This document shows, in pieces, positions 1 to 64,000 of a DNA stretch of 64,000 nt (position 1 is the stretch's first letter; each line of letters opens with the position of its first letter). Under the pieces are notes generated by a model that saw nothing but the letters and a program-made list of their open reading frames with translations, was not told the DNA's origin and ran no database searches. The DNA lies in the IMG/VR virus record IMGVR_UViG_3300006793_000017, positions 1 through 64,000 of that record. One strand, given 5' to 3'. The DNA comes from a virus. Position numbers and translations under genes: made by a program.

Positions 1-1
1 A

Positions 2-334
2 TTTACAGGATTAGCAGATGCGGCTAATATTGTTTCAGGAACTACTACTACAAACTCCGTATACGGAACTGATTTTAGTTGTAGAATGAACTTATTAGCA
101 GAAACGGTAACAGTAGTTCAATTCTTATCGCAAGGAATTGGATATCAACAAGGCGACCAGATCGTAATTCCAGGAACTAGACTTCCGGGTGGTTCTAGTC
201 CAGCCAACGATATCACTTTAACAGTAGGCGCACAGGCCAATGATGGCTACGCAGTAGCAACTGGTGGTGGTGCTGAAATTAGTGAATCACTAATGGAAGA
301 TTTAGGTGACGTATATAGCCTTATCCTCGGTTAA
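2..334 (+). CDS. 3' end of a virion structural/tail fibre protein (5'-truncated)
   Basis: The frame is open from position 2 (FTGLADAANIVSG...) through the called ORF 86..334. It is Gly/Thr-rich and ends in YSLILG*, like the next gene (YALMLG*). Confidence 0.75.
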   Translation, partial: FTGLADAANIVSGTTTTNSVYGTDFSCRMNLLAETVTVVQFLSQGIGYQQGDQIVIPGTRLPGGSSPANDITLTVGAQANDGYAVATGGGAEISESLMEDLGDVYSLILG

Positions 335-348
335 TTAAGACAATTTGC

Positions 349-354
349 TAAATA
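349..354 (+). promoter_or_regulatory. T4-like late promoter core TAAATA
   Basis: Intergenic TAAATA; the same motif precedes about 20 genes in the window and resembles T4 TATAAATA. Confidence 0.65.
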
Positions 355-359
355 CTACT

Positions 360-451
360 GTTAATGCCGACCAAGCATTAATCTTTTACTGTGGTTAGCC
401 CGCAATGTAAGGTGGCTAGAGGGACAGGATCCCCGTGAAAAGGAGAGCGTA
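360..451 (+). promoter_or_regulatory. candidate structured 5' leader (hairpin plus 3-way junction overlapping the SD)
   Basis: Pairings read from sequence: GTTAATGC/GCATTAAT, TTAGCC/GGCTAG, GGGA/TCCC and CTTTTAC/GTGAAAAG. The region is GC-richer than other intergenic DNA. Confidence 0.45.
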
Positions 452-1504
452 ATGGCAATTGGTCGTATTTCGGGTCCGCTCTTAAAGGCAAATCTCGTTA
501 GAAACGGGGTTGATTTAGCTTTTGAGAACGACTTACTTTACATAGACGTAAACAATGCTCGTTTAGGAGTAAACAACTCTTCTCCCACCACGGATATCGA
601 TGTTGTAGGTACAACAAGATCAACAACACTCACAGTAGACAATCAACTAGATGTAGGAAATTTAAGCATTACTGGTAACACTATTTCCAGTACGCTTGAT
701 ACCATTTCATTTGCACCTTCAGGTTCAGATCCAGTAATTTATAATTCTAAGTTACAAGTAGATGATTTGCAACTTACAGGTAACACAATTTCAACAACAG
801 TTTCTAACACTAATTTAGAACTTCGTCCTAACGGCGCAGGTACATTAGAAGTTATAGGTAACACAAATATTACTGGTGACTTGTATGTTACTGGTAACAT
901 TAATACAGGCGGTGATATCACTATTGGTGGTAACATTGTTATTGGTGACGCAGATACAGACACTATCGAATTTAATGCTGCGATTGCAAGTGATCTTATT
1001 CCAGAAACTGACAACACATATACGTTAGGTAACGCTACAACAAGATGGAAAGAAATCCATGTTGCTGATTTATATACAACAACATTGAATCTTCCAACAC
1101 TTGACATTGGCGACTTAACATTTAGAGATAGCACAATTACAGCAGCGTCTGGTACTGACTTTACTATTGAAGGTAATGGAACTGGTGGTGCTAGATTAGG
1201 TAACTTTAGATTTTCAGGAAATACAATTACTAACGTACAACCAGGTGGCATTACACAGATTGTACAAAGCGGAACAGGTTATTTTAAAATTGATACTAAC
1301 AACGGTTTTGTTCCACCAAGAGGTAATGACGCACAACGTCCAACTTCATATGCAGTTGCAGGCATGACAAGATATAACACAGATGCAAAAGCAATTGAAA
1401 TTTGGACAGGTACTGCATGGGCAAGTCCAGCAGGTGCATCAGGAGCGGTATCAGAAATTCAAGCAAACACAATTGCATCATCGTATGCATTAATGTTAGG
1501 ATAG
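452..1504 (+). CDS. virion structural / tail fibre-like protein
   Basis: 350 aa with SD AGGAG and repeated 'I.GNTI.T...N.NL.L.P.G.G' beta repeats. The C-terminal 'P.GNDAQRP...GMTRYNTD...EIW.G..W' module is typical of phage fibres. Confidence 0.75.
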   Translation: MAIGRISGPLLKANLVRNGVDLAFENDLLYIDVNNARLGVNNSSPTTDIDVVGTTRSTTLTVDNQLDVGNLSITGNTISSTLDTISFAPSGSDPVIYNSKLQVDDLQLTGNTISTTVSNTNLELRPNGAGTLEVIGNTNITGDLYVTGNINTGGDITIGGNIVIGDADTDTIEFNAAIASDLIPETDNTYTLGNATTRWKEIHVADLYTTTLNLPTLDIGDLTFRDSTITAASGTDFTIEGNGTGGARLGNFRFSGNTITNVQPGGITQIVQSGTGYFKIDTNNGFVPPRGNDAQRPTSYAVAGMTRYNTDAKAIEIWTGTAWASPAGASGAVSEIQANTIASSYALMLG

Positions 1505-1515
1505 AGGAAGATAGT

Positions 1516-1848
1516 ATGCCAACAGTATTTAAACAGAGCGTAGTAACAGACATTGGAACAACACCTACTGACGTATTACAGATTCAAGAAGGTGTTAAAG
1601 CAACCGTAGTAGGTTGTAACCTTGCAAACAATTCGGATTACGATACAGTTGTTGTTGACGTACAAGTAGTTGACGAAAATTCAACAGTTGGTAACTATGC
1701 TAGATCAGTACCGATACCTCCGGGTTCGAGTGCTAAAGTAATTACGCAAGGTGAAAGATTAATTTTGCCAGCAACGGCTGGTTTAAGAATAACAAGTGAT
1801 ACGGAATCAAGTGTTGATGCAACAGTTAGTTTCGTAGAGATATCATAG
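1516..1848 (+). CDS. small virion protein (putative fibre adaptor), paralog of 15747..16067
   Basis: The start is moved from 1402 to the ATG at 1516 (SD GAGGA). The 110-aa beta-rich sequence is similar in pattern to 15747..16067. Confidence 0.7.
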   Translation: MPTVFKQSVVTDIGTTPTDVLQIQEGVKATVVGCNLANNSDYDTVVVDVQVVDENSTVGNYARSVPIPPGSSAKVITQGERLILPATAGLRITSDTESSVDATVSFVEIS

Positions 1849-1861
1849 GGAGGAATAGAGT

Positions 1862-2227
1862 ATGCCAAATCCATATTATTTCGGACAAAGCCCAGATGAA
1901 TCACTAGGTGATAGCCCTAGATATTTTTATGCAATAAGAAGAAATGAGGATGGTGAATTATATCTTCTAAGAAGTGATCAATTGAAAGATAAAGATTCAA
2001 TTGATATTAACTTACCTGGTCCACCAGATGAGACTTTTGAGGACTTGGAGCCAGGTGTTGACTTTTTTGACGGTATTAATGTTAACCATATTAAAGACAA
2101 AGAGAATATGTATTGGACTCAATATAAATGGGACCAAAGAAGCATATTATATTACGTAGACGATGAAGGTATGTTAGTTCAGCGAATTAACCAGAACTAT
2201 GCTTATCCGTCAGGAACATCAAGTTAG
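1862..2227 (+). CDS. hypothetical virion-associated protein
   Basis: 121 aa, strong SD GGAGG, within the structural operon. Confidence 0.7.
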   Translation: MPNPYYFGQSPDESLGDSPRYFYAIRRNEDGELYLLRSDQLKDKDSIDINLPGPPDETFEDLEPGVDFFDGINVNHIKDKENMYWTQYKWDQRSILYYVDDEGMLVQRINQNYAYPSGTSS

Positions 2228-2237
2228 GGGTAGATAA

Positions 2238-5200
2238 ATGGCAGAGTTTAAGATAAGTCGAATTAGATATACTTGGAAAGGACCATGGACAACTTCAACT
2301 GCATACATCATTGATGATGTTGTACAGTATGGAGGTAGTGTATATATTGCACTTAGAGGACACACATCTGCAGACTTTAAAGCAGATATAGATTACGTTC
2401 CACCAGGTGATACAATCGGACAACCAGCATGGTTGAAAATGTCTGATGGTAGAGAATTTAAAGGTGCATGGACACCATCAACGACTTATTATAACGGAGA
2501 CATTGTAGATAACGGTGGTACTCTTTTCATCAACACAACAGGACACACATCAACAGCAGACTTTAATGCTGACATTGCTAATTGGGCAGTGTTTGTACCT
2601 GGTGCAGACTGGGGGAGCGACTGGACTGTAGCAACTACATATGGTGTAGGAGATGTTGTTAACTACGGCGGTATTGTTTATAAATGTGTTACTGCGCATA
2701 CTTCAGCAGCAACAGCAGCATTAGGTTTAGAAGACGACCAATTTAAGTGGGCAACTTACTACTATGGTAAAACTTACAAAGGTGAATTTGCTAGTGATAC
2801 TAGATATAAAGCACAAGACCTTGTTAAGTATGGTGGATCACTTTTAAGAGTTTTAACAGGACACACATCAACAACTAATTTAGCAGCATCAAACTTTATT
2901 TTAGAAGCACCAGGTGCTAAAATTAGAGGAACATGGACAGGTGCTGAATATTATGGCATTGGTGATGTTGTACAACACGGTGGTTATGTTTATCAATCAC
3001 TTACAAATAACTATGCACGTACTCCTGGAGATTCAATCTATCAACCAACAGAAGTTGATTGGGCAGTAATTTCAAAAGGTGTAAATCTTGCAGGTACATG
3101 GGCTACTGGAACACAATATAAAACAGGTGATGTTGTTGAAAGAGGTGGATCAATTTATGTTGCTACACTAGATTCAACAGATGACGGAAGTTCATTAGAC
3201 TATCTTGATGCAGGTAACTGGGATCTTATTATTCAAGGTCAAGCATGGAAAAATGCTTGGACTATTTCAACAGTTTACGCAGTAGGAGATGTAGTTACTT
3301 ACAGAGGTAGCGCATATAAAGCAAACGTAGAACATACAGCAGGTTCTGAAAACTTCCCAGGAGATAACGGTAGTGGATTTGAATATTGGGATCTTTTATT
3401 AGCTGGTGCAGAAAATGTTGGACTTGTTAATCCAGGTGATTTATTAACATTTGGTTTAAGCAGAACTATTGCTGGTGACGGATCTACATTAGGTGCTACA
3501 AATGTTCCAATTGATACAGCAGAAAAACTTTTACAAGTTGGACCAGATGATACAATTGAATACGACAACTGGGGAAGAAGTGCAAGATTTTTCCATGTTG
3601 ATCCGATAATTGGTGTTGACGATAGATCAAATCCTAACGCAGGTATTGATCCTTTCAAACCAGTTAAAACAATTAGATTTGCAGCAGAACTTGCTGACGA
3701 TGGCTGGACAGGAACAAACACAATTCAATTAACAACTGGAGTATACGAAGAAATACTTCCAATTAGTTTACCTGCTAGAACAGTTGTACTTGGTGACGAA
3801 ATTAGATCTTCTAAAATTAAACCAAGACAAGCAATTGCTTCTATGGCAAGTGATGCTGTATATAGAAATGCTGTAGCAGTTCATTTACAAGGTGTTATTA
3901 GAAATATTTTAACAGGTACAAACTTTACAAAGCAATCAGGAAATGATGCTGAAGTTACAGTAATTACAGATGCTATTCCAACAGGAACATTTAATCCAGG
4001 ACCACCAACAGGAGACGGATTAGAAATTATTGACTATGTTCAAGTTACATCTGACTCAGTTGCAGCGAACTTAGTTGACAACGGATTATCTGCTTACATA
4101 CAGTACATTAACTTCCACGTACAAAGCACAGGAACTGATCCTGTTGTTACTGGTACTAATGAAATTACAGATCAAACAAACAGATTAAATGCTGCAAGAA
4201 TGATCGAAACAAACAAAGACTTCTTAATGAAAGAAGCAACAGCATATCTTGACAACACATTTAGTGATTACGTATATGACAGTGCAATTTATAACGATGA
4301 CATGCACAGAATTTGTAATGCACTTGCATATGATTTAAGATATGAAGGAAACTATAGAATTTTAAGAGAAGGTAAGTTTTACAAAAGCATGGTACAAGGT
4401 AGTCAACTATCAGACATGTTCTATGTAAGAGATGCTTGTGGTGTTAGACAGTGTACACTAGATGGTTTAACAGGTACACTTAATCCGCCAAACGTTTTTG
4501 AACAATATCAAAGACCAACTGGACCTAATTATATTTCACTTGATCCAGGTTGGGGTACAGCAGATAGCAAAGTTTGGATTACAACACGTTCTCCATATAT
4601 TCAAGGTGTATCTACATTTGGTAACAATTGTACAGGACAAAAAATTGATGGCGCATTACACGCAGGTGGTAACAAATCAATTGTGTCCAACGACTTTACA
4701 CAGGTAATTAGTGATGGTATAGGCGCTCACGTTCTTAACAATGGTAGAGCAGAACTTGTATCAGTGTTTACGTACTATGCACAGGTAGGATATCTAGCAG
4801 AAAACGGTGGAGTAATACGTGCTACAAACGGTAACTGTTCATATGGTTACATTGGTGCATTAGCAGATGGTACTGATCCTTCAGAAACACCAATTACTGC
4901 TACACTTAATAACAGATTAGAAGAAGCACAGATTGTATCAGCATTTGCTGGAGAAGTAAATGACGAAATTCTTGCACTAGAGTTTAGAACTTGCGGTCAA
5001 AACTATACAAATGCAGAATATACATTTGTTGGTTCAGGTACAAACGCAGCAGTTATACAAGAAGATTATAGAGATGACTCTATGTTTGAAGCAAGAATTG
5101 TTACAGGTGAAGCATCTTCCGCAGCAGGTGGAGGTGGATTTACGCTTATTGGTAACAATGCTCAGACTGGTGACGATTTAACAGTTACAATTGCTACTAA

Positions 5201-7826
5201 CGATGATAACGAAGAAGCAAACTTATTAGGTTTAAGAATTATTTTAACATCAGGTCCAGGTACAGGACAGTACGGTTATGTACATGCATACAACAGTACT
5301 TCAAAAGTTGTAACAGTTTACAAAGAATCTGATAGCACACCAGGTTGGGATCATGTAGTTCCAGGTACACCAATCTTAACACAGTTGTTAACAGGTACAA
5401 CTTATAGATTTGAGCCTAGAGTTATATTTGATCAACCACCATTTAGTCATGCAGTATCTACTCTTGACGCAGGTACAACATGGGGTGGAGTTACTTACGG
5501 TGAAACATCAGGAGTGTTTACATCTATTTCAGCAACAGGTACAGGAACAGGTACTACAATTGGTGTTCCAGCAGCAAATCCAACATTTGATATTACTAAA
5601 CTTGGTAAAGACTATACAATTACACTAAGGAATGGTGGTGCTGGTTATGCAGTAGGTGATACTCTTACAATTTTAGGTACTAGTTTAGGTGCTGGCGACG
5701 ATAACAACATTACTATTACAGTACACAGTGTAACTGACGATAGTACAAACAGTATTGTTACATTTGAACACTCAGGATTTGCAGAAAGCGGTAGATTTGT
5801 TGCTGTTGCAAGTACAGGTACTACTGTTAACTATTCATTAAATGGTACATCGTGGTCAACTACAAACTTACCATCCTCAGGTGTATGGAATTCAATAGCA
5901 GCAGGTAACGGAAGATTTGTTGCAATTAAAGATTCATCAGATGTAGGTGCTTACAGTTTAAATGGTAACACATGGACACCATTTACATTACCAGCATCAA
6001 CTAACTGGGCAGATGTTGCATTTGGTAATCCAGTATATGACGAAGTACAAGCAAACTTATTTGTTGCAGTTTCAACATCAGGAAACAATGCTGCATTATC
6101 CACTAACGGTGGAGCAACTTGGTCAGCAATTAACTTTCCAGCAGCAGGTGACTCAACAATAAACCAGTGGACAAGTGTTACTTACGGTAAAGGACAGTTT
6201 GTTGCAATTGCACAAAGTAATAACCTAGCAGCAGTAGGTACATGGAACGGTTCAACTATTAGTTGGACTACTTACATTATGGATGTTATTGCAGACAGTT
6301 CGCAAAGAGACTGGAAACGTGTTGCTTATGGTAACAACAGATATGTTGCAATAGCAGACACAGGCGAAATTGGTTATTCATTCGATGGACAAACTTGGTA
6401 TCCTGCAACAACACCATTGTTAGACGGCTCAACATTATTACAATGGAATGATTTAAAGTATGGTCAAGGTGTGTTTATGGCACTTTACGATACAGCAGGT
6501 AGAGCAATTGCAGGCGATGCAACAACAGGACCTGTACAATACATTTACACATCAGAAGATGGAATACATTGGCAAGAAAGAGACCTAGAAGGAACAGGTA
6601 ACTGGAACAGATGTGCGTTTGGTAATCCAGATGCAGATCCTACAGACGGTGTTGATAACAGAAAAGGTAGATGGGTAATACTTGATAGAGATGTTAAATT
6701 TGCTCACAAGGTTGTTTACACAGGTAAACAAATTAAAGGTAGAGCAGATGTAGCTGCTGGTTCAATCGGAGTTGTAAAACTTTGGGATCCAGGTTCAGGT
6801 TATGATCCTGTTAATACTCCTGTTGGTTACACAGTTATTGATCCTAACAACACAGGTGAACTTGAACTTGATATGACAAGATTTGCAGACGGCGTATTAG
6901 CACAACCAAGTTGGACTAATAGAGGTAATGCATATAAAACAAGTACAACTACTGTAACAGTTACAGGTGATGGTTTTGCAGATATTATTCCAGTAGGTAA
7001 GTTTGTAACAGTTTCCGGAATGCCAGTTGTTATTGGCCCAGGTGCACAGTTAAGACTTAATGGTAACCCAGAACTTTACACTGTTGTTGTTATTGAACAA
7101 GAAAGTGTTGATACTGGTGGAACATTTACACTAAGATTTAGAGTAAGTCCTGAACTTAAAATTGAGGACGATCCTACAACAAATCACGGTAATGGTGTAA
7201 CAATTAATACAAGATATTCACAATGTAGAATTTCAAACCACGACTTCCTGGATATTGGTACAGGTAACTTTACACAAACCAATTATCCAGCATTGTACGC
7301 ACAGAATTATATTTCTTATCCAGAAAATGAAGTGCAAGAAATAAACGGTGGTAGGGTGTTCTACTCAAGTACAGACCAATCAGGTAACTTTAGGGTTGGT
7401 GAATTGTTTGCTGTTGAACAGGCTACTGGTATTGTTACTATTAGTGCTGACTTCTTCGACTTAGCAGGTCTTACAGAACTTGCACTAGGTGGTATTAGAG
7501 TTGGTGGTACTGGTACAATTATTAGAGAGTTCTCAACAGATCCTCTGTTTATTGCGGATTCAAATAATATTATCCCTACACAGAGAGCAATCAAAGCGTA
7601 CTTAACAAACAGACTTAACGTTGGTGGAGCGGACTTGCTAACAGCGAGCTTTATTGCAGGTACAGTTAAGATTGGTCCTGACGAAATTGGTAATACAGCA
7701 GGACAAGCAGTGAACGTCCCAGTGATGTTCGAATTACAAGGCCCGAAAGCGGGAATTGGTGGAAGTTATCTAGCCCAGGCTTTATTTTATCGAAGCTTTG
7801 AGCATAGAGGTATTAGGACTGACTAA
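2238..7826 (+). CDS. giant virion structural/tail protein (CBM5/12-like W repeats, beta-propeller region)
   Basis: 1862 aa. N-terminal repeats W...T.Y..GD.V.Y.G..Y.C...H.S, propeller-like 'W..VAYG.G.FVA' repeats, and a C-terminal HDFLDIGTGNF domain shared with 7895..15721. Confidence 0.8.
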   Translation: MAEFKISRIRYTWKGPWTTSTAYIIDDVVQYGGSVYIALRGHTSADFKADIDYVPPGDTIGQPAWLKMSDGREFKGAWTPSTTYYNGDIVDNGGTLFINTTGHTSTADFNADIANWAVFVPGADWGSDWTVATTYGVGDVVNYGGIVYKCVTAHTSAATAALGLEDDQFKWATYYYGKTYKGEFASDTRYKAQDLVKYGGSLLRVLTGHTSTTNLAASNFILEAPGAKIRGTWTGAEYYGIGDVVQHGGYVYQSLTNNYARTPGDSIYQPTEVDWAVISKGVNLAGTWATGTQYKTGDVVERGGSIYVATLDSTDDGSSLDYLDAGNWDLIIQGQAWKNAWTISTVYAVGDVVTYRGSAYKANVEHTAGSENFPGDNGSGFEYWDLLLAGAENVGLVNPGDLLTFGLSRTIAGDGSTLGATNVPIDTAEKLLQVGPDDTIEYDNWGRSARFFHVDPIIGVDDRSNPNAGIDPFKPVKTIRFAAELADDGWTGTNTIQLTTGVYEEILPISLPARTVVLGDEIRSSKIKPRQAIASMASDAVYRNAVAVHLQGVIRNILTGTNFTKQSGNDAEVTVITDAIPTGTFNPGPPTGDGLEIIDYVQVTSDSVAANLVDNGLSAYIQYINFHVQSTGTDPVVTGTNEITDQTNRLNAARMIETNKDFLMKEATAYLDNTFSDYVYDSAIYNDDMHRICNALAYDLRYEGNYRILREGKFYKSMVQGSQLSDMFYVRDACGVRQCTLDGLTGTLNPPNVFEQYQRPTGPNYISLDPGWGTADSKVWITTRSPYIQGVSTFGNNCTGQKIDGALHAGGNKSIVSNDFTQVISDGIGAHVLNNGRAELVSVFTYYAQVGYLAENGGVIRATNGNCSYGYIGALADGTDPSETPITATLNNRLEEAQIVSAFAGEVNDEILALEFRTCGQNYTNAEYTFVGSGTNAAVIQEDYRDDSMFEARIVTGEASSAAGGGGFTLIGNNAQTGDDLTVTIATNDDNEEANLLGLRIILTSGPGTGQYGYVHAYNSTSKVVTVYKESDSTPGWDHVVPGTPILTQLLTGTTYRFEPRVIFDQPPFSHAVSTLDAGTTWGGVTYGETSGVFTSISATGTGTGTTIGVPAANPTFDITKLGKDYTITLRNGGAGYAVGDTLTILGTSLGAGDDNNITITVHSVTDDSTNSIVTFEHSGFAESGRFVAVASTGTTVNYSLNGTSWSTTNLPSSGVWNSIAAGNGRFVAIKDSSDVGAYSLNGNTWTPFTLPASTNWADVAFGNPVYDEVQANLFVAVSTSGNNAALSTNGGATWSAINFPAAGDSTINQWTSVTYGKGQFVAIAQSNNLAAVGTWNGSTISWTTYIMDVIADSSQRDWKRVAYGNNRYVAIADTGEIGYSFDGQTWYPATTPLLDGSTLLQWNDLKYGQGVFMALYDTAGRAIAGDATTGPVQYIYTSEDGIHWQERDLEGTGNWNRCAFGNPDADPTDGVDNRKGRWVILDRDVKFAHKVVYTGKQIKGRADVAAGSIGVVKLWDPGSGYDPVNTPVGYTVIDPNNTGELELDMTRFADGVLAQPSWTNRGNAYKTSTTTVTVTGDGFADIIPVGKFVTVSGMPVVIGPGAQLRLNGNPELYTVVVIEQESVDTGGTFTLRFRVSPELKIEDDPTTNHGNGVTINTRYSQCRISNHDFLDIGTGNFTQTNYPALYAQNYISYPENEVQEINGGRVFYSSTDQSGNFRVGELFAVEQATGIVTISADFFDLAGLTELALGGIRVGGTGTIIREFSTDPLFIADSNNIIPTQRAIKAYLTNRLNVGGADLLTASFIAGTVKIGPDEIGNTAGQAVNVPVMFELQGPKAGIGGSYLAQALFYRSFEHRGIRTD

Positions 7827-7894
7827 CATGGCACTAATATTAGAAGATAACAAATTAATGGTAAATACAATGGAACACTACGGAGTAGATAAAC

Positions 7895-10800
7895 ATGGCA
7901 GAGTTTAAATTAGGTAGAATTAGATTTGTTTGGAAGGGCGATTGGTCCGCTCCAACAGTCTACTACAAAGATGATGTAGTAAGATATGGCGGTAAAACGT
8001 ATATCTGTACTACTGGACATACAAGCGATTCAGATTTTTATGTAGACTTGAACGTAAGTCCTTCAAGATGGAACCAAATGACAGATGGTCAGGACTGGAA
8101 GGGCGACTGGGCTACATCAACATATTACAAAACAAACGACTTAGTTAAGTACGGTGGACAGATTTATATTTGTTCTACTCCGCATACATCTGCCGCTACT
8201 GCTTCATTAGGTTTAGAAAACGACTTAGGAAAGTGGACTGCTTTTGCAGAAGGATTTGACTGGAAAAGCGATTGGAACGTTTCTATAAGATATAAAATTA
8301 ACGATTTAGTTAGATACGGTGCAACAACTTATGTTTGTAACGAAGGTCATACATCTGCTGCTACTGCCAGCGACGGATTAGAAAATGATCAATCTAAATG
8401 GGATATCTTTAATCAAGGACTAGAATACAAAGGTGCTTGGACAGGTAACACAAGATACAAATATAACGATATTGTTAAGCAAGGTGCTGGTACATATATT
8501 TGTACTACACAGCATACTTCAAATGCATCAGACTTTACAGCAGACTCATCAAACTGGTCACAGTTTATTGAAGGCTTTGAATATGAAAATGCTTGGAGTA
8601 ATTCAACAGTATACCAACCAGGTGATGTTGTATCATACGGTGGTAACCAATACGTAGCAAAAGTATATCACACAGGTTCAACTAATCCTTCAACTGATAC
8701 TACAAACTTTGCATTATTTGGTAAAGGTTTTGACTTCCAAAATAATTGGAGCAACGCAACAGATTATAAAGTTGGACAAGTTGTAGCAGTTAATGGTCAG
8801 TCATATGTTGCTACAGTTGATTCACCAAGCAACGACTTTACAATATCAGAATCAAGTAACACAACAAACAAATTTACAACAGCATCCACAACTGGAATGG
8901 CAGTTGGTATGTCAGTATACTTTAGCGGTGCTGTTTATGGTAACGTTAACGAAGGTGCAACATACTACATTAAAACAGTTGATGATGCAACAACATTTAC
9001 AATTTCAATTGCACATGGTGGAACGGTATTTACACCAGCATTAGGTACAGGTTCAATGACTGCAAGAGTTGCAGCTCATCCAATTGAACCTAACTACTGG
9101 AGCAAACTGTCAAGTGGTTTTTACTGGGCAGGTACATGGCAAGATGATTACGAATATGAAGTAGGCGATTGTGTTAAGTTCGGCGACAACGCATACGTTT
9201 GTATTAGCAAACATAGATCAGAAGGCGATGACGGATCAACAATTGGTGCAGCTGGTGGTGGAGCAGACAACAGTCGTCCAGACCAAGACACAACAGGTAC
9301 TTACTGGAACCAAATGATTACAGGTAGTGAAACTTCACTACTAACAACAAAAGGTGATTTGGTTTACTACGGTGGTGCTGGTGTTGCTAGACTTCCAATT
9401 GGTGTAGAAGGACAAGTTTTACAAGCTGGAGCAAATTATCCAGAATGGCGTTCAATGGGCGCAAACGATTATGTTTACTATGTGGCAACACACGGTAAAG
9501 ATGCTCCGTATCCAGTACATGGTGCAACTATTGATAAACCATTTAAAACAATTAGATATGCTTGTGAAGCAGTATTACACGGACCAAGACATCCAGAAGC
9601 AAGACACTTGCTTGAAATGAACAGAGCGTTTGTACAACGTGAAGTTACAGAATGGATTACATATCAAATTGCAAATGCTGCAAGTGGTAGCATTTGGGAA
9701 AACTTTGATTACGAAGATGATCGTTGTGAAAGAGACGTTGGACTAGTATTAGATGCTATGATCTATGACATGTGTCATGGTGGTAACAAGAGATCAAGAG
9801 GTGCTGCAAATGCATTTGTTGGAGCTCTTTACGAAGCACCTTACAACACAGGTCCATACTCAAACTTAGCAACAGAAGCAGCAAACTCAGCAGAAGCATA
9901 TGCATATATGTCAACATTGGTTGATCATGTATTAGCACAAACTGATCCAGCAGTAAATTATCAAACTACAAACGGTGATAATTCAACTGCTATTGTTTCA
10001 CAATTTAAAACATCAACATTGATTGCAGAAGCAAGTTCAAACACTGTACTTGCAGCAAACTTAAAAATCATTACTGATGCAATTGCAGCAGGTAATGCAG
10101 ATAACATTCCTGCAAGATATGTTCCACAGAACACTATTAAAATTAAAACAGGACAGTATAGAGAAATTGGACCAATTATTGTTCCAGAAAATACTGTTGT
10201 GCTTGGTGATGAAGTTAGATCTACAAACGTTGGACCTTCAGGACCAATTACAGATAAAACTGATGCACGTTATACAATGAATGCTTTAGGACACTTAGAG
10301 CCAATCATTGGTGATATTATTAAAGGTGCAAGTGTTACTAAAACAACAGGCAATGCTTACTCACAAGATATTGCTGTTCCTTTTGCTGACACAGTAGAAG
10401 AAACACACGTTGAGCGTTTAGTTAGAACAATGCAACAAAACATCGACTTTAGAGTTGGTGAATTTGAATTAAGAAACAGTGCTGATCCTACAGGATATAA
10501 CAGCTCATTCTTAAGCGGATACGGTGATGCAAGAGCTAGACTTAGAGAAAACAAACATTTCTTTAAAGAAGAATTAATTGCATTTATTGCTGCTAACTAC
10601 CCGAATGTAAAATACAGCAAAATGAAATGTCGTCAAGATGTAGGTTACATTGTTGACTCTATTTGTTATGACTTAACATACGGTGGTAAGAGCCAATCAA
10701 GAATTGCTGCTATGGCATACTATGATGGTGCAGCAGGTGCATTACAAATTGACAGCACAGAAACAGCAGCAACTATTGCAGCGTACAATAAATTAAAAGC

Positions 10801-13800
10801 AATAATGCAAGATGCTGCAACTAATACTACTATTACAGCATTACAAAGTGTTGTTCCACAAATAAGAGGAACAGCAGGTAGCGCAGGTGCTTCAACATTT
10901 ATTGGTACTTCGATTGATATTATTACAGCAGTAATTGCTGATGTTAACGATCAACCAAACGTTACAATTACAGCAGCATCAAGTAATACACTTACTGCTA
11001 CAAATCACGGATTAGAAGTTGGTGACGCAATTGTAATGAGAGCTACGCACGGTACAGGTAGCGGAGCATTACACAAAACACGTAAGTATTGGGTTAAAAC
11101 TGCTCCAAATGCAAACACATTTACATTGTCTGCAACATTTGGTGGTAGTACACAAACAGTTACAGACGGATCAAGTTTAACAGTTGTAGCAAACGCTATA
11201 AACTATCCTACACTAACGAACGGTGTAACTAGTACAACTGCATTGATCACCGCTGTAGAGACCTTAGACGCAGCGCAAGAGACCGTTGTAACGGGAGTTA
11301 TCAACCACTTAAATCCAACTAATTACCATACTGACTTTACAGTACAGGCTGTTCCTAGCACAACTAGAATTGAAAGTTATGTTGGAACAAGTGCATATGC
11401 ACACACATATGTAAGTGGTGGTATTGTTACTAAAGGTGACGGAACAGTATTAAACATTACAGCAGTTACATATAATAACAGCACAGGTGTAATGGATATT
11501 ACTGTTGATGCAATACACGGATTAGCAATTGAAGATACTTACACACTAGCAAATATTGTGTTTAGTTGTAACTCTCCAAGCGGAGCAGATGTTGTATATC
11601 CAGGTGCTACTAAAACAGATGGCACTACACCAAAAGTATTATACAACCAAAGCAAATGTTTACGTGATACAAGATTAATTATGGAAGCAGTTATGTTTGA
11701 CGTTGCTACAAATAGTAACGAGCAAACAATGAGAGCTGCACTTTCATACTTGAGATCAACAGCAAAAGATGTTTATGACTTAGATCAGAAAGCAACTACA
11801 AGAAGTGCTTTTGAATATGTAAGAACACAAGCTATTGCAAATGTAGGCGGAGACGCTACAGCAATTGCACGTATCAACACACTAATGAAACACTTAGACG
11901 ATGTTGTGTACAGTGGTTCAAATGAAGGATCACCTTGTATTACTGAAGTAAGAAATGCACATCATGCTATGTTACAGATTGAAAGAAACAGAAACTTTAT
12001 TGTTGCTGAATCTACTGCATGGGTACAAGACACATACAAAGATACTGCAACTGCAACAGCAGCATCAGATGACGCTGTAACAATTAGTGATACTAGTTGG
12101 TTAAGAATTGGTACTGCAATTAAAGTTAGCGGAACAATATTAAGTGCTCCAGCAACAGTAGGCGGAAATGGTTTTGAAACAGGTGTAACTTACTATGTAA
12201 ACAAAATTATTTCAGGCACTAAATTTACAGTTGCAAAAACTAGAAACGATTCGACACCAATGTCAATTGATGATGACACAGGATCAATGACTGTTATGCT
12301 TGATTACAGCAGTGAGAAATGTGAAAGAGATATGAATAGAATACTTGACGCACTCAAGTATGATATACAATATCACGGTAACTACAAATCATTAATGGCT
12401 GCAAGATACTACGGTAACGCAGTACATGGTGTAAGAGATGGCGAAGACTTCTACTACGTAAGAAATGGTACAGGTGTTAGAAACCAAACTCTTGCAAACA
12501 TGGCAGGTGACTTACTTGCTCCAAATGCATTAGGAACTTCAAGAGTTTCAGGTGGTGCTTATGTATCACTTGATCCAGGATATGGACCAGATGATTTCTC
12601 AACATGGATTATTGAACGTTCACCATACGTACAAAACGTAACAACACTTGGTGCTGGTGCAATTGGTCAAAAGATTGATGGCGCACTACACAACGGCGGT
12701 AACGATTCGATTGTTAGTAACGACTTTACACAGGTTATATCAGACGGTATTGGTGCTTGGGTAACAAACAATGGTAGAGCAGAGCTTGTATCAGTGTTTA
12801 CATATTACTCACACGTAGGTTACTTGTCAGAAAACGGTGGTAGAATTAGAGGTACAAACGGTAACAACTCTTACGGTGACTTTGGTTCAGTAGCAGAAGG
12901 ATTTGATTCAACTGAAACTCCAAACACTGCAATTGTTGATAACAAATTCCAATTTGAAGCAACAGTTGGAAGTGTACAAACTGATAACGCACAAGAAGTT
13001 TACGCATTTGAATTTAATAATGCTGGTAACGAATACACTAACGCAAGTTGGTTAATTTCAGGTGCTGGTACAGGTGCAACAGCAGAGCCAGATGAATTTA
13101 GAGATGGCGGTGTACACCAAATTTTCCTACAAGATAACGTAGACGATAGTACTAATGCTCCAGAAGCAGATGGTAACTTCGGTGGATTTGGTTATATTAC
13201 TAACTCAAACACTGCACAGGCTGGTTCTTCAACAAGCATTACACTTGCTGCAACAGACGCAGAGATTAGTTCAGCATACCTTGGTATGAGAGTTAATGTT
13301 ACAGGTGGTGCTGGTGTTGGACAGTACGGTATTATTGCTTCATATAACAGTGGTACTAAAATTGCAGGAGTTACTAAAGAGTCAACAGGCGCAGCTGGAT
13401 TTGATCACATTGTAGCTGGTACAGCAATTGTTGCTCCGGATGCTTCGTCAACATACACAGTTGAACCAAGAGCGGTATTTAGTGCTCCAACTGATAGTTC
13501 AGAAGGTGTAACACTTCCTACAAGTGGTGCATGGCAAGATGTATTGCATGGCGGACGCACAGGAGTTTACTTACCAAGTGCAACATATAATAACAGTGGT
13601 GGTTCAGGTGCTAGTTTCCAAGTTGTTAAAAACGGTGGAAAATACATTACAACAATTGTAAGTGGCGGAACAAAATATACACGTTACGATACATTTACTA
13701 TTGCTGGTAACAATGTAGGCGGCGCAGCAACCACAAACGATATTACAGTAACAGTTGTGTCAGTAGATGCTAACGGTGTAATTTTAGAAATTGAAACAGC

Positions 13801-15721
13801 AGGACAAGCTCAAGAAGGTGTATGGGTAGCTGTTAAATCAAGTGCAGCAGCAGGTGCTTACAGTACCGATGGTAAAACTTGGACAGCAAACGTTATGCCA
13901 AATGCTAACTGGACATCAATAGCACACGGAATGATCGACGATGGATCAACTGTAGCATTGCAAAGTAGATTTGTTGCAGTAGCAACAGGTAGTGCAACAG
14001 CAGCATACTCCGATGACGGTGTTACATGGTCAACTGCTACTATGCCATCAAGTGGAACATGGACTGATGTTACATATGGCGAAGGCAAGTTTGTTGCAGT
14101 ACAAGCAGGATCAGCTACAGTTGCTATTTCATTAGATGGTGTTGAGTGGGATATTACAGGAACACTTAACAACACTGGACATACAAGAATTGTATACGGT
14201 AAAGGATTGTTTGTAGCAATTAAACCAAGTTCAAATACAGTTGAATATTCAACTGACGCTGTAACTTGGACAGCATCAACACTTCCAGCAAGTAGTGCTT
14301 GGACAGATGTTTCATGGGGTAACGGACACTTTGTTGCAGTTGCAAGTGATACAAACACAGGTGCTATGTCGTTAGATGGCGCAACATGGGTAGCGATGCC
14401 AATGGGTGCTCCAGACTCAACAGCAGTTTCAGGATTGCAAAGAGTTGAATACGGACAAGGGCAGTTTGTTGCTACAGCATATATTGATGGACTAGACGGC
14501 TTTAACGATGTTGCTACATCGCAAGACGGATTTAACTGGACATGGAAATCACTAGAAGGTGTAACTGGAGATCAAGTAGGTGAAGGTTACCAAGCATGTG
14601 GATTTGGTGTATCAGATAGAAAAGGTTACTGGGTAACAATACCAGTTGTATCAGGAGCAATTGCTTCAAGATCAAGACTAGGTGTTACTGCTAGAGCAAG
14701 AACATTTGTTGCACAGAACAAGATCTTTTCAGTTAGAATATTAGAGCCTGGATCAGGATACGATAGTGTTCCAACACTAACAATTACTGACCCAAGTGAA
14801 ATTTACGCTGTACCATTTGTAGTTAGAATTGGTAATGGTGTGTTAGCTAACCCAACATTTATTAGCAGAGGAACTGGATATGTTTCAGCTTCCGCTGACT
14901 TAGTAGGTGGTGATGGATTTGCTGACTTCTTCCAAAGCGGTACGTTCATTGCTGTTAGACAACTTACAGATATTCCGGTAACAGGATCAAATGTTGTGTT
15001 TGGACATTTACCAAATGAAACATTTAAACTTGTTAACATTGTAACACAACTTGGTACAAACCCAGGTGCGTACACATGTTTCTTACAAATATCACCGGAC
15101 ATGAAAGTTATTAATGTTCCTGCACACGGTACTAGTGTAACAACTAGAATTAAGTACTCGCAGGTACGTTTAACAGGACACGACTTCCTAGATATTGGTA
15201 CAGGTAACTTTACTGAAACCAACTATCCAGGACTTCCAACACAAGATCCAATACAAGCTAACGAAACTAGGGAACGTGCTGGTGGTAGAGTATTCTACAC
15301 AGCAACTGACCAAGATGGTAACTTTAGAGTTGGTGGATTGTTTAGTGTTGAACAGTCAACTGGTGTTGCAACATTGAATGCTGATGCATTTAACATTGCA
15401 GGACTACAAGAACTTACACTTGGTGAAGTTACGCTAGGTGGAGGATCTGCTTCAATTGAAGAATTTAGTACAGACCCATTCTTCACAGCAGATAGTGATA
15501 GTGTTGTACCAACACAAAGAGCTATTAAGGCTTACATCAGTTCACAAATTGGTGGCGGTGGTGCATCACTTAACGTAAATAGTGTTACAGCAGGTGCAAT
15601 TTATATTGCTGGAACACAAATAACTACAACTACACAAGCGCCAATTCAAGTTAATGCTAACATGAATTTCAAAGGTGGAGTTAGAGGACTACCAATTGCT
15701 TGGTCGTACTTCTTAAACTAG
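7895..15721 (+). CDS. giant virion structural/tail protein, paralog of 2238..7826
   Basis: 2608 aa with the same architecture (MAEFKLGRIRF start, W repeats, SPYVQNVT..G..GQKIDG, propeller, HDFLDIGTGNF) plus four helical CxRD repeats. TAAATA at 7862 and SD GGAG upstream. Confidence 0.8.
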   Translation: MAEFKLGRIRFVWKGDWSAPTVYYKDDVVRYGGKTYICTTGHTSDSDFYVDLNVSPSRWNQMTDGQDWKGDWATSTYYKTNDLVKYGGQIYICSTPHTSAATASLGLENDLGKWTAFAEGFDWKSDWNVSIRYKINDLVRYGATTYVCNEGHTSAATASDGLENDQSKWDIFNQGLEYKGAWTGNTRYKYNDIVKQGAGTYICTTQHTSNASDFTADSSNWSQFIEGFEYENAWSNSTVYQPGDVVSYGGNQYVAKVYHTGSTNPSTDTTNFALFGKGFDFQNNWSNATDYKVGQVVAVNGQSYVATVDSPSNDFTISESSNTTNKFTTASTTGMAVGMSVYFSGAVYGNVNEGATYYIKTVDDATTFTISIAHGGTVFTPALGTGSMTARVAAHPIEPNYWSKLSSGFYWAGTWQDDYEYEVGDCVKFGDNAYVCISKHRSEGDDGSTIGAAGGGADNSRPDQDTTGTYWNQMITGSETSLLTTKGDLVYYGGAGVARLPIGVEGQVLQAGANYPEWRSMGANDYVYYVATHGKDAPYPVHGATIDKPFKTIRYACEAVLHGPRHPEARHLLEMNRAFVQREVTEWITYQIANAASGSIWENFDYEDDRCERDVGLVLDAMIYDMCHGGNKRSRGAANAFVGALYEAPYNTGPYSNLATEAANSAEAYAYMSTLVDHVLAQTDPAVNYQTTNGDNSTAIVSQFKTSTLIAEASSNTVLAANLKIITDAIAAGNADNIPARYVPQNTIKIKTGQYREIGPIIVPENTVVLGDEVRSTNVGPSGPITDKTDARYTMNALGHLEPIIGDIIKGASVTKTTGNAYSQDIAVPFADTVEETHVERLVRTMQQNIDFRVGEFELRNSADPTGYNSSFLSGYGDARARLRENKHFFKEELIAFIAANYPNVKYSKMKCRQDVGYIVDSICYDLTYGGKSQSRIAAMAYYDGAAGALQIDSTETAATIAAYNKLKAIMQDAATNTTITALQSVVPQIRGTAGSAGASTFIGTSIDIITAVIADVNDQPNVTITAASSNTLTATNHGLEVGDAIVMRATHGTGSGALHKTRKYWVKTAPNANTFTLSATFGGSTQTVTDGSSLTVVANAINYPTLTNGVTSTTALITAVETLDAAQETVVTGVINHLNPTNYHTDFTVQAVPSTTRIESYVGTSAYAHTYVSGGIVTKGDGTVLNITAVTYNNSTGVMDITVDAIHGLAIEDTYTLANIVFSCNSPSGADVVYPGATKTDGTTPKVLYNQSKCLRDTRLIMEAVMFDVATNSNEQTMRAALSYLRSTAKDVYDLDQKATTRSAFEYVRTQAIANVGGDATAIARINTLMKHLDDVVYSGSNEGSPCITEVRNAHHAMLQIERNRNFIVAESTAWVQDTYKDTATATAASDDAVTISDTSWLRIGTAIKVSGTILSAPATVGGNGFETGVTYYVNKIISGTKFTVAKTRNDSTPMSIDDDTGSMTVMLDYSSEKCERDMNRILDALKYDIQYHGNYKSLMAARYYGNAVHGVRDGEDFYYVRNGTGVRNQTLANMAGDLLAPNALGTSRVSGGAYVSLDPGYGPDDFSTWIIERSPYVQNVTTLGAGAIGQKIDGALHNGGNDSIVSNDFTQVISDGIGAWVTNNGRAELVSVFTYYSHVGYLSENGGRIRGTNGNNSYGDFGSVAEGFDSTETPNTAIVDNKFQFEATVGSVQTDNAQEVYAFEFNNAGNEYTNASWLISGAGTGATAEPDEFRDGGVHQIFLQDNVDDSTNAPEADGNFGGFGYITNSNTAQAGSSTSITLAATDAEISSAYLGMRVNVTGGAGVGQYGIIASYNSGTKIAGVTKESTGAAGFDHIVAGTAIVAPDASSTYTVEPRAVFSAPTDSSEGVTLPTSGAWQDVLHGGRTGVYLPSATYNNSGGSGASFQVVKNGGKYITTIVSGGTKYTRYDTFTIAGNNVGGAATTNDITVTVVSVDANGVILEIETAGQAQEGVWVAVKSSAAAGAYSTDGKTWTANVMPNANWTSIAHGMIDDGSTVALQSRFVAVATGSATAAYSDDGVTWSTATMPSSGTWTDVTYGEGKFVAVQAGSATVAISLDGVEWDITGTLNNTGHTRIVYGKGLFVAIKPSSNTVEYSTDAVTWTASTLPASSAWTDVSWGNGHFVAVASDTNTGAMSLDGATWVAMPMGAPDSTAVSGLQRVEYGQGQFVATAYIDGLDGFNDVATSQDGFNWTWKSLEGVTGDQVGEGYQACGFGVSDRKGYWVTIPVVSGAIASRSRLGVTARARTFVAQNKIFSVRILEPGSGYDSVPTLTITDPSEIYAVPFVVRIGNGVLANPTFISRGTGYVSASADLVGGDGFADFFQSGTFIAVRQLTDIPVTGSNVVFGHLPNETFKLVNIVTQLGTNPGAYTCFLQISPDMKVINVPAHGTSVTTRIKYSQVRLTGHDFLDIGTGNFTETNYPGLPTQDPIQANETRERAGGRVFYTATDQDGNFRVGGLFSVEQSTGVATLNADAFNIAGLQELTLGEVTLGGGSASIEEFSTDPFFTADSDSVVPTQRAIKAYISSQIGGGGASLNVNSVTAGAIYIAGTQITTTTQAPIQVNANMNFKGGVRGLPIAWSYFLN

Positions 15722-15746
15722 AAATATATAAACGGAGAAAAAGAAA

Positions 15747-16067
15747 ATGGCAACAGGAATTTTAGGGACAGCAGACCTTGCAGCGGCTACTGATACTACC
15801 CTATACACAGTACCTGCAGATCACTTTAGCGTAGTAACGGTAAATATCTGTAATAGGTCTTCAAGTGCTGCAACAGTAAGGATAGCAGTTAGTTCATCTG
15901 GAACACCAGCAGACGCAGATTATATTGAATATGATTCTCAAATTTCTGCAAACGGTGTACTAGAAAGAACAGGTATAGTGCTTGACGCATCTAAGGTCGT
16001 TGTTGTAAGATCAAACGCAATTAACGTATCAGCTGTGTGCTTAGGTATTGAAACTTCAACAGCATAA
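15747..16067 (+). CDS. small virion protein (putative fibre adaptor)
   Basis: 106 aa with TLYTVP..VVTVNICN motif, a pattern common after marine phage fibre genes; SD GGAG. Confidence 0.7.
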   Translation: MATGILGTADLAAATDTTLYTVPADHFSVVTVNICNRSSSAATVRIAVSSSGTPADADYIEYDSQISANGVLERTGIVLDASKVVVVRSNAINVSAVCLGIETSTA

Positions 16068-16079
16068 GGAGAGATAAAC

Positions 16080-16538
16080 ATGGGAAGAATAGTAGGACAA
16101 GGACTTAACGATCAGCCAGTTATTGCATCTGGCACTACTGCTCAACGCCCTCCTAGTGCTAACTCTGGTGCTTTATATTATAATACTTCTAAAAATATTT
16201 TAGAAATTTATAACCATAACGCGGTACAATGGCACGTAGTTGGAGAATTACCGAGAGTAGTAATTACATCTGCAACAGCAGCTATGTCAAATACATTCTA
16301 TATTGTTAACAGTGCAGGCGGACCAGTTACGGTAACATTACCGGGTTCTCCAGTCGAAGGTGATACAGTTAAGTTTCAAGATTACTCAGGAACATTTGGT
16401 AGTAATAACTTAACAGTTGGAGCCAACGGTAAAAAAATTATGCGTACAAGCGACAATATGACTGTAAGTACTAATGGTGCATCATTTACACTAGAGTACA
16501 CTGACGAAGCAAGTGGTTGGTTAGTAGCATCAATTTAA
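16080..16538 (+). CDS. short tail fibre-like protein
   Basis: 152 aa with 'GTTAQRP..G.LYYNT' and 'TVTLPGSP..GD.V.F.D..G.F..NNLTV..NG..I' fibre modules. Confidence 0.7.
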   Translation: MGRIVGQGLNDQPVIASGTTAQRPPSANSGALYYNTSKNILEIYNHNAVQWHVVGELPRVVITSATAAMSNTFYIVNSAGGPVTVTLPGSPVEGDTVKFQDYSGTFGSNNLTVGANGKKIMRTSDNMTVSTNGASFTLEYTDEASGWLVASI

Positions 16539-16555
16539 CAGGAGCATAGAAGAAA

Positions 16556-17407
16556 ATGGCATTTGATTATCAAAGTTTGAAAAAAGTTACAGGGGCTGCA
16601 ATTGTGGACGGTAGTCTAGCTCAGGCAGACTTAGCGAATACAACTGTAACAGGAACAAACATTGCTACCGGAGCCGTTGGGTCTGACGAAATGGCAACAG
16701 GTGCTGTTGATCTTGGAAGTGCTAAAGCAACAGGTGCATTATCAGTTGCACAAGGTGGTCTAGGTATTAACAGTGGTAGCGGAGCATATAGAGCTGTAAG
16801 AAGCACAGGCTCAGCACTAACTACTGATCAACATGGTATTGCAAGTATGAATGTTTATACAGGTAATAGTACATGGAGTAGACCAAGTGGTGTACGATAC
16901 ATTAGAGTACAAGTACAAGGTGCTGGTGGTGGCGGAAGCGGCCACGGAGAAGGTGGTGCTGCTGGCGGATATGCAGAAAAATTTATTGATGTAACAGGAA
17001 TTAGTTCAGTTTCAGTTAGCATTGGTGGTGGAGGTGGTGGTACATACTACTCCGGTGCTGGTGGTAATGGTAATGGTTCTAGTTTTGGTCCATATGTAAG
17101 TGCAAGTGGTGGACACGGAGCAAACAGACAAAACCAACACAGTGGTGGAGTTAGCGGAAATGGATCAGGTGGTAACTTGAATATCCATACAGGTGGCGGA
17201 TTTAGTCACCACGCTTATAGTGCTCAGAGTACAGCAAACACATACTTTGGTGGAGGTGCTCCAGGTAATCACCCACAAGGTGGACACTTTGCACACAATC
17301 ATCAAAATCATTGTACACAAGGTTCAGGCGGAGCAGGAGCTCACTTCCATGGACATAGGGGTTCAGATGGTAGACCTGGCATGATTATTGTGACTAACTA
17401 CTATTAA
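16556..17407 (+). CDS. Gly/His-rich tail tip/adhesin-like protein A
   Basis: 283 aa; N-terminal 10-residue fibre repeats, then a glycine-rich domain (W.RPSGVRYI.V.VQGAGGGG...G.PG.I.V..Y) with His-rich loops. Confidence 0.75.
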   Translation: MAFDYQSLKKVTGAAIVDGSLAQADLANTTVTGTNIATGAVGSDEMATGAVDLGSAKATGALSVAQGGLGINSGSGAYRAVRSTGSALTTDQHGIASMNVYTGNSTWSRPSGVRYIRVQVQGAGGGGSGHGEGGAAGGYAEKFIDVTGISSVSVSIGGGGGGTYYSGAGGNGNGSSFGPYVSASGGHGANRQNQHSGGVSGNGSGGNLNIHTGGGFSHHAYSAQSTANTYFGGGAPGNHPQGGHFAHNHQNHCTQGSGGAGAHFHGHRGSDGRPGMIIVTNYY

Positions 17408-17422
17408 GGAGTATGAGAGAGA

Positions 17423-18280
17423 ATGGCATTTAATTATCAAACACTGAAAAATTTAACAAATACCTCCTTAGATGGTGCTACAGTTACTGGTGCAGATTTA
17501 GGCACAGATTCAGTTACAAATGCAAAATTAGCGAACGGTGCTATTACTAGTGATAAGATGGCAGCTGGTGCTGTTAACTTAGGCGGTAGTGTAGTTTCTG
17601 GTACAGCGGCATTTAATAAAGGTGGTACAGGACAAACTAGTGTTGGTGGAGCATACCAAGCACTAACAATGAATTCAAGTAATAACAACTTAACCTTTAC
17701 ACCAACAGGTATTAGAGGTATGAGTGTTTATACAAGTACAGGTACTTGGAACAAACCAAGTGGCGTACGATATATTTTAGTACAAGTACAAGCCGGAGGC
17801 GGCGGTGGTTCAGGACATGGTGAATCAGGAGCAGCAGGTGGATATTCAGAAAGAGTACTTGACGTAACAAGTATTAGCTCAGTGAGCTGTAATGTTGGCG
17901 GTGGAGGTGGTGGTACATACTACTCTGGTGCTGCCGGTAACGGAAGTGGATCAAGTTTTGGTCCATACTTATCAGCTGGTGGCGGACACGGTGCTAATAG
18001 ACATAATCAACATAATGGCGGATTACCTGGTGTTGGATCAGGTGGTAACCTAAACATCTATTGTGGTGCAGGCGGAAGTCACGAACAACGTTCAGCAGGA
18101 ATGGGTGGTGCTAGTTTCTTTGGTGGACCAGGTCCATCAGGACACCCACAAGGTGGACACTTTGCACATAACCACCAAGGACATAGTTCACCAGGAACAG
18201 GTGGAACATCAGGATACTTTAGTGGACACAGAGGTGCTGACGGTAGACCGGGAATCATAATTGTAACGGAGTTCTATTAA
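17423..18280 (+). CDS. Gly/His-rich tail tip/adhesin-like protein B
   Basis: 285 aa; collinear paralog of A and C. Confidence 0.75.
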   Translation: MAFNYQTLKNLTNTSLDGATVTGADLGTDSVTNAKLANGAITSDKMAAGAVNLGGSVVSGTAAFNKGGTGQTSVGGAYQALTMNSSNNNLTFTPTGIRGMSVYTSTGTWNKPSGVRYILVQVQAGGGGGSGHGESGAAGGYSERVLDVTSISSVSCNVGGGGGGTYYSGAAGNGSGSSFGPYLSAGGGHGANRHNQHNGGLPGVGSGGNLNIYCGAGGSHEQRSAGMGGASFFGGPGPSGHPQGGHFAHNHQGHSSPGTGGTSGYFSGHRGADGRPGIIIVTEFY

Positions 18281-18281
18281 A

Positions 18282-19136
18282 ATGGCATTTAACTATCAAA
18301 CACTAAAGCAGTACACAGGTGATGCATTTATTGATGCAACTCTAACAGGATCAAAGATAGCAGCAGGCGCAGTTGCAGCAGACGACATTGCATCAGGTGC
18401 TGTTGATGCAAACAAATTAGCAGACGGTGCAGTTAACTTAGGTTCAAATGTAGTTACAGGTACAGTTCCAGTAAGTGGAGGTGGTACAGGACTTACAAGT
18501 GTTGGAGGAAATAATACTATTCTTTCTGCAAACTCTTCAGGTAACGCATTAGAATATAGAAACGAAGGTTTCTCAGGTATTCAAGTTTTTACAGGTAACG
18601 GTACTTGGAACAGACCAAGTGGCGTAAGATACATTAGAGTTAAACTAGTTGGCGGAGGCGGTGGCGCAAGTGGTCACGGAGAGTCAGGCGGCGCTGGTGG
18701 ATACTCAGAAAGAATAATGGATGTAACAGGAATCAGCTCAGTTGGTATTACAATTGGCGGTGGTGGCGGAGGTACTTATTACTCTGGTGCTGGTGGTAAT
18801 GGTAACACAACTAGTTTTGGGCCTTATATGTCAGCAGGCGGTGGACATGGGGCTAACAGACAAAACCAACACTCGGGTGGTGTAAGTGGAAACGGTAATG
18901 GCGGAAACTTAAATATTCACCAAGGTGGAGGTGGTTGTCATCACCACTCGTTTGGTCCAGGTGGATCAACATATTTCGGTGGTGCAGCACCGTCAGGGCA
19001 TCCACAGGGTGGACACTTTGCACACAATCATCAAGGACACAGTGCGCCGGGTACAGGTGGTACAGGCGGGTATTTCCATGGACATAGAGGTTCAGACGGA
19101 AGACCAGGTATTGTAGTCGTTGAGGAATATAAGTAA
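18282..19136 (+). CDS. Gly/His-rich tail tip/adhesin-like protein C
   Basis: 284 aa; collinear paralog of A and B. Confidence 0.75.
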   Translation: MAFNYQTLKQYTGDAFIDATLTGSKIAAGAVAADDIASGAVDANKLADGAVNLGSNVVTGTVPVSGGGTGLTSVGGNNTILSANSSGNALEYRNEGFSGIQVFTGNGTWNRPSGVRYIRVKLVGGGGGASGHGESGGAGGYSERIMDVTGISSVGITIGGGGGGTYYSGAGGNGNTTSFGPYMSAGGGHGANRQNQHSGGVSGNGNGGNLNIHQGGGGCHHHSFGPGGSTYFGGAAPSGHPQGGHFAHNHQGHSAPGTGGTGGYFHGHRGSDGRPGIVVVEEYK

Positions 19137-19167
19137 TAAATAAAAGACAATAGGAGTATATTAAACC

Positions 19168-19683
19168 ATGAAAAAAGCACTTATAGGATATCAAGGTTGG
19201 GTTCAAGACATTAGAGAGCCCGGCGAAGAATTTGAAATCTACAATGGTCCTGACGCATCAATCCAGTGGGTAGATGCTCCAGATGAGATCACTTTAGATT
19301 GGACATTAGAATGGTCCCCACAACAACAGCAAATGATTTGGGTAGAAAGAGACGGCCCATACACACAAGATTCAGAAGCACGTAGAGTTGCTTATGGTGA
19401 AGTTGGTGAACAGTTAGATATGATTTTCCACGAAGTTCAAGAATCAGGAAGTATTTCTGCTTCAGGACCGTGGGCATCACACATTTCTACAGTAAAATCA
19501 ATGATTCCAGCACCAGCAGCACCAGAACTAATCACTGAAGAAGAAGCAATGGTTAGAAGAAATACTACAGAACCAAGCGAAAATAAGCCATGTAATTCAA
19601 GCACTTCGGACTTACCAGCTTGGAAAAGATACAGCGGTTGGACTGATAAATCAAACGATCCAGTTCCAGGCATTAACCAGTAA
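19168..19683 (+). CDS. putative tail fibre assembly/chaperone-like protein
   Basis: 171 aa. The 'R..AY..V.EQLDMI...W..HI..VK..P' motif is typical of proteins downstream of marine phage fibres. TAAATA at 19137 and SD AGGAG upstream. Confidence 0.5.
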   Translation: MKKALIGYQGWVQDIREPGEEFEIYNGPDASIQWVDAPDEITLDWTLEWSPQQQQMIWVERDGPYTQDSEARRVAYGEVGEQLDMIFHEVQESGSISASGPWASHISTVKSMIPAPAAPELITEEEAMVRRNTTEPSENKPCNSSTSDLPAWKRYSGWTDKSNDPVPGINQ

Positions 19684-19707
19684 AAACGTAAGTATACTCC
19701 AAATATT

Positions 19708-19732
19708 AAAAGGCTCTTCGGAGCCTTTTTTT
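19708..19732 (+). terminator. rho-independent terminator
   Basis: AAAAGGCTC-TTCG-GAGCCTTTTTTT: a cUUCGg tetraloop stem followed by a U tract. Confidence 0.9.
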
Positions 19733-19755
19733 ATTTCTGCCCTCTCTACCATAGG

Positions 19756-19762
19756 ATAAATA
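19756..19762 (+). promoter_or_regulatory. late promoter core ATAAATA for the left arm of the enzyme island
   Basis: Motif lies directly after the terminator and upstream of the SD (AAGGA) of 19800. Confidence 0.6.
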
Positions 19763-19799
19763 ATAGTAGTATATTATAAAATACACCAAAGGAAAAGAT

Positions 19800-21422
19800 A
19801 TGAAAATTAAAACAGTAACAATTGTTGGAGGCGGCTCTTCCGGTTGGATGACAGCAGCAGCACTTTCTAAATGTTGCCCACACTTAGATATTACATTAAT
19901 TGAATCTAAAACAATTGGCACAGTTGGCGTAGGTGAAAGTACATTAGGACATATTAATAGATATCTTCAAATGCTTGATCTTAAAGATGAAGATTGGATG
20001 CCAGCATGTAACGCAACATATAAAAACTCAATTCAATTTACAAACTTTAGAGAAAATAAAGGCGAAGTATTTCAATATCCGTTTAGTGATGGATTCGATT
20101 ATACTGATAAGCCAGGTGGCATGGAAAACTGGAGACAGTTAGCAGCACTAAAACCTGAACAATATACTCCAGAAGAATTTGCAAGATTCTTTTGTACAGG
20201 TAATACATTACTTGCTGAACAAAACAAGCAAACTAAAAACGAAGATGGTGTTTTAAGAAACTTTAATTTTGATTGGGATACTGCATATCATTTAGATGCA
20301 GCAGCATTTGGTCAATACTTAAAAGATAAAATTGCTATTCCTAACGGTGTAAAACATATGTATGGCGAAGTACATTCCCATATGAAAGACAATACAAACA
20401 GTTACGTTACACAAGTATTATGTGCAGACGGAACTAAGTTAAACAGTGACTTGTATATTGATTGTACAGGTTTTGCATCTATTATGCTAGAAGGTTGGAT
20501 GGGTTCACACTTTATGAACTTTGAAAAACACTTAGCAAATGATAGAGCATGGGCATGTAGATTACCTTATACTGATAGAGAAAAACAAATGCACAACGTA
20601 ACTGATTGCCATGCACTTGGTAATGGTTGGGTATGGAACATTCCTTTATGGAATAGAATTGGTACAGGCTATGTTTACTCGTCAAGGTTTACAACACCAG
20701 AAAAAGCTCAAGTAGAGTTTAGAAAACATCTTGCAGAAGCACATACACCAGAAATTGCTGAAGCAGCAGAAATGTTTGAAGTTAAAATTAAACATGGTTA
20801 TAGACATAGAGCATGGAAAGGTAATGTAGTAGGTGTAGGACTTAGTTACGGATTTGTTGAGCCATTAGAATCAACAGGACTATTAACTACACACGAAAAT
20901 ATTATTAAACTAGTTGATATATTAAACACAAGAGACGGCCATGTAACTAGAACTGAACGAGAAGGCTTTAACTTTTCTTGTGAATATGATGTTAAAAAGT
21001 TTAGAGACTTTGTATCACAACACTATGCATTCTCTATGAGAGAAGACACTCCATACTGGAGATGGTGTACTGAAATAAATGAATATGATCCGCTTATGCA
21101 TTCAGATGAAATGCAAAAACATTCACAGTATGTTGCTATGATTGGTAACATTGTAGGCGGACATGCGTACGATGAAACATATACAGGAAATTGTTTTATT
21201 ACAGCGGGAATGGGCATTAGAGCGACTGCTACACCTGAGTTAGTTTTACGAGGATCTAGTCGTAGATTCGAAGTAGATATACAAGAGGAAATAGGTGCAG
21301 TTGATCGCATGTATCAACAGTATAAAAATTTTGTATTAGATCATCTAGAGAATCTACCTAGTCATTATGAGTACTTAAAAGAAAACATATATGGCGGGAA
21401 AGATGATTACGAGCTTGATTAA
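19800..21422 (+). CDS. flavin-dependent halogenase (tryptophan halogenase family) 1
   Basis: GGGSSG FAD motif, VGVGEST, catalytic-Lys motif ATYK, WVWNIP and GFVEPLESTG are all canonical. Confidence 0.9.
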   Translation: MKIKTVTIVGGGSSGWMTAAALSKCCPHLDITLIESKTIGTVGVGESTLGHINRYLQMLDLKDEDWMPACNATYKNSIQFTNFRENKGEVFQYPFSDGFDYTDKPGGMENWRQLAALKPEQYTPEEFARFFCTGNTLLAEQNKQTKNEDGVLRNFNFDWDTAYHLDAAAFGQYLKDKIAIPNGVKHMYGEVHSHMKDNTNSYVTQVLCADGTKLNSDLYIDCTGFASIMLEGWMGSHFMNFEKHLANDRAWACRLPYTDREKQMHNVTDCHALGNGWVWNIPLWNRIGTGYVYSSRFTTPEKAQVEFRKHLAEAHTPEIAEAAEMFEVKIKHGYRHRAWKGNVVGVGLSYGFVEPLESTGLLTTHENIIKLVDILNTRDGHVTRTEREGFNFSCEYDVKKFRDFVSQHYAFSMREDTPYWRWCTEINEYDPLMHSDEMQKHSQYVAMIGNIVGGHAYDETYTGNCFITAGMGIRATATPELVLRGSSRRFEVDIQEEIGAVDRMYQQYKNFVLDHLENLPSHYEYLKENIYGGKDDYELD

Positions 21423-22200
21423 AAAGTTTTTTAATAAGCAAAAGCCACACTTGCGGTTCTATAGTCTGTATCCTGGAGTTGCAGATGTTTATCCTATTTT
21501 TCAAGCATCTAAATTACCAAGAAACTTTACAAAAAATCAACCCCCTCCGCAAGTTGAAAGACTAGAAGCTAACGTTGCTAAGTGTCCTGGAATACGAAAA
21601 GTTGCTATGACAGGATGGATAGTACCAGCACCAGCAGACTTTATTATTAGAACAAATGGTGACGGTGTTAGTTTTGAATGGCGCGAACCGATTAAGTTTG
21701 ACAAAGAAATGCCAGGTACTGAATCATATATTATGATGCATACTGAAAGTCAAACTGTACCTGTGCTTGATGATGTTGAAAACACATTAAGGACAACAGT
21801 AAAAGTAGAAACTCCTTGGAGAGTTGAAGCTTCAGACGATATTGTATTGTTACAATTACCACTTACATATGCTAATGAGCCTAGGTTTACATCAGCACAT
21901 GGTATACTAGATCCAATGCAATCACACGTAATAAACTTACAACTGTTCTGGAATGTTTTAGAAGGAGAAACATTAATTAGAGCAGGAACACCATTAGCTC
22001 AGTACATTCCTATTAAAAGAAGTGAACTGAATTATAGTGCGTACGATTATTCAGTTGCATCACAACCAACTGAAGTTGACATACAGAGAGAAAAAGCATA
22101 TAATTATGCTGCAAACTGCTCGTTGCTAGATAAAGACACTTTAGCATCAAGATTAAAAAGGGCAAAGGCAGTCTTAACTAAGTATAAACACAAAGGATGA
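21391..22200 (+). CDS. hypothetical protein (DUF6065-like, possible dUTPase-like fold)
   Basis: KCPGI..GW..P.P.D...TPW...AGTPLAQYIP pattern, seen in phage oxygenase clusters. The true start may be a few codons downstream. Confidence 0.45.
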   Translation: MAGKMITSLIKKFFNKQKPHLRFYSLYPGVADVYPIFQASKLPRNFTKNQPPPQVERLEANVAKCPGIRKVAMTGWIVPAPADFIIRTNGDGVSFEWREPIKFDKEMPGTESYIMMHTESQTVPVLDDVENTLRTTVKVETPWRVEASDDIVLLQLPLTYANEPRFTSAHGILDPMQSHVINLQLFWNVLEGETLIRAGTPLAQYIPIKRSELNYSAYDYSVASQPTEVDIQREKAYNYAANCSLLDKDTLASRLKRAKAVLTKYKHKG

Positions 22201-22469
22201 TTACAATGACAGAAAAAAATAGAAATGTTGTCACTAAGTTGGAAGCTGTAAAAGCTCAACTTCAAGCTGACATGACTAAAAGCAACGAAGAACTTGCCAA
22301 ATTAGAAGAAGAATTTGCTGATTTAAAATTAAATCCGTATGGTATTACTTCTATTGACTTTGCAAAGAGACAAGAACTTTCAACTGATGTTCTAAAGATG
22401 GAAGGCACACTTATGGGTTTAGATTTAGCGATTGAAACCTATGAGGAAGAACATGGTAAGTCCGACTAA
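22197..22469 (+). CDS. hypothetical coiled-coil protein
   Basis: 90 aa, helical heptads, translationally coupled to its neighbours. Confidence 0.6.
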   Translation: MITMTEKNRNVVTKLEAVKAQLQADMTKSNEELAKLEEEFADLKLNPYGITSIDFAKRQELSTDVLKMEGTLMGLDLAIETYEEEHGKSD

Positions 22470-23040
22470 TGAGGGAGGCATACACCTCTTTCCGCCTACA
22501 ATTTGGAAATACAGTTATAACTTTCCATATGACGAAATAGAACAATCAATAGAAGAAGTTTTTGATTCAGTTGAGAGAAATTCTAGTTTAGAAAAAGGCG
22601 CCGCCCTATCTACTGTAACTTTGCCTGAAAGACAGCAGCCCCACACTTGGGAAGAACTTGCTGAATTTCACCATTGGCTAGGCACTAAGTTAACAGGAAT
22701 AAAAGAAGAATTAAATTTTTACGAAAGACAGTCATCGGTTATCGGTTCTTGGTTTAATAGACATTACAAGACAGGATATACTGAAGAGCATTGTCACAAC
22801 TATAGTACGTTTGTAGCAAGTTGCTATATCAAATGCCCACCCGATAGCGGCAATATTGTTTTTAGAAATCCTTTAGAATATCACTTCACAAACTTTCCTA
22901 TAGTAAACGAAACACAAACATTGCAAGAAGTGCAATGTAAAACAGGAGATGTTATTATTTTTCCTAGTTGGTTAAAACACTTTGTTACAGAAAACAAAAC
23001 AGACCAAGAAAGAATTGTAATGACTATTAATATTAAATAA
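22432..23040 (+). CDS. 2OG-Fe(II) oxygenase (TIGR02466-like)
   Basis: LFP.., W.N, HCH, FPSWLKH.V and RIVMT.N motifs. Confidence 0.8.
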   Translation: MKPMRKNMVSPTNEGGIHLFPPTIWKYSYNFPYDEIEQSIEEVFDSVERNSSLEKGAALSTVTLPERQQPHTWEELAEFHHWLGTKLTGIKEELNFYERQSSVIGSWFNRHYKTGYTEEHCHNYSTFVASCYIKCPPDSGNIVFRNPLEYHFTNFPIVNETQTLQEVQCKTGDVIIFPSWLKHFVTENKTDQERIVMTINIK

Positions 23041-23843
23041 TGGACTTTAAAATTTGTTATCCAGATGCAAACACTATCGATAGTGTTATAAAGGTAAAGT
23101 CCTTAGAGGACTTTAAAGCCGAGTACTTTGACTTAGGTGAAGGTATTGGATATTGGATTGCTGATAATCCTTTTTATGATGACGGCTTTAATTTTTTTAA
23201 AGGCTTAGTAAAGTCTTTTCCTATTGTAAAAGATAACAATGCAGAAGGTAATTTAGATCCTAATCCATTTGATACAATACATTTACCAGACTGGACATAT
23301 AAAAATATATGTTTCTTATTGCGTGATTTTTATTTAAAAAATGTAGAAAGCAATATGTTTGATCCGCAAATACATGAATGGGGTAATGTATATTATAAAG
23401 AAAGAGCTAAACCTATTAGTTGCTGGCGAATTCCGCATGTTGATTATCCTAAAGGTTTAGTAGGTAATTTATGGTTTACAGGACACGACTTAGTAGATTC
23501 TTGTACAAAACTTTACAAGTACGAAGGAACTGTAAAAGATAGTCTATACGATTTTCAAACAGATAAAGATCATCCTATGTATGAGCGTTGGTCACAAATT
23601 GCAGATAAACCACAAAGAGCAGATGCTTGGTTCAATATGTCAGACGAAGAATTAGCACAATGGGGATTTAAGTATATGGGATCAGCGCCATCAGTAGAAG
23701 GCAAAATGACAATGTATAGAGCAGATATTAGTCATGCAGCAGTTATTTCATCTAAGGTAGATTTTAGATGGAGTCATACATTTGCATTTTCAGATGATTT
23801 TCCTCCTGAAGTTAGAATGGGCGACTTGGAGTTAAGGTTATGA
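23040..23843 (+). CDS. 2OG-Fe(II) oxygenase-like (DUF6445-like)
   Basis: IPHVD, a distal SH and a terminal R.S..F motif. Confidence 0.6.
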   Translation: MDFKICYPDANTIDSVIKVKSLEDFKAEYFDLGEGIGYWIADNPFYDDGFNFFKGLVKSFPIVKDNNAEGNLDPNPFDTIHLPDWTYKNICFLLRDFYLKNVESNMFDPQIHEWGNVYYKERAKPISCWRIPHVDYPKGLVGNLWFTGHDLVDSCTKLYKYEGTVKDSLYDFQTDKDHPMYERWSQIADKPQRADAWFNMSDEELAQWGFKYMGSAPSVEGKMTMYRADISHAAVISSKVDFRWSHTFAFSDDFPPEVRMGDLELRL

Positions 23844-24466
23844 TGAATATGGATATGTTCTTTCCTACTCCAGTTTGGTGGGAGCAAACAGAACTAGACA
23901 ATACAGACATGCTAAAACTTTGTTATCAACTGCACAAAGAAGATGACAATGGAAGAGTACTAAGTAATCAAGGAGGCTGGCAATCAAAAGATTTTAGGCC
24001 TGATGCATACGATTCAATGAAACCATTACACGATGCAATTATGCAACAAGTAAATCAGTGTATTAGAGATTACGGTTATTACGAAGAATATTGTTATCCT
24101 ATAATGGAAAACTTTTGGTTTAATATTAACAGGCAAGGTAATACTAATTCAGTACATATACACGATAATAGTTTTATATCTGGTGTGTACTATGTAAGTG
24201 CAAAGCCAGGACAGGGTAATTTAAATGTTTACAAAAATCATATGCAAGATTTTATTATTGCATCAGCAGCACCAATGAAAAACTATACACCTATTAGTGC
24301 AGCAGCAATTGCTTATGAACCAGTATCAAGTAAATTAATATTGTTTCCGGGTTGGTTACCGCATGGTGTTGAAAGAAATACAACAGAAGAAGATAGAGTA
24401 AGTGTATCTTTTAATGTTAAATTAATAAGGACAGATGATGAACGACTTCAGCAGAAGAATACTTAG
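23840..24466 (+). CDS. 2OG-Fe(II) oxygenase (TIGR02466-like)
   Basis: SN.GGWQS, WFNIN, HIH, SGVYY, FPGWLPHGV and RVSVSFN motifs. Confidence 0.88.
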   Translation: MMNMDMFFPTPVWWEQTELDNTDMLKLCYQLHKEDDNGRVLSNQGGWQSKDFRPDAYDSMKPLHDAIMQQVNQCIRDYGYYEEYCYPIMENFWFNINRQGNTNSVHIHDNSFISGVYYVSAKPGQGNLNVYKNHMQDFIIASAAPMKNYTPISAAAIAYEPVSSKLILFPGWLPHGVERNTTEEDRVSVSFNVKLIRTDDERLQQKNT

Positions 24467-25154
24467 CGAAACAAACTTAGCGTTTGAAGATAAGCCACAC
24501 TTCTTTAAGAAGTTGCTTGACAATCCTAGCGAATTGGTTACTTGGCAAGATATTGAACAGCACACAAATAAAACAGAACGTTATAACTTTGAACTTATAA
24601 GTCCAGATAGCAGTAAAATTGAAATACCTGTTAGTAGAAAAAATTGGATTTATGATAGAGGTGTGCAAGATAAAGGTTTTATATTTGATAAAGTAAATGC
24701 TGGTTACGGATTAATCTGTTTAGATTACGGATTTCATAATCAAAAAACAATGGATTTTTTAAACGTATTTGAAAATATGTTTAGTATACATGCTGCAATA
24801 CATGTGTATTGTGGGCTAAAAGATTCTAAGTCTTTTACAATACATGATGATTATCCTTGTAATTTTATTATTCAAGCAGAAGGAAAAACTAGATGGAAAG
24901 TGTATAAAAATAAAATTTCTTACATGCATAGAACAGGATTAATGAATGGTAAGTTACAAGATAAAGACATGGAAGTAGATATTGACGTAGAATTAGAACC
25001 GGGAGATGCATTATATATCCCCTCAAGACAGTATCATTGTGCATATCCTAAAGGCAAACGAATATCTCTAAGTATTCCATGCTGGCAGAAACTGCCAACA
25101 GAGCCAATGGAAAATGCAGTAGATAGAAATTATTATAGGATCAACAATGTTTAA
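24435..25154 (+). CDS. JmjC/cupin-4 oxygenase (ribosomal oxygenase YcfD/NO66-like)
   Basis: F..HDD, Q.EGK.RW.V, LEPGDALYIP..YH and R.SLS motifs. Confidence 0.8.
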   Translation: MMNDFSRRILSETNLAFEDKPHFFKKLLDNPSELVTWQDIEQHTNKTERYNFELISPDSSKIEIPVSRKNWIYDRGVQDKGFIFDKVNAGYGLICLDYGFHNQKTMDFLNVFENMFSIHAAIHVYCGLKDSKSFTIHDDYPCNFIIQAEGKTRWKVYKNKISYMHRTGLMNGKLQDKDMEVDIDVELEPGDALYIPSRQYHCAYPKGKRISLSIPCWQKLPTEPMENAVDRNYYRINNV

Positions 25155-25728
25155 ACCGATTGAAATAGAAAATGTAATTGAAAAAGATTACCAAAAACAA
25201 ATATTTGATGTAGTGACTGATATCACTTTTGATTGGCATTTTATGGAAGATACAACATTTGAAAAGAAGGATACTCTTAATACATCTACACCTAGTTTTG
25301 CAAATCTAGTATATCATCCTAACAATAAAGAAAATCCAGGATTAGAATTTTTTACTCCGTTGTTACAGAATACTTGTGCAAAAGCAGGTTTAGAACTAGA
25401 CCAACTGTTACGTATGCGCTTAGGCTTTTTACTTAATACAAAGTATATGATGCCGCATGTAAGATATCAACATAACACACCGCATGTAGATTTTGAAGTA
25501 GATCATTATACTGCATGTTACTATGTTAATGAGTGTGATGGTGAAACTGTTGTATTTCACGAAACAGAAGAGGCAGAAAAATACAAGCCTATGCATAAAA
25601 GTATGCCACAGCAAGGTAAAGTATTAGTATTCAACGGAAGACACTATCATGCAAGTACATGTCCTAAGATGTTTACAAAAAGGATTGTAATGACTATGAA
25701 CTTTACAGCGAGACAAATAGATGGATAA
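25147..25728 (+). CDS. 2OG-Fe(II) oxygenase
   Basis: PHVD, YYVN..DG.T, HYHAS and RIV motifs; paralog of 26931..27542. Confidence 0.8.
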   Translation: MFKPIEIENVIEKDYQKQIFDVVTDITFDWHFMEDTTFEKKDTLNTSTPSFANLVYHPNNKENPGLEFFTPLLQNTCAKAGLELDQLLRMRLGFLLNTKYMMPHVRYQHNTPHVDFEVDHYTACYYVNECDGETVVFHETEEAEKYKPMHKSMPQQGKVLVFNGRHYHASTCPKMFTKRIVMTMNFTARQIDG

Positions 25729-26428
25729 AGAGCAGTATATAAATGAATTACTAGAGCGTGACAAACAATCTAGTTCTCGTATTGTTTCTCAAAATCTAAA
25801 GGATAGATTTACATATCCTTACCTACCTACTATGGTAGTTGATAATTTTTATGAAGAGCCTGATCAAGTAAGAGAATATGCACTTAGTTTAGAATACTTT
25901 AAAGGTGATAGAGGAAGTTGGCCAGGTGTAAGAACTAAACTGTTTCATGAATTTGATCAAAAAAGTTTAGACTTTTTTAGTAAAAAATTACTAGTATATC
26001 TTAAAGATTATGGTTATACAGGGTTTGACGAAATACAAACAGCGTTTCATAGTACACCAGAATCATACACACGTGGCTGGGTACATGACGATGATCCTAA
26101 ATTAAATGTAGCAGGAGTTGTATACTTAAACAAAGAAGCACCTCAAGGAACAGGAACAGTAATATACGAAGATATGGATTTTGATGGTGGCAAATATGCA
26201 GAAGTGTTTATGCAAGATGTATTAGATGTTCCAGCAAAAGAAAAAGAAGAATTTAATCAAATACGCGAAGCACAAGTTGCAGAATTTAAAAAAACAGTAA
26301 CAATGGAAAGTGTATATAACAGAGCTATTATTTTTGATACTAGGCTTTGGCATAGTCCTGAACACTTTTATGGTAATACTATTAAAGACTCAAGGCTTAC
26401 ACAAGTATTTTTTGCGAGGGCAATATGA
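25721..26428 (+). CDS. 2OG-Fe(II) oxygenase (DUF6445-like)
   Basis: VDNFY..P, WPG.R, WVHDD, AGVVYL, YNR..FD..WHS and RLTQVFF motifs. Confidence 0.8.
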   Translation: MDKEQYINELLERDKQSSSRIVSQNLKDRFTYPYLPTMVVDNFYEEPDQVREYALSLEYFKGDRGSWPGVRTKLFHEFDQKSLDFFSKKLLVYLKDYGYTGFDEIQTAFHSTPESYTRGWVHDDDPKLNVAGVVYLNKEAPQGTGTVIYEDMDFDGGKYAEVFMQDVLDVPAKEKEEFNQIREAQVAEFKKTVTMESVYNRAIIFDTRLWHSPEHFYGNTIKDSRLTQVFFARAI

Positions 26429-26934
26429 TTAGAAATATTACACAACCTGTAAAAGTTATTGACAACTTCTTTGAGCAGCCTTGGCTAGTAGAGCATCATG
26501 CAAATAAACAAGAGTTTGTTGACCAAGATAATTCTGTTTTTCCAGGATCACGTTCAGCAACACTAGATGAACTTGATATAGATATGTTTGAAAGATTACT
26601 AGGTAAACTTATTAAACATGTGCTTGGTAAAGAAATGTTTACATTCTTACATTGCGAATATCAAAAAATGAATGAAAGATGTATTGATCAAATTAAACAA
26701 ATCAGCACACAAGCAAATATTGCTGGTACAGTATTTTTAACAGAAAACACTGAACTAGATTCTGGTATTTGTTTTTATGATAATAAACATAATCCTACAA
26801 TAAACATAGAAAATGTTTACAACAGATGTGTACTATGGGATCCTAAAGAACATTATAAAATTCTAAAATACAAACCAAATACACTTATGTTAACGTTTTA
26901 CGGAACAGCAGTACAGAGGTATCCAACACAATGA
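26425..26934 (+). CDS. degenerate DUF6445-like oxygenase paralog (HxD absent)
   Basis: Keeps IDNFF..P, FPG.RS, AGTVFL and NVYNRCVLWD, but lacks HxD and the terminal Arg. Confidence 0.6.
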   Translation: MIRNITQPVKVIDNFFEQPWLVEHHANKQEFVDQDNSVFPGSRSATLDELDIDMFERLLGKLIKHVLGKEMFTFLHCEYQKMNERCIDQIKQISTQANIAGTVFLTENTELDSGICFYDNKHNPTINIENVYNRCVLWDPKEHYKILKYKPNTLMLTFYGTAVQRYPTQ

Positions 26935-27542
26935 CAAATGATATTTTAATACTTGATGATGTAATTCCTAAAGATTATTCAGACCATATTAGAACATTAT
27001 TAACTGGTTGGGAATTTGGTTGGGTCTTTAATCAGAACATGGTTTCTCCTGATGCAGAACTACAAGGCGAAAGCAATCATGCAGGTTTTAATCACTTTTT
27101 TTACGAAAAACAACAAGCAGTAAGTCAACACTTTAATTTTGTATATCCGCTTGTTTTAAGCATTACTAGTGCGTCTAAGACGCCGTATAACAGGTTAATA
27201 CGCATGAGAGCTAACTTGACCCTACCTAACAAAACAAGCACGTTAGAATACCATATGCCGCACATAGACAGCTTCTTTGAACATTGGAATGCAATTTATT
27301 ATGTAAACGATTGTGACGGTGATACTATTATTTTTAATGAAACAAATGATACTTATGATCCTGGTACTGATGATATTATGCGTATCAAAGAGAACAAGTT
27401 TACAATTAAAGAACGTGTTACACCTAAACAAGGTAGAGTAGTTGTATTCCCAGGAAAGTATTATCATACTAGCAGTTATTGTAAAGATTCTGCATATAGA
27501 TCTGTTATTAACATTAATTTAGATAGGGTTCAACTAGGATGA
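26931..27542 (+). CDS. 2OG-Fe(II) oxygenase
   Basis: PHID, YYVND.DGDT, YYHTS and R.VININ motifs. Confidence 0.8.
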   Translation: MTNDILILDDVIPKDYSDHIRTLLTGWEFGWVFNQNMVSPDAELQGESNHAGFNHFFYEKQQAVSQHFNFVYPLVLSITSASKTPYNRLIRMRANLTLPNKTSTLEYHMPHIDSFFEHWNAIYYVNDCDGDTIIFNETNDTYDPGTDDIMRIKENKFTIKERVTPKQGRVVVFPGKYYHTSSYCKDSAYRSVININLDRVQLG

Positions 27543-28096
27543 GCGAATACTACTTACACCAAAGTCAATATATAATCGAGAATAAGACTCAGATTTTTGA
27601 TCATTTAGATAACGCACATGGTGTTTTTAAGAAAATATTTTCTGATAATAATGACAGCACATGGTCATATAATTTGTACAATGTGTTTGCACTAACTGCA
27701 CCTAGCACTATTTTTTATAACATATATAAAGAGCTTGGAACATTTGTAAGAAGTAATATAGGTGATGATCGACCACTGTGGATACAAGCATGGTTAAACT
27801 ATCATAGACCAGATGAATGCTTAACACGACACGGACATGAATTTGATTGGCACGGATATATTAGCATTGATCCTAAAAGTACACAAACTATATTTGATAA
27901 TTGGACTATTGATAACAAGCCAGGTCAAATATATTTAGGACCAGGACATGCTGAACACGAAGTTAAAGTACTAGAACCATATGAAGGTTATAGAACAACA
28001 ATAGGGTTTGATGTACATTCAATACCAAATAATTCTTTTATTAGAAATTATGAAGAAAGACCTTTTGGTAATATGGGGTTAATGCCATTACTATGA
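27539..28096 (+). CDS. 2OG-Fe(II) oxygenase-like protein
   Basis: WLN, HGH, GYISI, EH.V and RTTIGFD motifs. Confidence 0.65.
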   Translation: MSEYYLHQSQYIIENKTQIFDHLDNAHGVFKKIFSDNNDSTWSYNLYNVFALTAPSTIFYNIYKELGTFVRSNIGDDRPLWIQAWLNYHRPDECLTRHGHEFDWHGYISIDPKSTQTIFDNWTIDNKPGQIYLGPGHAEHEVKVLEPYEGYRTTIGFDVHSIPNNSFIRNYEERPFGNMGLMPLL

Positions 28097-28719
28097 TAGA
28101 AGATTACAAAATTATACGAGGCGCAGTATCAACAGAACTCTGCGAATTTCTTGCATTAGAGTACGAACTGATGGAAGAAGTTTGTAAAGTATTGTATGCT
28201 GGTGCCGACTTATCTGACCTTGAAGAAAACACTTTTGCGAGATACGCTCCCTTGATGTTTGAAACATTGATGGTAAAACTAAATCCTTTGGTTGCAAAAG
28301 AATGGGGTCATGAGTTGGTACCAGTGTACTCTTATGCTAGGATATATTATAAAGGATCGCAACTTAAAAAACACTTTGACAGACCTAGCTCTGAAGTATC
28401 GGTATCAGTTGCAATATCAAAAGAACCAGAATACAATTGGCCAATATACATTAAAAATGAAGATGGTGTTGAACACGAGATTAATTTAGATGTTGGTGAT
28501 ATTGTTATATACAGTGGACGTAGGCACGAACACTGGAGAAACCCGTATGAGGGTAACAAAGTAGTACAAGCGTTTCTACAGTACGTAGAAGCCGATGGAC
28601 CATATTCACATTTAAAATGGGATACGAAACCAGCATTAGGACTTCCTGCAGAATTTGTTCGTCAAGAGATAAAAGACGAAGTGCAGAATGTTAAAGATAT
28701 GCTTGGATTTAAGCGTTAA
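28093..28719 (+). CDS. 2OG-Fe(II) oxygenase
   Basis: YSYARIY, LKKHFDRPS.E.S, GD..IY.G..HEHWR and Q.FL.Y motifs, a common T4-like phage family. Confidence 0.8.
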   Translation: MIEDYKIIRGAVSTELCEFLALEYELMEEVCKVLYAGADLSDLEENTFARYAPLMFETLMVKLNPLVAKEWGHELVPVYSYARIYYKGSQLKKHFDRPSSEVSVSVAISKEPEYNWPIYIKNEDGVEHEINLDVGDIVIYSGRRHEHWRNPYEGNKVVQAFLQYVEADGPYSHLKWDTKPALGLPAEFVRQEIKDEVQNVKDMLGFKR

Positions 28720-28878
28720 TTAGTCGCTGACTTTAGTAGGGCCTGCAACGATTTTTGCTGGACCGTGACGCTCTTCAAAGATTTTTGCTGCTGCTTCTTT
28801 GCTTGATGCTTCACAAGTGTCCTGAGTAATAGGCGCTTTACCTACCTCTTTTCTAATAATCATTTTGTAAGTTGCCAT
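28720..28878 (-). CDS. 52-aa small protein not in the ORF track (MATYKMIIRKEVGKAPITQDTCEASSKEAAAKIFEERHGPAKIVAGPTKVSD)
   Basis: Translated by hand. It has SD AGGAG upstream and ATAAATA at 28901-28907 (minus strand), and exactly fills the gap between the two convergent arms. Confidence 0.75.
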   Translation of the reverse strand: MATYKMIIRKEVGKAPITQDTCEASSKEAAAKIFEERHGPAKIVAGPTKVSD

Positions 28879-28899
28879 ATTTGTATAACTCCTATATCT

Positions 28900-30444
28900 T
28901 TATTTATCAATATTCTTAATCCATTCATCGATTGTCCAGAATGGAGCCACAAGCTCTTTGTAGCGTTTTACGTTAGTATTTAGCACGTTTCTGCCTGTTT
29001 CAAGTTTATCTTCAAACGCAGTGCTAAAGTATGTGTTAGAAAATATATGTAATCCCTGTATTACTTGCATCCATGCTGCTGGCGAATAACCGTTAAAAAC
29101 AGGCTCTACACCAACAAGTCCTTGCCAATAATGATCCCAGTCTTTTAGTTTCATTGCTAATGATTCTGGAATACGTTCTGGGTCATGTATATGACTTTTC
29201 CAGAAGTCTGTGTCATCTCTACGTCCTCTAAAATGTAATGCAATAAAGTCTTTAATATCTTCATAAACTGTATTAACTCTATGATTAAATCTATCTCTGT
29301 ACAGCGTGTGATCTCTTCTAGTAGGATCCCACAAATCTTGCATAGCATAAAGTGACTCACAAATAACTGCAATACCGTTTGCTTCTAATGGTTCTAAGAA
29401 ACCACTGCTTAAACCAATTGCAAAAACATTATTTTTCCAACTTTCTTTTGCTACTTCGGGTGTGTATGTAAATGAAGCAATAGGTTCTATATGTTCACCA
29501 CATACACTTCTTGCTTCCTCTAATGCTTGGTCTGCTGTAATATAATTGTTGTCATAAATGTAACCATTACCAGATCTGTGTTGCAAATTAATATTCCAAC
29601 GCCAACCATATTTCATTGCTGTTGCATTTGTTGTTACTGAATACTTGGGTTCGTCCCACCATGCAATAACAGAGTTGTGTGTAAAATGATCTGAGTAATC
29701 AGAGTATTCTGCTCCTAATTTTTTTCTAATTAGTAACTGTGCAAATCCAGTACAATCAACAAACCATTCTCCTTCAATTTCTCTGTTATCATCTAAAATT
29801 AAAGTTGTTATATCACCTTTATCATTTTGTTTGGCATCTACGTATGTGCCTTCGATCAATGTAATATCTCTTTTAAGAGCCACTTCTTTCAAGTATGCTG
29901 CCGTTGCTCTACTCTCATTGTGCCACATAGCAATAATTGGTAGTTCTGATTTAGAAGCACCAAACGGAACTTTATTTTCTTTAATAAAATAGTTTGCATA
30001 GAATGCATCTGCTAAAGGAACATCATTACCTAGCAGTGTAGCCTGATATAAATTCTTTTGCCTTTCAGCTGCTATTATACCGGTAAATTGTCCTAAGTTC
30101 ATATTAAAGACACTAGCGTCAGGATTGTCTGACCATCCATCTAACCAAGGTGCATAATCTGTTTGCAAACAATGAATAAATTCACTACCTACTCCTGACC
30201 AATCTTTAAAACGTCCACCTAGTTTTGGTGTAGCATTTGCTTTAGCAACAAAGTCATCAAAATCGATATCAAGATACTTTAACATATCAACAAATGTAGT
30301 TGTACCGCTTTCACCAGCAATAATAGGTGGCTTATTAGGATCTTCAACAACAGTAATATTCATACTAGGTCTTGTCTTTTTTATTAGTAGTGCAGTTAAC
30401 CAGCCTGCAACGCCACCGCCTAATATAACTGTATTAGAGTTCAT
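28900..30444 (-). CDS. flavin-dependent halogenase family protein 2 (divergent)
   Basis: GGGVAG, AGESGT, ATPK, WRWNIN and GFLEPLEANG motifs. Confidence 0.85.
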   Translation of the reverse strand: MNSNTVILGGGVAGWLTALLIKKTRPSMNITVVEDPNKPPIIAGESGTTTFVDMLKYLDIDFDDFVAKANATPKLGGRFKDWSGVGSEFIHCLQTDYAPWLDGWSDNPDASVFNMNLGQFTGIIAAERQKNLYQATLLGNDVPLADAFYANYFIKENKVPFGASKSELPIIAMWHNESRATAAYLKEVALKRDITLIEGTYVDAKQNDKGDITTLILDDNREIEGEWFVDCTGFAQLLIRKKLGAEYSDYSDHFTHNSVIAWWDEPKYSVTTNATAMKYGWRWNINLQHRSGNGYIYDNNYITADQALEEARSVCGEHIEPIASFTYTPEVAKESWKNNVFAIGLSSGFLEPLEANGIAVICESLYAMQDLWDPTRRDHTLYRDRFNHRVNTVYEDIKDFIALHFRGRRDDTDFWKSHIHDPERIPESLAMKLKDWDHYWQGLVGVEPVFNGYSPAAWMQVIQGLHIFSNTYFSTAFEDKLETGRNVLNTNVKRYKELVAPFWTIDEWIKNIDK

Positions 30445-31939
30445 GGTTTACCTCCAAGTAACGATCTTTTAATATGTTTAATGCTTCTCGATGTGTGTAA
30501 ATTTTTTCATCTGGCCAATCTGCTAATTGTTTTTTCATTAAATTTGTTAAACTTTCATTGTGTCTTTCTGCAAAATTTTCTTCCCAAAACTTTTTACAAG
30601 CATCATAATCAAAAAGATGTAAGCCGTGCATAACTTGTATCCAATTAAGATAACTGAACATAAGAGACGGATCAACAAAGTGTCCTGAATTAGGATAAGC
30701 AGTTTTAAATGACTGTAGTGTTTCTTCGTTGAATGGTGTTAGAACAATACCTTCATCACACCAACGCCAAAACTCTGAGTCGTTACGTTTTGTAAGATAA
30801 TGTATCTGAATAAAGTCAATAATGTTAGTAGCAATTAAATTCATTCTTTCATTAAATCTTTTTGCAACAGTATCATCATTTTTTCTATAGTACAATAAAT
30901 TACCTACAAGTATATTAACTTGTTGTATTGTTGAACCTATTGATGTTGCTTCTAAAGGTTCTACAAACATAGCACTAAGCCCTAATGATACACAATTCTT
31001 TGTCCAAAATTCGTTAACATATCCAGCATTAAATTTTACACGTTTACCTATTTCTAAATCTTTAATACCTAAATGCTTTTCATAGTGCTGCGATACTTCA
31101 TCATATGCTTGTGTTTCGTTAATAAATTGATCACTAAACACATAACCATTTCCATATCTATCTTGTGTAGGAATTCTCCAACACCAACCACTGCTTAGTG
31201 CAGTTGCTTCTGTATAAGATGGGATGTCTTCAGTTCTAGCAGTAGGAAACGCAATAGCACTATTCATAGGAAGTTGATGTCCACAGTCTATCCATTTTTG
31301 TCCTAGTTTACTTGATATAACTCTATTAAATCCACTACAGTCAATAAAGAAATCACTAGCATGTTTTGTTCCAGCTTCGTCAACTAGCTCTTTAACATTA
31401 CCTGTTTCATCTAAAATTACATCTTCAATATCAACATCTAATACTTCGATTCCTCTTTCTACACATAATCGTGTAAAGAATTCATTTAATTTATTTGTAT
31501 CAAAATGGTATTGAGCAAAACTATCATGAAAAGGTTCAGCATGTAAACTACTAGCAGTTCTTTTCCAAACAGTATCAATAGGATCCCAATTTTCAGCAAT
31601 CATTCTCATCCATTGAACAGGTGCTTCACTAAGTGGATCTAGTGCTGCAAACTGTTCTGTTAAACTATGAAAATAATGTTTCCCATCTCCTTGCCAATTA
31701 GTAAACTTAATACCGATTTTAAATGTTGCTCCTGTTTCTCTAACAATCGTTGGAACATCAACATCAATGTGGTGCATAAATCTTTGCCAGTGTTCTGTAC
31801 TACCTTCACCAACACCAATAATACCAATCTTACTTGATCTTAAAAGTTTTAATTTTAATAGAGGGTGAGATTTTCTAAGTGTTAGTGCTGCAACTAATCC
31901 ACTTGTTCCGCCACCTAATATTGTTAGAGATTTTATCAT
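30434..31939 (-). CDS. flavin-dependent halogenase family protein 3
   Basis: GGGTSG, IGVGEGSTEHW, ATFK, WCWRIP and FVEPLEATS motifs. Confidence 0.88.
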   Translation of the reverse strand: MIKSLTILGGGTSGLVAALTLRKSHPLLKLKLLRSSKIGIIGVGEGSTEHWQRFMHHIDVDVPTIVRETGATFKIGIKFTNWQGDGKHYFHSLTEQFAALDPLSEAPVQWMRMIAENWDPIDTVWKRTASSLHAEPFHDSFAQYHFDTNKLNEFFTRLCVERGIEVLDVDIEDVILDETGNVKELVDEAGTKHASDFFIDCSGFNRVISSKLGQKWIDCGHQLPMNSAIAFPTARTEDIPSYTEATALSSGWCWRIPTQDRYGNGYVFSDQFINETQAYDEVSQHYEKHLGIKDLEIGKRVKFNAGYVNEFWTKNCVSLGLSAMFVEPLEATSIGSTIQQVNILVGNLLYYRKNDDTVAKRFNERMNLIATNIIDFIQIHYLTKRNDSEFWRWCDEGIVLTPFNEETLQSFKTAYPNSGHFVDPSLMFSYLNWIQVMHGLHLFDYDACKKFWEENFAERHNESLTNLMKKQLADWPDEKIYTHREALNILKDRYLEVNHEL

Positions 31940-33423
31940 AACTTATAGGTAGTCCTTCCTTTTAATGTTTCTATTGCTTCTCTACATTTCATCCAGCCGT
32001 TACCTGGAGTTTGTGGTAGCATAGATAATTGTGCTGTATCTTCTGCACGATATTTACTATAACGCTCATTATATAATTTTTTAATGCTAGGAATATCAAA
32101 CATACGCAATCCATGCATAATCTGTATCCAATTTAAATTATCGTAAATTCTAAAACTTCCGTGCATACCATCTTCGGGTAATAATATTTGATTTACAAAT
32201 TGTTTTTTAAAATTTTCTAAGTTTTGTTTATTAAAAGGAGTAACTTCTATTTCATTTTTACACCAACGCCAAAACTTTGAATCTTCTCTTTGTGTAAAAT
32301 AATGCAATTGAATAAAGTCTAACACATTACTTAAACAGTCATCAAATATCCTATTGTATTCATTTATAGTTGCTTGATCGCCACGTTCCCAAGATGCTAG
32401 TGCGCCAACTAATGCTCTTGATTGTTGTATAGTTGTTGAAATACTACTTGCTTCTAAAGGCTCTACAAAGTTACTGCTAAGTCCAATGCTAACACAGTTC
32501 TTAATCCAAAACTTATTAACCTTACCTGAAACAAAATTAATTTTTCTACCTATATTAATTGTATCTGAAAATAAAGATTGTATTTCTGCTATGGCTTCGT
32601 CTTCAGAAATAAATTGATCACTAAACACATAACCGTTACCAAAACGTTCTTGTACAGGACTACGCCAATGCCAACCAGCACTTAATGCTTTAGAAAGTGT
32701 GTAAGGTGGTATCTCTTCTTGGCGTGGTGTTTGAAAAGCAATAGCACTATTCATAGGTAAAAATGATGACCAGTCTACCCATTCAGCACCTAGTTTACTT
32801 GCAATAACTCTTTTGAATCCACTACTATCAATAAAAAAGTCTGCGGTGTGTGTTCGTCTTTCTATGTCGACTACTGAGTCTACAAAGCCCCCGTCACCAA
32901 TGTTAACATCTACAACTTCTGTAGTTATAACGTTAATACCTGCTTCAATGCATCTCTTTTCTAAAAATGCATTTAATTTTTCACTATCAAAATGGAACTG
33001 ATAGTAATCTTCAAATGGCGGACTTACATATCCTTGCATAGGTAAATCCCAATGCAACGATTCAGAATCAACACCTTCTGAAATCAATCTCATCAATGTA
33101 TGTGCATCACCTGTGTATGCATCTACAAATATATATGGTTCTGCTAAACTGTGATAGTAGCTGGTTTTGTCACCGTGCCAATCTTCAAACTTAATACCAA
33201 TCTTAATAGTTGCACCACATTCTCTTGCAAGATCAGTCATTGTAATACCTACTGCATCAGCGAATCTTCTCCAATGTTCAGTACTACCTTCGCCAACACC
33301 AATAGTTCCAATTTTATCAGATTTAATAAGTGTAATGTCTAAGTTGTCAATAGACTTTTTATGATATAGTGCAGTCATTAGTCCAGCATTACCGCCACCT
33401 AGCACAAGTAATTTTTTAATCAT
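31936..33423 (-). CDS. flavin-dependent halogenase family protein 4
   Basis: GGGNAG, IGVGEGSTEHW, ATIK, WHWRSP and FVEPLEASS motifs; close paralog of protein 3. Confidence 0.88.
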   Translation of the reverse strand: MIKKLLVLGGGNAGLMTALYHKKSIDNLDITLIKSDKIGTIGVGEGSTEHWRRFADAVGITMTDLARECGATIKIGIKFEDWHGDKTSYYHSLAEPYIFVDAYTGDAHTLMRLISEGVDSESLHWDLPMQGYVSPPFEDYYQFHFDSEKLNAFLEKRCIEAGINVITTEVVDVNIGDGGFVDSVVDIERRTHTADFFIDSSGFKRVIASKLGAEWVDWSSFLPMNSAIAFQTPRQEEIPPYTLSKALSAGWHWRSPVQERFGNGYVFSDQFISEDEAIAEIQSLFSDTINIGRKINFVSGKVNKFWIKNCVSIGLSSNFVEPLEASSISTTIQQSRALVGALASWERGDQATINEYNRIFDDCLSNVLDFIQLHYFTQREDSKFWRWCKNEIEVTPFNKQNLENFKKQFVNQILLPEDGMHGSFRIYDNLNWIQIMHGLRMFDIPSIKKLYNERYSKYRAEDTAQLSMLPQTPGNGWMKCREAIETLKGRTTYKL

Positions 33424-34037
33424 TTCTTTTCCTTGGTATGTACTTCTAAACTTGCAACAGAGTCTGTTGCTAGATTAAAATTTATATCCCCATATGGCAT
33501 TGTATTAAAACTTATAATGTATCTATCTTTTTCTCCGAAGTGTGGAGTTGAACTATGAAATAACCAACTAGGAAATAAAACAAGTTTTCCAGCTTCAGCA
33601 TCACTAAACCAATGCGGACTATAATCATGTCTAAGTACTTCTAGTTGTGCTTCTGTTCTATGCTTAACAGGATCTTCAAATACTGTTGCAGCACCTTCAG
33701 TAACATAATACACCCCACTCAAAAAACTCATAGAGTGTCTGTGATATTGTAAACGCATACCTTCTCTAGGCAATGCTCTATTAAACCAACTGCTTGTAAT
33801 TTTAAAACCATCGCAGTCAAATTTTTGTTGTACGTGAACTTGCTTTATGCAATCATTAATCCATGTAAACAATGGATTCAATTCTTTTTTGTCATGTAAG
33901 TTTCTCATAGAACTAATTGTATCAGAATGTTTTACATGATCTGCATACTGCTCACACAAAGGAATCAAAGCATCGTTGTCAAGCTCTGTGTTCTTAAATT
34001 CAAATAGTTCTGTTGGAAACGTAGGTATTACTTTCAT
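33420..34037 (-). CDS. 2OG-Fe(II) oxygenase (TIGR02466-like)
   Basis: WFN, HRH, LSGVYY, LFPSWLFHS and RYIISFN motifs. Confidence 0.85.
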   Translation of the reverse strand: MKVIPTFPTELFEFKNTELDNDALIPLCEQYADHVKHSDTISSMRNLHDKKELNPLFTWINDCIKQVHVQQKFDCDGFKITSSWFNRALPREGMRLQYHRHSMSFLSGVYYVTEGAATVFEDPVKHRTEAQLEVLRHDYSPHWFSDAEAGKLVLFPSWLFHSSTPHFGEKDRYIISFNTMPYGDINFNLATDSVASLEVHTKEKK

Positions 34038-34615
34038 TAAAACTCAACCCAGCCTGTTAAAAGATATTTTTCACCACTTAATGGCGGATTGCCTCTGTGA
34101 GTATGCGTGTAACTTGCGGGCCAAACAACTAAGGTTCCTTCAGTAGCAGCAATACGCTTCTTTTGGTACAACCATTCTGTTTCTCCGCCTTCGTCAACTG
34201 TATTAAGATACATTCCCCACGCTGCAATTCTACCTGACCTTTCTTTTGTATCTGATTCAAAATGCCAAGTATGATATCCTTCTCCTGGAAGGGTTTTTTG
34301 AAGTTTCATAAAGTAAACTCTGTGATCGCCGCACTCGCCTAACACACTATAATGTGCAGTATATTGCTTCCAGCAATCAATAAATCTATTCATAAAAGTA
34401 TGTATAGTAGGATTGTCTGTTGACATATTCAATGCAGGTTGTTCAAGAAGAAACGCAGCATGATCTGCTTTATTATGTGCTGAATTATCTCCTAAAGTTT
34501 GACGACTAGCAGTTAAATGCAAGTCGTTCAATTTTTCATAATATTCAATAAGGGCTGCACATTCTTCGGGTCTCATAACGCCGGTCCATGTTGCAATATC
34601 GTTCTCTATAATCAT
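34037..34615 (-). CDS. 2OG-Fe(II) oxygenase (prolyl 4-hydroxylase-like, cyanophage type)
   Basis: GYHTWHFE, YLN.V.EGGET, WPA.YTHTHRG and KY..TGW motifs. The start is moved to the ATG at 34615, 5 nt after ATAAATA. Confidence 0.85.
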   Translation of the reverse strand: MIIENDIATWTGVMRPEECAALIEYYEKLNDLHLTASRQTLGDNSAHNKADHAAFLLEQPALNMSTDNPTIHTFMNRFIDCWKQYTAHYSVLGECGDHRVYFMKLQKTLPGEGYHTWHFESDTKERSGRIAAWGMYLNTVDEGGETEWLYQKKRIAATEGTLVVWPASYTHTHRGNPPLSGEKYLLTGWVEF

Positions 34616-34620
34616 ATTAC

Positions 34621-34671
34621 TATTTATGGCCAGTTTATTAATGACATGAATAGTCTGAAAGCAGATAAATA
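34621..34671. promoter_or_regulatory. divergent pair of late promoter cores
   Basis: ATAAATA on the minus strand at 34621-34627 and on the plus strand at 34665-34671. Confidence 0.65.
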
Positions 34672-34701
34672 CTTTACAACAACAGTGGATGAACTCATAA
34701 T

Positions 34702-36435
34702 ATGGCAAATTTACCTATCATTAATAACCTTCGTGTAGTACCTAGAGATGCAGAATTTCTGGATAGAAAAACAGGTGCTCGTGGAGAAATATTCTATGAT
34801 AAAGACAATAATACAATTAGACTGTACGATAGTCAGATTGTAGGTGGTTTACCATTAGCAAGAGGCGATTTAACTAACGTTACTAACGCAATATTTGCAG
34901 CAAAAGCAACAGCAGCAGGCGTTGGTGGCGGTAGCGGAAGTGGTAGTATCGAAGTTAGCCAATCTGCACCAAGTACGCCGGAAGAAGGTACAATTTGGTT
35001 TAACAGTACTAATGGTACACTGTATGTCTATATCAATGATGGAGATAGTAACCAATGGGTACAACCAGTATTAGGTTACCCGGCTATTCCGTCAAATTTA
35101 CAAGATTTATCAAACGTAACTATTACATCACCAAGTGCTGATCAAGTTTTAAAATGGAACGGCAGCGCATGGATTAACGCAGCAGCACCAGCAGCTGGAT
35201 TAGATCAAGCAGCAGTTAGGTCAAGTGTTTCAGTTGGCACAGAAGGAACTGCGGCAGGTGACGGAGCAGTTAGTTACGACAACGGAACAGGTGTGTTTAC
35301 ATATACACCACCATTACTAAACAGTTTAACAGTCAGTGGTAACTTAGATATGGGTAGTAATGATATTACTACAACAGGCAAAGTTTACTACGCAAACGTA
35401 TTTGCAACCGAAGGTGATTTACCTAGCGCCACAACTTATCATGGCATGTTTGCTCATGTACATGGAACAGGTAAAGGTTATTATGCTCATGCAGGTGCAT
35501 GGTCTAAACTAGCAAACGAAGCAACAACACTTGCTGGGTACGGAATTACAGATGCTGCAACTTCAGCACAAGGTACTAAAGCAGACAGTGCATTACAAGA
35601 TTTAACAACAACTTCTATTACAACACTTGCAGATGTTTCAACAAGTTCACCAAGTACTAACCAAGTACTTAAATGGGACGGCGCACAATGGTCGCCAGCA
35701 TCAGACGCAGTTGGTAGTGGTGCTATAACTGCAACTATTGGTGGAGCAACACAGGCAAATCCAGTTGTAATTAGTACAACTTCTGCACATGGATTCTACG
35801 AAGGACAACCTGTAACTATTACAGGTGTTGTTGGTATGACAGAACTTAATGGTAACGAATACTATGCAAACATTACTAGCACATTAGAGTTTGCTTTGTA
35901 TTCTGATAGTGGATTAACATCAAGTGTTAACGGTACAGGATTTACAGCATACACATCAAGTGGTACAGCAACAGGTGGTGCAACGGCTGCTGAAGTTGGT
36001 AACTTTGTATTCACAGGTTCAAACATTGACACTAGTGACAGTTCAGGAATAAACTTTACTCCAGGTGTGTTAATGCAAAGTGATCTAACTGTTGAAAACG
36101 ATTTAACTGTCAATAACTTGCTCACAGCAGCACAATTTTCAGTAACAGATTTCACAACAACAAATCATACAACAACTAACTTAACTGTTAGTGATACGCT
36201 ATCAGTAAAAACTATCGCTCAAACCGATACTGGAACGCCACAAATTACAAGTAGTTCAACTCTAGTTTTAGATACACAAGACGGTGTAAGAGTTACTGGT
36301 GCTCCGTTTAGATTACCTAGTTTTACAACAACAGAGAAAAATGCATTGTCGCCTGGGAACGGTGATATGATATATGATTCTACGTTGAATAAAGCACAGG
36401 TATATGAAAACGGTGCTTGGGCGAGTCTAGTATAG
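34702..36435 (+). CDS. tail fibre/virion structural protein
   Basis: 577 aa with 'L.DLS.V...P...QVLKWNG..W' repeats, GVFTYTPP, LAGYGITDA and an E1-FCCH-like beta domain (NPVVI..AHGF..G..V.I.GV.GMTELNG). Confidence 0.75.
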   Translation: MANLPIINNLRVVPRDAEFLDRKTGARGEIFYDKDNNTIRLYDSQIVGGLPLARGDLTNVTNAIFAAKATAAGVGGGSGSGSIEVSQSAPSTPEEGTIWFNSTNGTLYVYINDGDSNQWVQPVLGYPAIPSNLQDLSNVTITSPSADQVLKWNGSAWINAAAPAAGLDQAAVRSSVSVGTEGTAAGDGAVSYDNGTGVFTYTPPLLNSLTVSGNLDMGSNDITTTGKVYYANVFATEGDLPSATTYHGMFAHVHGTGKGYYAHAGAWSKLANEATTLAGYGITDAATSAQGTKADSALQDLTTTSITTLADVSTSSPSTNQVLKWDGAQWSPASDAVGSGAITATIGGATQANPVVISTTSAHGFYEGQPVTITGVVGMTELNGNEYYANITSTLEFALYSDSGLTSSVNGTGFTAYTSSGTATGGATAAEVGNFVFTGSNIDTSDSSGINFTPGVLMQSDLTVENDLTVNNLLTAAQFSVTDFTTTNHTTTNLTVSDTLSVKTIAQTDTGTPQITSSSTLVLDTQDGVRVTGAPFRLPSFTTTEKNALSPGNGDMIYDSTLNKAQVYENGAWASLV

Positions 36436-36444
36436 GTATAAAGC

Positions 36445-38049
36445 ATGGCTGAAAAAGAATATATTGTCACAGTAAAAGCCGGTATTGATCTTAATGCATT
36501 TGATGCAGAAATGGTTGCATCATTTGGCGATGAAACTATTCCAAGCAGAAGCGTTGAAATTGCAAATGCACGTCCGGCCTCACAAAGAAACACACATTAT
36601 TACTTGTCAGATGATGAAGCAACTACACTTGCTAACGACAGCAGAGTAATAGCAGTTGAGATTCCACCAGAACAAAGAGATGATATTGAGATTACACTTA
36701 GAGCAAGGCAGTCAGGAACATTCTATAGAGGTTCCGGCAGCGCAGGTAACATTGATAACTGGGGACTTAAACGTTGTCAGAGTTTAACAGAAAACTATGG
36801 TAATGGTAGCACACCTTCCGGCGAACAGATAGTTACACAAATAACAGAAGATTACTTGTATCCACTAGATGGTACAGGTGTTGATGTTGTTATTCAAGAT
36901 TCGGGTATTGAACCCTTGCATCCAGAATGGCAAGATGCTAACGGTGTTTCTAGATTAGTTGAGCTAGACTGGTATGATGGATTCAGCGGCGGTGGCTCAA
37001 TGCCTGCAGAACATTACACAGACTATCATGGCCATGGAACACACTGCGCTGGCACAGTTGCAGGTAAAACATTTGGTTGGGCAAAGAATGCAAAAATATA
37101 TGCAGTAAAGATGATTCCAGGAACAGCAGATCCTAATGGTGGTATTCCTATTTCAGATTGTTTTGATGTTATTAGAGAATGGCACAATAACAAACCAGTT
37201 ACAAGCACAGGATATAAAAGACCAACTATTGTTAATATGAGTTGGGGATACGGAACTAATATTCCACAAGCAACAACGCCAGTAGGCGGAAGTTACAGAG
37301 GAACTAATTGGTTTTGGGGAACAACATACAATAATGTTTCCGACTTATGGGCAAACACAGGTGTTGTACCTTATGTAGGTTCAAGATGGAAAATACCTGT
37401 ACAGGTTGCATCAGTTGATGCTGATGTAGAAGAACTTATTAATGCAGGAGTACATGTCTGTATTGCAGCAGGAAATGATTATTACAAAGTTACAACTTCA
37501 GGAGAAATTGATTATAATAACACAGTTTCGTGGACTAGTTACGGAACACAGTTTTACAATAGACCTCCTTCTCCATATGCAACAGGAGCATTTAACGTAG
37601 GAAACATTGACAGTAGAATTCTTAACGATCAAGATGTAACAAAGCCAGACAGTATGAAAGGCCCAGCGGTAACAATATGGGCACCTGGTACAAATATTAT
37701 TAGTGCATGTTCACAGATATCAGAAATAGGTGGCCCAACACCATATAAATTAGATCCTGCATTTGGACAGCAATCTATTAGTGGTACAAGTATGGCATGT
37801 CCGCAAGTATGTGGTGTAGGAGCATTACATTTACAAGCAAAGCCTGAACTAACACCAGCACAATTAAAGCAAGAAATAGAAGCAAATTCGCCACAAGCAA
37901 TGTATTCAACAGGGCTTTCAAATGATTATAATGCATATACTACTAGTATTATGGGGTCTGAAGGTAGAATATTATACAACAAATATAAGACAGATGAGTC
38001 ACATAAAATTCAAGGTAGTGTTACTATCACAAACTTAGGTATCGCATAA
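36445..38049 (+). CDS. S8 subtilisin-like serine protease
   Basis: Catalytic triad motifs VIQDSG, HGTHCAG and SGTSMACP, oxyanion AAGN, and an N-terminal I9-like prodomain. Confidence 0.92.
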   Translation: MAEKEYIVTVKAGIDLNAFDAEMVASFGDETIPSRSVEIANARPASQRNTHYYLSDDEATTLANDSRVIAVEIPPEQRDDIEITLRARQSGTFYRGSGSAGNIDNWGLKRCQSLTENYGNGSTPSGEQIVTQITEDYLYPLDGTGVDVVIQDSGIEPLHPEWQDANGVSRLVELDWYDGFSGGGSMPAEHYTDYHGHGTHCAGTVAGKTFGWAKNAKIYAVKMIPGTADPNGGIPISDCFDVIREWHNNKPVTSTGYKRPTIVNMSWGYGTNIPQATTPVGGSYRGTNWFWGTTYNNVSDLWANTGVVPYVGSRWKIPVQVASVDADVEELINAGVHVCIAAGNDYYKVTTSGEIDYNNTVSWTSYGTQFYNRPPSPYATGAFNVGNIDSRILNDQDVTKPDSMKGPAVTIWAPGTNIISACSQISEIGGPTPYKLDPAFGQQSISGTSMACPQVCGVGALHLQAKPELTPAQLKQEIEANSPQAMYSTGLSNDYNAYTTSIMGSEGRILYNKYKTDESHKIQGSVTITNLGIA

Positions 38050-38071
38050 ATACAGTAGAGGAACAAATATT

Positions 38072-39700
38072 ATGGCACTAGCATTTCCAAACAGTCCTTT
38101 AGTAGGAGACCAATATACAAGCGGTGGCGTTACATGGCAATGGAACGGTACAACTTGGGATATCGTTATCTCTGGTGGAGGCGGTGGAGGCGGTGGTTCA
38201 AGCCTATCATTTGCTACTATTGCAGTATCAGGACAAGATAACGTTTCAGCAGATAGTGGAGCAGATACACTAACACTAGTTGCTGGTGCAGGAATGTCTA
38301 TCACTACAAATGCTAGTACAGATACAGTTACACTAACATCAAGCGGCGGCGGAGCAGGCGGAAATATATTTTCAACTATTTCAACTGATACAGGTGCAGA
38401 TGTTGTAGCAGATGCTTCAACAGATACATTAACACTTACAGGTGGAACAAATATTCAATCAGTAGGTGATGCAGCATTAGATAAAGTAACGCTTGATATG
38501 ATTCCTTTTTCAATTGATTTTTTATCAGATGTAGATACTACAACAACAGTACCAACAACAGGACAAGTTCTAAAGTGGAACGGTACATCTTGGGTGCCAG
38601 GTGTTGATAGTACAACAGGTGGCGCAGGTACTGATGCAGATACACTAGATGGTTTTGACAGTTCATACTTTTTAAATTATAATAACCTAAGTAACAAACC
38701 TAGTTTATTAGCACTTACAGCCTTAAGCGTTGGTGCTAATGCAACAGCATCGGGTAACGGTGGACTTGCATATGATGATTCAACAGGTGTGTTTACTTAC
38801 ACACCACCTAATCTTACAAGTTTCTTAACAAGTGTAGCATTTACTGACATAACAAGTAAACCAACTACAATTGCAGGTTACGGAATTACAGATGCTTTCG
38901 ATGGAGCATATAGCTCACTTACAGGTACACCAAGTATTCCATCAAATAACAATCAGTTAATTAACGGTGCAGGATACATTACAGGAATTGGTTCATTGTC
39001 TATTGATGCACTAAGTGATGTTGACACAACAACTGCTGCACCAACAAGCGGACAAGTACTTTCTTGGAACGGCAGTAACTGGGCACCTTCAGCATCCGGC
39101 GGTGGTGGAGATGTAAACCAAAATGCGTTCTCTACTATTATGGTAGCAGGACAAAGTGATGTTGTAGCAGACAATCCAACTGACACACTAACACTTACAG
39201 CCGGTACAAACATTACACTTACAACAAACGCAAGTGGCGATAGTGTTACTATTACAGCATCAGGTGGCGGAGCAACAGACTTTGACGACTTAGGTGATGT
39301 AACATCAGCAGGATTAAAAGTTTCAGATGTTTACTTGCCAGCAATTACACAATTGGTTGTTGGACACTCAGGTACTTCGTCATATAGTTTTGATCAATAT
39401 TCTGGGGGCAATCCTACAATTTATGCAATTAGCGGAACAACTATTGCATTTAACTTACAGGGTGTTTCATCAAGTCATCCATTCCAAATTCAAAACGCAG
39501 CAGGTTCAGCATACGATACAGGACTAGTACATGTAACAGATACTGGAACAGTAACTACAGGTTCTAGTGCAAATGCAAGAACTGGTGGAATATTATATTG
39601 GAAAGTTCCTGAAGGAATATCAGGTGGTTACAGATATCAGTGTACTAGCCACGCTGCTATGGTAGGTTCAATTAATATTAAGAGTTTTGGTTCAATCTAG
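38072..39700 (+). CDS. tail fibre protein with C-terminal cupredoxin-like domain
   Basis: 542 aa. Fibre repeats are shared with 34702..36435; the C-terminus reads HPF...YQCTSHAAMVG. Confidence 0.7.
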   Translation: MALAFPNSPLVGDQYTSGGVTWQWNGTTWDIVISGGGGGGGGSSLSFATIAVSGQDNVSADSGADTLTLVAGAGMSITTNASTDTVTLTSSGGGAGGNIFSTISTDTGADVVADASTDTLTLTGGTNIQSVGDAALDKVTLDMIPFSIDFLSDVDTTTTVPTTGQVLKWNGTSWVPGVDSTTGGAGTDADTLDGFDSSYFLNYNNLSNKPSLLALTALSVGANATASGNGGLAYDDSTGVFTYTPPNLTSFLTSVAFTDITSKPTTIAGYGITDAFDGAYSSLTGTPSIPSNNNQLINGAGYITGIGSLSIDALSDVDTTTAAPTSGQVLSWNGSNWAPSASGGGGDVNQNAFSTIMVAGQSDVVADNPTDTLTLTAGTNITLTTNASGDSVTITASGGGATDFDDLGDVTSAGLKVSDVYLPAITQLVVGHSGTSSYSFDQYSGGNPTIYAISGTTIAFNLQGVSSSHPFQIQNAAGSAYDTGLVHVTDTGTVTTGSSANARTGGILYWKVPEGISGGYRYQCTSHAAMVGSINIKSFGSI

Positions 39701-39960
39701 CATTTAAGATCTTTCAATCTTTTATCAAGCATTTTTCTAACAACAGCAATGTCCTGACGTTGTTCTGTTGCTTGTGTCATAGCCTTTGCATCATATGCAA
39801 GGTTTGCATGAACTTCATCTAATTTTTTTACTACATTAATAAGTTTTTCAAGCAGTCCGTTGCATTGCGCTTTCTCTGCTTCGTCGAGTACGTTTTGAAT
39901 TCTTTCATGAAAATCTCTAACGTCTTTTTGAAATCTAGGTTCTTCAGATAGTATTAGCAT
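39697..39960 (-). CDS. hypothetical helical protein
   Basis: 87 aa, overlapping and coupled to 39944..40333. Confidence 0.6.
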   Translation of the reverse strand: MLILSEEPRFQKDVRDFHERIQNVLDEAEKAQCNGLLEKLINVVKKLDEVHANLAYDAKAMTQATEQRQDIAVVRKMLDKRLKDLKC

Positions 39961-40333
39961 CTTTGTGTAACTCCAAAATAGTTTCTATTTTTGTTCTTAT
40001 TAGATTATTATTTAATGTGTTTCTAAGTCCAGTATGTAAATTCTTGGGCAAGTAATTTAAATCACACCAACTCATTGTATTTGCTTTTGTAGTTAAAAAT
40101 TCTTTCTTTACTAAACAAATATAAGTTCCGTATTCAAAACCTTTATCTTGGCTCAAATACAATTCAATAGGAACAATTTTACCTTTAGAAAAATCTTCTT
40201 GTAATTCTAAACTGTCATCAATTACAGAAGTTTTTCTTGCAAACGTAGGAACAGACCACTTTTCATTCTCTAAGATTAGTAGTATTCGTTGAGTGTCTGT
40301 TGACAGATATAGTATTCCTGCTCTCTTTTGCAT
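39944..40333 (-). CDS. NUDIX-fold-like protein lacking the Nudix box
   Basis: RAGILY....RILL.L..W and a C-terminal W....LP..LH.GL resemble phage NUDIX proteins; there is no REUXEE motif. Confidence 0.45.
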   Translation of the reverse strand: MQKRAGILYLSTDTQRILLILENEKWSVPTFARKTSVIDDSLELQEDFSKGKIVPIELYLSQDKGFEYGTYICLVKKEFLTTKANTMSWCDLNYLPKNLHTGLRNTLNNNLIRTKIETILELHKDANTI

Positions 40334-40341
40334 TAAAATAC

Positions 40342-41838
40342 TTATGCTGGGTTAGGGTCAATTCTCCAATAACCTGGCGAGTATTCACCTTCGAATGATT
40401 TAAGCCATTCAGTACCCGTCCATTTATATTGGATGCCTGTTTTTAAATTTTGGAAATATGTTGGATTTGCTAGTGTGTTTGGATCAGCTAATGTAACCCA
40501 GTTTGTACCATTCCATTCAATAATAGCATTGGCTACAATAATAGGGTCTTCACCTGTTGTTCCTTTCCATGCATCAGGACCATCATACGCTTCATTGTAT
40601 GGAGTTTCTCTATAACTTTGTCCAACGTTATCACTATCGTTAATATTATCAAGAACTAGATATCGTGTACCTAGTGGTATTGCTGTATAACTTCCCCATT
40701 TCTCAATAGGATTAAACTTGTAAGGATCAATAATAGCATCAACAGTAGCACGGGCAGCAACGCCATTTACAGTTGAAGCAATAGTAGTATTAGTTGGAAT
40801 AGTATCTTGATCAAATGTTATTAACAATACTTTAGGGTTAGAAGGATTAACAGCATACGATCCAACCATTTCAAATCCTGTAGGCTGTCTAAAGTATATT
40901 CTTGCTCCTGCTTTAAATCCGCCTAATCTATCTAACACAGCATTCCAATCAATTTCTGTAGTTTTACTTTTTTGTTCTTTAACATCAATTCCTAAAGCAT
41001 TTACTGCTTCATCATCGTCTACAATAGTTAAGTCATAATCGAATGGTTGATTGTTGTTTGATTTAAACAATAACACACCGTAACGTGCATTCATGTATTG
41101 AGTAGATTGTGCTGTTGTAGCATCATAAACTAAGTCATTTAAATTTGCTACATCACCAGTCTCTGTAAATATGTTTGCAATAACACTTCTAACAACTCCA
41201 AGTTTTTTAACTTTAGTTGGCGGAGAAATGTATATTGGCATTGTAAATTCTAGTGTGCATACATCAATGTCGTCGTCAACTCCTGTAGGCACGTTACGTG
41301 ATGTAAAGTTAGTTGATTCTAAATTAATTACACTTAAACTGGTCCAGTCAATATAGTTGTCTGTTGTTTGAATAGCCATAGATGGATTAAACAACACTAA
41401 TATTTGTTCTAGTATTTGTAATTTTTGATCTGTATTAGAAGTCCAAATATCTGCTTTCATTGTTAAGATAAAAGGAGTAGGCATAAGTCTTTCAACAGTG
41501 TATGCGTTACCTTGTGCGCCTGTGTAGTTAGGCTCACCTGTGCTTTCGTCAAATGTAAAGTCTCTTTCTCTTACACTCATTTTACTAACAAATGAAGGAT
41601 CAGTTAAACGATCTCTATCAATTTGCAATCCTGAAATGTAACAAGACATACGAGGAACAGTAGGTAACTTGTTCTCAGAATTTTCTCTGATAATTGAAGC
41701 AACCTGTCTTGTAAGATCACCATACATAACAGGAATTGTTTGCTGAGTTTTATCACCTGCTTCATATTTAAAGCCTATGAAAGCTCTCATAAACTGAGTT
41801 ACGTATCTTCTTATTTGTCCGTCGTAAAAGAAATCCAT
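40342..41838 (-). CDS. gp15: tail sheath stabiliser/terminator (T4 gp15-like) with C-terminal extension
   Basis: FFYD.QIRRY..QF, IP..YG, PRMS, P.P..L and QILEQIL..FNP motifs. Confidence 0.8.
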   Translation of the reverse strand: MDFFYDGQIRRYVTQFMRAFIGFKYEAGDKTQQTIPVMYGDLTRQVASIIRENSENKLPTVPRMSCYISGLQIDRDRLTDPSFVSKMSVRERDFTFDESTGEPNYTGAQGNAYTVERLMPTPFILTMKADIWTSNTDQKLQILEQILVLFNPSMAIQTTDNYIDWTSLSVINLESTNFTSRNVPTGVDDDIDVCTLEFTMPIYISPPTKVKKLGVVRSVIANIFTETGDVANLNDLVYDATTAQSTQYMNARYGVLLFKSNNNQPFDYDLTIVDDDEAVNALGIDVKEQKSKTTEIDWNAVLDRLGGFKAGARIYFRQPTGFEMVGSYAVNPSNPKVLLITFDQDTIPTNTTIASTVNGVAARATVDAIIDPYKFNPIEKWGSYTAIPLGTRYLVLDNINDSDNVGQSYRETPYNEAYDGPDAWKGTTGEDPIIVANAIIEWNGTNWVTLADPNTLANPTYFQNLKTGIQYKWTGTEWLKSFEGEYSPGYWRIDPNPA

Positions 41839-43217
41839 TAATCGTCTGCCTTGGGTCTAAGAGCTTTACTCAAACTCTGTTTCTCTTCAATTTGTTTACC
41901 ACCTATATTATTAACTGTTGTGTTGTTAATAAATGAATCCTTACCTTTACTTATTGCAGGATCGTGTCCAGCAAAATCTTTACCTGCACCTACTTGACTT
42001 GGACCTAAGTTACTTCTTGTCATTCTTACATCATCTTCAGTTTTTCTCCAACGTATTCCGTCAAATCTAAACAAGCGTGTAGGTTTGTAATCAGTACGTA
42101 AGTGAAATTGTCCTTCAATAGGATTGAGAGGAAATGCTATACCTTGTGTAAACGGTGCACCATTTTCTGGTAACCCGTCACCAATTAGATAACCTTTATA
42201 TGCATTACCTTCTGGTGTTTGGTATGCAGTGTCAGCAGTAACAGACATATAAACTTCGTTACCTTTGTCATCAAGTAATGTATTACCATCTTTGTCTGTA
42301 CTAGGAATTAGTAAGTCATCACTGTCAGCTGTAACAAGTTCTGTGTTACCTTGATTGTCAGTTTGCATAGTATAAAATCTACTAGTGTCATAACCTGACT
42401 CTGGTGAATCTGCTTCAGCTTGATCAAGTACCGCTTGTGTAACTTGCATTTCTTTTTCATACGTACTCATAATATCTTTGAGTGTATCTGCAAGTTTGTA
42501 ATAAGTTGAGTTAGGTGGTTCAACACCTGTAACTTCTGATATAACTTGATACTTTTCACCATTAGGAGCAATAACTATATCTCCTGGGAAGTAAGTTGAC
42601 TCAGCATTCCAAGTACCTTTTAGTGCTTCTTGGTCTGCTATACCATCTAAAATTTGTTTGAATTCTTGTGAATCTACTAATGGTTTACACTTTGCTCTGT
42701 ACAAGTGTGGATACCATGTATTTGAAAATCCTTCTGCTGCACGATTAACATCTTCAATTACATAAAAACGTTTTAGTGCATAATTTAAATCATTAAGAGC
42801 ATGTTCGTCATCTAAGTGAGGCAATTCAATAACATCGCCTGACATAATTTTTCTACCTAGTTTTTCGACAGTATCATTAATATGAAATGTAATAAACACT
42901 GTATCATTTTGTAGAAATAAGCCAAACTGACTTAGATTAAAATCAATGTCTTGTACATTATATACACCACGTAATCTGTAAACATCTGGATCATACTTGC
43001 GATCTCTATTTTCTAAGAACAGCATATCCTGAATATTTGTAGGATCATCTGTACTATATGTTGGTGTTGATGGTGTGTTTTCCTGTGAATTTCCTGGGCC
43101 TATGTACTTGTGTACTAATACATCGGTACCGCCCACTTGGAACATTTCCCAAACGGTTTTATCTTGAAATTTGTAATCGTTCCCTTTTTCGGGTCTATAT
43201 AAACTGAGTCTTGGCAT
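41838..43217 (-). CDS. gp14: neck protein (T4 gp14-like) with extension
   Basis: LSQFGLFL.ND..FITF and GD.I.LP motifs; adjacent to gp15 and gp13. Confidence 0.65.
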   Translation of the reverse strand: MPRLSLYRPEKGNDYKFQDKTVWEMFQVGGTDVLVHKYIGPGNSQENTPSTPTYSTDDPTNIQDMLFLENRDRKYDPDVYRLRGVYNVQDIDFNLSQFGLFLQNDTVFITFHINDTVEKLGRKIMSGDVIELPHLDDEHALNDLNYALKRFYVIEDVNRAAEGFSNTWYPHLYRAKCKPLVDSQEFKQILDGIADQEALKGTWNAESTYFPGDIVIAPNGEKYQVISEVTGVEPPNSTYYKLADTLKDIMSTYEKEMQVTQAVLDQAEADSPESGYDTSRFYTMQTDNQGNTELVTADSDDLLIPSTDKDGNTLLDDKGNEVYMSVTADTAYQTPEGNAYKGYLIGDGLPENGAPFTQGIAFPLNPIEGQFHLRTDYKPTRLFRFDGIRWRKTEDDVRMTRSNLGPSQVGAGKDFAGHDPAISKGKDSFINNTTVNNIGGKQIEEKQSLSKALRPKADD

Positions 43218-43225
43218 CGTATAAC

Positions 43226-43256
43226 TATTTACCTAAAGTTGCGAAAGGCATAAATA
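43226..43256. promoter_or_regulatory. divergent late promoter cores for gp14 and gp13
   Basis: TAAATA on the minus strand at 43226-43231 and on the plus strand at 43251-43256. Confidence 0.7.
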
Positions 43257-43261
43257 CTTAT

Positions 43262-44020
43262 ATGAGCCAAATAGAAACAGCAAAACAAGAAGTATTCGAC
43301 TATTGTAAAGCAATGCTAGGCGATGGAATGATCGATGTCGAGCTAGATCCTATTCACTATGATACAGGACTAAAACGTGCTTTAGGTGTTTTTCGACAGC
43401 GAAGCGACAATGCCGTTGAAGAAAGTTACATAACACTTACGCTAGAAAAAGATAAAAACGAATATATTTTGCCACATGAAATACAGCAAGTAAGGCAGAT
43501 ATATAGAAGAAGTGTTGGTAGTAGAACAGGTAACGGTACAGGCGGTACAGTGTTTGAACCTTTCAACTTAGCATACACTAATACATATTTGTTAAGCTCA
43601 ACTAACATGGGCGGACTTGCAACTTATGAATTATTTGCACAGTATCAAGAACTTGTTGGAAAGATGTTTGGATCGTTTATCAATTTTACTTGGAATCCTC
43701 AAAGTAAAAAGTTAATTATTATGCAGCGTCCAAGAGGAGAAGAACAAGTACTTCTTTGGGCATATAATGAAAAGCCTGACTATACAATTTTACAAGATGT
43801 ATATGCAGGGCAATGGATTAAAGATTATACACTAGCAAACTGTAAAGTAATGTTAGGACAAGCAAGAGAGAAATTTGCAAGTATTGCAGGTCCACAGGGC
43901 GGTACAGCTCTAAACGGACCATCGTTAAAAGCAGAAGGTACAGCAGATTTAGAAAGACTAACAATGGAACTTACAACTCAAGTTCCGGGTGGTCACGGTT
44001 ATAGTTGGGTTATAGGATAA
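43262..44020 (+). CDS. gp13: neck protein (T4 gp13-like)
   Basis: LG...IDVEL and W..DY..A..K..LG..R.KF..I.GP.GG..LNG motifs. The start is moved to the ATG at 43262. Confidence 0.8.
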   Translation: MSQIETAKQEVFDYCKAMLGDGMIDVELDPIHYDTGLKRALGVFRQRSDNAVEESYITLTLEKDKNEYILPHEIQQVRQIYRRSVGSRTGNGTGGTVFEPFNLAYTNTYLLSSTNMGGLATYELFAQYQELVGKMFGSFINFTWNPQSKKLIIMQRPRGEEQVLLWAYNEKPDYTILQDVYAGQWIKDYTLANCKVMLGQAREKFASIAGPQGGTALNGPSLKAEGTADLERLTMELTTQVPGGHGYSWVIG

Positions 44021-44322
44021 TGAAAGCAGAAGAATTTATGTGGGAAGGCGAAGAACTATACGACGGTATGGTTTGGGGCAGAGGTAAGTCTACTGCAAGA
44101 GGCGGAACAGTTAAAATGAAGTTCCGTTGTCCATCAGGCCCACGCAAAAGCAGACAGGTATCACACCCGTCCAAATGTTGGGATCATCCTAACATTGCAC
44201 AAGCACAACGTATGAAAACTACTCGTGCTAGAACTGGCCCTCAACAGGCTAGACGTCAGTCACGTACCAAAAATATCAATACAGCAACTCGTTTGGTAAG
44301 AAGACTTAATAAATTCAAATAA
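44020..44322 (+). CDS. hypothetical basic protein
   Basis: The start is moved to the ATG at 44020, overlapping the gp13 stop (TAATG). Acidic N-terminus, Arg/Lys-rich body. Confidence 0.6.
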   Translation: MKAEEFMWEGEELYDGMVWGRGKSTARGGTVKMKFRCPSGPRKSRQVSHPSKCWDHPNIAQAQRMKTTRARTGPQQARRQSRTKNINTATRLVRRLNKFK

Positions 44323-44327
44323 AATAC

Positions 44328-44356
44328 TTGACATTCACTGTCTATCCTAGTATACT
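44328..44356 (+). promoter_or_regulatory. sigma70-type promoter
   Basis: TTGACA-N17-TATACT upstream of the dNMP kinase gene. Confidence 0.8.
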
Positions 44357-44386
44357 GTAAAGTATATTAACTAGGAGAGTATATTT

Positions 44387-45007
44387 GTGATTATTGGTGT
44401 ATGTGGTTTTATCGGTAGCGGCAAAGACACTGTCGCTGATTATCTAGTAAACTTTCACGAATTTAGAAGAGAAAGTTTTGCTGATACATTAAAAGATGCA
44501 GTTGCAGCAGTGTTTGGATGGGACCGAACTTTACTTGAAGGAAGAACAAAAGAAGCACGTGAATGGCGTGAAGAAGTAGATCCTTGGTGGGCAGAAAGAC
44601 TTGGAATGCCAACATTAACACCAAGGTGGGTATTGCAATATTGGGGTACTGAAGTGTGCCGTAAGAGCTTTCATGATGATATTTGGATTGCTAGTTTAGA
44701 GAACAAAATACGTAATTCTAAAGATGATATTATTGTAAGTGATGTACGTTTTCCTAATGAAGTAAAAGCAATTAAGAATCAAAATGGTAAGATGATATGG
44801 GTACAACGTGGACGTTTGCCTAAATGGTATGACACAGCACTTGAAGCAAATGCAGGTAGTAATATAGCAATTAATGATCTAAAAGTACAGAAAGTACATG
44901 CTTCAGAATGGGCTTGGGTAGGTACTAAATTTGACCATACTATTCACAATGATATGAAAATTGACGACTTATATAACGAAGTAAAAGCTCTAGTAGTCAG
45001 CAGTTAA
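44387..45007 (+). CDS. gp1: deoxynucleoside monophosphate kinase (T4 gp1-like)
   Basis: P-loop GFIGSGKDT, FA..LK, R..LQ..GT and DVRF.NE motifs; GTG start with SD AGGAG. Confidence 0.88.
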   Translation: MIIGVCGFIGSGKDTVADYLVNFHEFRRESFADTLKDAVAAVFGWDRTLLEGRTKEAREWREEVDPWWAERLGMPTLTPRWVLQYWGTEVCRKSFHDDIWIASLENKIRNSKDDIIVSDVRFPNEVKAIKNQNGKMIWVQRGRLPKWYDTALEANAGSNIAINDLKVQKVHASEWAWVGTKFDHTIHNDMKIDDLYNEVKALVVSS

Positions 45008-45325
45008 GTCGCCCTGTTTCCATTTAATACCTTCTTTAGAAAGCACAGAAATACAGTTAGCACACACTGTCTTTAGATTGCTGTGCCTACAGTTATCTAA
45101 GTTTCCATCTAAATGAAGTACTCTAAATACTTCAGGATGTGGTGACTTAAATCCACATTTATCACATGCTGACTTTTGTTTATATCCAGCACGAGCCCAT
45201 CTAGGTACACCTGTGTATTGTCCGTGATTATTACAAACTTCACACAGACTCCTATAGTAGGTACGCTTACCTTTCTTATAGTTAACAGCACGTGGCCGTA
45301 ATCCGCACTTACAAAGAGGTCTCAT
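44990..45325 (-). CDS. Zn-finger/HNH-like protein
   Basis: CxC, CxxC, CxxC and H.DGN..N....NL..VCANC motifs. Confidence 0.7.
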   Translation of the reverse strand: MRPLCKCGLRPRAVNYKKGKRTYYRSLCEVCNNHGQYTGVPRWARAGYKQKSACDKCGFKSPHPEVFRVLHLDGNLDNCRHSNLKTVCANCISVLSKEGIKWKQGDLTADY

Positions 45326-45456
45326 GCTAGTATTTACACCTTTTCAACCCCTTTTTCTAATGGTTAAACCGGGTAAATTTTATAAGATGTGCTAAATACA
45401 ATTGCAACAAGTTTACGTAATAGACTGATACGAAAATATTACCAGGAGATAAAAAG

Positions 45457-48400
45457 ATGGCATTAACATCACCAGGCGTAGAAGTAACAGTAATAGACGA
45501 GTCGTTTTATACCCCAGCAGAGCCTGGTACAACTCCTCTAATTGTTATTGCTTCATCGCAAGATAAATTAAACGCAGCGGGAACGGCTACAGCAGCTGGA
45601 ACGCTAAAAGCTAACGCAGGTAAAGCGTACAAAGTTACCTCACAGAAAGAATTAGTAGATCTTTTTGGTGTACCAACATTCAAAAAGACAGCGAGCAACA
45701 CTCCGATACACGGAAGCGAATTAAACGAATATGGATTGCTTTCAGCATATTCATTATTAGGCGTTTCAAATTCAGCTTTTGTTGTACGTGCAGATGTTGA
45801 CTTAGACGAATTAGAAGGTTCTACAACTGCTCCGGGAGCGAATCCAGCAGACGGAAAGTGGTGGATCAACAGCGGTTCAAGTGCTTTTGGAATTCAAGAG
45901 TGGAACGGAGCAGCAGTTACCACAACAGGTGGTCAGAAGTTTGCTTCTAAAACACCTATCGTTTTAACAGACGATGATGCATCAAAAATTGATAATGGTG
46001 CACCTAAAACATCCGTTGGTGCTATTGGCGACTACGCAGTAGTATTTGAAACAGTTGACGGAAGCGGTTCATTTAGTGCAAGTAAAGAAAATGCAACTAT
46101 GTGGTATAAATCCGCAGGTAACGGTTCAACTGTAACACAAGGTTCTTGGGTTAAAGTAGGTAGCAATGATTGGACAGCTAGCCATCCAACAATTATTGGT
46201 ACTGCAATGACAGCAAGTTCAGGAAACTTTACTATTAACGGAACAAATTTCCAAATAACTGGCACATTAGATGACTTGGTAACAGCTATTAACGGTGCTA
46301 TTACAGAAACACAAGGAATTGTTGCAAGAAATGTAAGCGGTAGACTTTATCTTTATTCAGATGGTAGTTTAGATGACGGTGTAGGTGATTCATCCAAGTC
46401 AAATGCTATTATTATTGATGACGGTTTAAGTAGCCCACAAGTTACTTTTGCAGACTTAGGTGTTGCAAAAGGAACATACTACGGACCAGAACTACACATT
46501 GCACCACATACAAGTGTTCCAGAATTTAAAACTGGTGACTCAACACCACGTCCAACAGGAAGTGTATGGGTTAAAACAACTGAGCCAAACAACGGCGCAC
46601 GTTGGAGAGCAAGTAAGTGGTCAGCAGCTACTCTTTCATGGGTATCATATACTGCACCATTATATGCTAACAACTCATCTGCACTTTATACATTAGATAG
46701 AGCAGGCGGTGGTGTTAACATTCCAACAGATAGTTTATATGTACAAACTAACGCAGAAGAAAATAGCGGATATGACGAAAGTCCAATGACTGCTTCTTTC
46801 AGAGTGTTTAGAAGAGCTGCAACTGGAGTAACAAAAATTACTTCAGCAGTAGTAGACGCAAGTACATTTACTGTAGGTGGAAACACATTTACAATTGCAG
46901 AAAGTGTTAAAACTTCTGGAGCATTAGCAGCTGGTATAGCAGTGAACTTTACAGCAGCAGGTAATGCAGCAGATGCAGAATTAATGGCAGGTGCTATTAA
47001 CAGCGCAGGCTTTACTAACATTGAAGCAGCAGTAACAAGTTCAAACACAGTAGAAATTATGCACAAATTAGGCGGTGATTTTAGAATTACTGACGGAACT
47101 AATACTCCAGTAGGTGCTGCATTTACTGTATTCAATATTAACACAGGTTTAGGAACAGCAAACTTTTACACTGCACCAGCAGGCGCAAGTGAAAACTATG
47201 TTGCTTCTAACTGGAAGCCTTTAGCAGCAGATGATTTTGCAGCATCAAGTAACGCTCCATTAGCTGAACCAGCAGATGGACAACTTTGGTACAATCCAGA
47301 GTTTAGTGATGTTGACATGATGATCCACAATGGTACTACTTGGGTAGGTTACCATAACTTTAGTTCAGGATACGCTAACTGTTCACCAGATGGACCAATT
47401 GTTTCAGCAACTGAGCCAAAAGCATCATCAGGTCAAAGCGATGGTACTGCACTAGTAGATGGAGACCTTTGGATTTCAACTGCAAGTTTAGAAGACTTCC
47501 CAACAATTTACAGATGGGACGGTAATAACCTAGCATGGGTACTTGTTGATAAAACAGATCAAACAACAGAAGACGGCGTATTGTTTGCAGATGCACGTTA
47601 CGGTCTAGCAGGTTCTACTGGTAACACAGCAGCAACTATTAAAGACTTACTAACTAACAACTACTTAGATCCAGATGCTCCAGATCCAGCACTATATCCA
47701 AAAGGAATGTTGCTATGGAACTTACGTAGAAGTGGCGGTAACGTTAAGAAGTACAACAACAACTATATTGACTTAACAGCTGATAACACACGCTTTGGCG
47801 ACGAAGCAATGACAAGTTATGCTACAGACAGATGGTCAACACAATCAGGCAACCAAGAAGATGGTAGCGGATCATTTGGTAGACATGCACAGCGTATGGT
47901 AGTTGTACAAGCACTTAAATCAGCAATTGATACAAGCTCAGAAATTAGAGATGAAGAAACAAGAAACTTTAACTTAATTTCATGTCCTGGATACACAGAA
48001 ACAATGAGCAATCTTGTTAACTTAAACATTGACAGAGGCTTAACAGCATTTGTTATTGGTGACACACCATTAAGATTAGCAGCAGATGCAACTTCATTGT
48101 TAGCATACGGATCAAACAGTGCATTAGTTGTTGACAATAACGACAACGGACTTGTAACATACGATGAATACTTAGGTGCGTTTTATCCAAATGGATTTAC
48201 AACTGACTTAGGTGGCGCAAACGCAGTTGTTCCAGCATCACACATGATGATGAGAACTATTGCACTAAGTGACCAAGTATCGTTTCCATGGTTTGCTCCA
48301 GCAGGAACAAGACGTGGTGGAATTAGCAACGCTACATCAGTAGGATATATTGATTCAGCAACAGGCGAATTCCAAACAGTTGCACTTAATGAAGGTCAAA

Positions 48401-48813
48401 GAGATACACTGTACGGATTAAAAATTAATCCAATTACATTCTTTAACGGTGTAGGACTTGTAAACTACGGTCAAAAAACTAGAGCAAGAAATGCAAGTGC
48501 TTTAGATAGAATTAACGTAGCACGTTTAGTTGTGTACTTAAGATCACAACTTAATAAACTTGCAAGACCATATATCTTTGAACCAAATGATAAGATCACG
48601 AGGGACGAAGTTAAACAAGCAGTTGAGTCATTATTACTCGAGCTTGTAGGCTTAAGAGCTTTATACGACTTTGCAGTTGTGTGTGATGAAACTAACAACA
48701 CGCCAGCAAGAGTTGACAGAAATGAACTTTATGTTGACATTGCTATCGAACCGATTAAGGCGATTGAGTTTATTTACATTCCATTGCGTGTCAAGAACAC
48801 AGGAGAAATATAA
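45457..48813 (+). CDS. gp18: tail sheath protein (gp18-like) with large internal insertion
   Basis: LTSPGVEV..IDES start; C-terminal WFAPAG..RG, INPI, GQKT, ALDRINVARL and FEPND motifs. TAAATA at 45393 and SD AGGAG. Confidence 0.93.
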   Translation: MALTSPGVEVTVIDESFYTPAEPGTTPLIVIASSQDKLNAAGTATAAGTLKANAGKAYKVTSQKELVDLFGVPTFKKTASNTPIHGSELNEYGLLSAYSLLGVSNSAFVVRADVDLDELEGSTTAPGANPADGKWWINSGSSAFGIQEWNGAAVTTTGGQKFASKTPIVLTDDDASKIDNGAPKTSVGAIGDYAVVFETVDGSGSFSASKENATMWYKSAGNGSTVTQGSWVKVGSNDWTASHPTIIGTAMTASSGNFTINGTNFQITGTLDDLVTAINGAITETQGIVARNVSGRLYLYSDGSLDDGVGDSSKSNAIIIDDGLSSPQVTFADLGVAKGTYYGPELHIAPHTSVPEFKTGDSTPRPTGSVWVKTTEPNNGARWRASKWSAATLSWVSYTAPLYANNSSALYTLDRAGGGVNIPTDSLYVQTNAEENSGYDESPMTASFRVFRRAATGVTKITSAVVDASTFTVGGNTFTIAESVKTSGALAAGIAVNFTAAGNAADAELMAGAINSAGFTNIEAAVTSSNTVEIMHKLGGDFRITDGTNTPVGAAFTVFNINTGLGTANFYTAPAGASENYVASNWKPLAADDFAASSNAPLAEPADGQLWYNPEFSDVDMMIHNGTTWVGYHNFSSGYANCSPDGPIVSATEPKASSGQSDGTALVDGDLWISTASLEDFPTIYRWDGNNLAWVLVDKTDQTTEDGVLFADARYGLAGSTGNTAATIKDLLTNNYLDPDAPDPALYPKGMLLWNLRRSGGNVKKYNNNYIDLTADNTRFGDEAMTSYATDRWSTQSGNQEDGSGSFGRHAQRMVVVQALKSAIDTSSEIRDEETRNFNLISCPGYTETMSNLVNLNIDRGLTAFVIGDTPLRLAADATSLLAYGSNSALVVDNNDNGLVTYDEYLGAFYPNGFTTDLGGANAVVPASHMMMRTIALSDQVSFPWFAPAGTRRGGISNATSVGYIDSATGEFQTVALNEGQRDTLYGLKINPITFFNGVGLVNYGQKTRARNASALDRINVARLVVYLRSQLNKLARPYIFEPNDKITRDEVKQAVESLLLELVGLRALYDFAVVCDETNNTPARVDRNELYVDIAIEPIKAIEFIYIPLRVKNTGEI

Positions 48814-49454
48814 TGCCTATTACATCACTTAACAACTTTGGAGTACCAACAGACGCAGGCAACCAAGTGCTCTTGATGCCTAAACTAAAATATCGCTTTA
48901 GGGTGACACTTTTAGGATTTGGAGTTAGTGCTGCAACAGAACTTACTAAACAGGTTGTAGATGTTTCAAGACCAAAAGTAGGTTTTGAAGAAATGCAGTT
49001 AGACGTGTACAACTCAAAGGTATTCTTAGCAGGTAAGTATACTTTTGAAACACTAACATTAAACTTACGTGACGATGCTAGTGGCTTTGTACAGAAACTA
49101 GTCGGCCAACAGGTCCAGAAGCAGTTCGACTTTGTTGAACAAGCATCTGCTAGATCAGGTATTGACTACAAATTCTCAACTAAAATTGAAGTACTAGACG
49201 GTGGTAACGGTGCTAGTGAAAACGGAGTAAGCGTATTAGAAACAGCAAACATGTATGGTTGTTTCCTAACTAACGTAGACTACGGTGACGCTAACTACGC
49301 TACTAACGAAGCTATGCAAGTTGCACTTACTATACGTTTTGATAACATGGTACAGTGGGGCGCAGGCGAGCAAGGCGTTGGCGTTGGTATTGGCGCAAAC
49401 GTTGGCAGAACAATTGGTGAATCTACTACAGGTTCTTCAGGCGCTCAAGGCTAA
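48813..49454 (+). CDS. gp19: tail tube protein (gp19-like)
   Basis: Follows the sheath gene; PKLKYRFRV, RP.V.F, AGK..F and YGCF...V.YG...Y motifs. Confidence 0.8.
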   Translation: MPITSLNNFGVPTDAGNQVLLMPKLKYRFRVTLLGFGVSAATELTKQVVDVSRPKVGFEEMQLDVYNSKVFLAGKYTFETLTLNLRDDASGFVQKLVGQQVQKQFDFVEQASARSGIDYKFSTKIEVLDGGNGASENGVSVLETANMYGCFLTNVDYGDANYATNEAMQVALTIRFDNMVQWGAGEQGVGVGIGANVGRTIGESTTGSSGAQG

Positions 49455-49477
49455 GAGATTTTACAATCAAGTAGAAG

Positions 49478-49506
49478 AAGCCCGGTTTATTTTCCGGGCT
49501 TTTTTT
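49478..49506 (+). terminator. rho-independent terminator
   Basis: AAGCCCGG-loop-CCGGGCTTTTTTT. Confidence 0.85.
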
Positions 49507-49522
49507 ATGGCTAAATAATAGT

Positions 49523-50626
49523 ATGGCAAATAAATTCACAAGATTCTTAGGCGATTTCGCAACAGGACTTACCCAACCTAAAGGTATTATGGGTAACTAT
49601 ACTCATGCCACAAGACTGTTCATTGATAACACAATGCGTCTTGCACCTAAGACTAAATTTAATTATTACGTTAGATTTGAAATGGATCCTATAGCAGTTA
49701 AGGCTGCTCACTTCAAAAGCAAACATGCTGAAGAAACAGGACTGTTAGTTAAAGGAGTAGACTTACCTAAGTTTACTTTCCAAATGGATACACTAAACCA
49801 GTATAATAAAAAGCATAACGTATATAAACGAATTCAATATGATCCTGTGCAGTTTACTATGCACGATGATAACCAAGGTGTTATAAGTGCTATGTGGGCT
49901 TTATACTATGGATACTACATTGCAGATAGATCTAATCCTACAGCAGCGTTTGATAGAGATCAATATAGAAATAAAGAAACAGGCAATTATGCATTTGGTT
50001 TTGATAACGGATCTACTGCGGACTTCTTTAAATCTGTTACTATCTTTACAATGGGACGTAGACGCTTTGTTGGCTACACACTAGTTAATCCAAAAATACA
50101 ACAGTGGACAGCAGGTGGTATGGAAATGGCAGCAGGTTCTGAAACTGCTGAAAGCACAATGTCATTACAATACGAAGCAGTGCAATACACAGCAGGAACA
50201 GTCAGTCAAGGTTCGCCCAAAGGCTTTGCAAACTTACACTACGATACAGTTTCATCTCCACTAGGTATAGCAGGAGGAGGAACAGGATTACTACTAGGAG
50301 AAGGCGGCGTACTTGACGGACTCGAAGCAGTGTTTGGTGCTGTTGGTAACGGTAGTGCATTTGATAGTCCTAAGTCATTTTTAGGTACAGCAATTGCCGC
50401 AGTTAACACATATAAAAATATTAGAGGATTAAGTAAAGAATCTATTATTAATGAAGGTGTTAATATTTTAACAAGCCCAGGTGGCATACAACAAATTTCA
50501 AATACAATATCAGGTGCAGCAGGAATATTCTTTCCGAAGAATGATGCAGCCAACGGAACTACTACTGCAAAGAAAAAAGTAACACGTGGCGGCACCGGCG
50601 TAGGAAGACAGGATATAGGAACATAA
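49523..50626 (+). CDS. tail-tube-fold protein (baseplate tube initiator gp48/gp54-like)
   Basis: VK.VDLPKF...TLNQYN...I.YDPV..T.HDD and L.NP.I motifs resemble tube-fold proteins; position after the tube gene fits. Confidence 0.55.
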   Translation: MANKFTRFLGDFATGLTQPKGIMGNYTHATRLFIDNTMRLAPKTKFNYYVRFEMDPIAVKAAHFKSKHAEETGLLVKGVDLPKFTFQMDTLNQYNKKHNVYKRIQYDPVQFTMHDDNQGVISAMWALYYGYYIADRSNPTAAFDRDQYRNKETGNYAFGFDNGSTADFFKSVTIFTMGRRRFVGYTLVNPKIQQWTAGGMEMAAGSETAESTMSLQYEAVQYTAGTVSQGSPKGFANLHYDTVSSPLGIAGGGTGLLLGEGGVLDGLEAVFGAVGNGSAFDSPKSFLGTAIAAVNTYKNIRGLSKESIINEGVNILTSPGGIQQISNTISGAAGIFFPKNDAANGTTTAKKKVTRGGTGVGRQDIGT

Positions 50627-50627
50627 C

Positions 50628-50993
50628 ATGCCTACTAATTTACCAGCAAAGGAAATACAAGATAGTGCAGCACGTACTAGACTTTACTTTGACCAATACG
50701 GTAAAGAACCTTTAGAATATAATGCTGTTGACTATGATGCAGCAATTGGATTTTTTAAATTAAAAGGTTTCGACGATAGTGCAGCATCAGTTGTTGCATC
50801 AGCATTATTAAAACAGGCAAAGTTAGAAAACATGCCTATAACAAAAGTGTTAGATGATATTACAGGTTTAGAACAATTACAAATCAGTGCTTTGGTTGCT
50901 GAAATTCTAAATAATAATAGACCATCAACTTCAACACTAGGCTATCGTACACCGGTAGAAGATGTCTCAAAACAACGTAATGTGAGTGCTTAA
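50628..50993 (+). CDS. hypothetical protein
   Basis: 121 aa, SD AGGA, in the operon. Confidence 0.65.
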   Translation: MPTNLPAKEIQDSAARTRLYFDQYGKEPLEYNAVDYDAAIGFFKLKGFDDSAASVVASALLKQAKLENMPITKVLDDITGLEQLQISALVAEILNNNRPSTSTLGYRTPVEDVSKQRNVSA

Positions 50994-50994
50994 C

Positions 50995-51435
50995 ATGCCC
51001 AAGTTTGCTCAAGGCAAGTTTGAAATGAAAAACCCCAGTAAGTATATTGGTAATAAAACACCAATGGCTCGTTCAAGTTGGGAAACTGTTTTTATGAGAA
51101 TGTTAGATGAGCACCAAGGTGTTGCAAAGTGGGCAAGTGAAAGTATTCAAATACCTTATAGAAGTCCATTAACAGGCAAACATACAATTTACGTACCTGA
51201 CTTCTTTATTGTTTACGCAGATAAAAAAGGTAAGCAACATGCAGAAGTAATAGAAGTTAAACCTAAAAATCAAACCATGAGAGAAAATGTTGGCAAAAGT
51301 AGATACAATCAAGAACAGTATGTGCTTAATATGGCAAAATGGGAAGCAGCTACAGCATGGTGTAAGCAAAAAGGAGTACGTTTTAGAGTTGTAACTGAAG
51401 AAGATATTTTTCACACCGGACCGAAACGAAGATAA
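50995..51435 (+). CDS. gp4: head completion nuclease (T4 gp4-like, TnsA-type)
   Basis: G.F...NP.KY.G, RSSWE, W.SE...IPY, Y.PDF, EVKP and N.AKW.AA motifs. Confidence 0.85.
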   Translation: MPKFAQGKFEMKNPSKYIGNKTPMARSSWETVFMRMLDEHQGVAKWASESIQIPYRSPLTGKHTIYVPDFFIVYADKKGKQHAEVIEVKPKNQTMRENVGKSRYNQEQYVLNMAKWEAATAWCKQKGVRFRVVTEEDIFHTGPKRR

Positions 51436-51443
51436 GTAATAAT

Positions 51444-51950
51444 ATGACAAAGAAATTAGAGGAACTTTTTAATTTGGAAGAACAGGACAAAGAGCCTAAA
51501 ATCGAAGAGCCAACAGAGGTTGAAACTTCGGTAGTTAAGGCTGAAGAAATGGAAGCCGAAATAAAAAGTGTAGATCAAAGTTATCAAGCAATCCAAAACA
51601 TTACTAAGGATTTACCCGCAGTAAAAGAATTGGATACTCTAGGTGAATCAGACCTAGATCACTTAGCTGATAAAGCTGAGAAAGCATATGATGATCTTAT
51701 GGATTTGGGTATGAATGTAGAGGTACGCTACAGTGGACGTATTTTTGAAGTTGCTGGAAGTATGCTTAAGAATGCAGTAGATGCTAAATCTGCTAAAATT
51801 GACAAAAAGTTAAAAGCAGTTGATTTGCAGATGAGAAAACTTAAACTTGACCAAGATTCACCCGAAGATCCCAATGAAATTGTTAATGGATCTGGGTATG
51901 TTATGCTAGATCGTAACGAACTTATGAAGAAATTAGGCGGAAAGGAATAA
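51444..51950 (+). CDS. probable terminase small subunit
   Basis: Helical protein with 'RIFEVAG.ML..A' and C-terminal 'DRNELMK' motifs, upstream of the large terminase. Confidence 0.55.
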   Translation: MTKKLEELFNLEEQDKEPKIEEPTEVETSVVKAEEMEAEIKSVDQSYQAIQNITKDLPAVKELDTLGESDLDHLADKAEKAYDDLMDLGMNVEVRYSGRIFEVAGSMLKNAVDAKSAKIDKKLKAVDLQMRKLKLDQDSPEDPNEIVNGSGYVMLDRNELMKKLGGKE

Positions 51951-51958
51951 ATACTAGT

Positions 51959-52540
51959 ATGAAAACGTTCAATGAATATTTGACAGAAAGCAAGAAAGTA
52001 TACAGCTTCAACGTAAAAGTAGCAGGCGAAGTTCCTGAAGGCTTTTGCGATAGACTAAAGGCCTGCATGGCTTCTAGAGAAGTAGTAACTTGCGAGGAAA
52101 TGAATAAGACACCAGTTACGGAAGTTCCTTTGGATTTTCCAGAGTTGTCTAATATGGAAGTAACTACATTTAATCTTGTTACAAACTATCCTATTACTCC
52201 ATTAGAAGTACATAAGGCATGTTGTGAAGATTGTGGTTGCGCAGCAGAACATTGTAAAGTAAGAAACAGTGCCAACCCAACTGAAGAGTATCAAGTTAAT
52301 GATGACAAAAGAGAAGGCGCACTATTACACGACAACGAATATAAAGAAGCAGGCAAAGTCAAATACAAAGACTACTTTGGTGATGAGTTTAACAAATCAT
52401 TTTTGAAAGACTTATCTAAAACTGCTAAAGAACGTAAAAAGGAATTAGGACACGACAAACTAAAAGCAGACGTTTTTGCAGATGTTCCTAAGATTAAAAC
52501 TGACAAAGCGGGTGCTAAGAGCCCTGTAGGGAGTAAATAA
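51959..52540 (+). CDS. hypothetical protein (possible head-internal)
   Basis: 193 aa; the MKTFNEYLTES start resembles prohead-protease-processed T4-like proteins. Confidence 0.55.
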   Translation: MKTFNEYLTESKKVYSFNVKVAGEVPEGFCDRLKACMASREVVTCEEMNKTPVTEVPLDFPELSNMEVTTFNLVTNYPITPLEVHKACCEDCGCAAEHCKVRNSANPTEEYQVNDDKREGALLHDNEYKEAGKVKYKDYFGDEFNKSFLKDLSKTAKERKKELGHDKLKADVFADVPKIKTDKAGAKSPVGSK

Positions 52541-53202
52541 TGAACTTTAATGAACTTATGCAAAGAATGCGTGAGCTTGATACAACTGATGCACCTGTCA
52601 CAGAGATGCCAGTTCCAATGCCACAGGCTCCAATGACAGCACCAGAAGGTAAAGACAAAGCAAGAATGAATGTTAACATCAGTGCTGAAGGTGATGCTAT
52701 CGAAGACGTATTAAAATTAATGACAAAGGTTAATCCAGATATGATTAACCAACCTGAAAAACCAGAAATGCCTGATATGCCAGACATGACTATTGCTATG
52801 CCAAAGCCAATCAACAAATTGATTCCAGACTTTGATGGCGATAATGATGACAAGCCAGGCGGTGATATGGATATGGACATGGACAAAGATGACCATGATG
52901 CAGATCACGATATGATCAAAGGTTTAGACAAAGACGACGATGGCGACCACGACATGGACGACCACGACGCAGAGAAAAAAGATAAAGAAGAAGCATATGC
53001 TAATGAGCCTGATGAAGACCACAGAGACATTGACTATATGCAAAACAAATTAGCAGGTGGAATGAACCGTCCTAAAGGTACACATCCTAAAGTAGCTGAC
53101 GGTGACAATCCTATGAAAAAAGTAAAAGAAGGTGATGACCTAAGAGCTCAAATTAAAGCTGAACTTGCACAACGTTTAGCAGAAGCTAAGGGAGAGAAGT
53201 AA
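52540..53202 (+). CDS. acidic Asp/Met/His-rich hypothetical protein
   Basis: 220 aa, low complexity, with DKDDDGDHDMDDHD. Confidence 0.6.
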   Translation: MNFNELMQRMRELDTTDAPVTEMPVPMPQAPMTAPEGKDKARMNVNISAEGDAIEDVLKLMTKVNPDMINQPEKPEMPDMPDMTIAMPKPINKLIPDFDGDNDDKPGGDMDMDMDKDDHDADHDMIKGLDKDDDGDHDMDDHDAEKKDKEEAYANEPDEDHRDIDYMQNKLAGGMNRPKGTHPKVADGDNPMKKVKEGDDLRAQIKAELAQRLAEAKGEK

Positions 53203-53636
53203 TGGCAGATTTAACACAATCAACAATCGGTGGCGGTAGCTCAGTAAAAGTTGCTGAAAACAGAAAACCATACGCTGACATGACAGCAATACATTACAAC
53301 GGTAACAAAACTTTAACAGTTTTTGAAGTTGCATGTGGCGCAGCAGTAAATGCTCAAACAGGAAGCGGTTTAGCAATTGAAAGCATTATGCGTATTGTCG
53401 AAAAATATTGTACTGTTGTTATTCGTGGCGCACTATATGGTACAAACCAAAAGTTTGCACTTGTAGTTGAGCAACCAAATGATTCATTAGATTATGATGG
53501 TGCAGGTGCTGAAACACTTGTTGAGCAAATCGAAGATGAGATTATTGCACTAACTGATTTATCAGGTGCTACACCAGCACAAATTGACTTTACTGGTGTT
53601 ACTTGTACAGTAAAAACTACACTAGAATTAGCATAA
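53202..53636 (+). CDS. hypothetical protein (possible virion decoration)
   Basis: 144 aa, SD GGAG, followed by a terminator. Confidence 0.6.
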   Translation: MADLTQSTIGGGSSVKVAENRKPYADMTAIHYNGNKTLTVFEVACGAAVNAQTGSGLAIESIMRIVEKYCTVVIRGALYGTNQKFALVVEQPNDSLDYDGAGAETLVEQIEDEIIALTDLSGATPAQIDFTGVTCTVKTTLELA

Positions 53637-53655
53637 TACTGCTATTATAAGATTC

Positions 53656-53682
53656 AATAGCACCTTCGGGTGCTATTTTTTT
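53656..53682 (+). terminator. rho-independent terminator
   Basis: AATAGCACC-TTCG-GGTGCTATTTTTTT. Confidence 0.9.
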
Positions 53683-53696
53683 GAGTAAATACTAGT

Positions 53697-55286
53697 ATGG
53701 CAAAGAGTTTAGATGGCGTTCAGATTAAGAAGGCCCACAGCAAACAAAAATATACGTTAGAAGAAGTCAAGCACTTAGAGGCTTGTATGGATCCTATTAC
53801 AGGACCTTTGTATTTCTGCGAAAACTTTTTATCTATTCAACACCCAACAAAAGGCTCGATGAAGTTTGTTCCTTACGGATTTCAACGAGAGCTAATACAA
53901 GCATACGCAGAAAATAGATACTGTGTTGCTATGTTACCAAGACAGATGGGTAAAACAACATGTGCTGCTGGATACTTATTATGGTATACTATGTTTACAC
54001 CTGAAGCACAAGTACTAATTGCTGCACACAAATATACAGGTGCGCAGGATATTATGAATAGATATAGATACGGTTATGAAACTTTGCCAGATTTTATTCG
54101 TGCAGGTATCTACACATACAACAGAAACACAATTGAATTTGATAACGGTAGTAGAATACAAGCAACTACCACAACAGAAGATACTGGACGTGGTAAATCA
54201 CTTTCATTAATATACTGTGATGAGTTTGCATTTGTGCAACCCCCAGAGAAAGCCAAAGAGTTTTGGACTGCACTTTCTCCTACACTGTCAACAGGTGGTA
54301 AAGCGATTGTTACAAGTACACCAAACTCAGACGAAGATCAGTTTGCTATGATTTGGACAGAAGCAAATAAAAAGTTTGACGATCATGGTAATGATATGGG
54401 AGTAGGTACTAACGGATTTTTTCCTTACTTTGCTCCTTGGACAGAACATCCAGATAGAGATGACGACTGGGCAGCACAAGAAAAAGCAAAGATTGGTGAC
54501 GAACGTTTTAGACGTGAATTTGATTGTGAATTCTTAATCTTTGATGAAACACTTATTAATAGTGTTAAGTTGGCTGAACTAGAAGGATCAGAACCTGTTA
54601 TGAATACAGGTCAAACACGCTGGTATAAGAAAATTAATCCTAAAGCAACATACTTAGTAAGTATGGATCCAAGTTTAGGTACAGGTGGTGACTATGGTGC
54701 TATTCAAATATTTGAAATGCCTAGTATGGAACAGGTAGGAGAATGGCGACATAATTTAACACCAATACAACAGCAAGTAAGAACATTAAGAGAAATATTA
54801 CAGTACATTCAAAGCGAATGTGCAAATGGCGGTAATCCAAATCCTACTATATATTATAGTGTAGAAAACAATACCATTGGCGAAGCAGCACTTGTTGTTA
54901 TTGCAGATATAGGCGAAGAAAACTTTAACGGCTTGTTCTTAAGTGAACCTATTAGAAAAGGACATGTTAGACGCTATAGGAAAGGATTTAACACTACACA
55001 CAAAACAAAGATTACTGCATGTAGCGGATTAAAGAACTTATTAGAAAAGAATAAGATGAAAATACACAGTAAACCGCTTATATCAGAGCTAAAAACATTC
55101 GTAGCACACGGTGTTGGGTACGGTGCAAAAACAGGTGAACATGACGATTTAGTGGCCGCAACGTTATTAATTGTACGTATGGCTAACGTATTATCTGATT
55201 GGGATCCTAAGATTTACGATAAAATGACAGAAAGAATGACGGAAGATCAGTTCCCAATGCCGATCTTCGTAAGTACAGGATTTTGA
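53697..55286 (+). CDS. gp17: terminase large subunit (gp17)
   Basis: Walker A PRQMGKT, Walker B YCDEFAF, motif III TSTPN, nuclease D.S.G.G.D and HDDLV. Confidence 0.95.
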   Translation: MAKSLDGVQIKKAHSKQKYTLEEVKHLEACMDPITGPLYFCENFLSIQHPTKGSMKFVPYGFQRELIQAYAENRYCVAMLPRQMGKTTCAAGYLLWYTMFTPEAQVLIAAHKYTGAQDIMNRYRYGYETLPDFIRAGIYTYNRNTIEFDNGSRIQATTTTEDTGRGKSLSLIYCDEFAFVQPPEKAKEFWTALSPTLSTGGKAIVTSTPNSDEDQFAMIWTEANKKFDDHGNDMGVGTNGFFPYFAPWTEHPDRDDDWAAQEKAKIGDERFRREFDCEFLIFDETLINSVKLAELEGSEPVMNTGQTRWYKKINPKATYLVSMDPSLGTGGDYGAIQIFEMPSMEQVGEWRHNLTPIQQQVRTLREILQYIQSECANGGNPNPTIYYSVENNTIGEAALVVIADIGEENFNGLFLSEPIRKGHVRRYRKGFNTTHKTKITACSGLKNLLEKNKMKIHSKPLISELKTFVAHGVGYGAKTGEHDDLVAATLLIVRMANVLSDWDPKIYDKMTERMTEDQFPMPIFVSTGF

Positions 55287-55297
55287 TAAATAGTTAT

Positions 55298-57679
55298 ATG
55301 GACGCAACTAACAACATAGCAACCGATCTGTTCTATAAAATTAGAAGCAGATTCAAAGGTTTAAAATTAGGAGATGCCGCTGGGTCAATTACTATAAACC
55401 CAGAGGAAGCCAGATTCTTTGACTTCGATTATAATGAAGGAGATAAGAACATTGGACACGTGAGTATTAGTCTTGCTGAAGCAAATTCAATGAAAGTATA
55501 CTTTTCAAATGGTATTACTGAAGGCATGGATGATTCACAAAAAGACAATTGGTACGGATTTTTAAAAGAATTAAGAAAGTTTAGTAAGCGTCGACTACTA
55601 GCATTTGATACTAGAGACATTGCTAAAGACAATCTAGACCAAAGGGATTATGCATTCCTAAGTCAATATTCAAATCCTCAAGCAGATAATGACACTATAG
55701 TAAAACCAGTCGGAGAGAATAAAATGAACGAGAGCACCTTATACGGGACTAAGAAACAGAGCTTCCAAAAATTGGAAGATACAAGATTAATTATTAAGCA
55801 CAGTAAAAAACTTGCTGATGATACAGAAATGAAGCCAGGTGATAGATCAAGAAATATTGCTGCTTTGTTTGTTGAAAACCAAGAAGGTGAAAGATTTAAA
55901 TATCCTTTCATTCACTTAGCAGGCGCAAGAGCTATGCAAAGACACGTTGCAAATGGTGGTGCTCCATATGATGCAATTGGTGAAAGCATTATTAAAATGA
56001 GTGAAGAGATTGCACAATTAAAAAGTTTCACAGGCTATGTTGTACGTAACGACTTAATGAACTCCGACACAAATTCAGTTGTTGAACGTAGCAAAGGCCA
56101 ACTTGATTCCCTTAGAGAAAGAATTGCAAAAATGTCTAAACAGGCTCACTACGAATCATATGTAGAAAGTTTCCAGGCACCAGAGGCAATGGAAGTTCCA
56201 GATGATGTAATGGAGCAATTTAAAGATCAATTTACAGTAAGAAATTTTAAAGAAGATTTAACATCAGTATTTCCTGTACTATACAGACTAATGAAAGAAG
56301 ATGAAATTGTAGGCTATGACGACATAGTCGAAATGACAAAAACTGAATCAGACAAGTATCATTGTAAGGATTGTGGAGATGTAATGCACAAACCTACAAC
56401 CGATTGTGATCATGACTCACACGATGAGAATGGAGGACATTGGGTTGATGATAATGGTAACGGCATACATGACATGGATGAATCTAGTGATCCGTTTGCA
56501 GCATTTGAAAATTGGGCAATGGCATTAGGTGAAGATTCACCACTTACAGCAGGCAGCGACGAAGAAATTAAAGAGGCAGTTGCAAGTCTAAATGAATTAG
56601 TAAGCCAAGACTTTCCAGTAGGCGTAGATGGCACAAATGCTATTCAAAGTTTAAAAGGTATTATCGAAGACAACAGACTGTTTAACGATATTAAAATGAA
56701 GGCAAAGGAAGATCCAAACGGCGATGCTCGTCCACTTGTTAAAGCATGGGTAGAAGAACATGCACCTGAGCAACTAGAAGCATTAGACTTTGGTGATATG
56801 GTTGATGAGCCAGCAGTAAGTGCTGATCAAGCAGAGCCACAACAAGAAGGTTTTATGCCAGACGAGTTCGAAGGCGAGTTTGAATGGGAAGGAACAGGCG
56901 ATGACGGCGAAATGACACCTTGCACTGTATCGTATAAAGCAAGTATTGAAGGCGATGACGGACCAGTAAGAATTGTAGTTGATCCTAAATCAATATCACT
57001 TGATTGCCAAATGGACGGTAACAGTAAATTAGGTTTTGATGCTGACATGGATCTTGAAATGCAAGACATGGACGAGTTAATGGCAGCATGTCAAGAGGAC
57101 GCACAAGAAACATACGATAACGCAGATCATAAACAACACGAAGGAACACAAAAAGAAGGTAGAGTAAGTGATGCGTTAATTGGTGCTGAAGAAATTTTAG
57201 GTGACTTTACAGACGAAGATCACAAATTAAAAATGCCAAAAGACAAAGTTAAAGATGCAATTAGAAATGGCAAGTATGACGCAGCTGATGCTATGTTTGC
57301 AATTGATATAGTTGACACAGACTTTGATGACGAAGGCAATCATATTGAAAAACAAGATGAGCCAGATTTTGGCGAAGGCAACAAGTTTTCAGGCGCAATG
57401 GATAAAGCCAAAAAAGCTGGTAAAAAGTCTTTCGAAGTTGATGGCAAGTCATATGATATTAACGAAGTAGCACAATTTATTGTAAGCATGTACGATAGAC
57501 AAAGTGGTACTTTTCCAAAAGGTCCAGAAGGTGTTGCTACTATGGTAGACAAGAAGTTCGGCGAACATGCAGGACAAGTTGCTCGTAAAATGGTAGAGCG
57601 TATGGCACCGGCACAAGAGCAAGGCGCAGAAGAAATCGAAGAACTCGAAAGAATCAAAACCTTAGCTGGTGCTTACTAA
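55298..57679 (+). CDS. large acidic hypothetical protein
   Basis: The start is moved to the ATG at 55298, 5 nt after TAAATA. Conserved-looking N-terminal half (GERFKYP..HLAGARAM.RHV..GG.PYD) and an acidic, insertion-rich C-terminal half. Confidence 0.7.
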   Translation: MDATNNIATDLFYKIRSRFKGLKLGDAAGSITINPEEARFFDFDYNEGDKNIGHVSISLAEANSMKVYFSNGITEGMDDSQKDNWYGFLKELRKFSKRRLLAFDTRDIAKDNLDQRDYAFLSQYSNPQADNDTIVKPVGENKMNESTLYGTKKQSFQKLEDTRLIIKHSKKLADDTEMKPGDRSRNIAALFVENQEGERFKYPFIHLAGARAMQRHVANGGAPYDAIGESIIKMSEEIAQLKSFTGYVVRNDLMNSDTNSVVERSKGQLDSLRERIAKMSKQAHYESYVESFQAPEAMEVPDDVMEQFKDQFTVRNFKEDLTSVFPVLYRLMKEDEIVGYDDIVEMTKTESDKYHCKDCGDVMHKPTTDCDHDSHDENGGHWVDDNGNGIHDMDESSDPFAAFENWAMALGEDSPLTAGSDEEIKEAVASLNELVSQDFPVGVDGTNAIQSLKGIIEDNRLFNDIKMKAKEDPNGDARPLVKAWVEEHAPEQLEALDFGDMVDEPAVSADQAEPQQEGFMPDEFEGEFEWEGTGDDGEMTPCTVSYKASIEGDDGPVRIVVDPKSISLDCQMDGNSKLGFDADMDLEMQDMDELMAACQEDAQETYDNADHKQHEGTQKEGRVSDALIGAEEILGDFTDEDHKLKMPKDKVKDAIRNGKYDAADAMFAIDIVDTDFDDEGNHIEKQDEPDFGEGNKFSGAMDKAKKAGKKSFEVDGKSYDINEVAQFIVSMYDRQSGTFPKGPEGVATMVDKKFGEHAGQVARKMVERMAPAQEQGAEEIEELERIKTLAGAY

Positions 57680-57713
57680 AAGACTTAAATAATACTCATT
57701 AACGGAGACTAAT

Positions 57714-57950
57714 ATGTTTAACTGGATTAAAAAGCTATTCACTTCATCAGAAGCTCCCAAAGCAGAACCTTTGGTACTAAAGAACGAAGTGAAAGAAAAG
57801 GCCCCAGCGAAAGCTAAGAAACTAACTAAAGCTGAGTTATCAAAAATGACAAAAGCTAAGTTAGAAGAAATAGGTAGAGACAACGGCATTGAATTAGATA
57901 GAAGGCTGACTAAAGCAAAGCTAGTTGCTCAATTACACAAGGCACTATAA
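57714..57950 (+). CDS. small basic protein with Rho-N/HeH-like domain
   Basis: LSKMTKAKLEEIG...GIEL..RLTKAKLV motif; TAAATA at 57686 and SD GGAG. Confidence 0.6.
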   Translation: MFNWIKKLFTSSEAPKAEPLVLKNEVKEKAPAKAKKLTKAELSKMTKAKLEEIGRDNGIELDRRLTKAKLVAQLHKAL

Positions 57951-57973
57951 CAACAAAAAGTTATAATCTAAGT

Positions 57974-58000
57974 AAGGAGGCTACGGTCTCCTTTCTTTTT
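57974..58000 (+). terminator. rho-independent terminator
   Basis: AAGGAGGC-TACG-GTCTCCTT followed by TCTTTTT (cUACGg tetraloop). Confidence 0.8.
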
Positions 58001-58034
58001 GGCTGAATAAAACCACATTTAGTTAAAATAACAG

Positions 58035-58063
58035 TTGACAAGATAAATAAAGTTGCATATAAT
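58035..58063 (+). promoter_or_regulatory. consensus sigma70 promoter with nested late motif
   Basis: TTGACA-N17-TATAAT, with ATAAATA at 58043-58049 inside the spacer. Confidence 0.85.
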
Positions 58064-58120
58064 ATAACATATGCTTAGGCATGAAAGTGAAAACATATAA
58101 CAAGGCTATAGGAGGCACAA

Positions 58121-59128
58121 ATGGCATCACTCGCAGAAATAAGGGCTAAACTACAAGAGTCCAACAATCGTAACACTGGAAATTCTTCCGGTGGAGACAA
58201 CGCAATTTACCCACATTGGAATATGCAAGAAGGCAAAGAAGCAGTAATTCGTTTCTTACCTGACGCAGATCAATCTAATACGTTCTTTTGGGCAGAACGT
58301 GCAATGATTAAACTTCCGTTTGCTGGAGTAAAAGGCGACACTGACTCACGTCAGGTTATTGTACAAGTTCCATGTATGGAAATGTATAATGATGGAACAC
58401 CATGTCCGATCTTATCAGAAGTTCGACCATGGTTTAAAGATAAATCTTTAGAAGATATGGGACGTAAGTATTGGAAAAAACGTTCGTATGTATTCCAAGG
58501 GTTTGTTACTGAAGACCCGCTAAACGAAGAAAGTTCTCCGGAAAACCCAATCCGTAGATTTATTATTGGACCACAGATCTTCCAGATCATTAAAGGTGCA
58601 TTAATGGATCCTGAACTAGAAGAACTGCCAACAGATTATATGCGTGGCGTTGACTTTAGAGTTAAGAAAACTTCTAAAGGTGGCTATGCAGACTATTCTA
58701 CATCATCTTGGTCACGTAAAGAACGTGCATTAGATGACGCTGAAAAGGCAGCAATCGAAACGCATGGTCTTTACAACATGTCAGATTTCCTTCCAAAGAA
58801 ACCTGGTGAGGTTGAGTTAAAGGTTATGAAAGAGATGTTCGAAGCGTCAGTAGACGGTGAGGCATATGATATGGACCGTTGGGGTCAGTACTTTAAGCCA
58901 GCAGGTATGGCGTCACGTACTGGAGATCCTAACAAGGCATATACTCCAACAACACCAGCGGCTCCGGCAACACCGGCAGCAACTCCTGCAACTCCAGCAC
59001 CTGAAGCGGCTCCGGCAGCACCAGCGGCTGAGCCAGTAGCAGAAGCGGCACCAGCAGGTGAAGGCGATGGTTCTAACAGAGCGCAAGACATTCTTGCAAT
59101 GATTAGAAGTAGAAACGCTAGTAACTAA
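58121..59128 (+). CDS. gp32: single-stranded DNA-binding protein (gp32-like)
   Basis: IRFLPD, C.EM....CP, YWKKRSY, G.DF..KK and YADYS.S motifs plus a Pro/Ala linker tail; SD GGAGG. Confidence 0.88.
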   Translation: MASLAEIRAKLQESNNRNTGNSSGGDNAIYPHWNMQEGKEAVIRFLPDADQSNTFFWAERAMIKLPFAGVKGDTDSRQVIVQVPCMEMYNDGTPCPILSEVRPWFKDKSLEDMGRKYWKKRSYVFQGFVTEDPLNEESSPENPIRRFIIGPQIFQIIKGALMDPELEELPTDYMRGVDFRVKKTSKGGYADYSTSSWSRKERALDDAEKAAIETHGLYNMSDFLPKKPGEVELKVMKEMFEASVDGEAYDMDRWGQYFKPAGMASRTGDPNKAYTPTTPAAPATPAATPATPAPEAAPAAPAAEPVAEAAPAGEGDGSNRAQDILAMIRSRNASN

Positions 59129-59129
59129 T

Positions 59130-59204
59130 TGTGTATGTGGAAGTTCCGGCTAAAATCTCCGTTCGGTAACCAGCGAGATCTTCCACACCACACTTTAACA
59201 CATA
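59130..59204 (+). other. structured intergenic RNA element upstream of uvsX
   Basis: TGTGGAAG/CTTCCACA and ATCTC/GAGAT stems with an 11-nt bulge. Confidence 0.45.
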
Positions 59205-59216
59205 GGAAAGGTAATT

Positions 59217-60290
59217 ATGGCGAAAGCATTTGATATAAGTAAATTCAGAAAGACAATCACTAAGAGCATTGACGGACTTGGTATTGGCTTTAATGATCCA
59301 ACTGATTGGGTCAGCACAGGAAACTATGCACTAAACTATCTTGTAAGTGGTGACTTTAATAAAGGTGTTCCACTTGGTAAGGTAACAGTGTTTGCAGGTG
59401 AATCAGGTAGTGGTAAGAGTTACTTCTGTTCAGCAAACATTGTAAAGGCTGCACAAGAACAAGGCATCTTTGTAGTTCTTATTGACTCAGAGAACGCACT
59501 TGACGAAGCGTGGCTACAAGCACTTGACGTAGATACTTCAGAAGATAAACTACTTAAACTTAACATGTCAATGATTGATGACGTTGCTAAAACAGTATCA
59601 GAGTTCATGAAAGAATATCGTGATATGACTGAAGAAGAACGTCCTAAAGTATTATTTGTAATTGATTCGTTAGGTATGTTATTAACACCTACTGACGTTG
59701 ACCAATTCCAAAAAGGTGATATGAAAGGTGACATGGGTCGTAAGCCTAAGGCATTGACTGCACTTGTTCGTAACACAGTTAACATGATTGGTAGTTACAA
59801 TGTAGGTATGGTATGTACTAACCACACGTATGCATCACAGGATATGTTTGATCCAGATGATAAGATTAGCGGTGGACAAGGGTTTGTATATGCTTCTAGT
59901 ATTGTTGTAGCTATTAAGAAACTTAAACTTAAAGTAGACGCAGACGGTAACAAAACTTCACAAGTACATGGTATTAGAGCAGCGTGTAAGGTAATGAAAA
60001 CACGTTACAACAAACCATTTGAAAGTGTACAAGTTGAAATACCATACGAAACAGGCATGGATCCACACAGTGGGTTGATTGAATTGTTCGAAGCAAAAGG
60101 ATATCTTAAAAAGTCAGGTAATAGACTTGAGTATACAAGTCCAGCAACTGGCGAAGTTATGCTAGAATATCGAAAAGCATGGACTGGAGATAAATTACAG
60201 ATAATTATGGACGATATCATAAATACACCTGTAACAGAGACACCTGTCGAGGTCGACGAGGAAGTCTTCGAAGAACAACCAACTGAATAA
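59217..60290 (+). CDS. uvsX: UvsX RecA-like recombinase
   Basis: GESGSGKS P-loop, DSENA, VIDSLG, NHTY and SGG.G..Y motifs. Confidence 0.92.
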   Translation: MAKAFDISKFRKTITKSIDGLGIGFNDPTDWVSTGNYALNYLVSGDFNKGVPLGKVTVFAGESGSGKSYFCSANIVKAAQEQGIFVVLIDSENALDEAWLQALDVDTSEDKLLKLNMSMIDDVAKTVSEFMKEYRDMTEEERPKVLFVIDSLGMLLTPTDVDQFQKGDMKGDMGRKPKALTALVRNTVNMIGSYNVGMVCTNHTYASQDMFDPDDKISGGQGFVYASSIVVAIKKLKLKVDADGNKTSQVHGIRAACKVMKTRYNKPFESVQVEIPYETGMDPHSGLIELFEAKGYLKKSGNRLEYTSPATGEVMLEYRKAWTGDKLQIIMDDIINTPVTETPVEVDEEVFEEQPTE

Positions 60291-60304
60291 TGGAGTAGAA
60301 ATCT

Positions 60305-60559
60305 ATGCAATCTGATCTTATTGCTGACATTTGGAACGTAGTGTCAGAACATGTTCCTGAGAAGGAAAAACAAGAAGTAGCAAAAAACTTTGTTACTGCT
60401 TTAGTGGACCACGGAGTATCTGAAATTGCAATCAACGAACTCTTTGGTATTGACACATACTTGGATACTGCAATTGAGTATGTAACTGAAGACGAAGATG
60501 ACGGCGACACTAATTACGATGAAGACGTCGAAGATGCAATTTGGGACGATGAGGATTAA
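60305..60559 (+). CDS. hypothetical acidic protein
   Basis: 84 aa, SD GGAG, between uvsX and uvsY. Confidence 0.65.
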   Translation: MQSDLIADIWNVVSEHVPEKEKQEVAKNFVTALVDHGVSEIAINELFGIDTYLDTAIEYVTEDEDDGDTNYDEDVEDAIWDDED

Positions 60560-61015
60560 ATGAACTGGTACGATCAAGTTTCTAAAGATATTTCGAAGAT
60601 ACCTGCCGCTGTGCAGTACTACGAAGCAGAATTATTACAGGCTAAAAAAGAAACAAATGTTGTTGGACGTCTTGAAAAAGCATCAGCACAAATGCCTGCA
60701 ATTGTAGAAACTAGATTTGGTCAGTTACAAGAGATCGAAGCAATACTCGAATATTTAAACATTGAGCTTCGCCGTTTACGTAGCACACACTTTAGAAAAT
60801 ATGTTGAAAATTATCAACGTCAATTAAGTTCTAGAGATGCTGAAAAATTTGTAGATGGCGAAGCTGATGTTGTAGACTTTGAAAAAATTATTAACGAGTT
60901 TGCATTATTACGTAATAAATGGCTAGGCATTATCAAAGGACTAGACATTAAACAATGGCAAGTATCTAATATCGTCAAACTAAGAACAGCTGGTTTGGAC
61001 GACGCAACCATTTAA
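60560..61015 (+). CDS. uvsY: UvsY recombination mediator
   Basis: Helical 151 aa ending in 'K.LD.K.WQ..NIVKLR.AG'; near uvsX. Confidence 0.7.
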   Translation: MNWYDQVSKDISKIPAAVQYYEAELLQAKKETNVVGRLEKASAQMPAIVETRFGQLQEIEAILEYLNIELRRLRSTHFRKYVENYQRQLSSRDAEKFVDGEADVVDFEKIINEFALLRNKWLGIIKGLDIKQWQVSNIVKLRTAGLDDATI

Positions 61016-61037
61016 TTTTCTTTACATAAACTGCGCA

Positions 61038-61045
61038 TATAAATA
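61038..61045 (+). promoter_or_regulatory. full T4 late consensus TATAAATA
   Basis: Exact match, followed by 5 nt and then ATG. Confidence 0.75.
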
Positions 61046-61050
61046 CTAGT

Positions 61051-61833
61051 ATGAAAAGAATCGTACTAGTAACAGGCGGGTTTGATCCCTTACACAGTGG
61101 GCATATAGCCTATTTCAAAGCAGCCAAAGAACTTGGTAACGAGTTATGGGTTGGTGTTAACAGTGACGAATGGTTAACAAACAAAAAAGGCATGCCGTTT
61201 ATGCCTGTACAAGAAAGAATTGCTATTATTAAAGAACTTGCTGTAGTAGACAATGTTATTACATTTGATGATGATAAGGAAGGATCTGCATGTGGTGCAA
61301 TAGAAGTAGCACTTAAAACATCTGAAACAATGCATGACATGATAGTGTTTGCTAATGGCGGTGATAGAGGTGAAGGCAATTCACCAGAAGTAACAAAATT
61401 TGCTGACAACAAAAGAGTAGAATTTAAATTTGGTGTTGGCGGAACAGACAAAAAGAACAGTTCAAGTTGGATTTTAGGAGAATGGAAAACACCTAAAACA
61501 AAACGCAAATGGGGTTGGTATAGAGTATTAGATCATCAACCTGAAAACAATTTTAAAATTAAAGAATTAGTAATTGAGCCAGGTGCATGTCTTTCTGATC
61601 AAAGACACTTTCAAAGATCAGAACATTGGTATGTACTAAAAGGCAAAGTTAAAATGCAAACAGAGTGGAACAACATTAGTGATACTGTAGAGCTTTTACC
61701 CTTAACAAAAGGATATGATATTTCAGTAGGTACTTGGCATAAAGCAAGTAACCCCACAGATGATTTAACACACATACTAGAAGTTCAATACGGGGAAGCC
61801 TGTGTTGAAGAGGATATTGAAAGACGTGACTAA
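61051..61833 (+). CDS. cytidylyltransferase (HIGH family) fused to a mannose-6-phosphate-isomerase-type cupin
   Basis: TGGFDPLHSGH, NSD.WL..KKG, FANGGDR and K.NSSS; then R.WG.Y.VL, S.QRH..RSEHW, WH and EVQYG..C.EEDIER. Confidence 0.85.
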   Translation: MKRIVLVTGGFDPLHSGHIAYFKAAKELGNELWVGVNSDEWLTNKKGMPFMPVQERIAIIKELAVVDNVITFDDDKEGSACGAIEVALKTSETMHDMIVFANGGDRGEGNSPEVTKFADNKRVEFKFGVGGTDKKNSSSWILGEWKTPKTKRKWGWYRVLDHQPENNFKIKELVIEPGACLSDQRHFQRSEHWYVLKGKVKMQTEWNNISDTVELLPLTKGYDISVGTWHKASNPTDDLTHILEVQYGEACVEEDIERRD

Positions 61834-62635
61834 TTGGATTTTTGTAAGCAAGGGTAAAAAAGACCCTTATATAAATCGCTTTGCTAGAGGATGTAATCAA
61901 CCTGTTCAAGATTCAAACACGTTTGATTATGATGCTTCTGAAGATCCAATTGTATTACGAGGTATTCTAAAAAAGAAGTGGATGCATAGATGTTGGGAAG
62001 ATGGCAGAGATTTTTATTATATGGATACAGGATACTTTGGTAATGAAGTAAGTCCTAGTAATCCTAATGGTTGGAAATTTTGGCATCGTATTGTAAAGAA
62101 CAATCTACAACATAATAAACTAATTGACAGACCATCTCAGAGATTTGAAGGCTTCGGCAAAAAGTTTAGGCCATGGAATAAGAAAGGTAGAAAGATTCTT
62201 ATTGCAGCACCAGACGAAAAGCCTATGAAGTTTTATGATCTTGATTTAGAAGAGTGGTTAGCAGAAACTGTTAATACACTAAAACAACACACTGACAGAC
62301 CTATCGAAATTAGACAACGTAATAAACAAAGAGTAGATAGAATGCTACACAACACGCTAGAAGAAGCCTTAGACGACGATGTGTACGCTCTTGTTACATT
62401 TAATAGTAATGCAGCAGTTGAGAGTGTATTTCAGGGTATTCCGGTATTTACGTTAGCGCCTGTTAGTGCAGCAAACCCAGTCGGACTACAAGACTTATCA
62501 TTAATAGAAAAACCGTATTATCCAAGCAGTGATAAATTATTTGCTTGGGGCTGTCATTTAGCAGCAGGTCAATTTCACGACAGTGAACTACGCACAGGAA
62601 AAGCAAGAGCGTATTTGGAGGAACAATGGACTTAA
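61826..62635 (+). CDS. putative GT-B glycosyltransferase (capsule biosynthesis-like)
   Basis: YYMDTGYF and VTFNSNAAVES..QGIPVF motifs; probable GTG start overlapping the upstream stop. Confidence 0.5.
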   Translation: MTNWIFVSKGKKDPYINRFARGCNQPVQDSNTFDYDASEDPIVLRGILKKKWMHRCWEDGRDFYYMDTGYFGNEVSPSNPNGWKFWHRIVKNNLQHNKLIDRPSQRFEGFGKKFRPWNKKGRKILIAAPDEKPMKFYDLDLEEWLAETVNTLKQHTDRPIEIRQRNKQRVDRMLHNTLEEALDDDVYALVTFNSNAAVESVFQGIPVFTLAPVSAANPVGLQDLSLIEKPYYPSSDKLFAWGCHLAAGQFHDSELRTGKARAYLEEQWT

Positions 62636-63324
62636 AAGTATTCGTAGGATACGATACTAGAGAAGATATTGCATATCAAGTTTGCAGACACAGTATCTTA
62701 ACAAGAAATGAAAACGTATCAGTAACACCGTTAAAACAAAATGAATTAAGAGAACAAGGTTGGTATCATCGACCTGTAGATAAATTAGCGTCAACAGAAT
62801 TTACATTTACACGCTTTTTAGTACCAGAGCTTACAAACTTTGATGGCTGGGCATTGTTTTGTGATAGCGACATTATCTTTTTAACAGATATAAAAGAACT
62901 ATTTGATCAAGCAGATGACAAGTATGCAGTTATGTGTGTGCAACATGATTATACACCTAAGGAAGGTGTAAAAATGGACGGACAAAAACAAACTATATAC
63001 CCACGTAAAAATTGGTCAAGTGTAATTTTATACAACTGTGGACATCCTAGTAACAAAAAGATTACTATGGATCTTGTAAATGACCCTGCTATTACAGGTG
63101 CATACTTACATAGATTTAGTTGGTTAGATGACAGTGAAATTGGTGAGCTAGGTAAAGAATGGAATTGGTTAGTTGACTGGTATGAAGAAACAGAAGATAG
63201 TAAACCAAAAGCAATTCATTATACAGAAGGCGGACCTTGGTTTGACAATTATCGTAGATGCACTTACCATAAACAATGGAAAAGAGAATTATTTGAGATG
63301 ATGAAATTTAAGGTTAATCTTTAA
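62626..63324 (+). CDS. GT-A (GT8-like) glycosyltransferase
   Basis: FVGYD.RE, STEFTFTRFLVP, DxD (CDSD), YPRKNWSS and HYTEGGPW motifs. Confidence 0.8.
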   Translation: MDLKVFVGYDTREDIAYQVCRHSILTRNENVSVTPLKQNELREQGWYHRPVDKLASTEFTFTRFLVPELTNFDGWALFCDSDIIFLTDIKELFDQADDKYAVMCVQHDYTPKEGVKMDGQKQTIYPRKNWSSVILYNCGHPSNKKITMDLVNDPAITGAYLHRFSWLDDSEIGELGKEWNWLVDWYEETEDSKPKAIHYTEGGPWFDNYRRCTYHKQWKRELFEMMKFKVNL

Positions 63325-64000
63325 TGGACAAAATATCTCCTGAAGAAATATTGGTAGAAGGATCAGGCAACAAACTAACTGTTGAATCGTCTGAAACTGA
63401 AAAGCCAATGGTCATCAGAGGGGTAATCAAAAAACAACATGCTGATAACTGTGTAAAAGAGAACAGAGATTATTGGTATATTGATACTGGATACTTTGGA
63501 AACTTTCCTAGTCCAGGTAATAAAAAAGGTGGAAAGAAATGGCATCGTATTGTTAAAAACGAAAACCAACTTTCTACTTTTAGACCCAACATACCAAACG
63601 ATAGATGGAACATGTTAGTTGAAGATGATCCAAGACTAGTGTGGAAAGGATGGAAAAATTACGATAAGAAAATTCTTTTAGTAATGCCTAATCCTAAAGC
63701 ATGTGTTTGGTATGACATTGATTACGATAAATGGGTCAAACAAACTACAAAGACTATTAAAAAATACTGCGACTTACCTATTGAAGTAAGAGTAAAAGGT
63801 TCACGTACAGAACGTAACTTTGAATATTCAATATATGACGCATTTGAAACTGGTGTGTATGCTACTGTCGCAATGAATAGCATGGCAGCACTAGAATCAG
63901 TACTATACGGTGTACCAGCATTTGTAAGTGTTCCTTGTGCAGCATCACCGTTAGCCTCAACCGATCTGAGTCAGCTTAGTAATCCTTACAAACCTGAAGC
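63324..64000 (+). CDS. paralog of 61826..62635 (3'-truncated)
   Basis: Open frame from the ATG at 63324 (MDKISPEE...IRGVIKK...WYIDTGYFGN...WHRIVKN...MNSMAALESVLYGVPAF) to the window edge. Confidence 0.75.
   Translation, partial: MDKISPEEILVEGSGNKLTVESSETEKPMVIRGVIKKQHADNCVKENRDYWYIDTGYFGNFPSPGNKKGGKKWHRIVKNENQLSTFRPNIPNDRWNMLVEDDPRLVWKGWKNYDKKILLVMPNPKACVWYDIDYDKWVKQTTKTIKKYCDLPIEVRVKGSRTERNFEYSIYDAFETGVYATVAMNSMAALESVLYGVPAFVSVPCAASPLASTDLSQLSNPYKPE

Follow-up and report, generated by a model that had tools for sequence, protein, structure and literature searches.

Among the "auxiliary" genes of marine cyanophages, those for halogenases and 2OG-Fe(II) oxygenases are some of the most common, and to our knowledge the substrates of these enzymes have not become known since 2005-2010. 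VirX1, the halogenase of cyanophage Syn10, is in use as a biocatalyst, and its natural substrate is not known. The enzyme forms trimers, its active site is large and open, and in vitro it acts as a halogenase on many free small aromatics. The dioxygenase-halogenase neighbourhood of Syn9 and Syn10 has been described and read as secondary-metabolite synthesis (Iyer, Abhiman, de Souza, Aravind 2010, PMC2938197). The available portion of that paper draws no link from the Syn9 cluster to gp38/39, places the JmjC member in the MINA/NO66 (ribosomal-oxygenase) clade, and includes in the cluster a dUTPase-fold protein with a conserved Cys, whose gene is not named.

The window analysed here, a stretch of 64,000 nucleotides, comes from an uncultured giant aquatic phage, a jumbo myovirus of ~360 kb outside the Kyanoviridae, whose TerL has its nearest match in the terminase of Pseudomonas phage PA5oct and is 34% identical to that of Syn9. 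A first-pass annotation had proposed that an enzyme island in the window tailors three neighbouring tip proteins. The island (Table 1) encodes 4 intact flavin halogenases and 12 oxygenase-fold proteins, 11 of which have metal-binding motifs and 1 of which is a degenerate copy. As that annotation had described, it is laid out in two convergent, tightly coupled arms, with genes overlapping by 1-32 nt and T4-type late-promoter motifs in front. The annotation was also right that NRPS, PKS, transporter and flavin reductase are missing: neither NRPS nor PKS was seen in the island, the Pfam/NCBIfam matches there include nothing for scaffold formation, carrier proteins, transport or resistance, and Flavin_Reduct (PF01613) had no match in the phage's own contig or in three large relatives (199-278 kb), so that reduced flavin would have to come from a host reductase. 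The small ORF between the arms is 44-58% identical in distant clade members, and an ATAAATA at 28901-28907 lies 23 nt upstream of it.

Table 1. Features of the island and its surroundings in the window.
Feature	Position	Strand	Evidence or remark
Two small fibre-related proteins, 106 and 152 aa	15747..16538	+	PHROG tail-fibre / tail-protein matches
Three paralogous Gly/His-rich gp38-like tail-fibre tip proteins, 283, 285 and 284 aa	16556..19136	+	PF21722 Gly_rich_2; phrog_863
ATAAATA late-promoter-like motif	19136..19142	+	26 nt before gp40-like gene
gp40-like protein, 171 aa	19168..19683	+	51% identity to Syn9 gp40; phrog_1787
Intrinsic-terminator-like hairpin and T run	19708..19729	+	after gp40-like gene
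ATAAATA motif	19756..19762	+	38 nt before plus arm
VirX1-type flavin-dependent halogenase (predicted), 540 aa	19800..21422	+	PF04820, E 3e-105
gp43-like protein, 269 aa, and gp44-like helical protein, 90 aa	21391..22469	+	49% / 48% identity to Syn9 gp43 / gp44; phrog_7084
Ten tandem oxygenase-fold genes, in order: 22432 gp45-like, 23040 gp46, 23840 gp48, 24435 JmjC gp49, 25147 gp51, 25721 DUF6445 gp52, 26425 degenerate DUF6445-like, 26931 gp53, 27539 gp47, 28093 gp54	22432..28719	+	Pfam/NCBIfam, Syn9 orthology, invariant motifs
Conserved small ORF, 52 aa	28720..28881	-	at meeting point of both arms
Three further halogenases (predicted), 514, 501 and 495 aa	28900-30444, 30434-31939, 31936-33423	-	PF04820, E 2e-86 to 3e-104
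TIGR02466-like oxygenase	33420-34037	-	one of two heading the minus arm
2OG-FeII_Oxy_3 gp50-like oxygenase	34037-34615	-	one of two heading the minus arm
ATAAATA, one of divergent pair	34621-34627	-	for island arm
ATAAATA, one of divergent pair	34665-34671	+	for fibre gene at 34702
Variable right-hand block: tail fibre protein 577 aa, S8 subtilase 534 aa, fibre-connector-like protein 542 aa	34702..39700	+	PHROG and Pfam matches

All four genes previously placed in the Trp-halogenase family match PF04820, and the GxGxxG, catalytic Lys, WxW and Glu are present in each and invariant across relatives. By these catalytic motifs the four proteins fit flavin halogenases of the PrnA/RebH/VirX1 type, and halogenase activity is predicted for them. 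The plus-arm protein aligns end to end with VirX1 (PDB 6qgm, E 4e-195), is 54% identical to Syn9 gp42, and has a complete WxWxIP motif, the last two residues of which vary in the minus-arm copies (IN, IP or SP). The minus-arm halogenases are mutually divergent (25-46% identity, and 24-27% to VirX1) and are conserved in relatives G001-G005.

The count of 12 oxygenase-fold proteins held as to fold. Eleven of them retain metal motifs across relatives, and the protein at 26425 is without one and apparently degenerate. Their families are PF13759/TIGR02466, PF20043, PF08007 and PF13640, with the rest left without assignment, and one-to-one orthologues from no fewer than five distinct families persist across lineages. 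By Pfam/NCBIfam, 2OG-FeII_Oxy_5/TIGR02466-like proteins are encoded at 22432, 23840 and 33420, and weakly at 26931 and 27539; JmjC_2 was found at 24435-25154, and no island oxygenase belongs to the AlkB family. Three proteins had been called DUF6445-like, of which Pfam names just two (25721 and 26425). Those at 23040, 25147 and 28093 have no or weak family matches; HxD...H is retained in these three orthologues of Syn9 dioxygenases. An HxD/E...H motif with Arg or Lys occurs at 23040, 24435, 25721, 28093 and 34037, HxD is retained at 25147 and 26931, and HxH...H with Rx(S/T) is found in four TIGR02466-like copies. The JmjC protein shares 47% identity with Syn9 gp49 across 99% of its length, and NO66 and YcfD come closest to it among PDB sequences. 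For neither the TIGR02466 nor the DUF6445 family is a substrate known, which we counted against tip tailoring. The gp43-like protein has an invariant Cys65, and there is a DUF6065 lead for the gp43/gp44-like pair. Because of the invariant Cys and the S-CREM1 annotation, we infer that gp43 may be the dUTPase-fold protein in the available portion of Iyer 2010.

An ATAAATA motif had been reported at the start of each arm, and both are present; the minus-arm copy ends just 5 nt ahead of the ATG at 34615. The plus-arm motif has the form [A/C]TAAATA in relatives (exact in 37 of 59; the others, where inspected, CTAAATA). The motif ahead of the gp40-like gene is found in 47 of 59 relatives and at the equivalent position in cyanophages, and relatives have T-run tails at the site matching the terminator after this gene. 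ATAAATA is rarer than expected overall (12 copies vs 26), and 13 of its 15 copies in the 91.8-kb contig lie at most 60 nt upstream of a same-strand ATG, a highly specific placement for which only 3.7% of positions qualify. Such a late motif is documented for cyanomyoviruses, and genes for gp55-like late sigma factors are present in relatives G002 and G003. The region has the features of a T4-type late transcription unit, and late timing is predicted from the motif and the sigma factor. Early expression of the island had been named as an outcome that would speak against tip tailoring; the sequence evidence, a late motif conserved ahead of the island in relatives and cyanophages together with the gp55-like sigma factor, points to late expression. 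The gp40-like protein has six invariant or nearly invariant Trp and always lies between the tips and the first halogenase. Its Atlas leads are tail-fibre assembly families at only 0.85-0.87, and its AF2 model (pLDDT 66) gave no significant match in a fold search.

The three proteins taken as His-rich tips proved to be members of PF21722/phrog_863 with 11-15 His each, matching phrog_863 ("tail fiber assembly") and the C-terminal end of phrog_21412 (tail fibre protein). Within the clade there is hardly any variation in their C-terminal domain or in its His motifs, and over this domain they match Syn9 gp38/gp39 at 64-70%. A profile search of the PDB found no sequence match to the tips, their AF2 model (pLDDT 51) is too poor for loop inspection, and a PGII sandwich fold is predicted from the family only. 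A simpler known reason for the His-richness is HxH metal sites, as in T4 gp37. The two small fibre-related proteins directly 5' of the tips are kept there in jumbo-clade relatives and have no counterpart in cyanophages. The island does lie between two fibre blocks in the window, as had been noted, but the right-hand block is variable, being found in only ~9 close relatives and missing from G001, G002 and G004. The large CBM-bearing fibres are rich in invariant Trp and Tyr. Virion proteomics flagged the Syn9 fibre proteins gp34 and gp35, but not gp36-gp40 or the enzymes (Sullivan 2010, supplementary ORF table, file 3), so the tips may serve in assembly, as T4 gp38 does. gp38/39 could also escape proteomics because they offer few tryptic sites, or through being modified.

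A co-occurrence check, fixed beforehand as one on which the tailoring proposal could fail, found tips and island together without exception where this was assessable. The gp40-like and halogenase genes were present in each of the 60 related metagenomic loci that extend 1.5 kb or more downstream of the tips, and the JmjC gene in all 40 that extend 8 kb or more. In GenBank, the 19 phage records (10 phages, at least four named Kyanoviridae genera) with the tip family all have a homologue of the island JmjC gene 5-9 kb downstream, and the six annotated loci inspected have the full tips-gp40-halogenase-oxygenase layout. The unit common to both phage families begins exactly at the tips, and the fibre shafts have no cyanophage homologues. 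Tips and enzymes show an identical rank order of divergence, and most module proteins are 38-64% identical to those of Syn9, compared with only 34% for TerL. Island content also co-varies with tip type, as had been anticipated: loci whose tips are of the distant, Cys-rich Gly_rich_2 type carry no enzymes, or 1-2 at most. In the distant relative L095 there are also a carbamoyltransferase and a HAD phosphatase; lone halogenase and JmjC-like genes lie far from fibre genes in P-SSM2, S-H38 and Syn30. At the level of sequence, these comparisons establish that the cassette, behind late-promoter motifs, is passed on as a single unit in each of two phage families.

From the linkage and the promoters, we tentatively propose that late-made island enzymes tailor the co-encoded tip proteins. 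The enzymes would be produced late in infection, together with fibre parts, and their substrate would be a ribosomally made protein, most likely the tips. Side chains in the invariant His/Asn/Arg/Gln/Asp-rich tip loops would be hydroxylation sites for the oxygenases, and aromatic residues would be halogenated by the halogenases with reduced flavin from the host, resulting in a chemically altered receptor-binding tip. That the phage hydroxylates and halogenates its own tips with about fifteen enzymes, as a multi-step virion-protein tailoring in which VirX1 and the abundant cyanophage 2OG oxygenases would find their natural substrate, we put forward with some doubt. A siderophore-mimicking tip, resembling the published Ferrojan Horse idea, is speculation. 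The tip-island linkage supports tailoring of the tips, short of proof. We favour this reading because the shared unit starts at the tips and leaves out the shafts, because the late motifs are specifically placed and conserved and relatives encode a gp55-like sigma factor, because the island is without a scaffold-building enzyme or transporter, because the nearest solved relatives of the JmjC member are protein His/Arg hydroxylases, because the trimeric VirX1 has an active site that is both large and open while its natural substrate is not known, and because island content follows tip subfamily. The earlier proposal of tip tailoring keeps its support in linkage and late motifs, but it had missed the 2010 metabolite reading, and the proteomics column is blank for Syn9 gp38/39. 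Also counting against it, the flavin halogenases known to us to act on ribosomal products take short peptides only, not folded proteins; solitary halogenase and JmjC-like genes occur away from fibres; and adjacency in a phage cassette can persist without an enzyme-substrate relation.

An alternative is a small-molecule pathway, in which a free amino acid or other host metabolite would be hydroxylated and halogenated into a secondary metabolite, for example an organohalogen, antibiotic or siderophore-like compound, the tip adjacency reflecting only cassette history and shared late timing. This is the reading in the available portion of Iyer 2010 (PMC2938197) for the Syn9 cluster and for bacterial neighbourhoods with TonB-type receptors, and a related jumbo-cyanophage cluster has been read likewise in the literature. 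It agrees with the in vitro action of VirX1 on free aromatics, with the solitary homologues, and with the two added L095 enzymes, which are typical of small-molecule or sugar tailoring. We nevertheless consider it rather unlikely, as it leaves the exact start of the shared unit at the tips unexplained, late timing, shortly before lysis, is odd for a host-benefiting metabolite, and genes for scaffold formation, carrier proteins, transport and resistance are missing from the island. Moreover, the jumbo clade has the module too, and contigs from it, 56-75% complete by estimate, yielded no psbA, which argues against a cyanobacteria-specific role. The same observation weighs against the auxiliary metabolic role that has been suggested generally for the 2OG-Fe(II) oxygenases of cyanophages (Sullivan 2010), in which they would mainly consume 2-oxoglutarate, tuning the NtcA nitrogen-stress response, or repair DNA; with the AlkB family not represented, the oxygenases coupled to halogenases and late promoters, and five or more families maintained as orthologues, such a role is very improbable. 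If the substrate is a protein, it might be other than the tips, namely the giant CBM-bearing fibres, other virion parts, or host envelope or ribosomal proteins, with the tips mere neighbours. The ribosomal-oxygenase affinity of the JmjC member (Iyer 2010, available portion) and the invariant Trp/Tyr of the large fibres would suit this, and the late-timing evidence is identical to that for tip tailoring. Yet co-inheritance with the enzymes is seen for the tips and not for the fibre shafts, the right-hand block varies, and the evidence points to no particular alternative, which makes such targets improbable.

An enzyme bank always co-inherited with one tip-gene subfamily, across phage families and behind late promoters, gives a testable guess at the target of viral halogenases such as VirX1. 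With it, a vague question about substrates can be put to direct experiment in phages already in culture (Syn9, S-CREM1, S-WAM1, P-TIM40). Should the tips prove to be the substrate, their tailoring would represent virion chemistry of a new kind that bears on host recognition; should they not, a reason for the linkage must still be found.

Compared with known systems, the tips resemble T-even gp38-type proteins in their loop-separated glycine-rich motifs, their size (~280 aa) and their site directly after the long-fibre genes, whereas the loops are hypervariable in the T-even proteins and His-rich and nearly invariant here. The bacterial TonB-type receptor/SapC/JmjC/Trp-halogenase neighbourhoods, as given in the available portion of Iyer 2010 (PMC2938197), share a gp52-like 2OG dioxygenase, JmjC and halogenases with the window; they have a receptor or SapC gene, whereas the window is without either and the island sits in a phage structural region. 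VirX1 of Syn10 aligns along its whole length with the plus-arm halogenase, in which its Lys, Glu, GxGxxG and WxWxIP are intact. A 530-aa halogenase, which we take to be the VirX1 gene product (531 aa in the PDB entry), likewise lies behind the tips in Syn10 and is 54% identical to that of the window. The closest likeness is to Syn9 gp38-gp54, with which the plus arm is collinear gene for gene at 26-64% identity (tblastn map), in a gene order that S-CREM1 shares with both. Common to the window and Syn9 are a multi-family dioxygenase array, the JmjC gene (gp49 orthologue), Trp-halogenase genes and gp43/gp44-like genes. The Syn9 cluster is carried by a Kyanoviridae phage, and the cluster described here by a jumbo myovirus, which has three tips rather than two, a terminator and separate promoter between the gp40-like gene and the enzymes, and an extra convergent arm with three divergent halogenases, two oxygenases and the 52-aa ORF. 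Judged by gene content, the island is an enlarged version of the enzyme cluster already described in Syn9 and not new in kind; it differs in its jumbo-phage setting and in the second arm with three more halogenases.

The first-pass annotation had described two tightly coupled arms encoding four halogenase-family flavoenzymes and 12 oxygenase-fold proteins next to three His-rich tip proteins, and our searches agree on all these points. Neighboring genes in each arm overlap by 1 to 32 nt. Four ORFs belong to the Trp_halogenase family (E values of 2e-86 to 3e-105), and all four have intact GxGxxG, catalytic Lys, WxW, and catalytic Glu, with a pairwise identity of only 24 to 46%. All 12 oxygenase-fold ORFs are present, and 11 of them keep the metal motif and a basic 2OG-binding residue (up to ~50 homologs each), but the remaining one has lost the motif. 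This motif is HxD/E...H, or HxH...H in four TIGR02466-like copies, where the HxH is invariant and accompanied by Rx(S/T); the solved relatives of these copies, 3bvc and 2rg4, are both uncharacterized. The nearest solved relatives of the JmjC protein are His and Arg hydroxylases acting on proteins. As described earlier, no NRPS, PKS, or transporter is encoded in the island, and a Flavin_Reduct match was found neither in the source contig nor in three large relatives.

The tips are paralogs matching Pfam Gly_rich_2 and phrog_863, with 11 to 15 His residues each. No other part of the module is as conserved as their Gly/His domain, which is nearly devoid of tryptic sites and whose loops are rich in invariant His, Asn, Arg, Gln, and Tyr. 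Searching PDB sequences with a profile of the tips gave no match, and their AF2 model (pLDDT 51) was too uncertain to use. We found no simple correlation among His, tip, and enzyme counts across lineages. In Syn9, the alignment of the second tip gene, gp39 (L172:11150-12328), with the window tips is broken into two pieces, and the C terminus as annotated is an odd tail rich in Trp, Arg, and Cys, suggestive of a frameshift or a sequencing error; in Syn10, the second tip gene aligns without a break through the C-terminal end. Six Trp among the 171 residues of the gp40-like protein are invariant or nearly so. Its gene always separates the tip genes from the first halogenase gene, and the protein could be a fiber chaperone or a halogenase substrate itself. 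The chaperone role is a lead only, because the AF2 model (pLDDT 66) had no significant match in Foldseek, with a Pam3 fiber and the Mu fiber chaperone as top rows at chance level.

Tip 1 retrieved 79 IMG/VR loci. The gp40-like gene and a halogenase were present in 60/60 loci having at least 1.5 kb downstream, and the JmjC gene in 40/40 having at least 8 kb, with the gene order unchanged down to 45 to 65% identity. The tip family was present in 19 of 50,697 GenBank phage records, representing 10 phages, and every one of the 19 had a homolog of the island's JmjC gene 5 to 9 kb downstream of the tips. Among the six annotated loci inspected are S-CREM1, to which no genus is assigned, and members of at least four named genera of Kyanoviridae. 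The co-occurrence of island and tip genes in relatives, proposed as a check in the first-pass annotation, is thus seen in both collections. Island content also covaries with tip type, as a survey suggested there was meant to reveal, since more distant Cys-rich Gly_rich_2 tips have different enzymes, lack such enzymes within 10 kb, or have a single one, either an oxygenase or a VirX1-like halogenase. In two loci (L209 and L211), a VirX1-like halogenase lies ~0.8 kb downstream of a Cys-rich tip, and a third, from a distant relative (L095:105-8362), encodes a tail assembly chaperone together with a Cys-rich Gly_rich_2 protein ahead of a carbamoyltransferase, some five 2OG oxygenases, and a HAD phosphatase.

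The unit shared between phage families starts at the tips, because the long fiber proteins upstream had no homologs in the cyanophage loci compared, whereas the tips, the gp40-like protein, and the enzymes all did. These follow a common similarity ranking, with jumbo relatives ahead of Syn9 and S-CREM1, and these ahead of S-WAM1, P-TIM40, and S-RIM44. For most of the unit, similarity between families exceeds that of the terminase.

The window has fewer copies of the motif ATAAATA than expected by chance (12 observed versus 26 expected). On the whole contig, 13 of 15 copies are followed within 60 nt by an ATG on the same strand, a placement that holds for 3.7% of positions. The well-placed copies precede fiber and connector genes, among others, and both island arms, in keeping with the earlier remark that each arm begins with the motif used by structural genes. 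The plus arm is preceded by a terminator hairpin and then ATAAATA; in 59 relatives, the spacer is variable and [A/C]TAAATA is conserved, being exact in 37 and CTAAATA in the nonexact ones inspected. The cyanomyovirus late promoter on record is NATAAATA, and the late motif lies 20 to 29 nt upstream of fiber genes, tips, or the gp40-like gene in Syn9, S-CREM1, S-WAM1, P-TIM40, and S-RIM44, where the gp40-like gene leads into the enzymes. A gene for a gp55-like late sigma factor is present in two relatives. Late expression of the island is, at the sequence level, well supported by this motif placement, its conservation, and the sigma factor. A perfect sigma-70 consensus, TTGACA-17-TATAAT, within the 3′ end of the gp43-like gene was rejected as an early promoter; it is probably a chance occurrence because just 2 of 36 distinct relatives retain it, and the overall number of sigma-70-like sites was not above chance. 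In six genes, exactly 5 nt separate ATAAATA from ATG, leaving no room for a Shine-Dalgarno sequence, which suggests that late mRNAs of this phage clade may be leaderless or near-leaderless.

Features of the window and its source contig, with Syn9 orthologs (single positions name the genes)
Feature	Position	Syn9 ortholog
Giant fiber-like protein, 1862 aa	2238-7826 (+)	
Giant fiber-like protein, 2608 aa	7895-15721 (+)	
Three tips	16556-19136 (+)	gp38/39
gp40-like	19168-19683 (+)	gp40
Plus arm	19800-28719 (+)	
First halogenase	19800-21422 (+)	gp42, 54%
Plus-arm gene	21391	gp43
Sigma-70 consensus	22076-22104 (+)	
Plus-arm gene	22197	gp44
TIGR02466-like	22432	gp45
Plus-arm gene	23040	gp46
TIGR02466-like	23840	gp48
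JmjC	24435	gp49, 47%
Plus-arm gene	25147	gp51
Plus-arm gene	25721	gp52
Oxygenase fold, metal motif lost, 169 aa	26425	
Plus-arm gene	26931	gp53
TIGR02466-like	27539	gp47
Plus-arm gene	28093	gp54
Minus arm	34615-28720 (-)	
TIGR02466-like	33420	
Minus-arm gene	34037	gp50
ATAAATA, 5 nt, ATG	34615 (-)	
S8 subtilase, 534 aa	36445-38049 (+)	
ATAAATA, 5 nt, ATG	43262	
ATAAATA, 5 nt, ATG	51959	
ATAAATA, 5 nt, ATG	55298	
ATAAATA, 5 nt, ATG	61051	
ATAAATA, 5 nt, ATG	82303 (contig position)	

The source phage is an aquatic jumbo myovirus whose structural module is T4-like and includes gp15, sheath, terminase, and an Ad2 adaptor. We rejected a Kyanoviridae cyanophage identity because the large terminase has 53% identity to Pseudomonas phage PA5oct but only 34% to Syn9 (its nearest relatives being PA5oct, Phosso, and Atu_ph07), relatives reach 265 to 278 kb at 72 to 75% completeness, and psbA was not found in four contigs of the jumbo clade. 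The 91.8-kb IMG/VR source contig, whose first 64 kb form the window, is 25% complete (CheckV), and contigs of 362 to 378 kb encode proteins of the same tip cluster. The clade, as seen in the whole contig and three relatives (G001-G003), consists of aquatic jumbo phages of roughly 360 to 380 kb, and has a GenBank-named member, uncultured Caudovirales phage UFOVP181. The two giant fiber-like proteins carry three CBM_5_12 carbohydrate-binding modules each and are conserved across the jumbo clade without counterparts in cyanophages. The S8 subtilase is flanked by two fiber genes in the variable right-hand block, and some relatives have weaker homologs of it.

A protein substrate for the island enzymes is indicated by the cassette structure, the late motifs, the lack of a scaffold-building enzyme, the JmjC relatives that hydroxylate protein His or Arg, and the open active site of trimeric VirX1, the halogenase of cyanophage Syn10. 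The co-inherited tips would be the obvious candidate, and other proteins seem improbable as targets. In the other direction, single halogenase or JmjC-like genes lie far from fiber genes in P-SSM2, S-H38, and Syn30. We infer, tentatively and at somewhat less than even chances, that the enzymes tailor the tips. By itself, the His-richness of the tips does not call for enzymes, as HxH motifs bind iron in known fiber tips. Iron-bearing phage fibers are also an already published idea, the Ferrojan Horse hypothesis. A point against tip tailoring comes from the ORF table in the supplement to Sullivan 2010, which flags the Syn9 fiber products gp34 and gp35 as virion proteins but gives no such flag to gp36-gp40, the two halogenases, or gp43-gp49. 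For gp38/39, the missing flag fits an assembly-factor role by analogy with T4 gp38, and it could also stem from scarce tryptic sites or from the modification itself.

A small-molecule pathway is rather unlikely in our view. Secondary-metabolite synthesis was proposed for the Syn9 cluster by Iyer et al. 2010 (PMC2938197), and later papers regard its genes as auxiliary metabolic genes, but the island lacks a scaffold-building enzyme, which we counted toward a protein substrate instead. Roles in the 2OG pool or in DNA repair appear very improbable.

The island had no megablast match among GenBank phages. Its plus arm is collinear with the Syn9 gp38-gp54 cluster, Syn10 and S-CREM1 have the same layout, and the first halogenase matches VirX1 of Syn10 with an E value of 4e-195; by these likenesses, the island is an already known kind of cluster. 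The cluster genes are not linked to gp38/39 in the available text of Iyer et al. 2010 or of the later auxiliary-gene papers. The second arm, which the jumbo clade conserves as well, contributes another three halogenases along with two oxygenases and a conserved 52-aa ORF. What is new in the window is the phage family and this convergent second arm.
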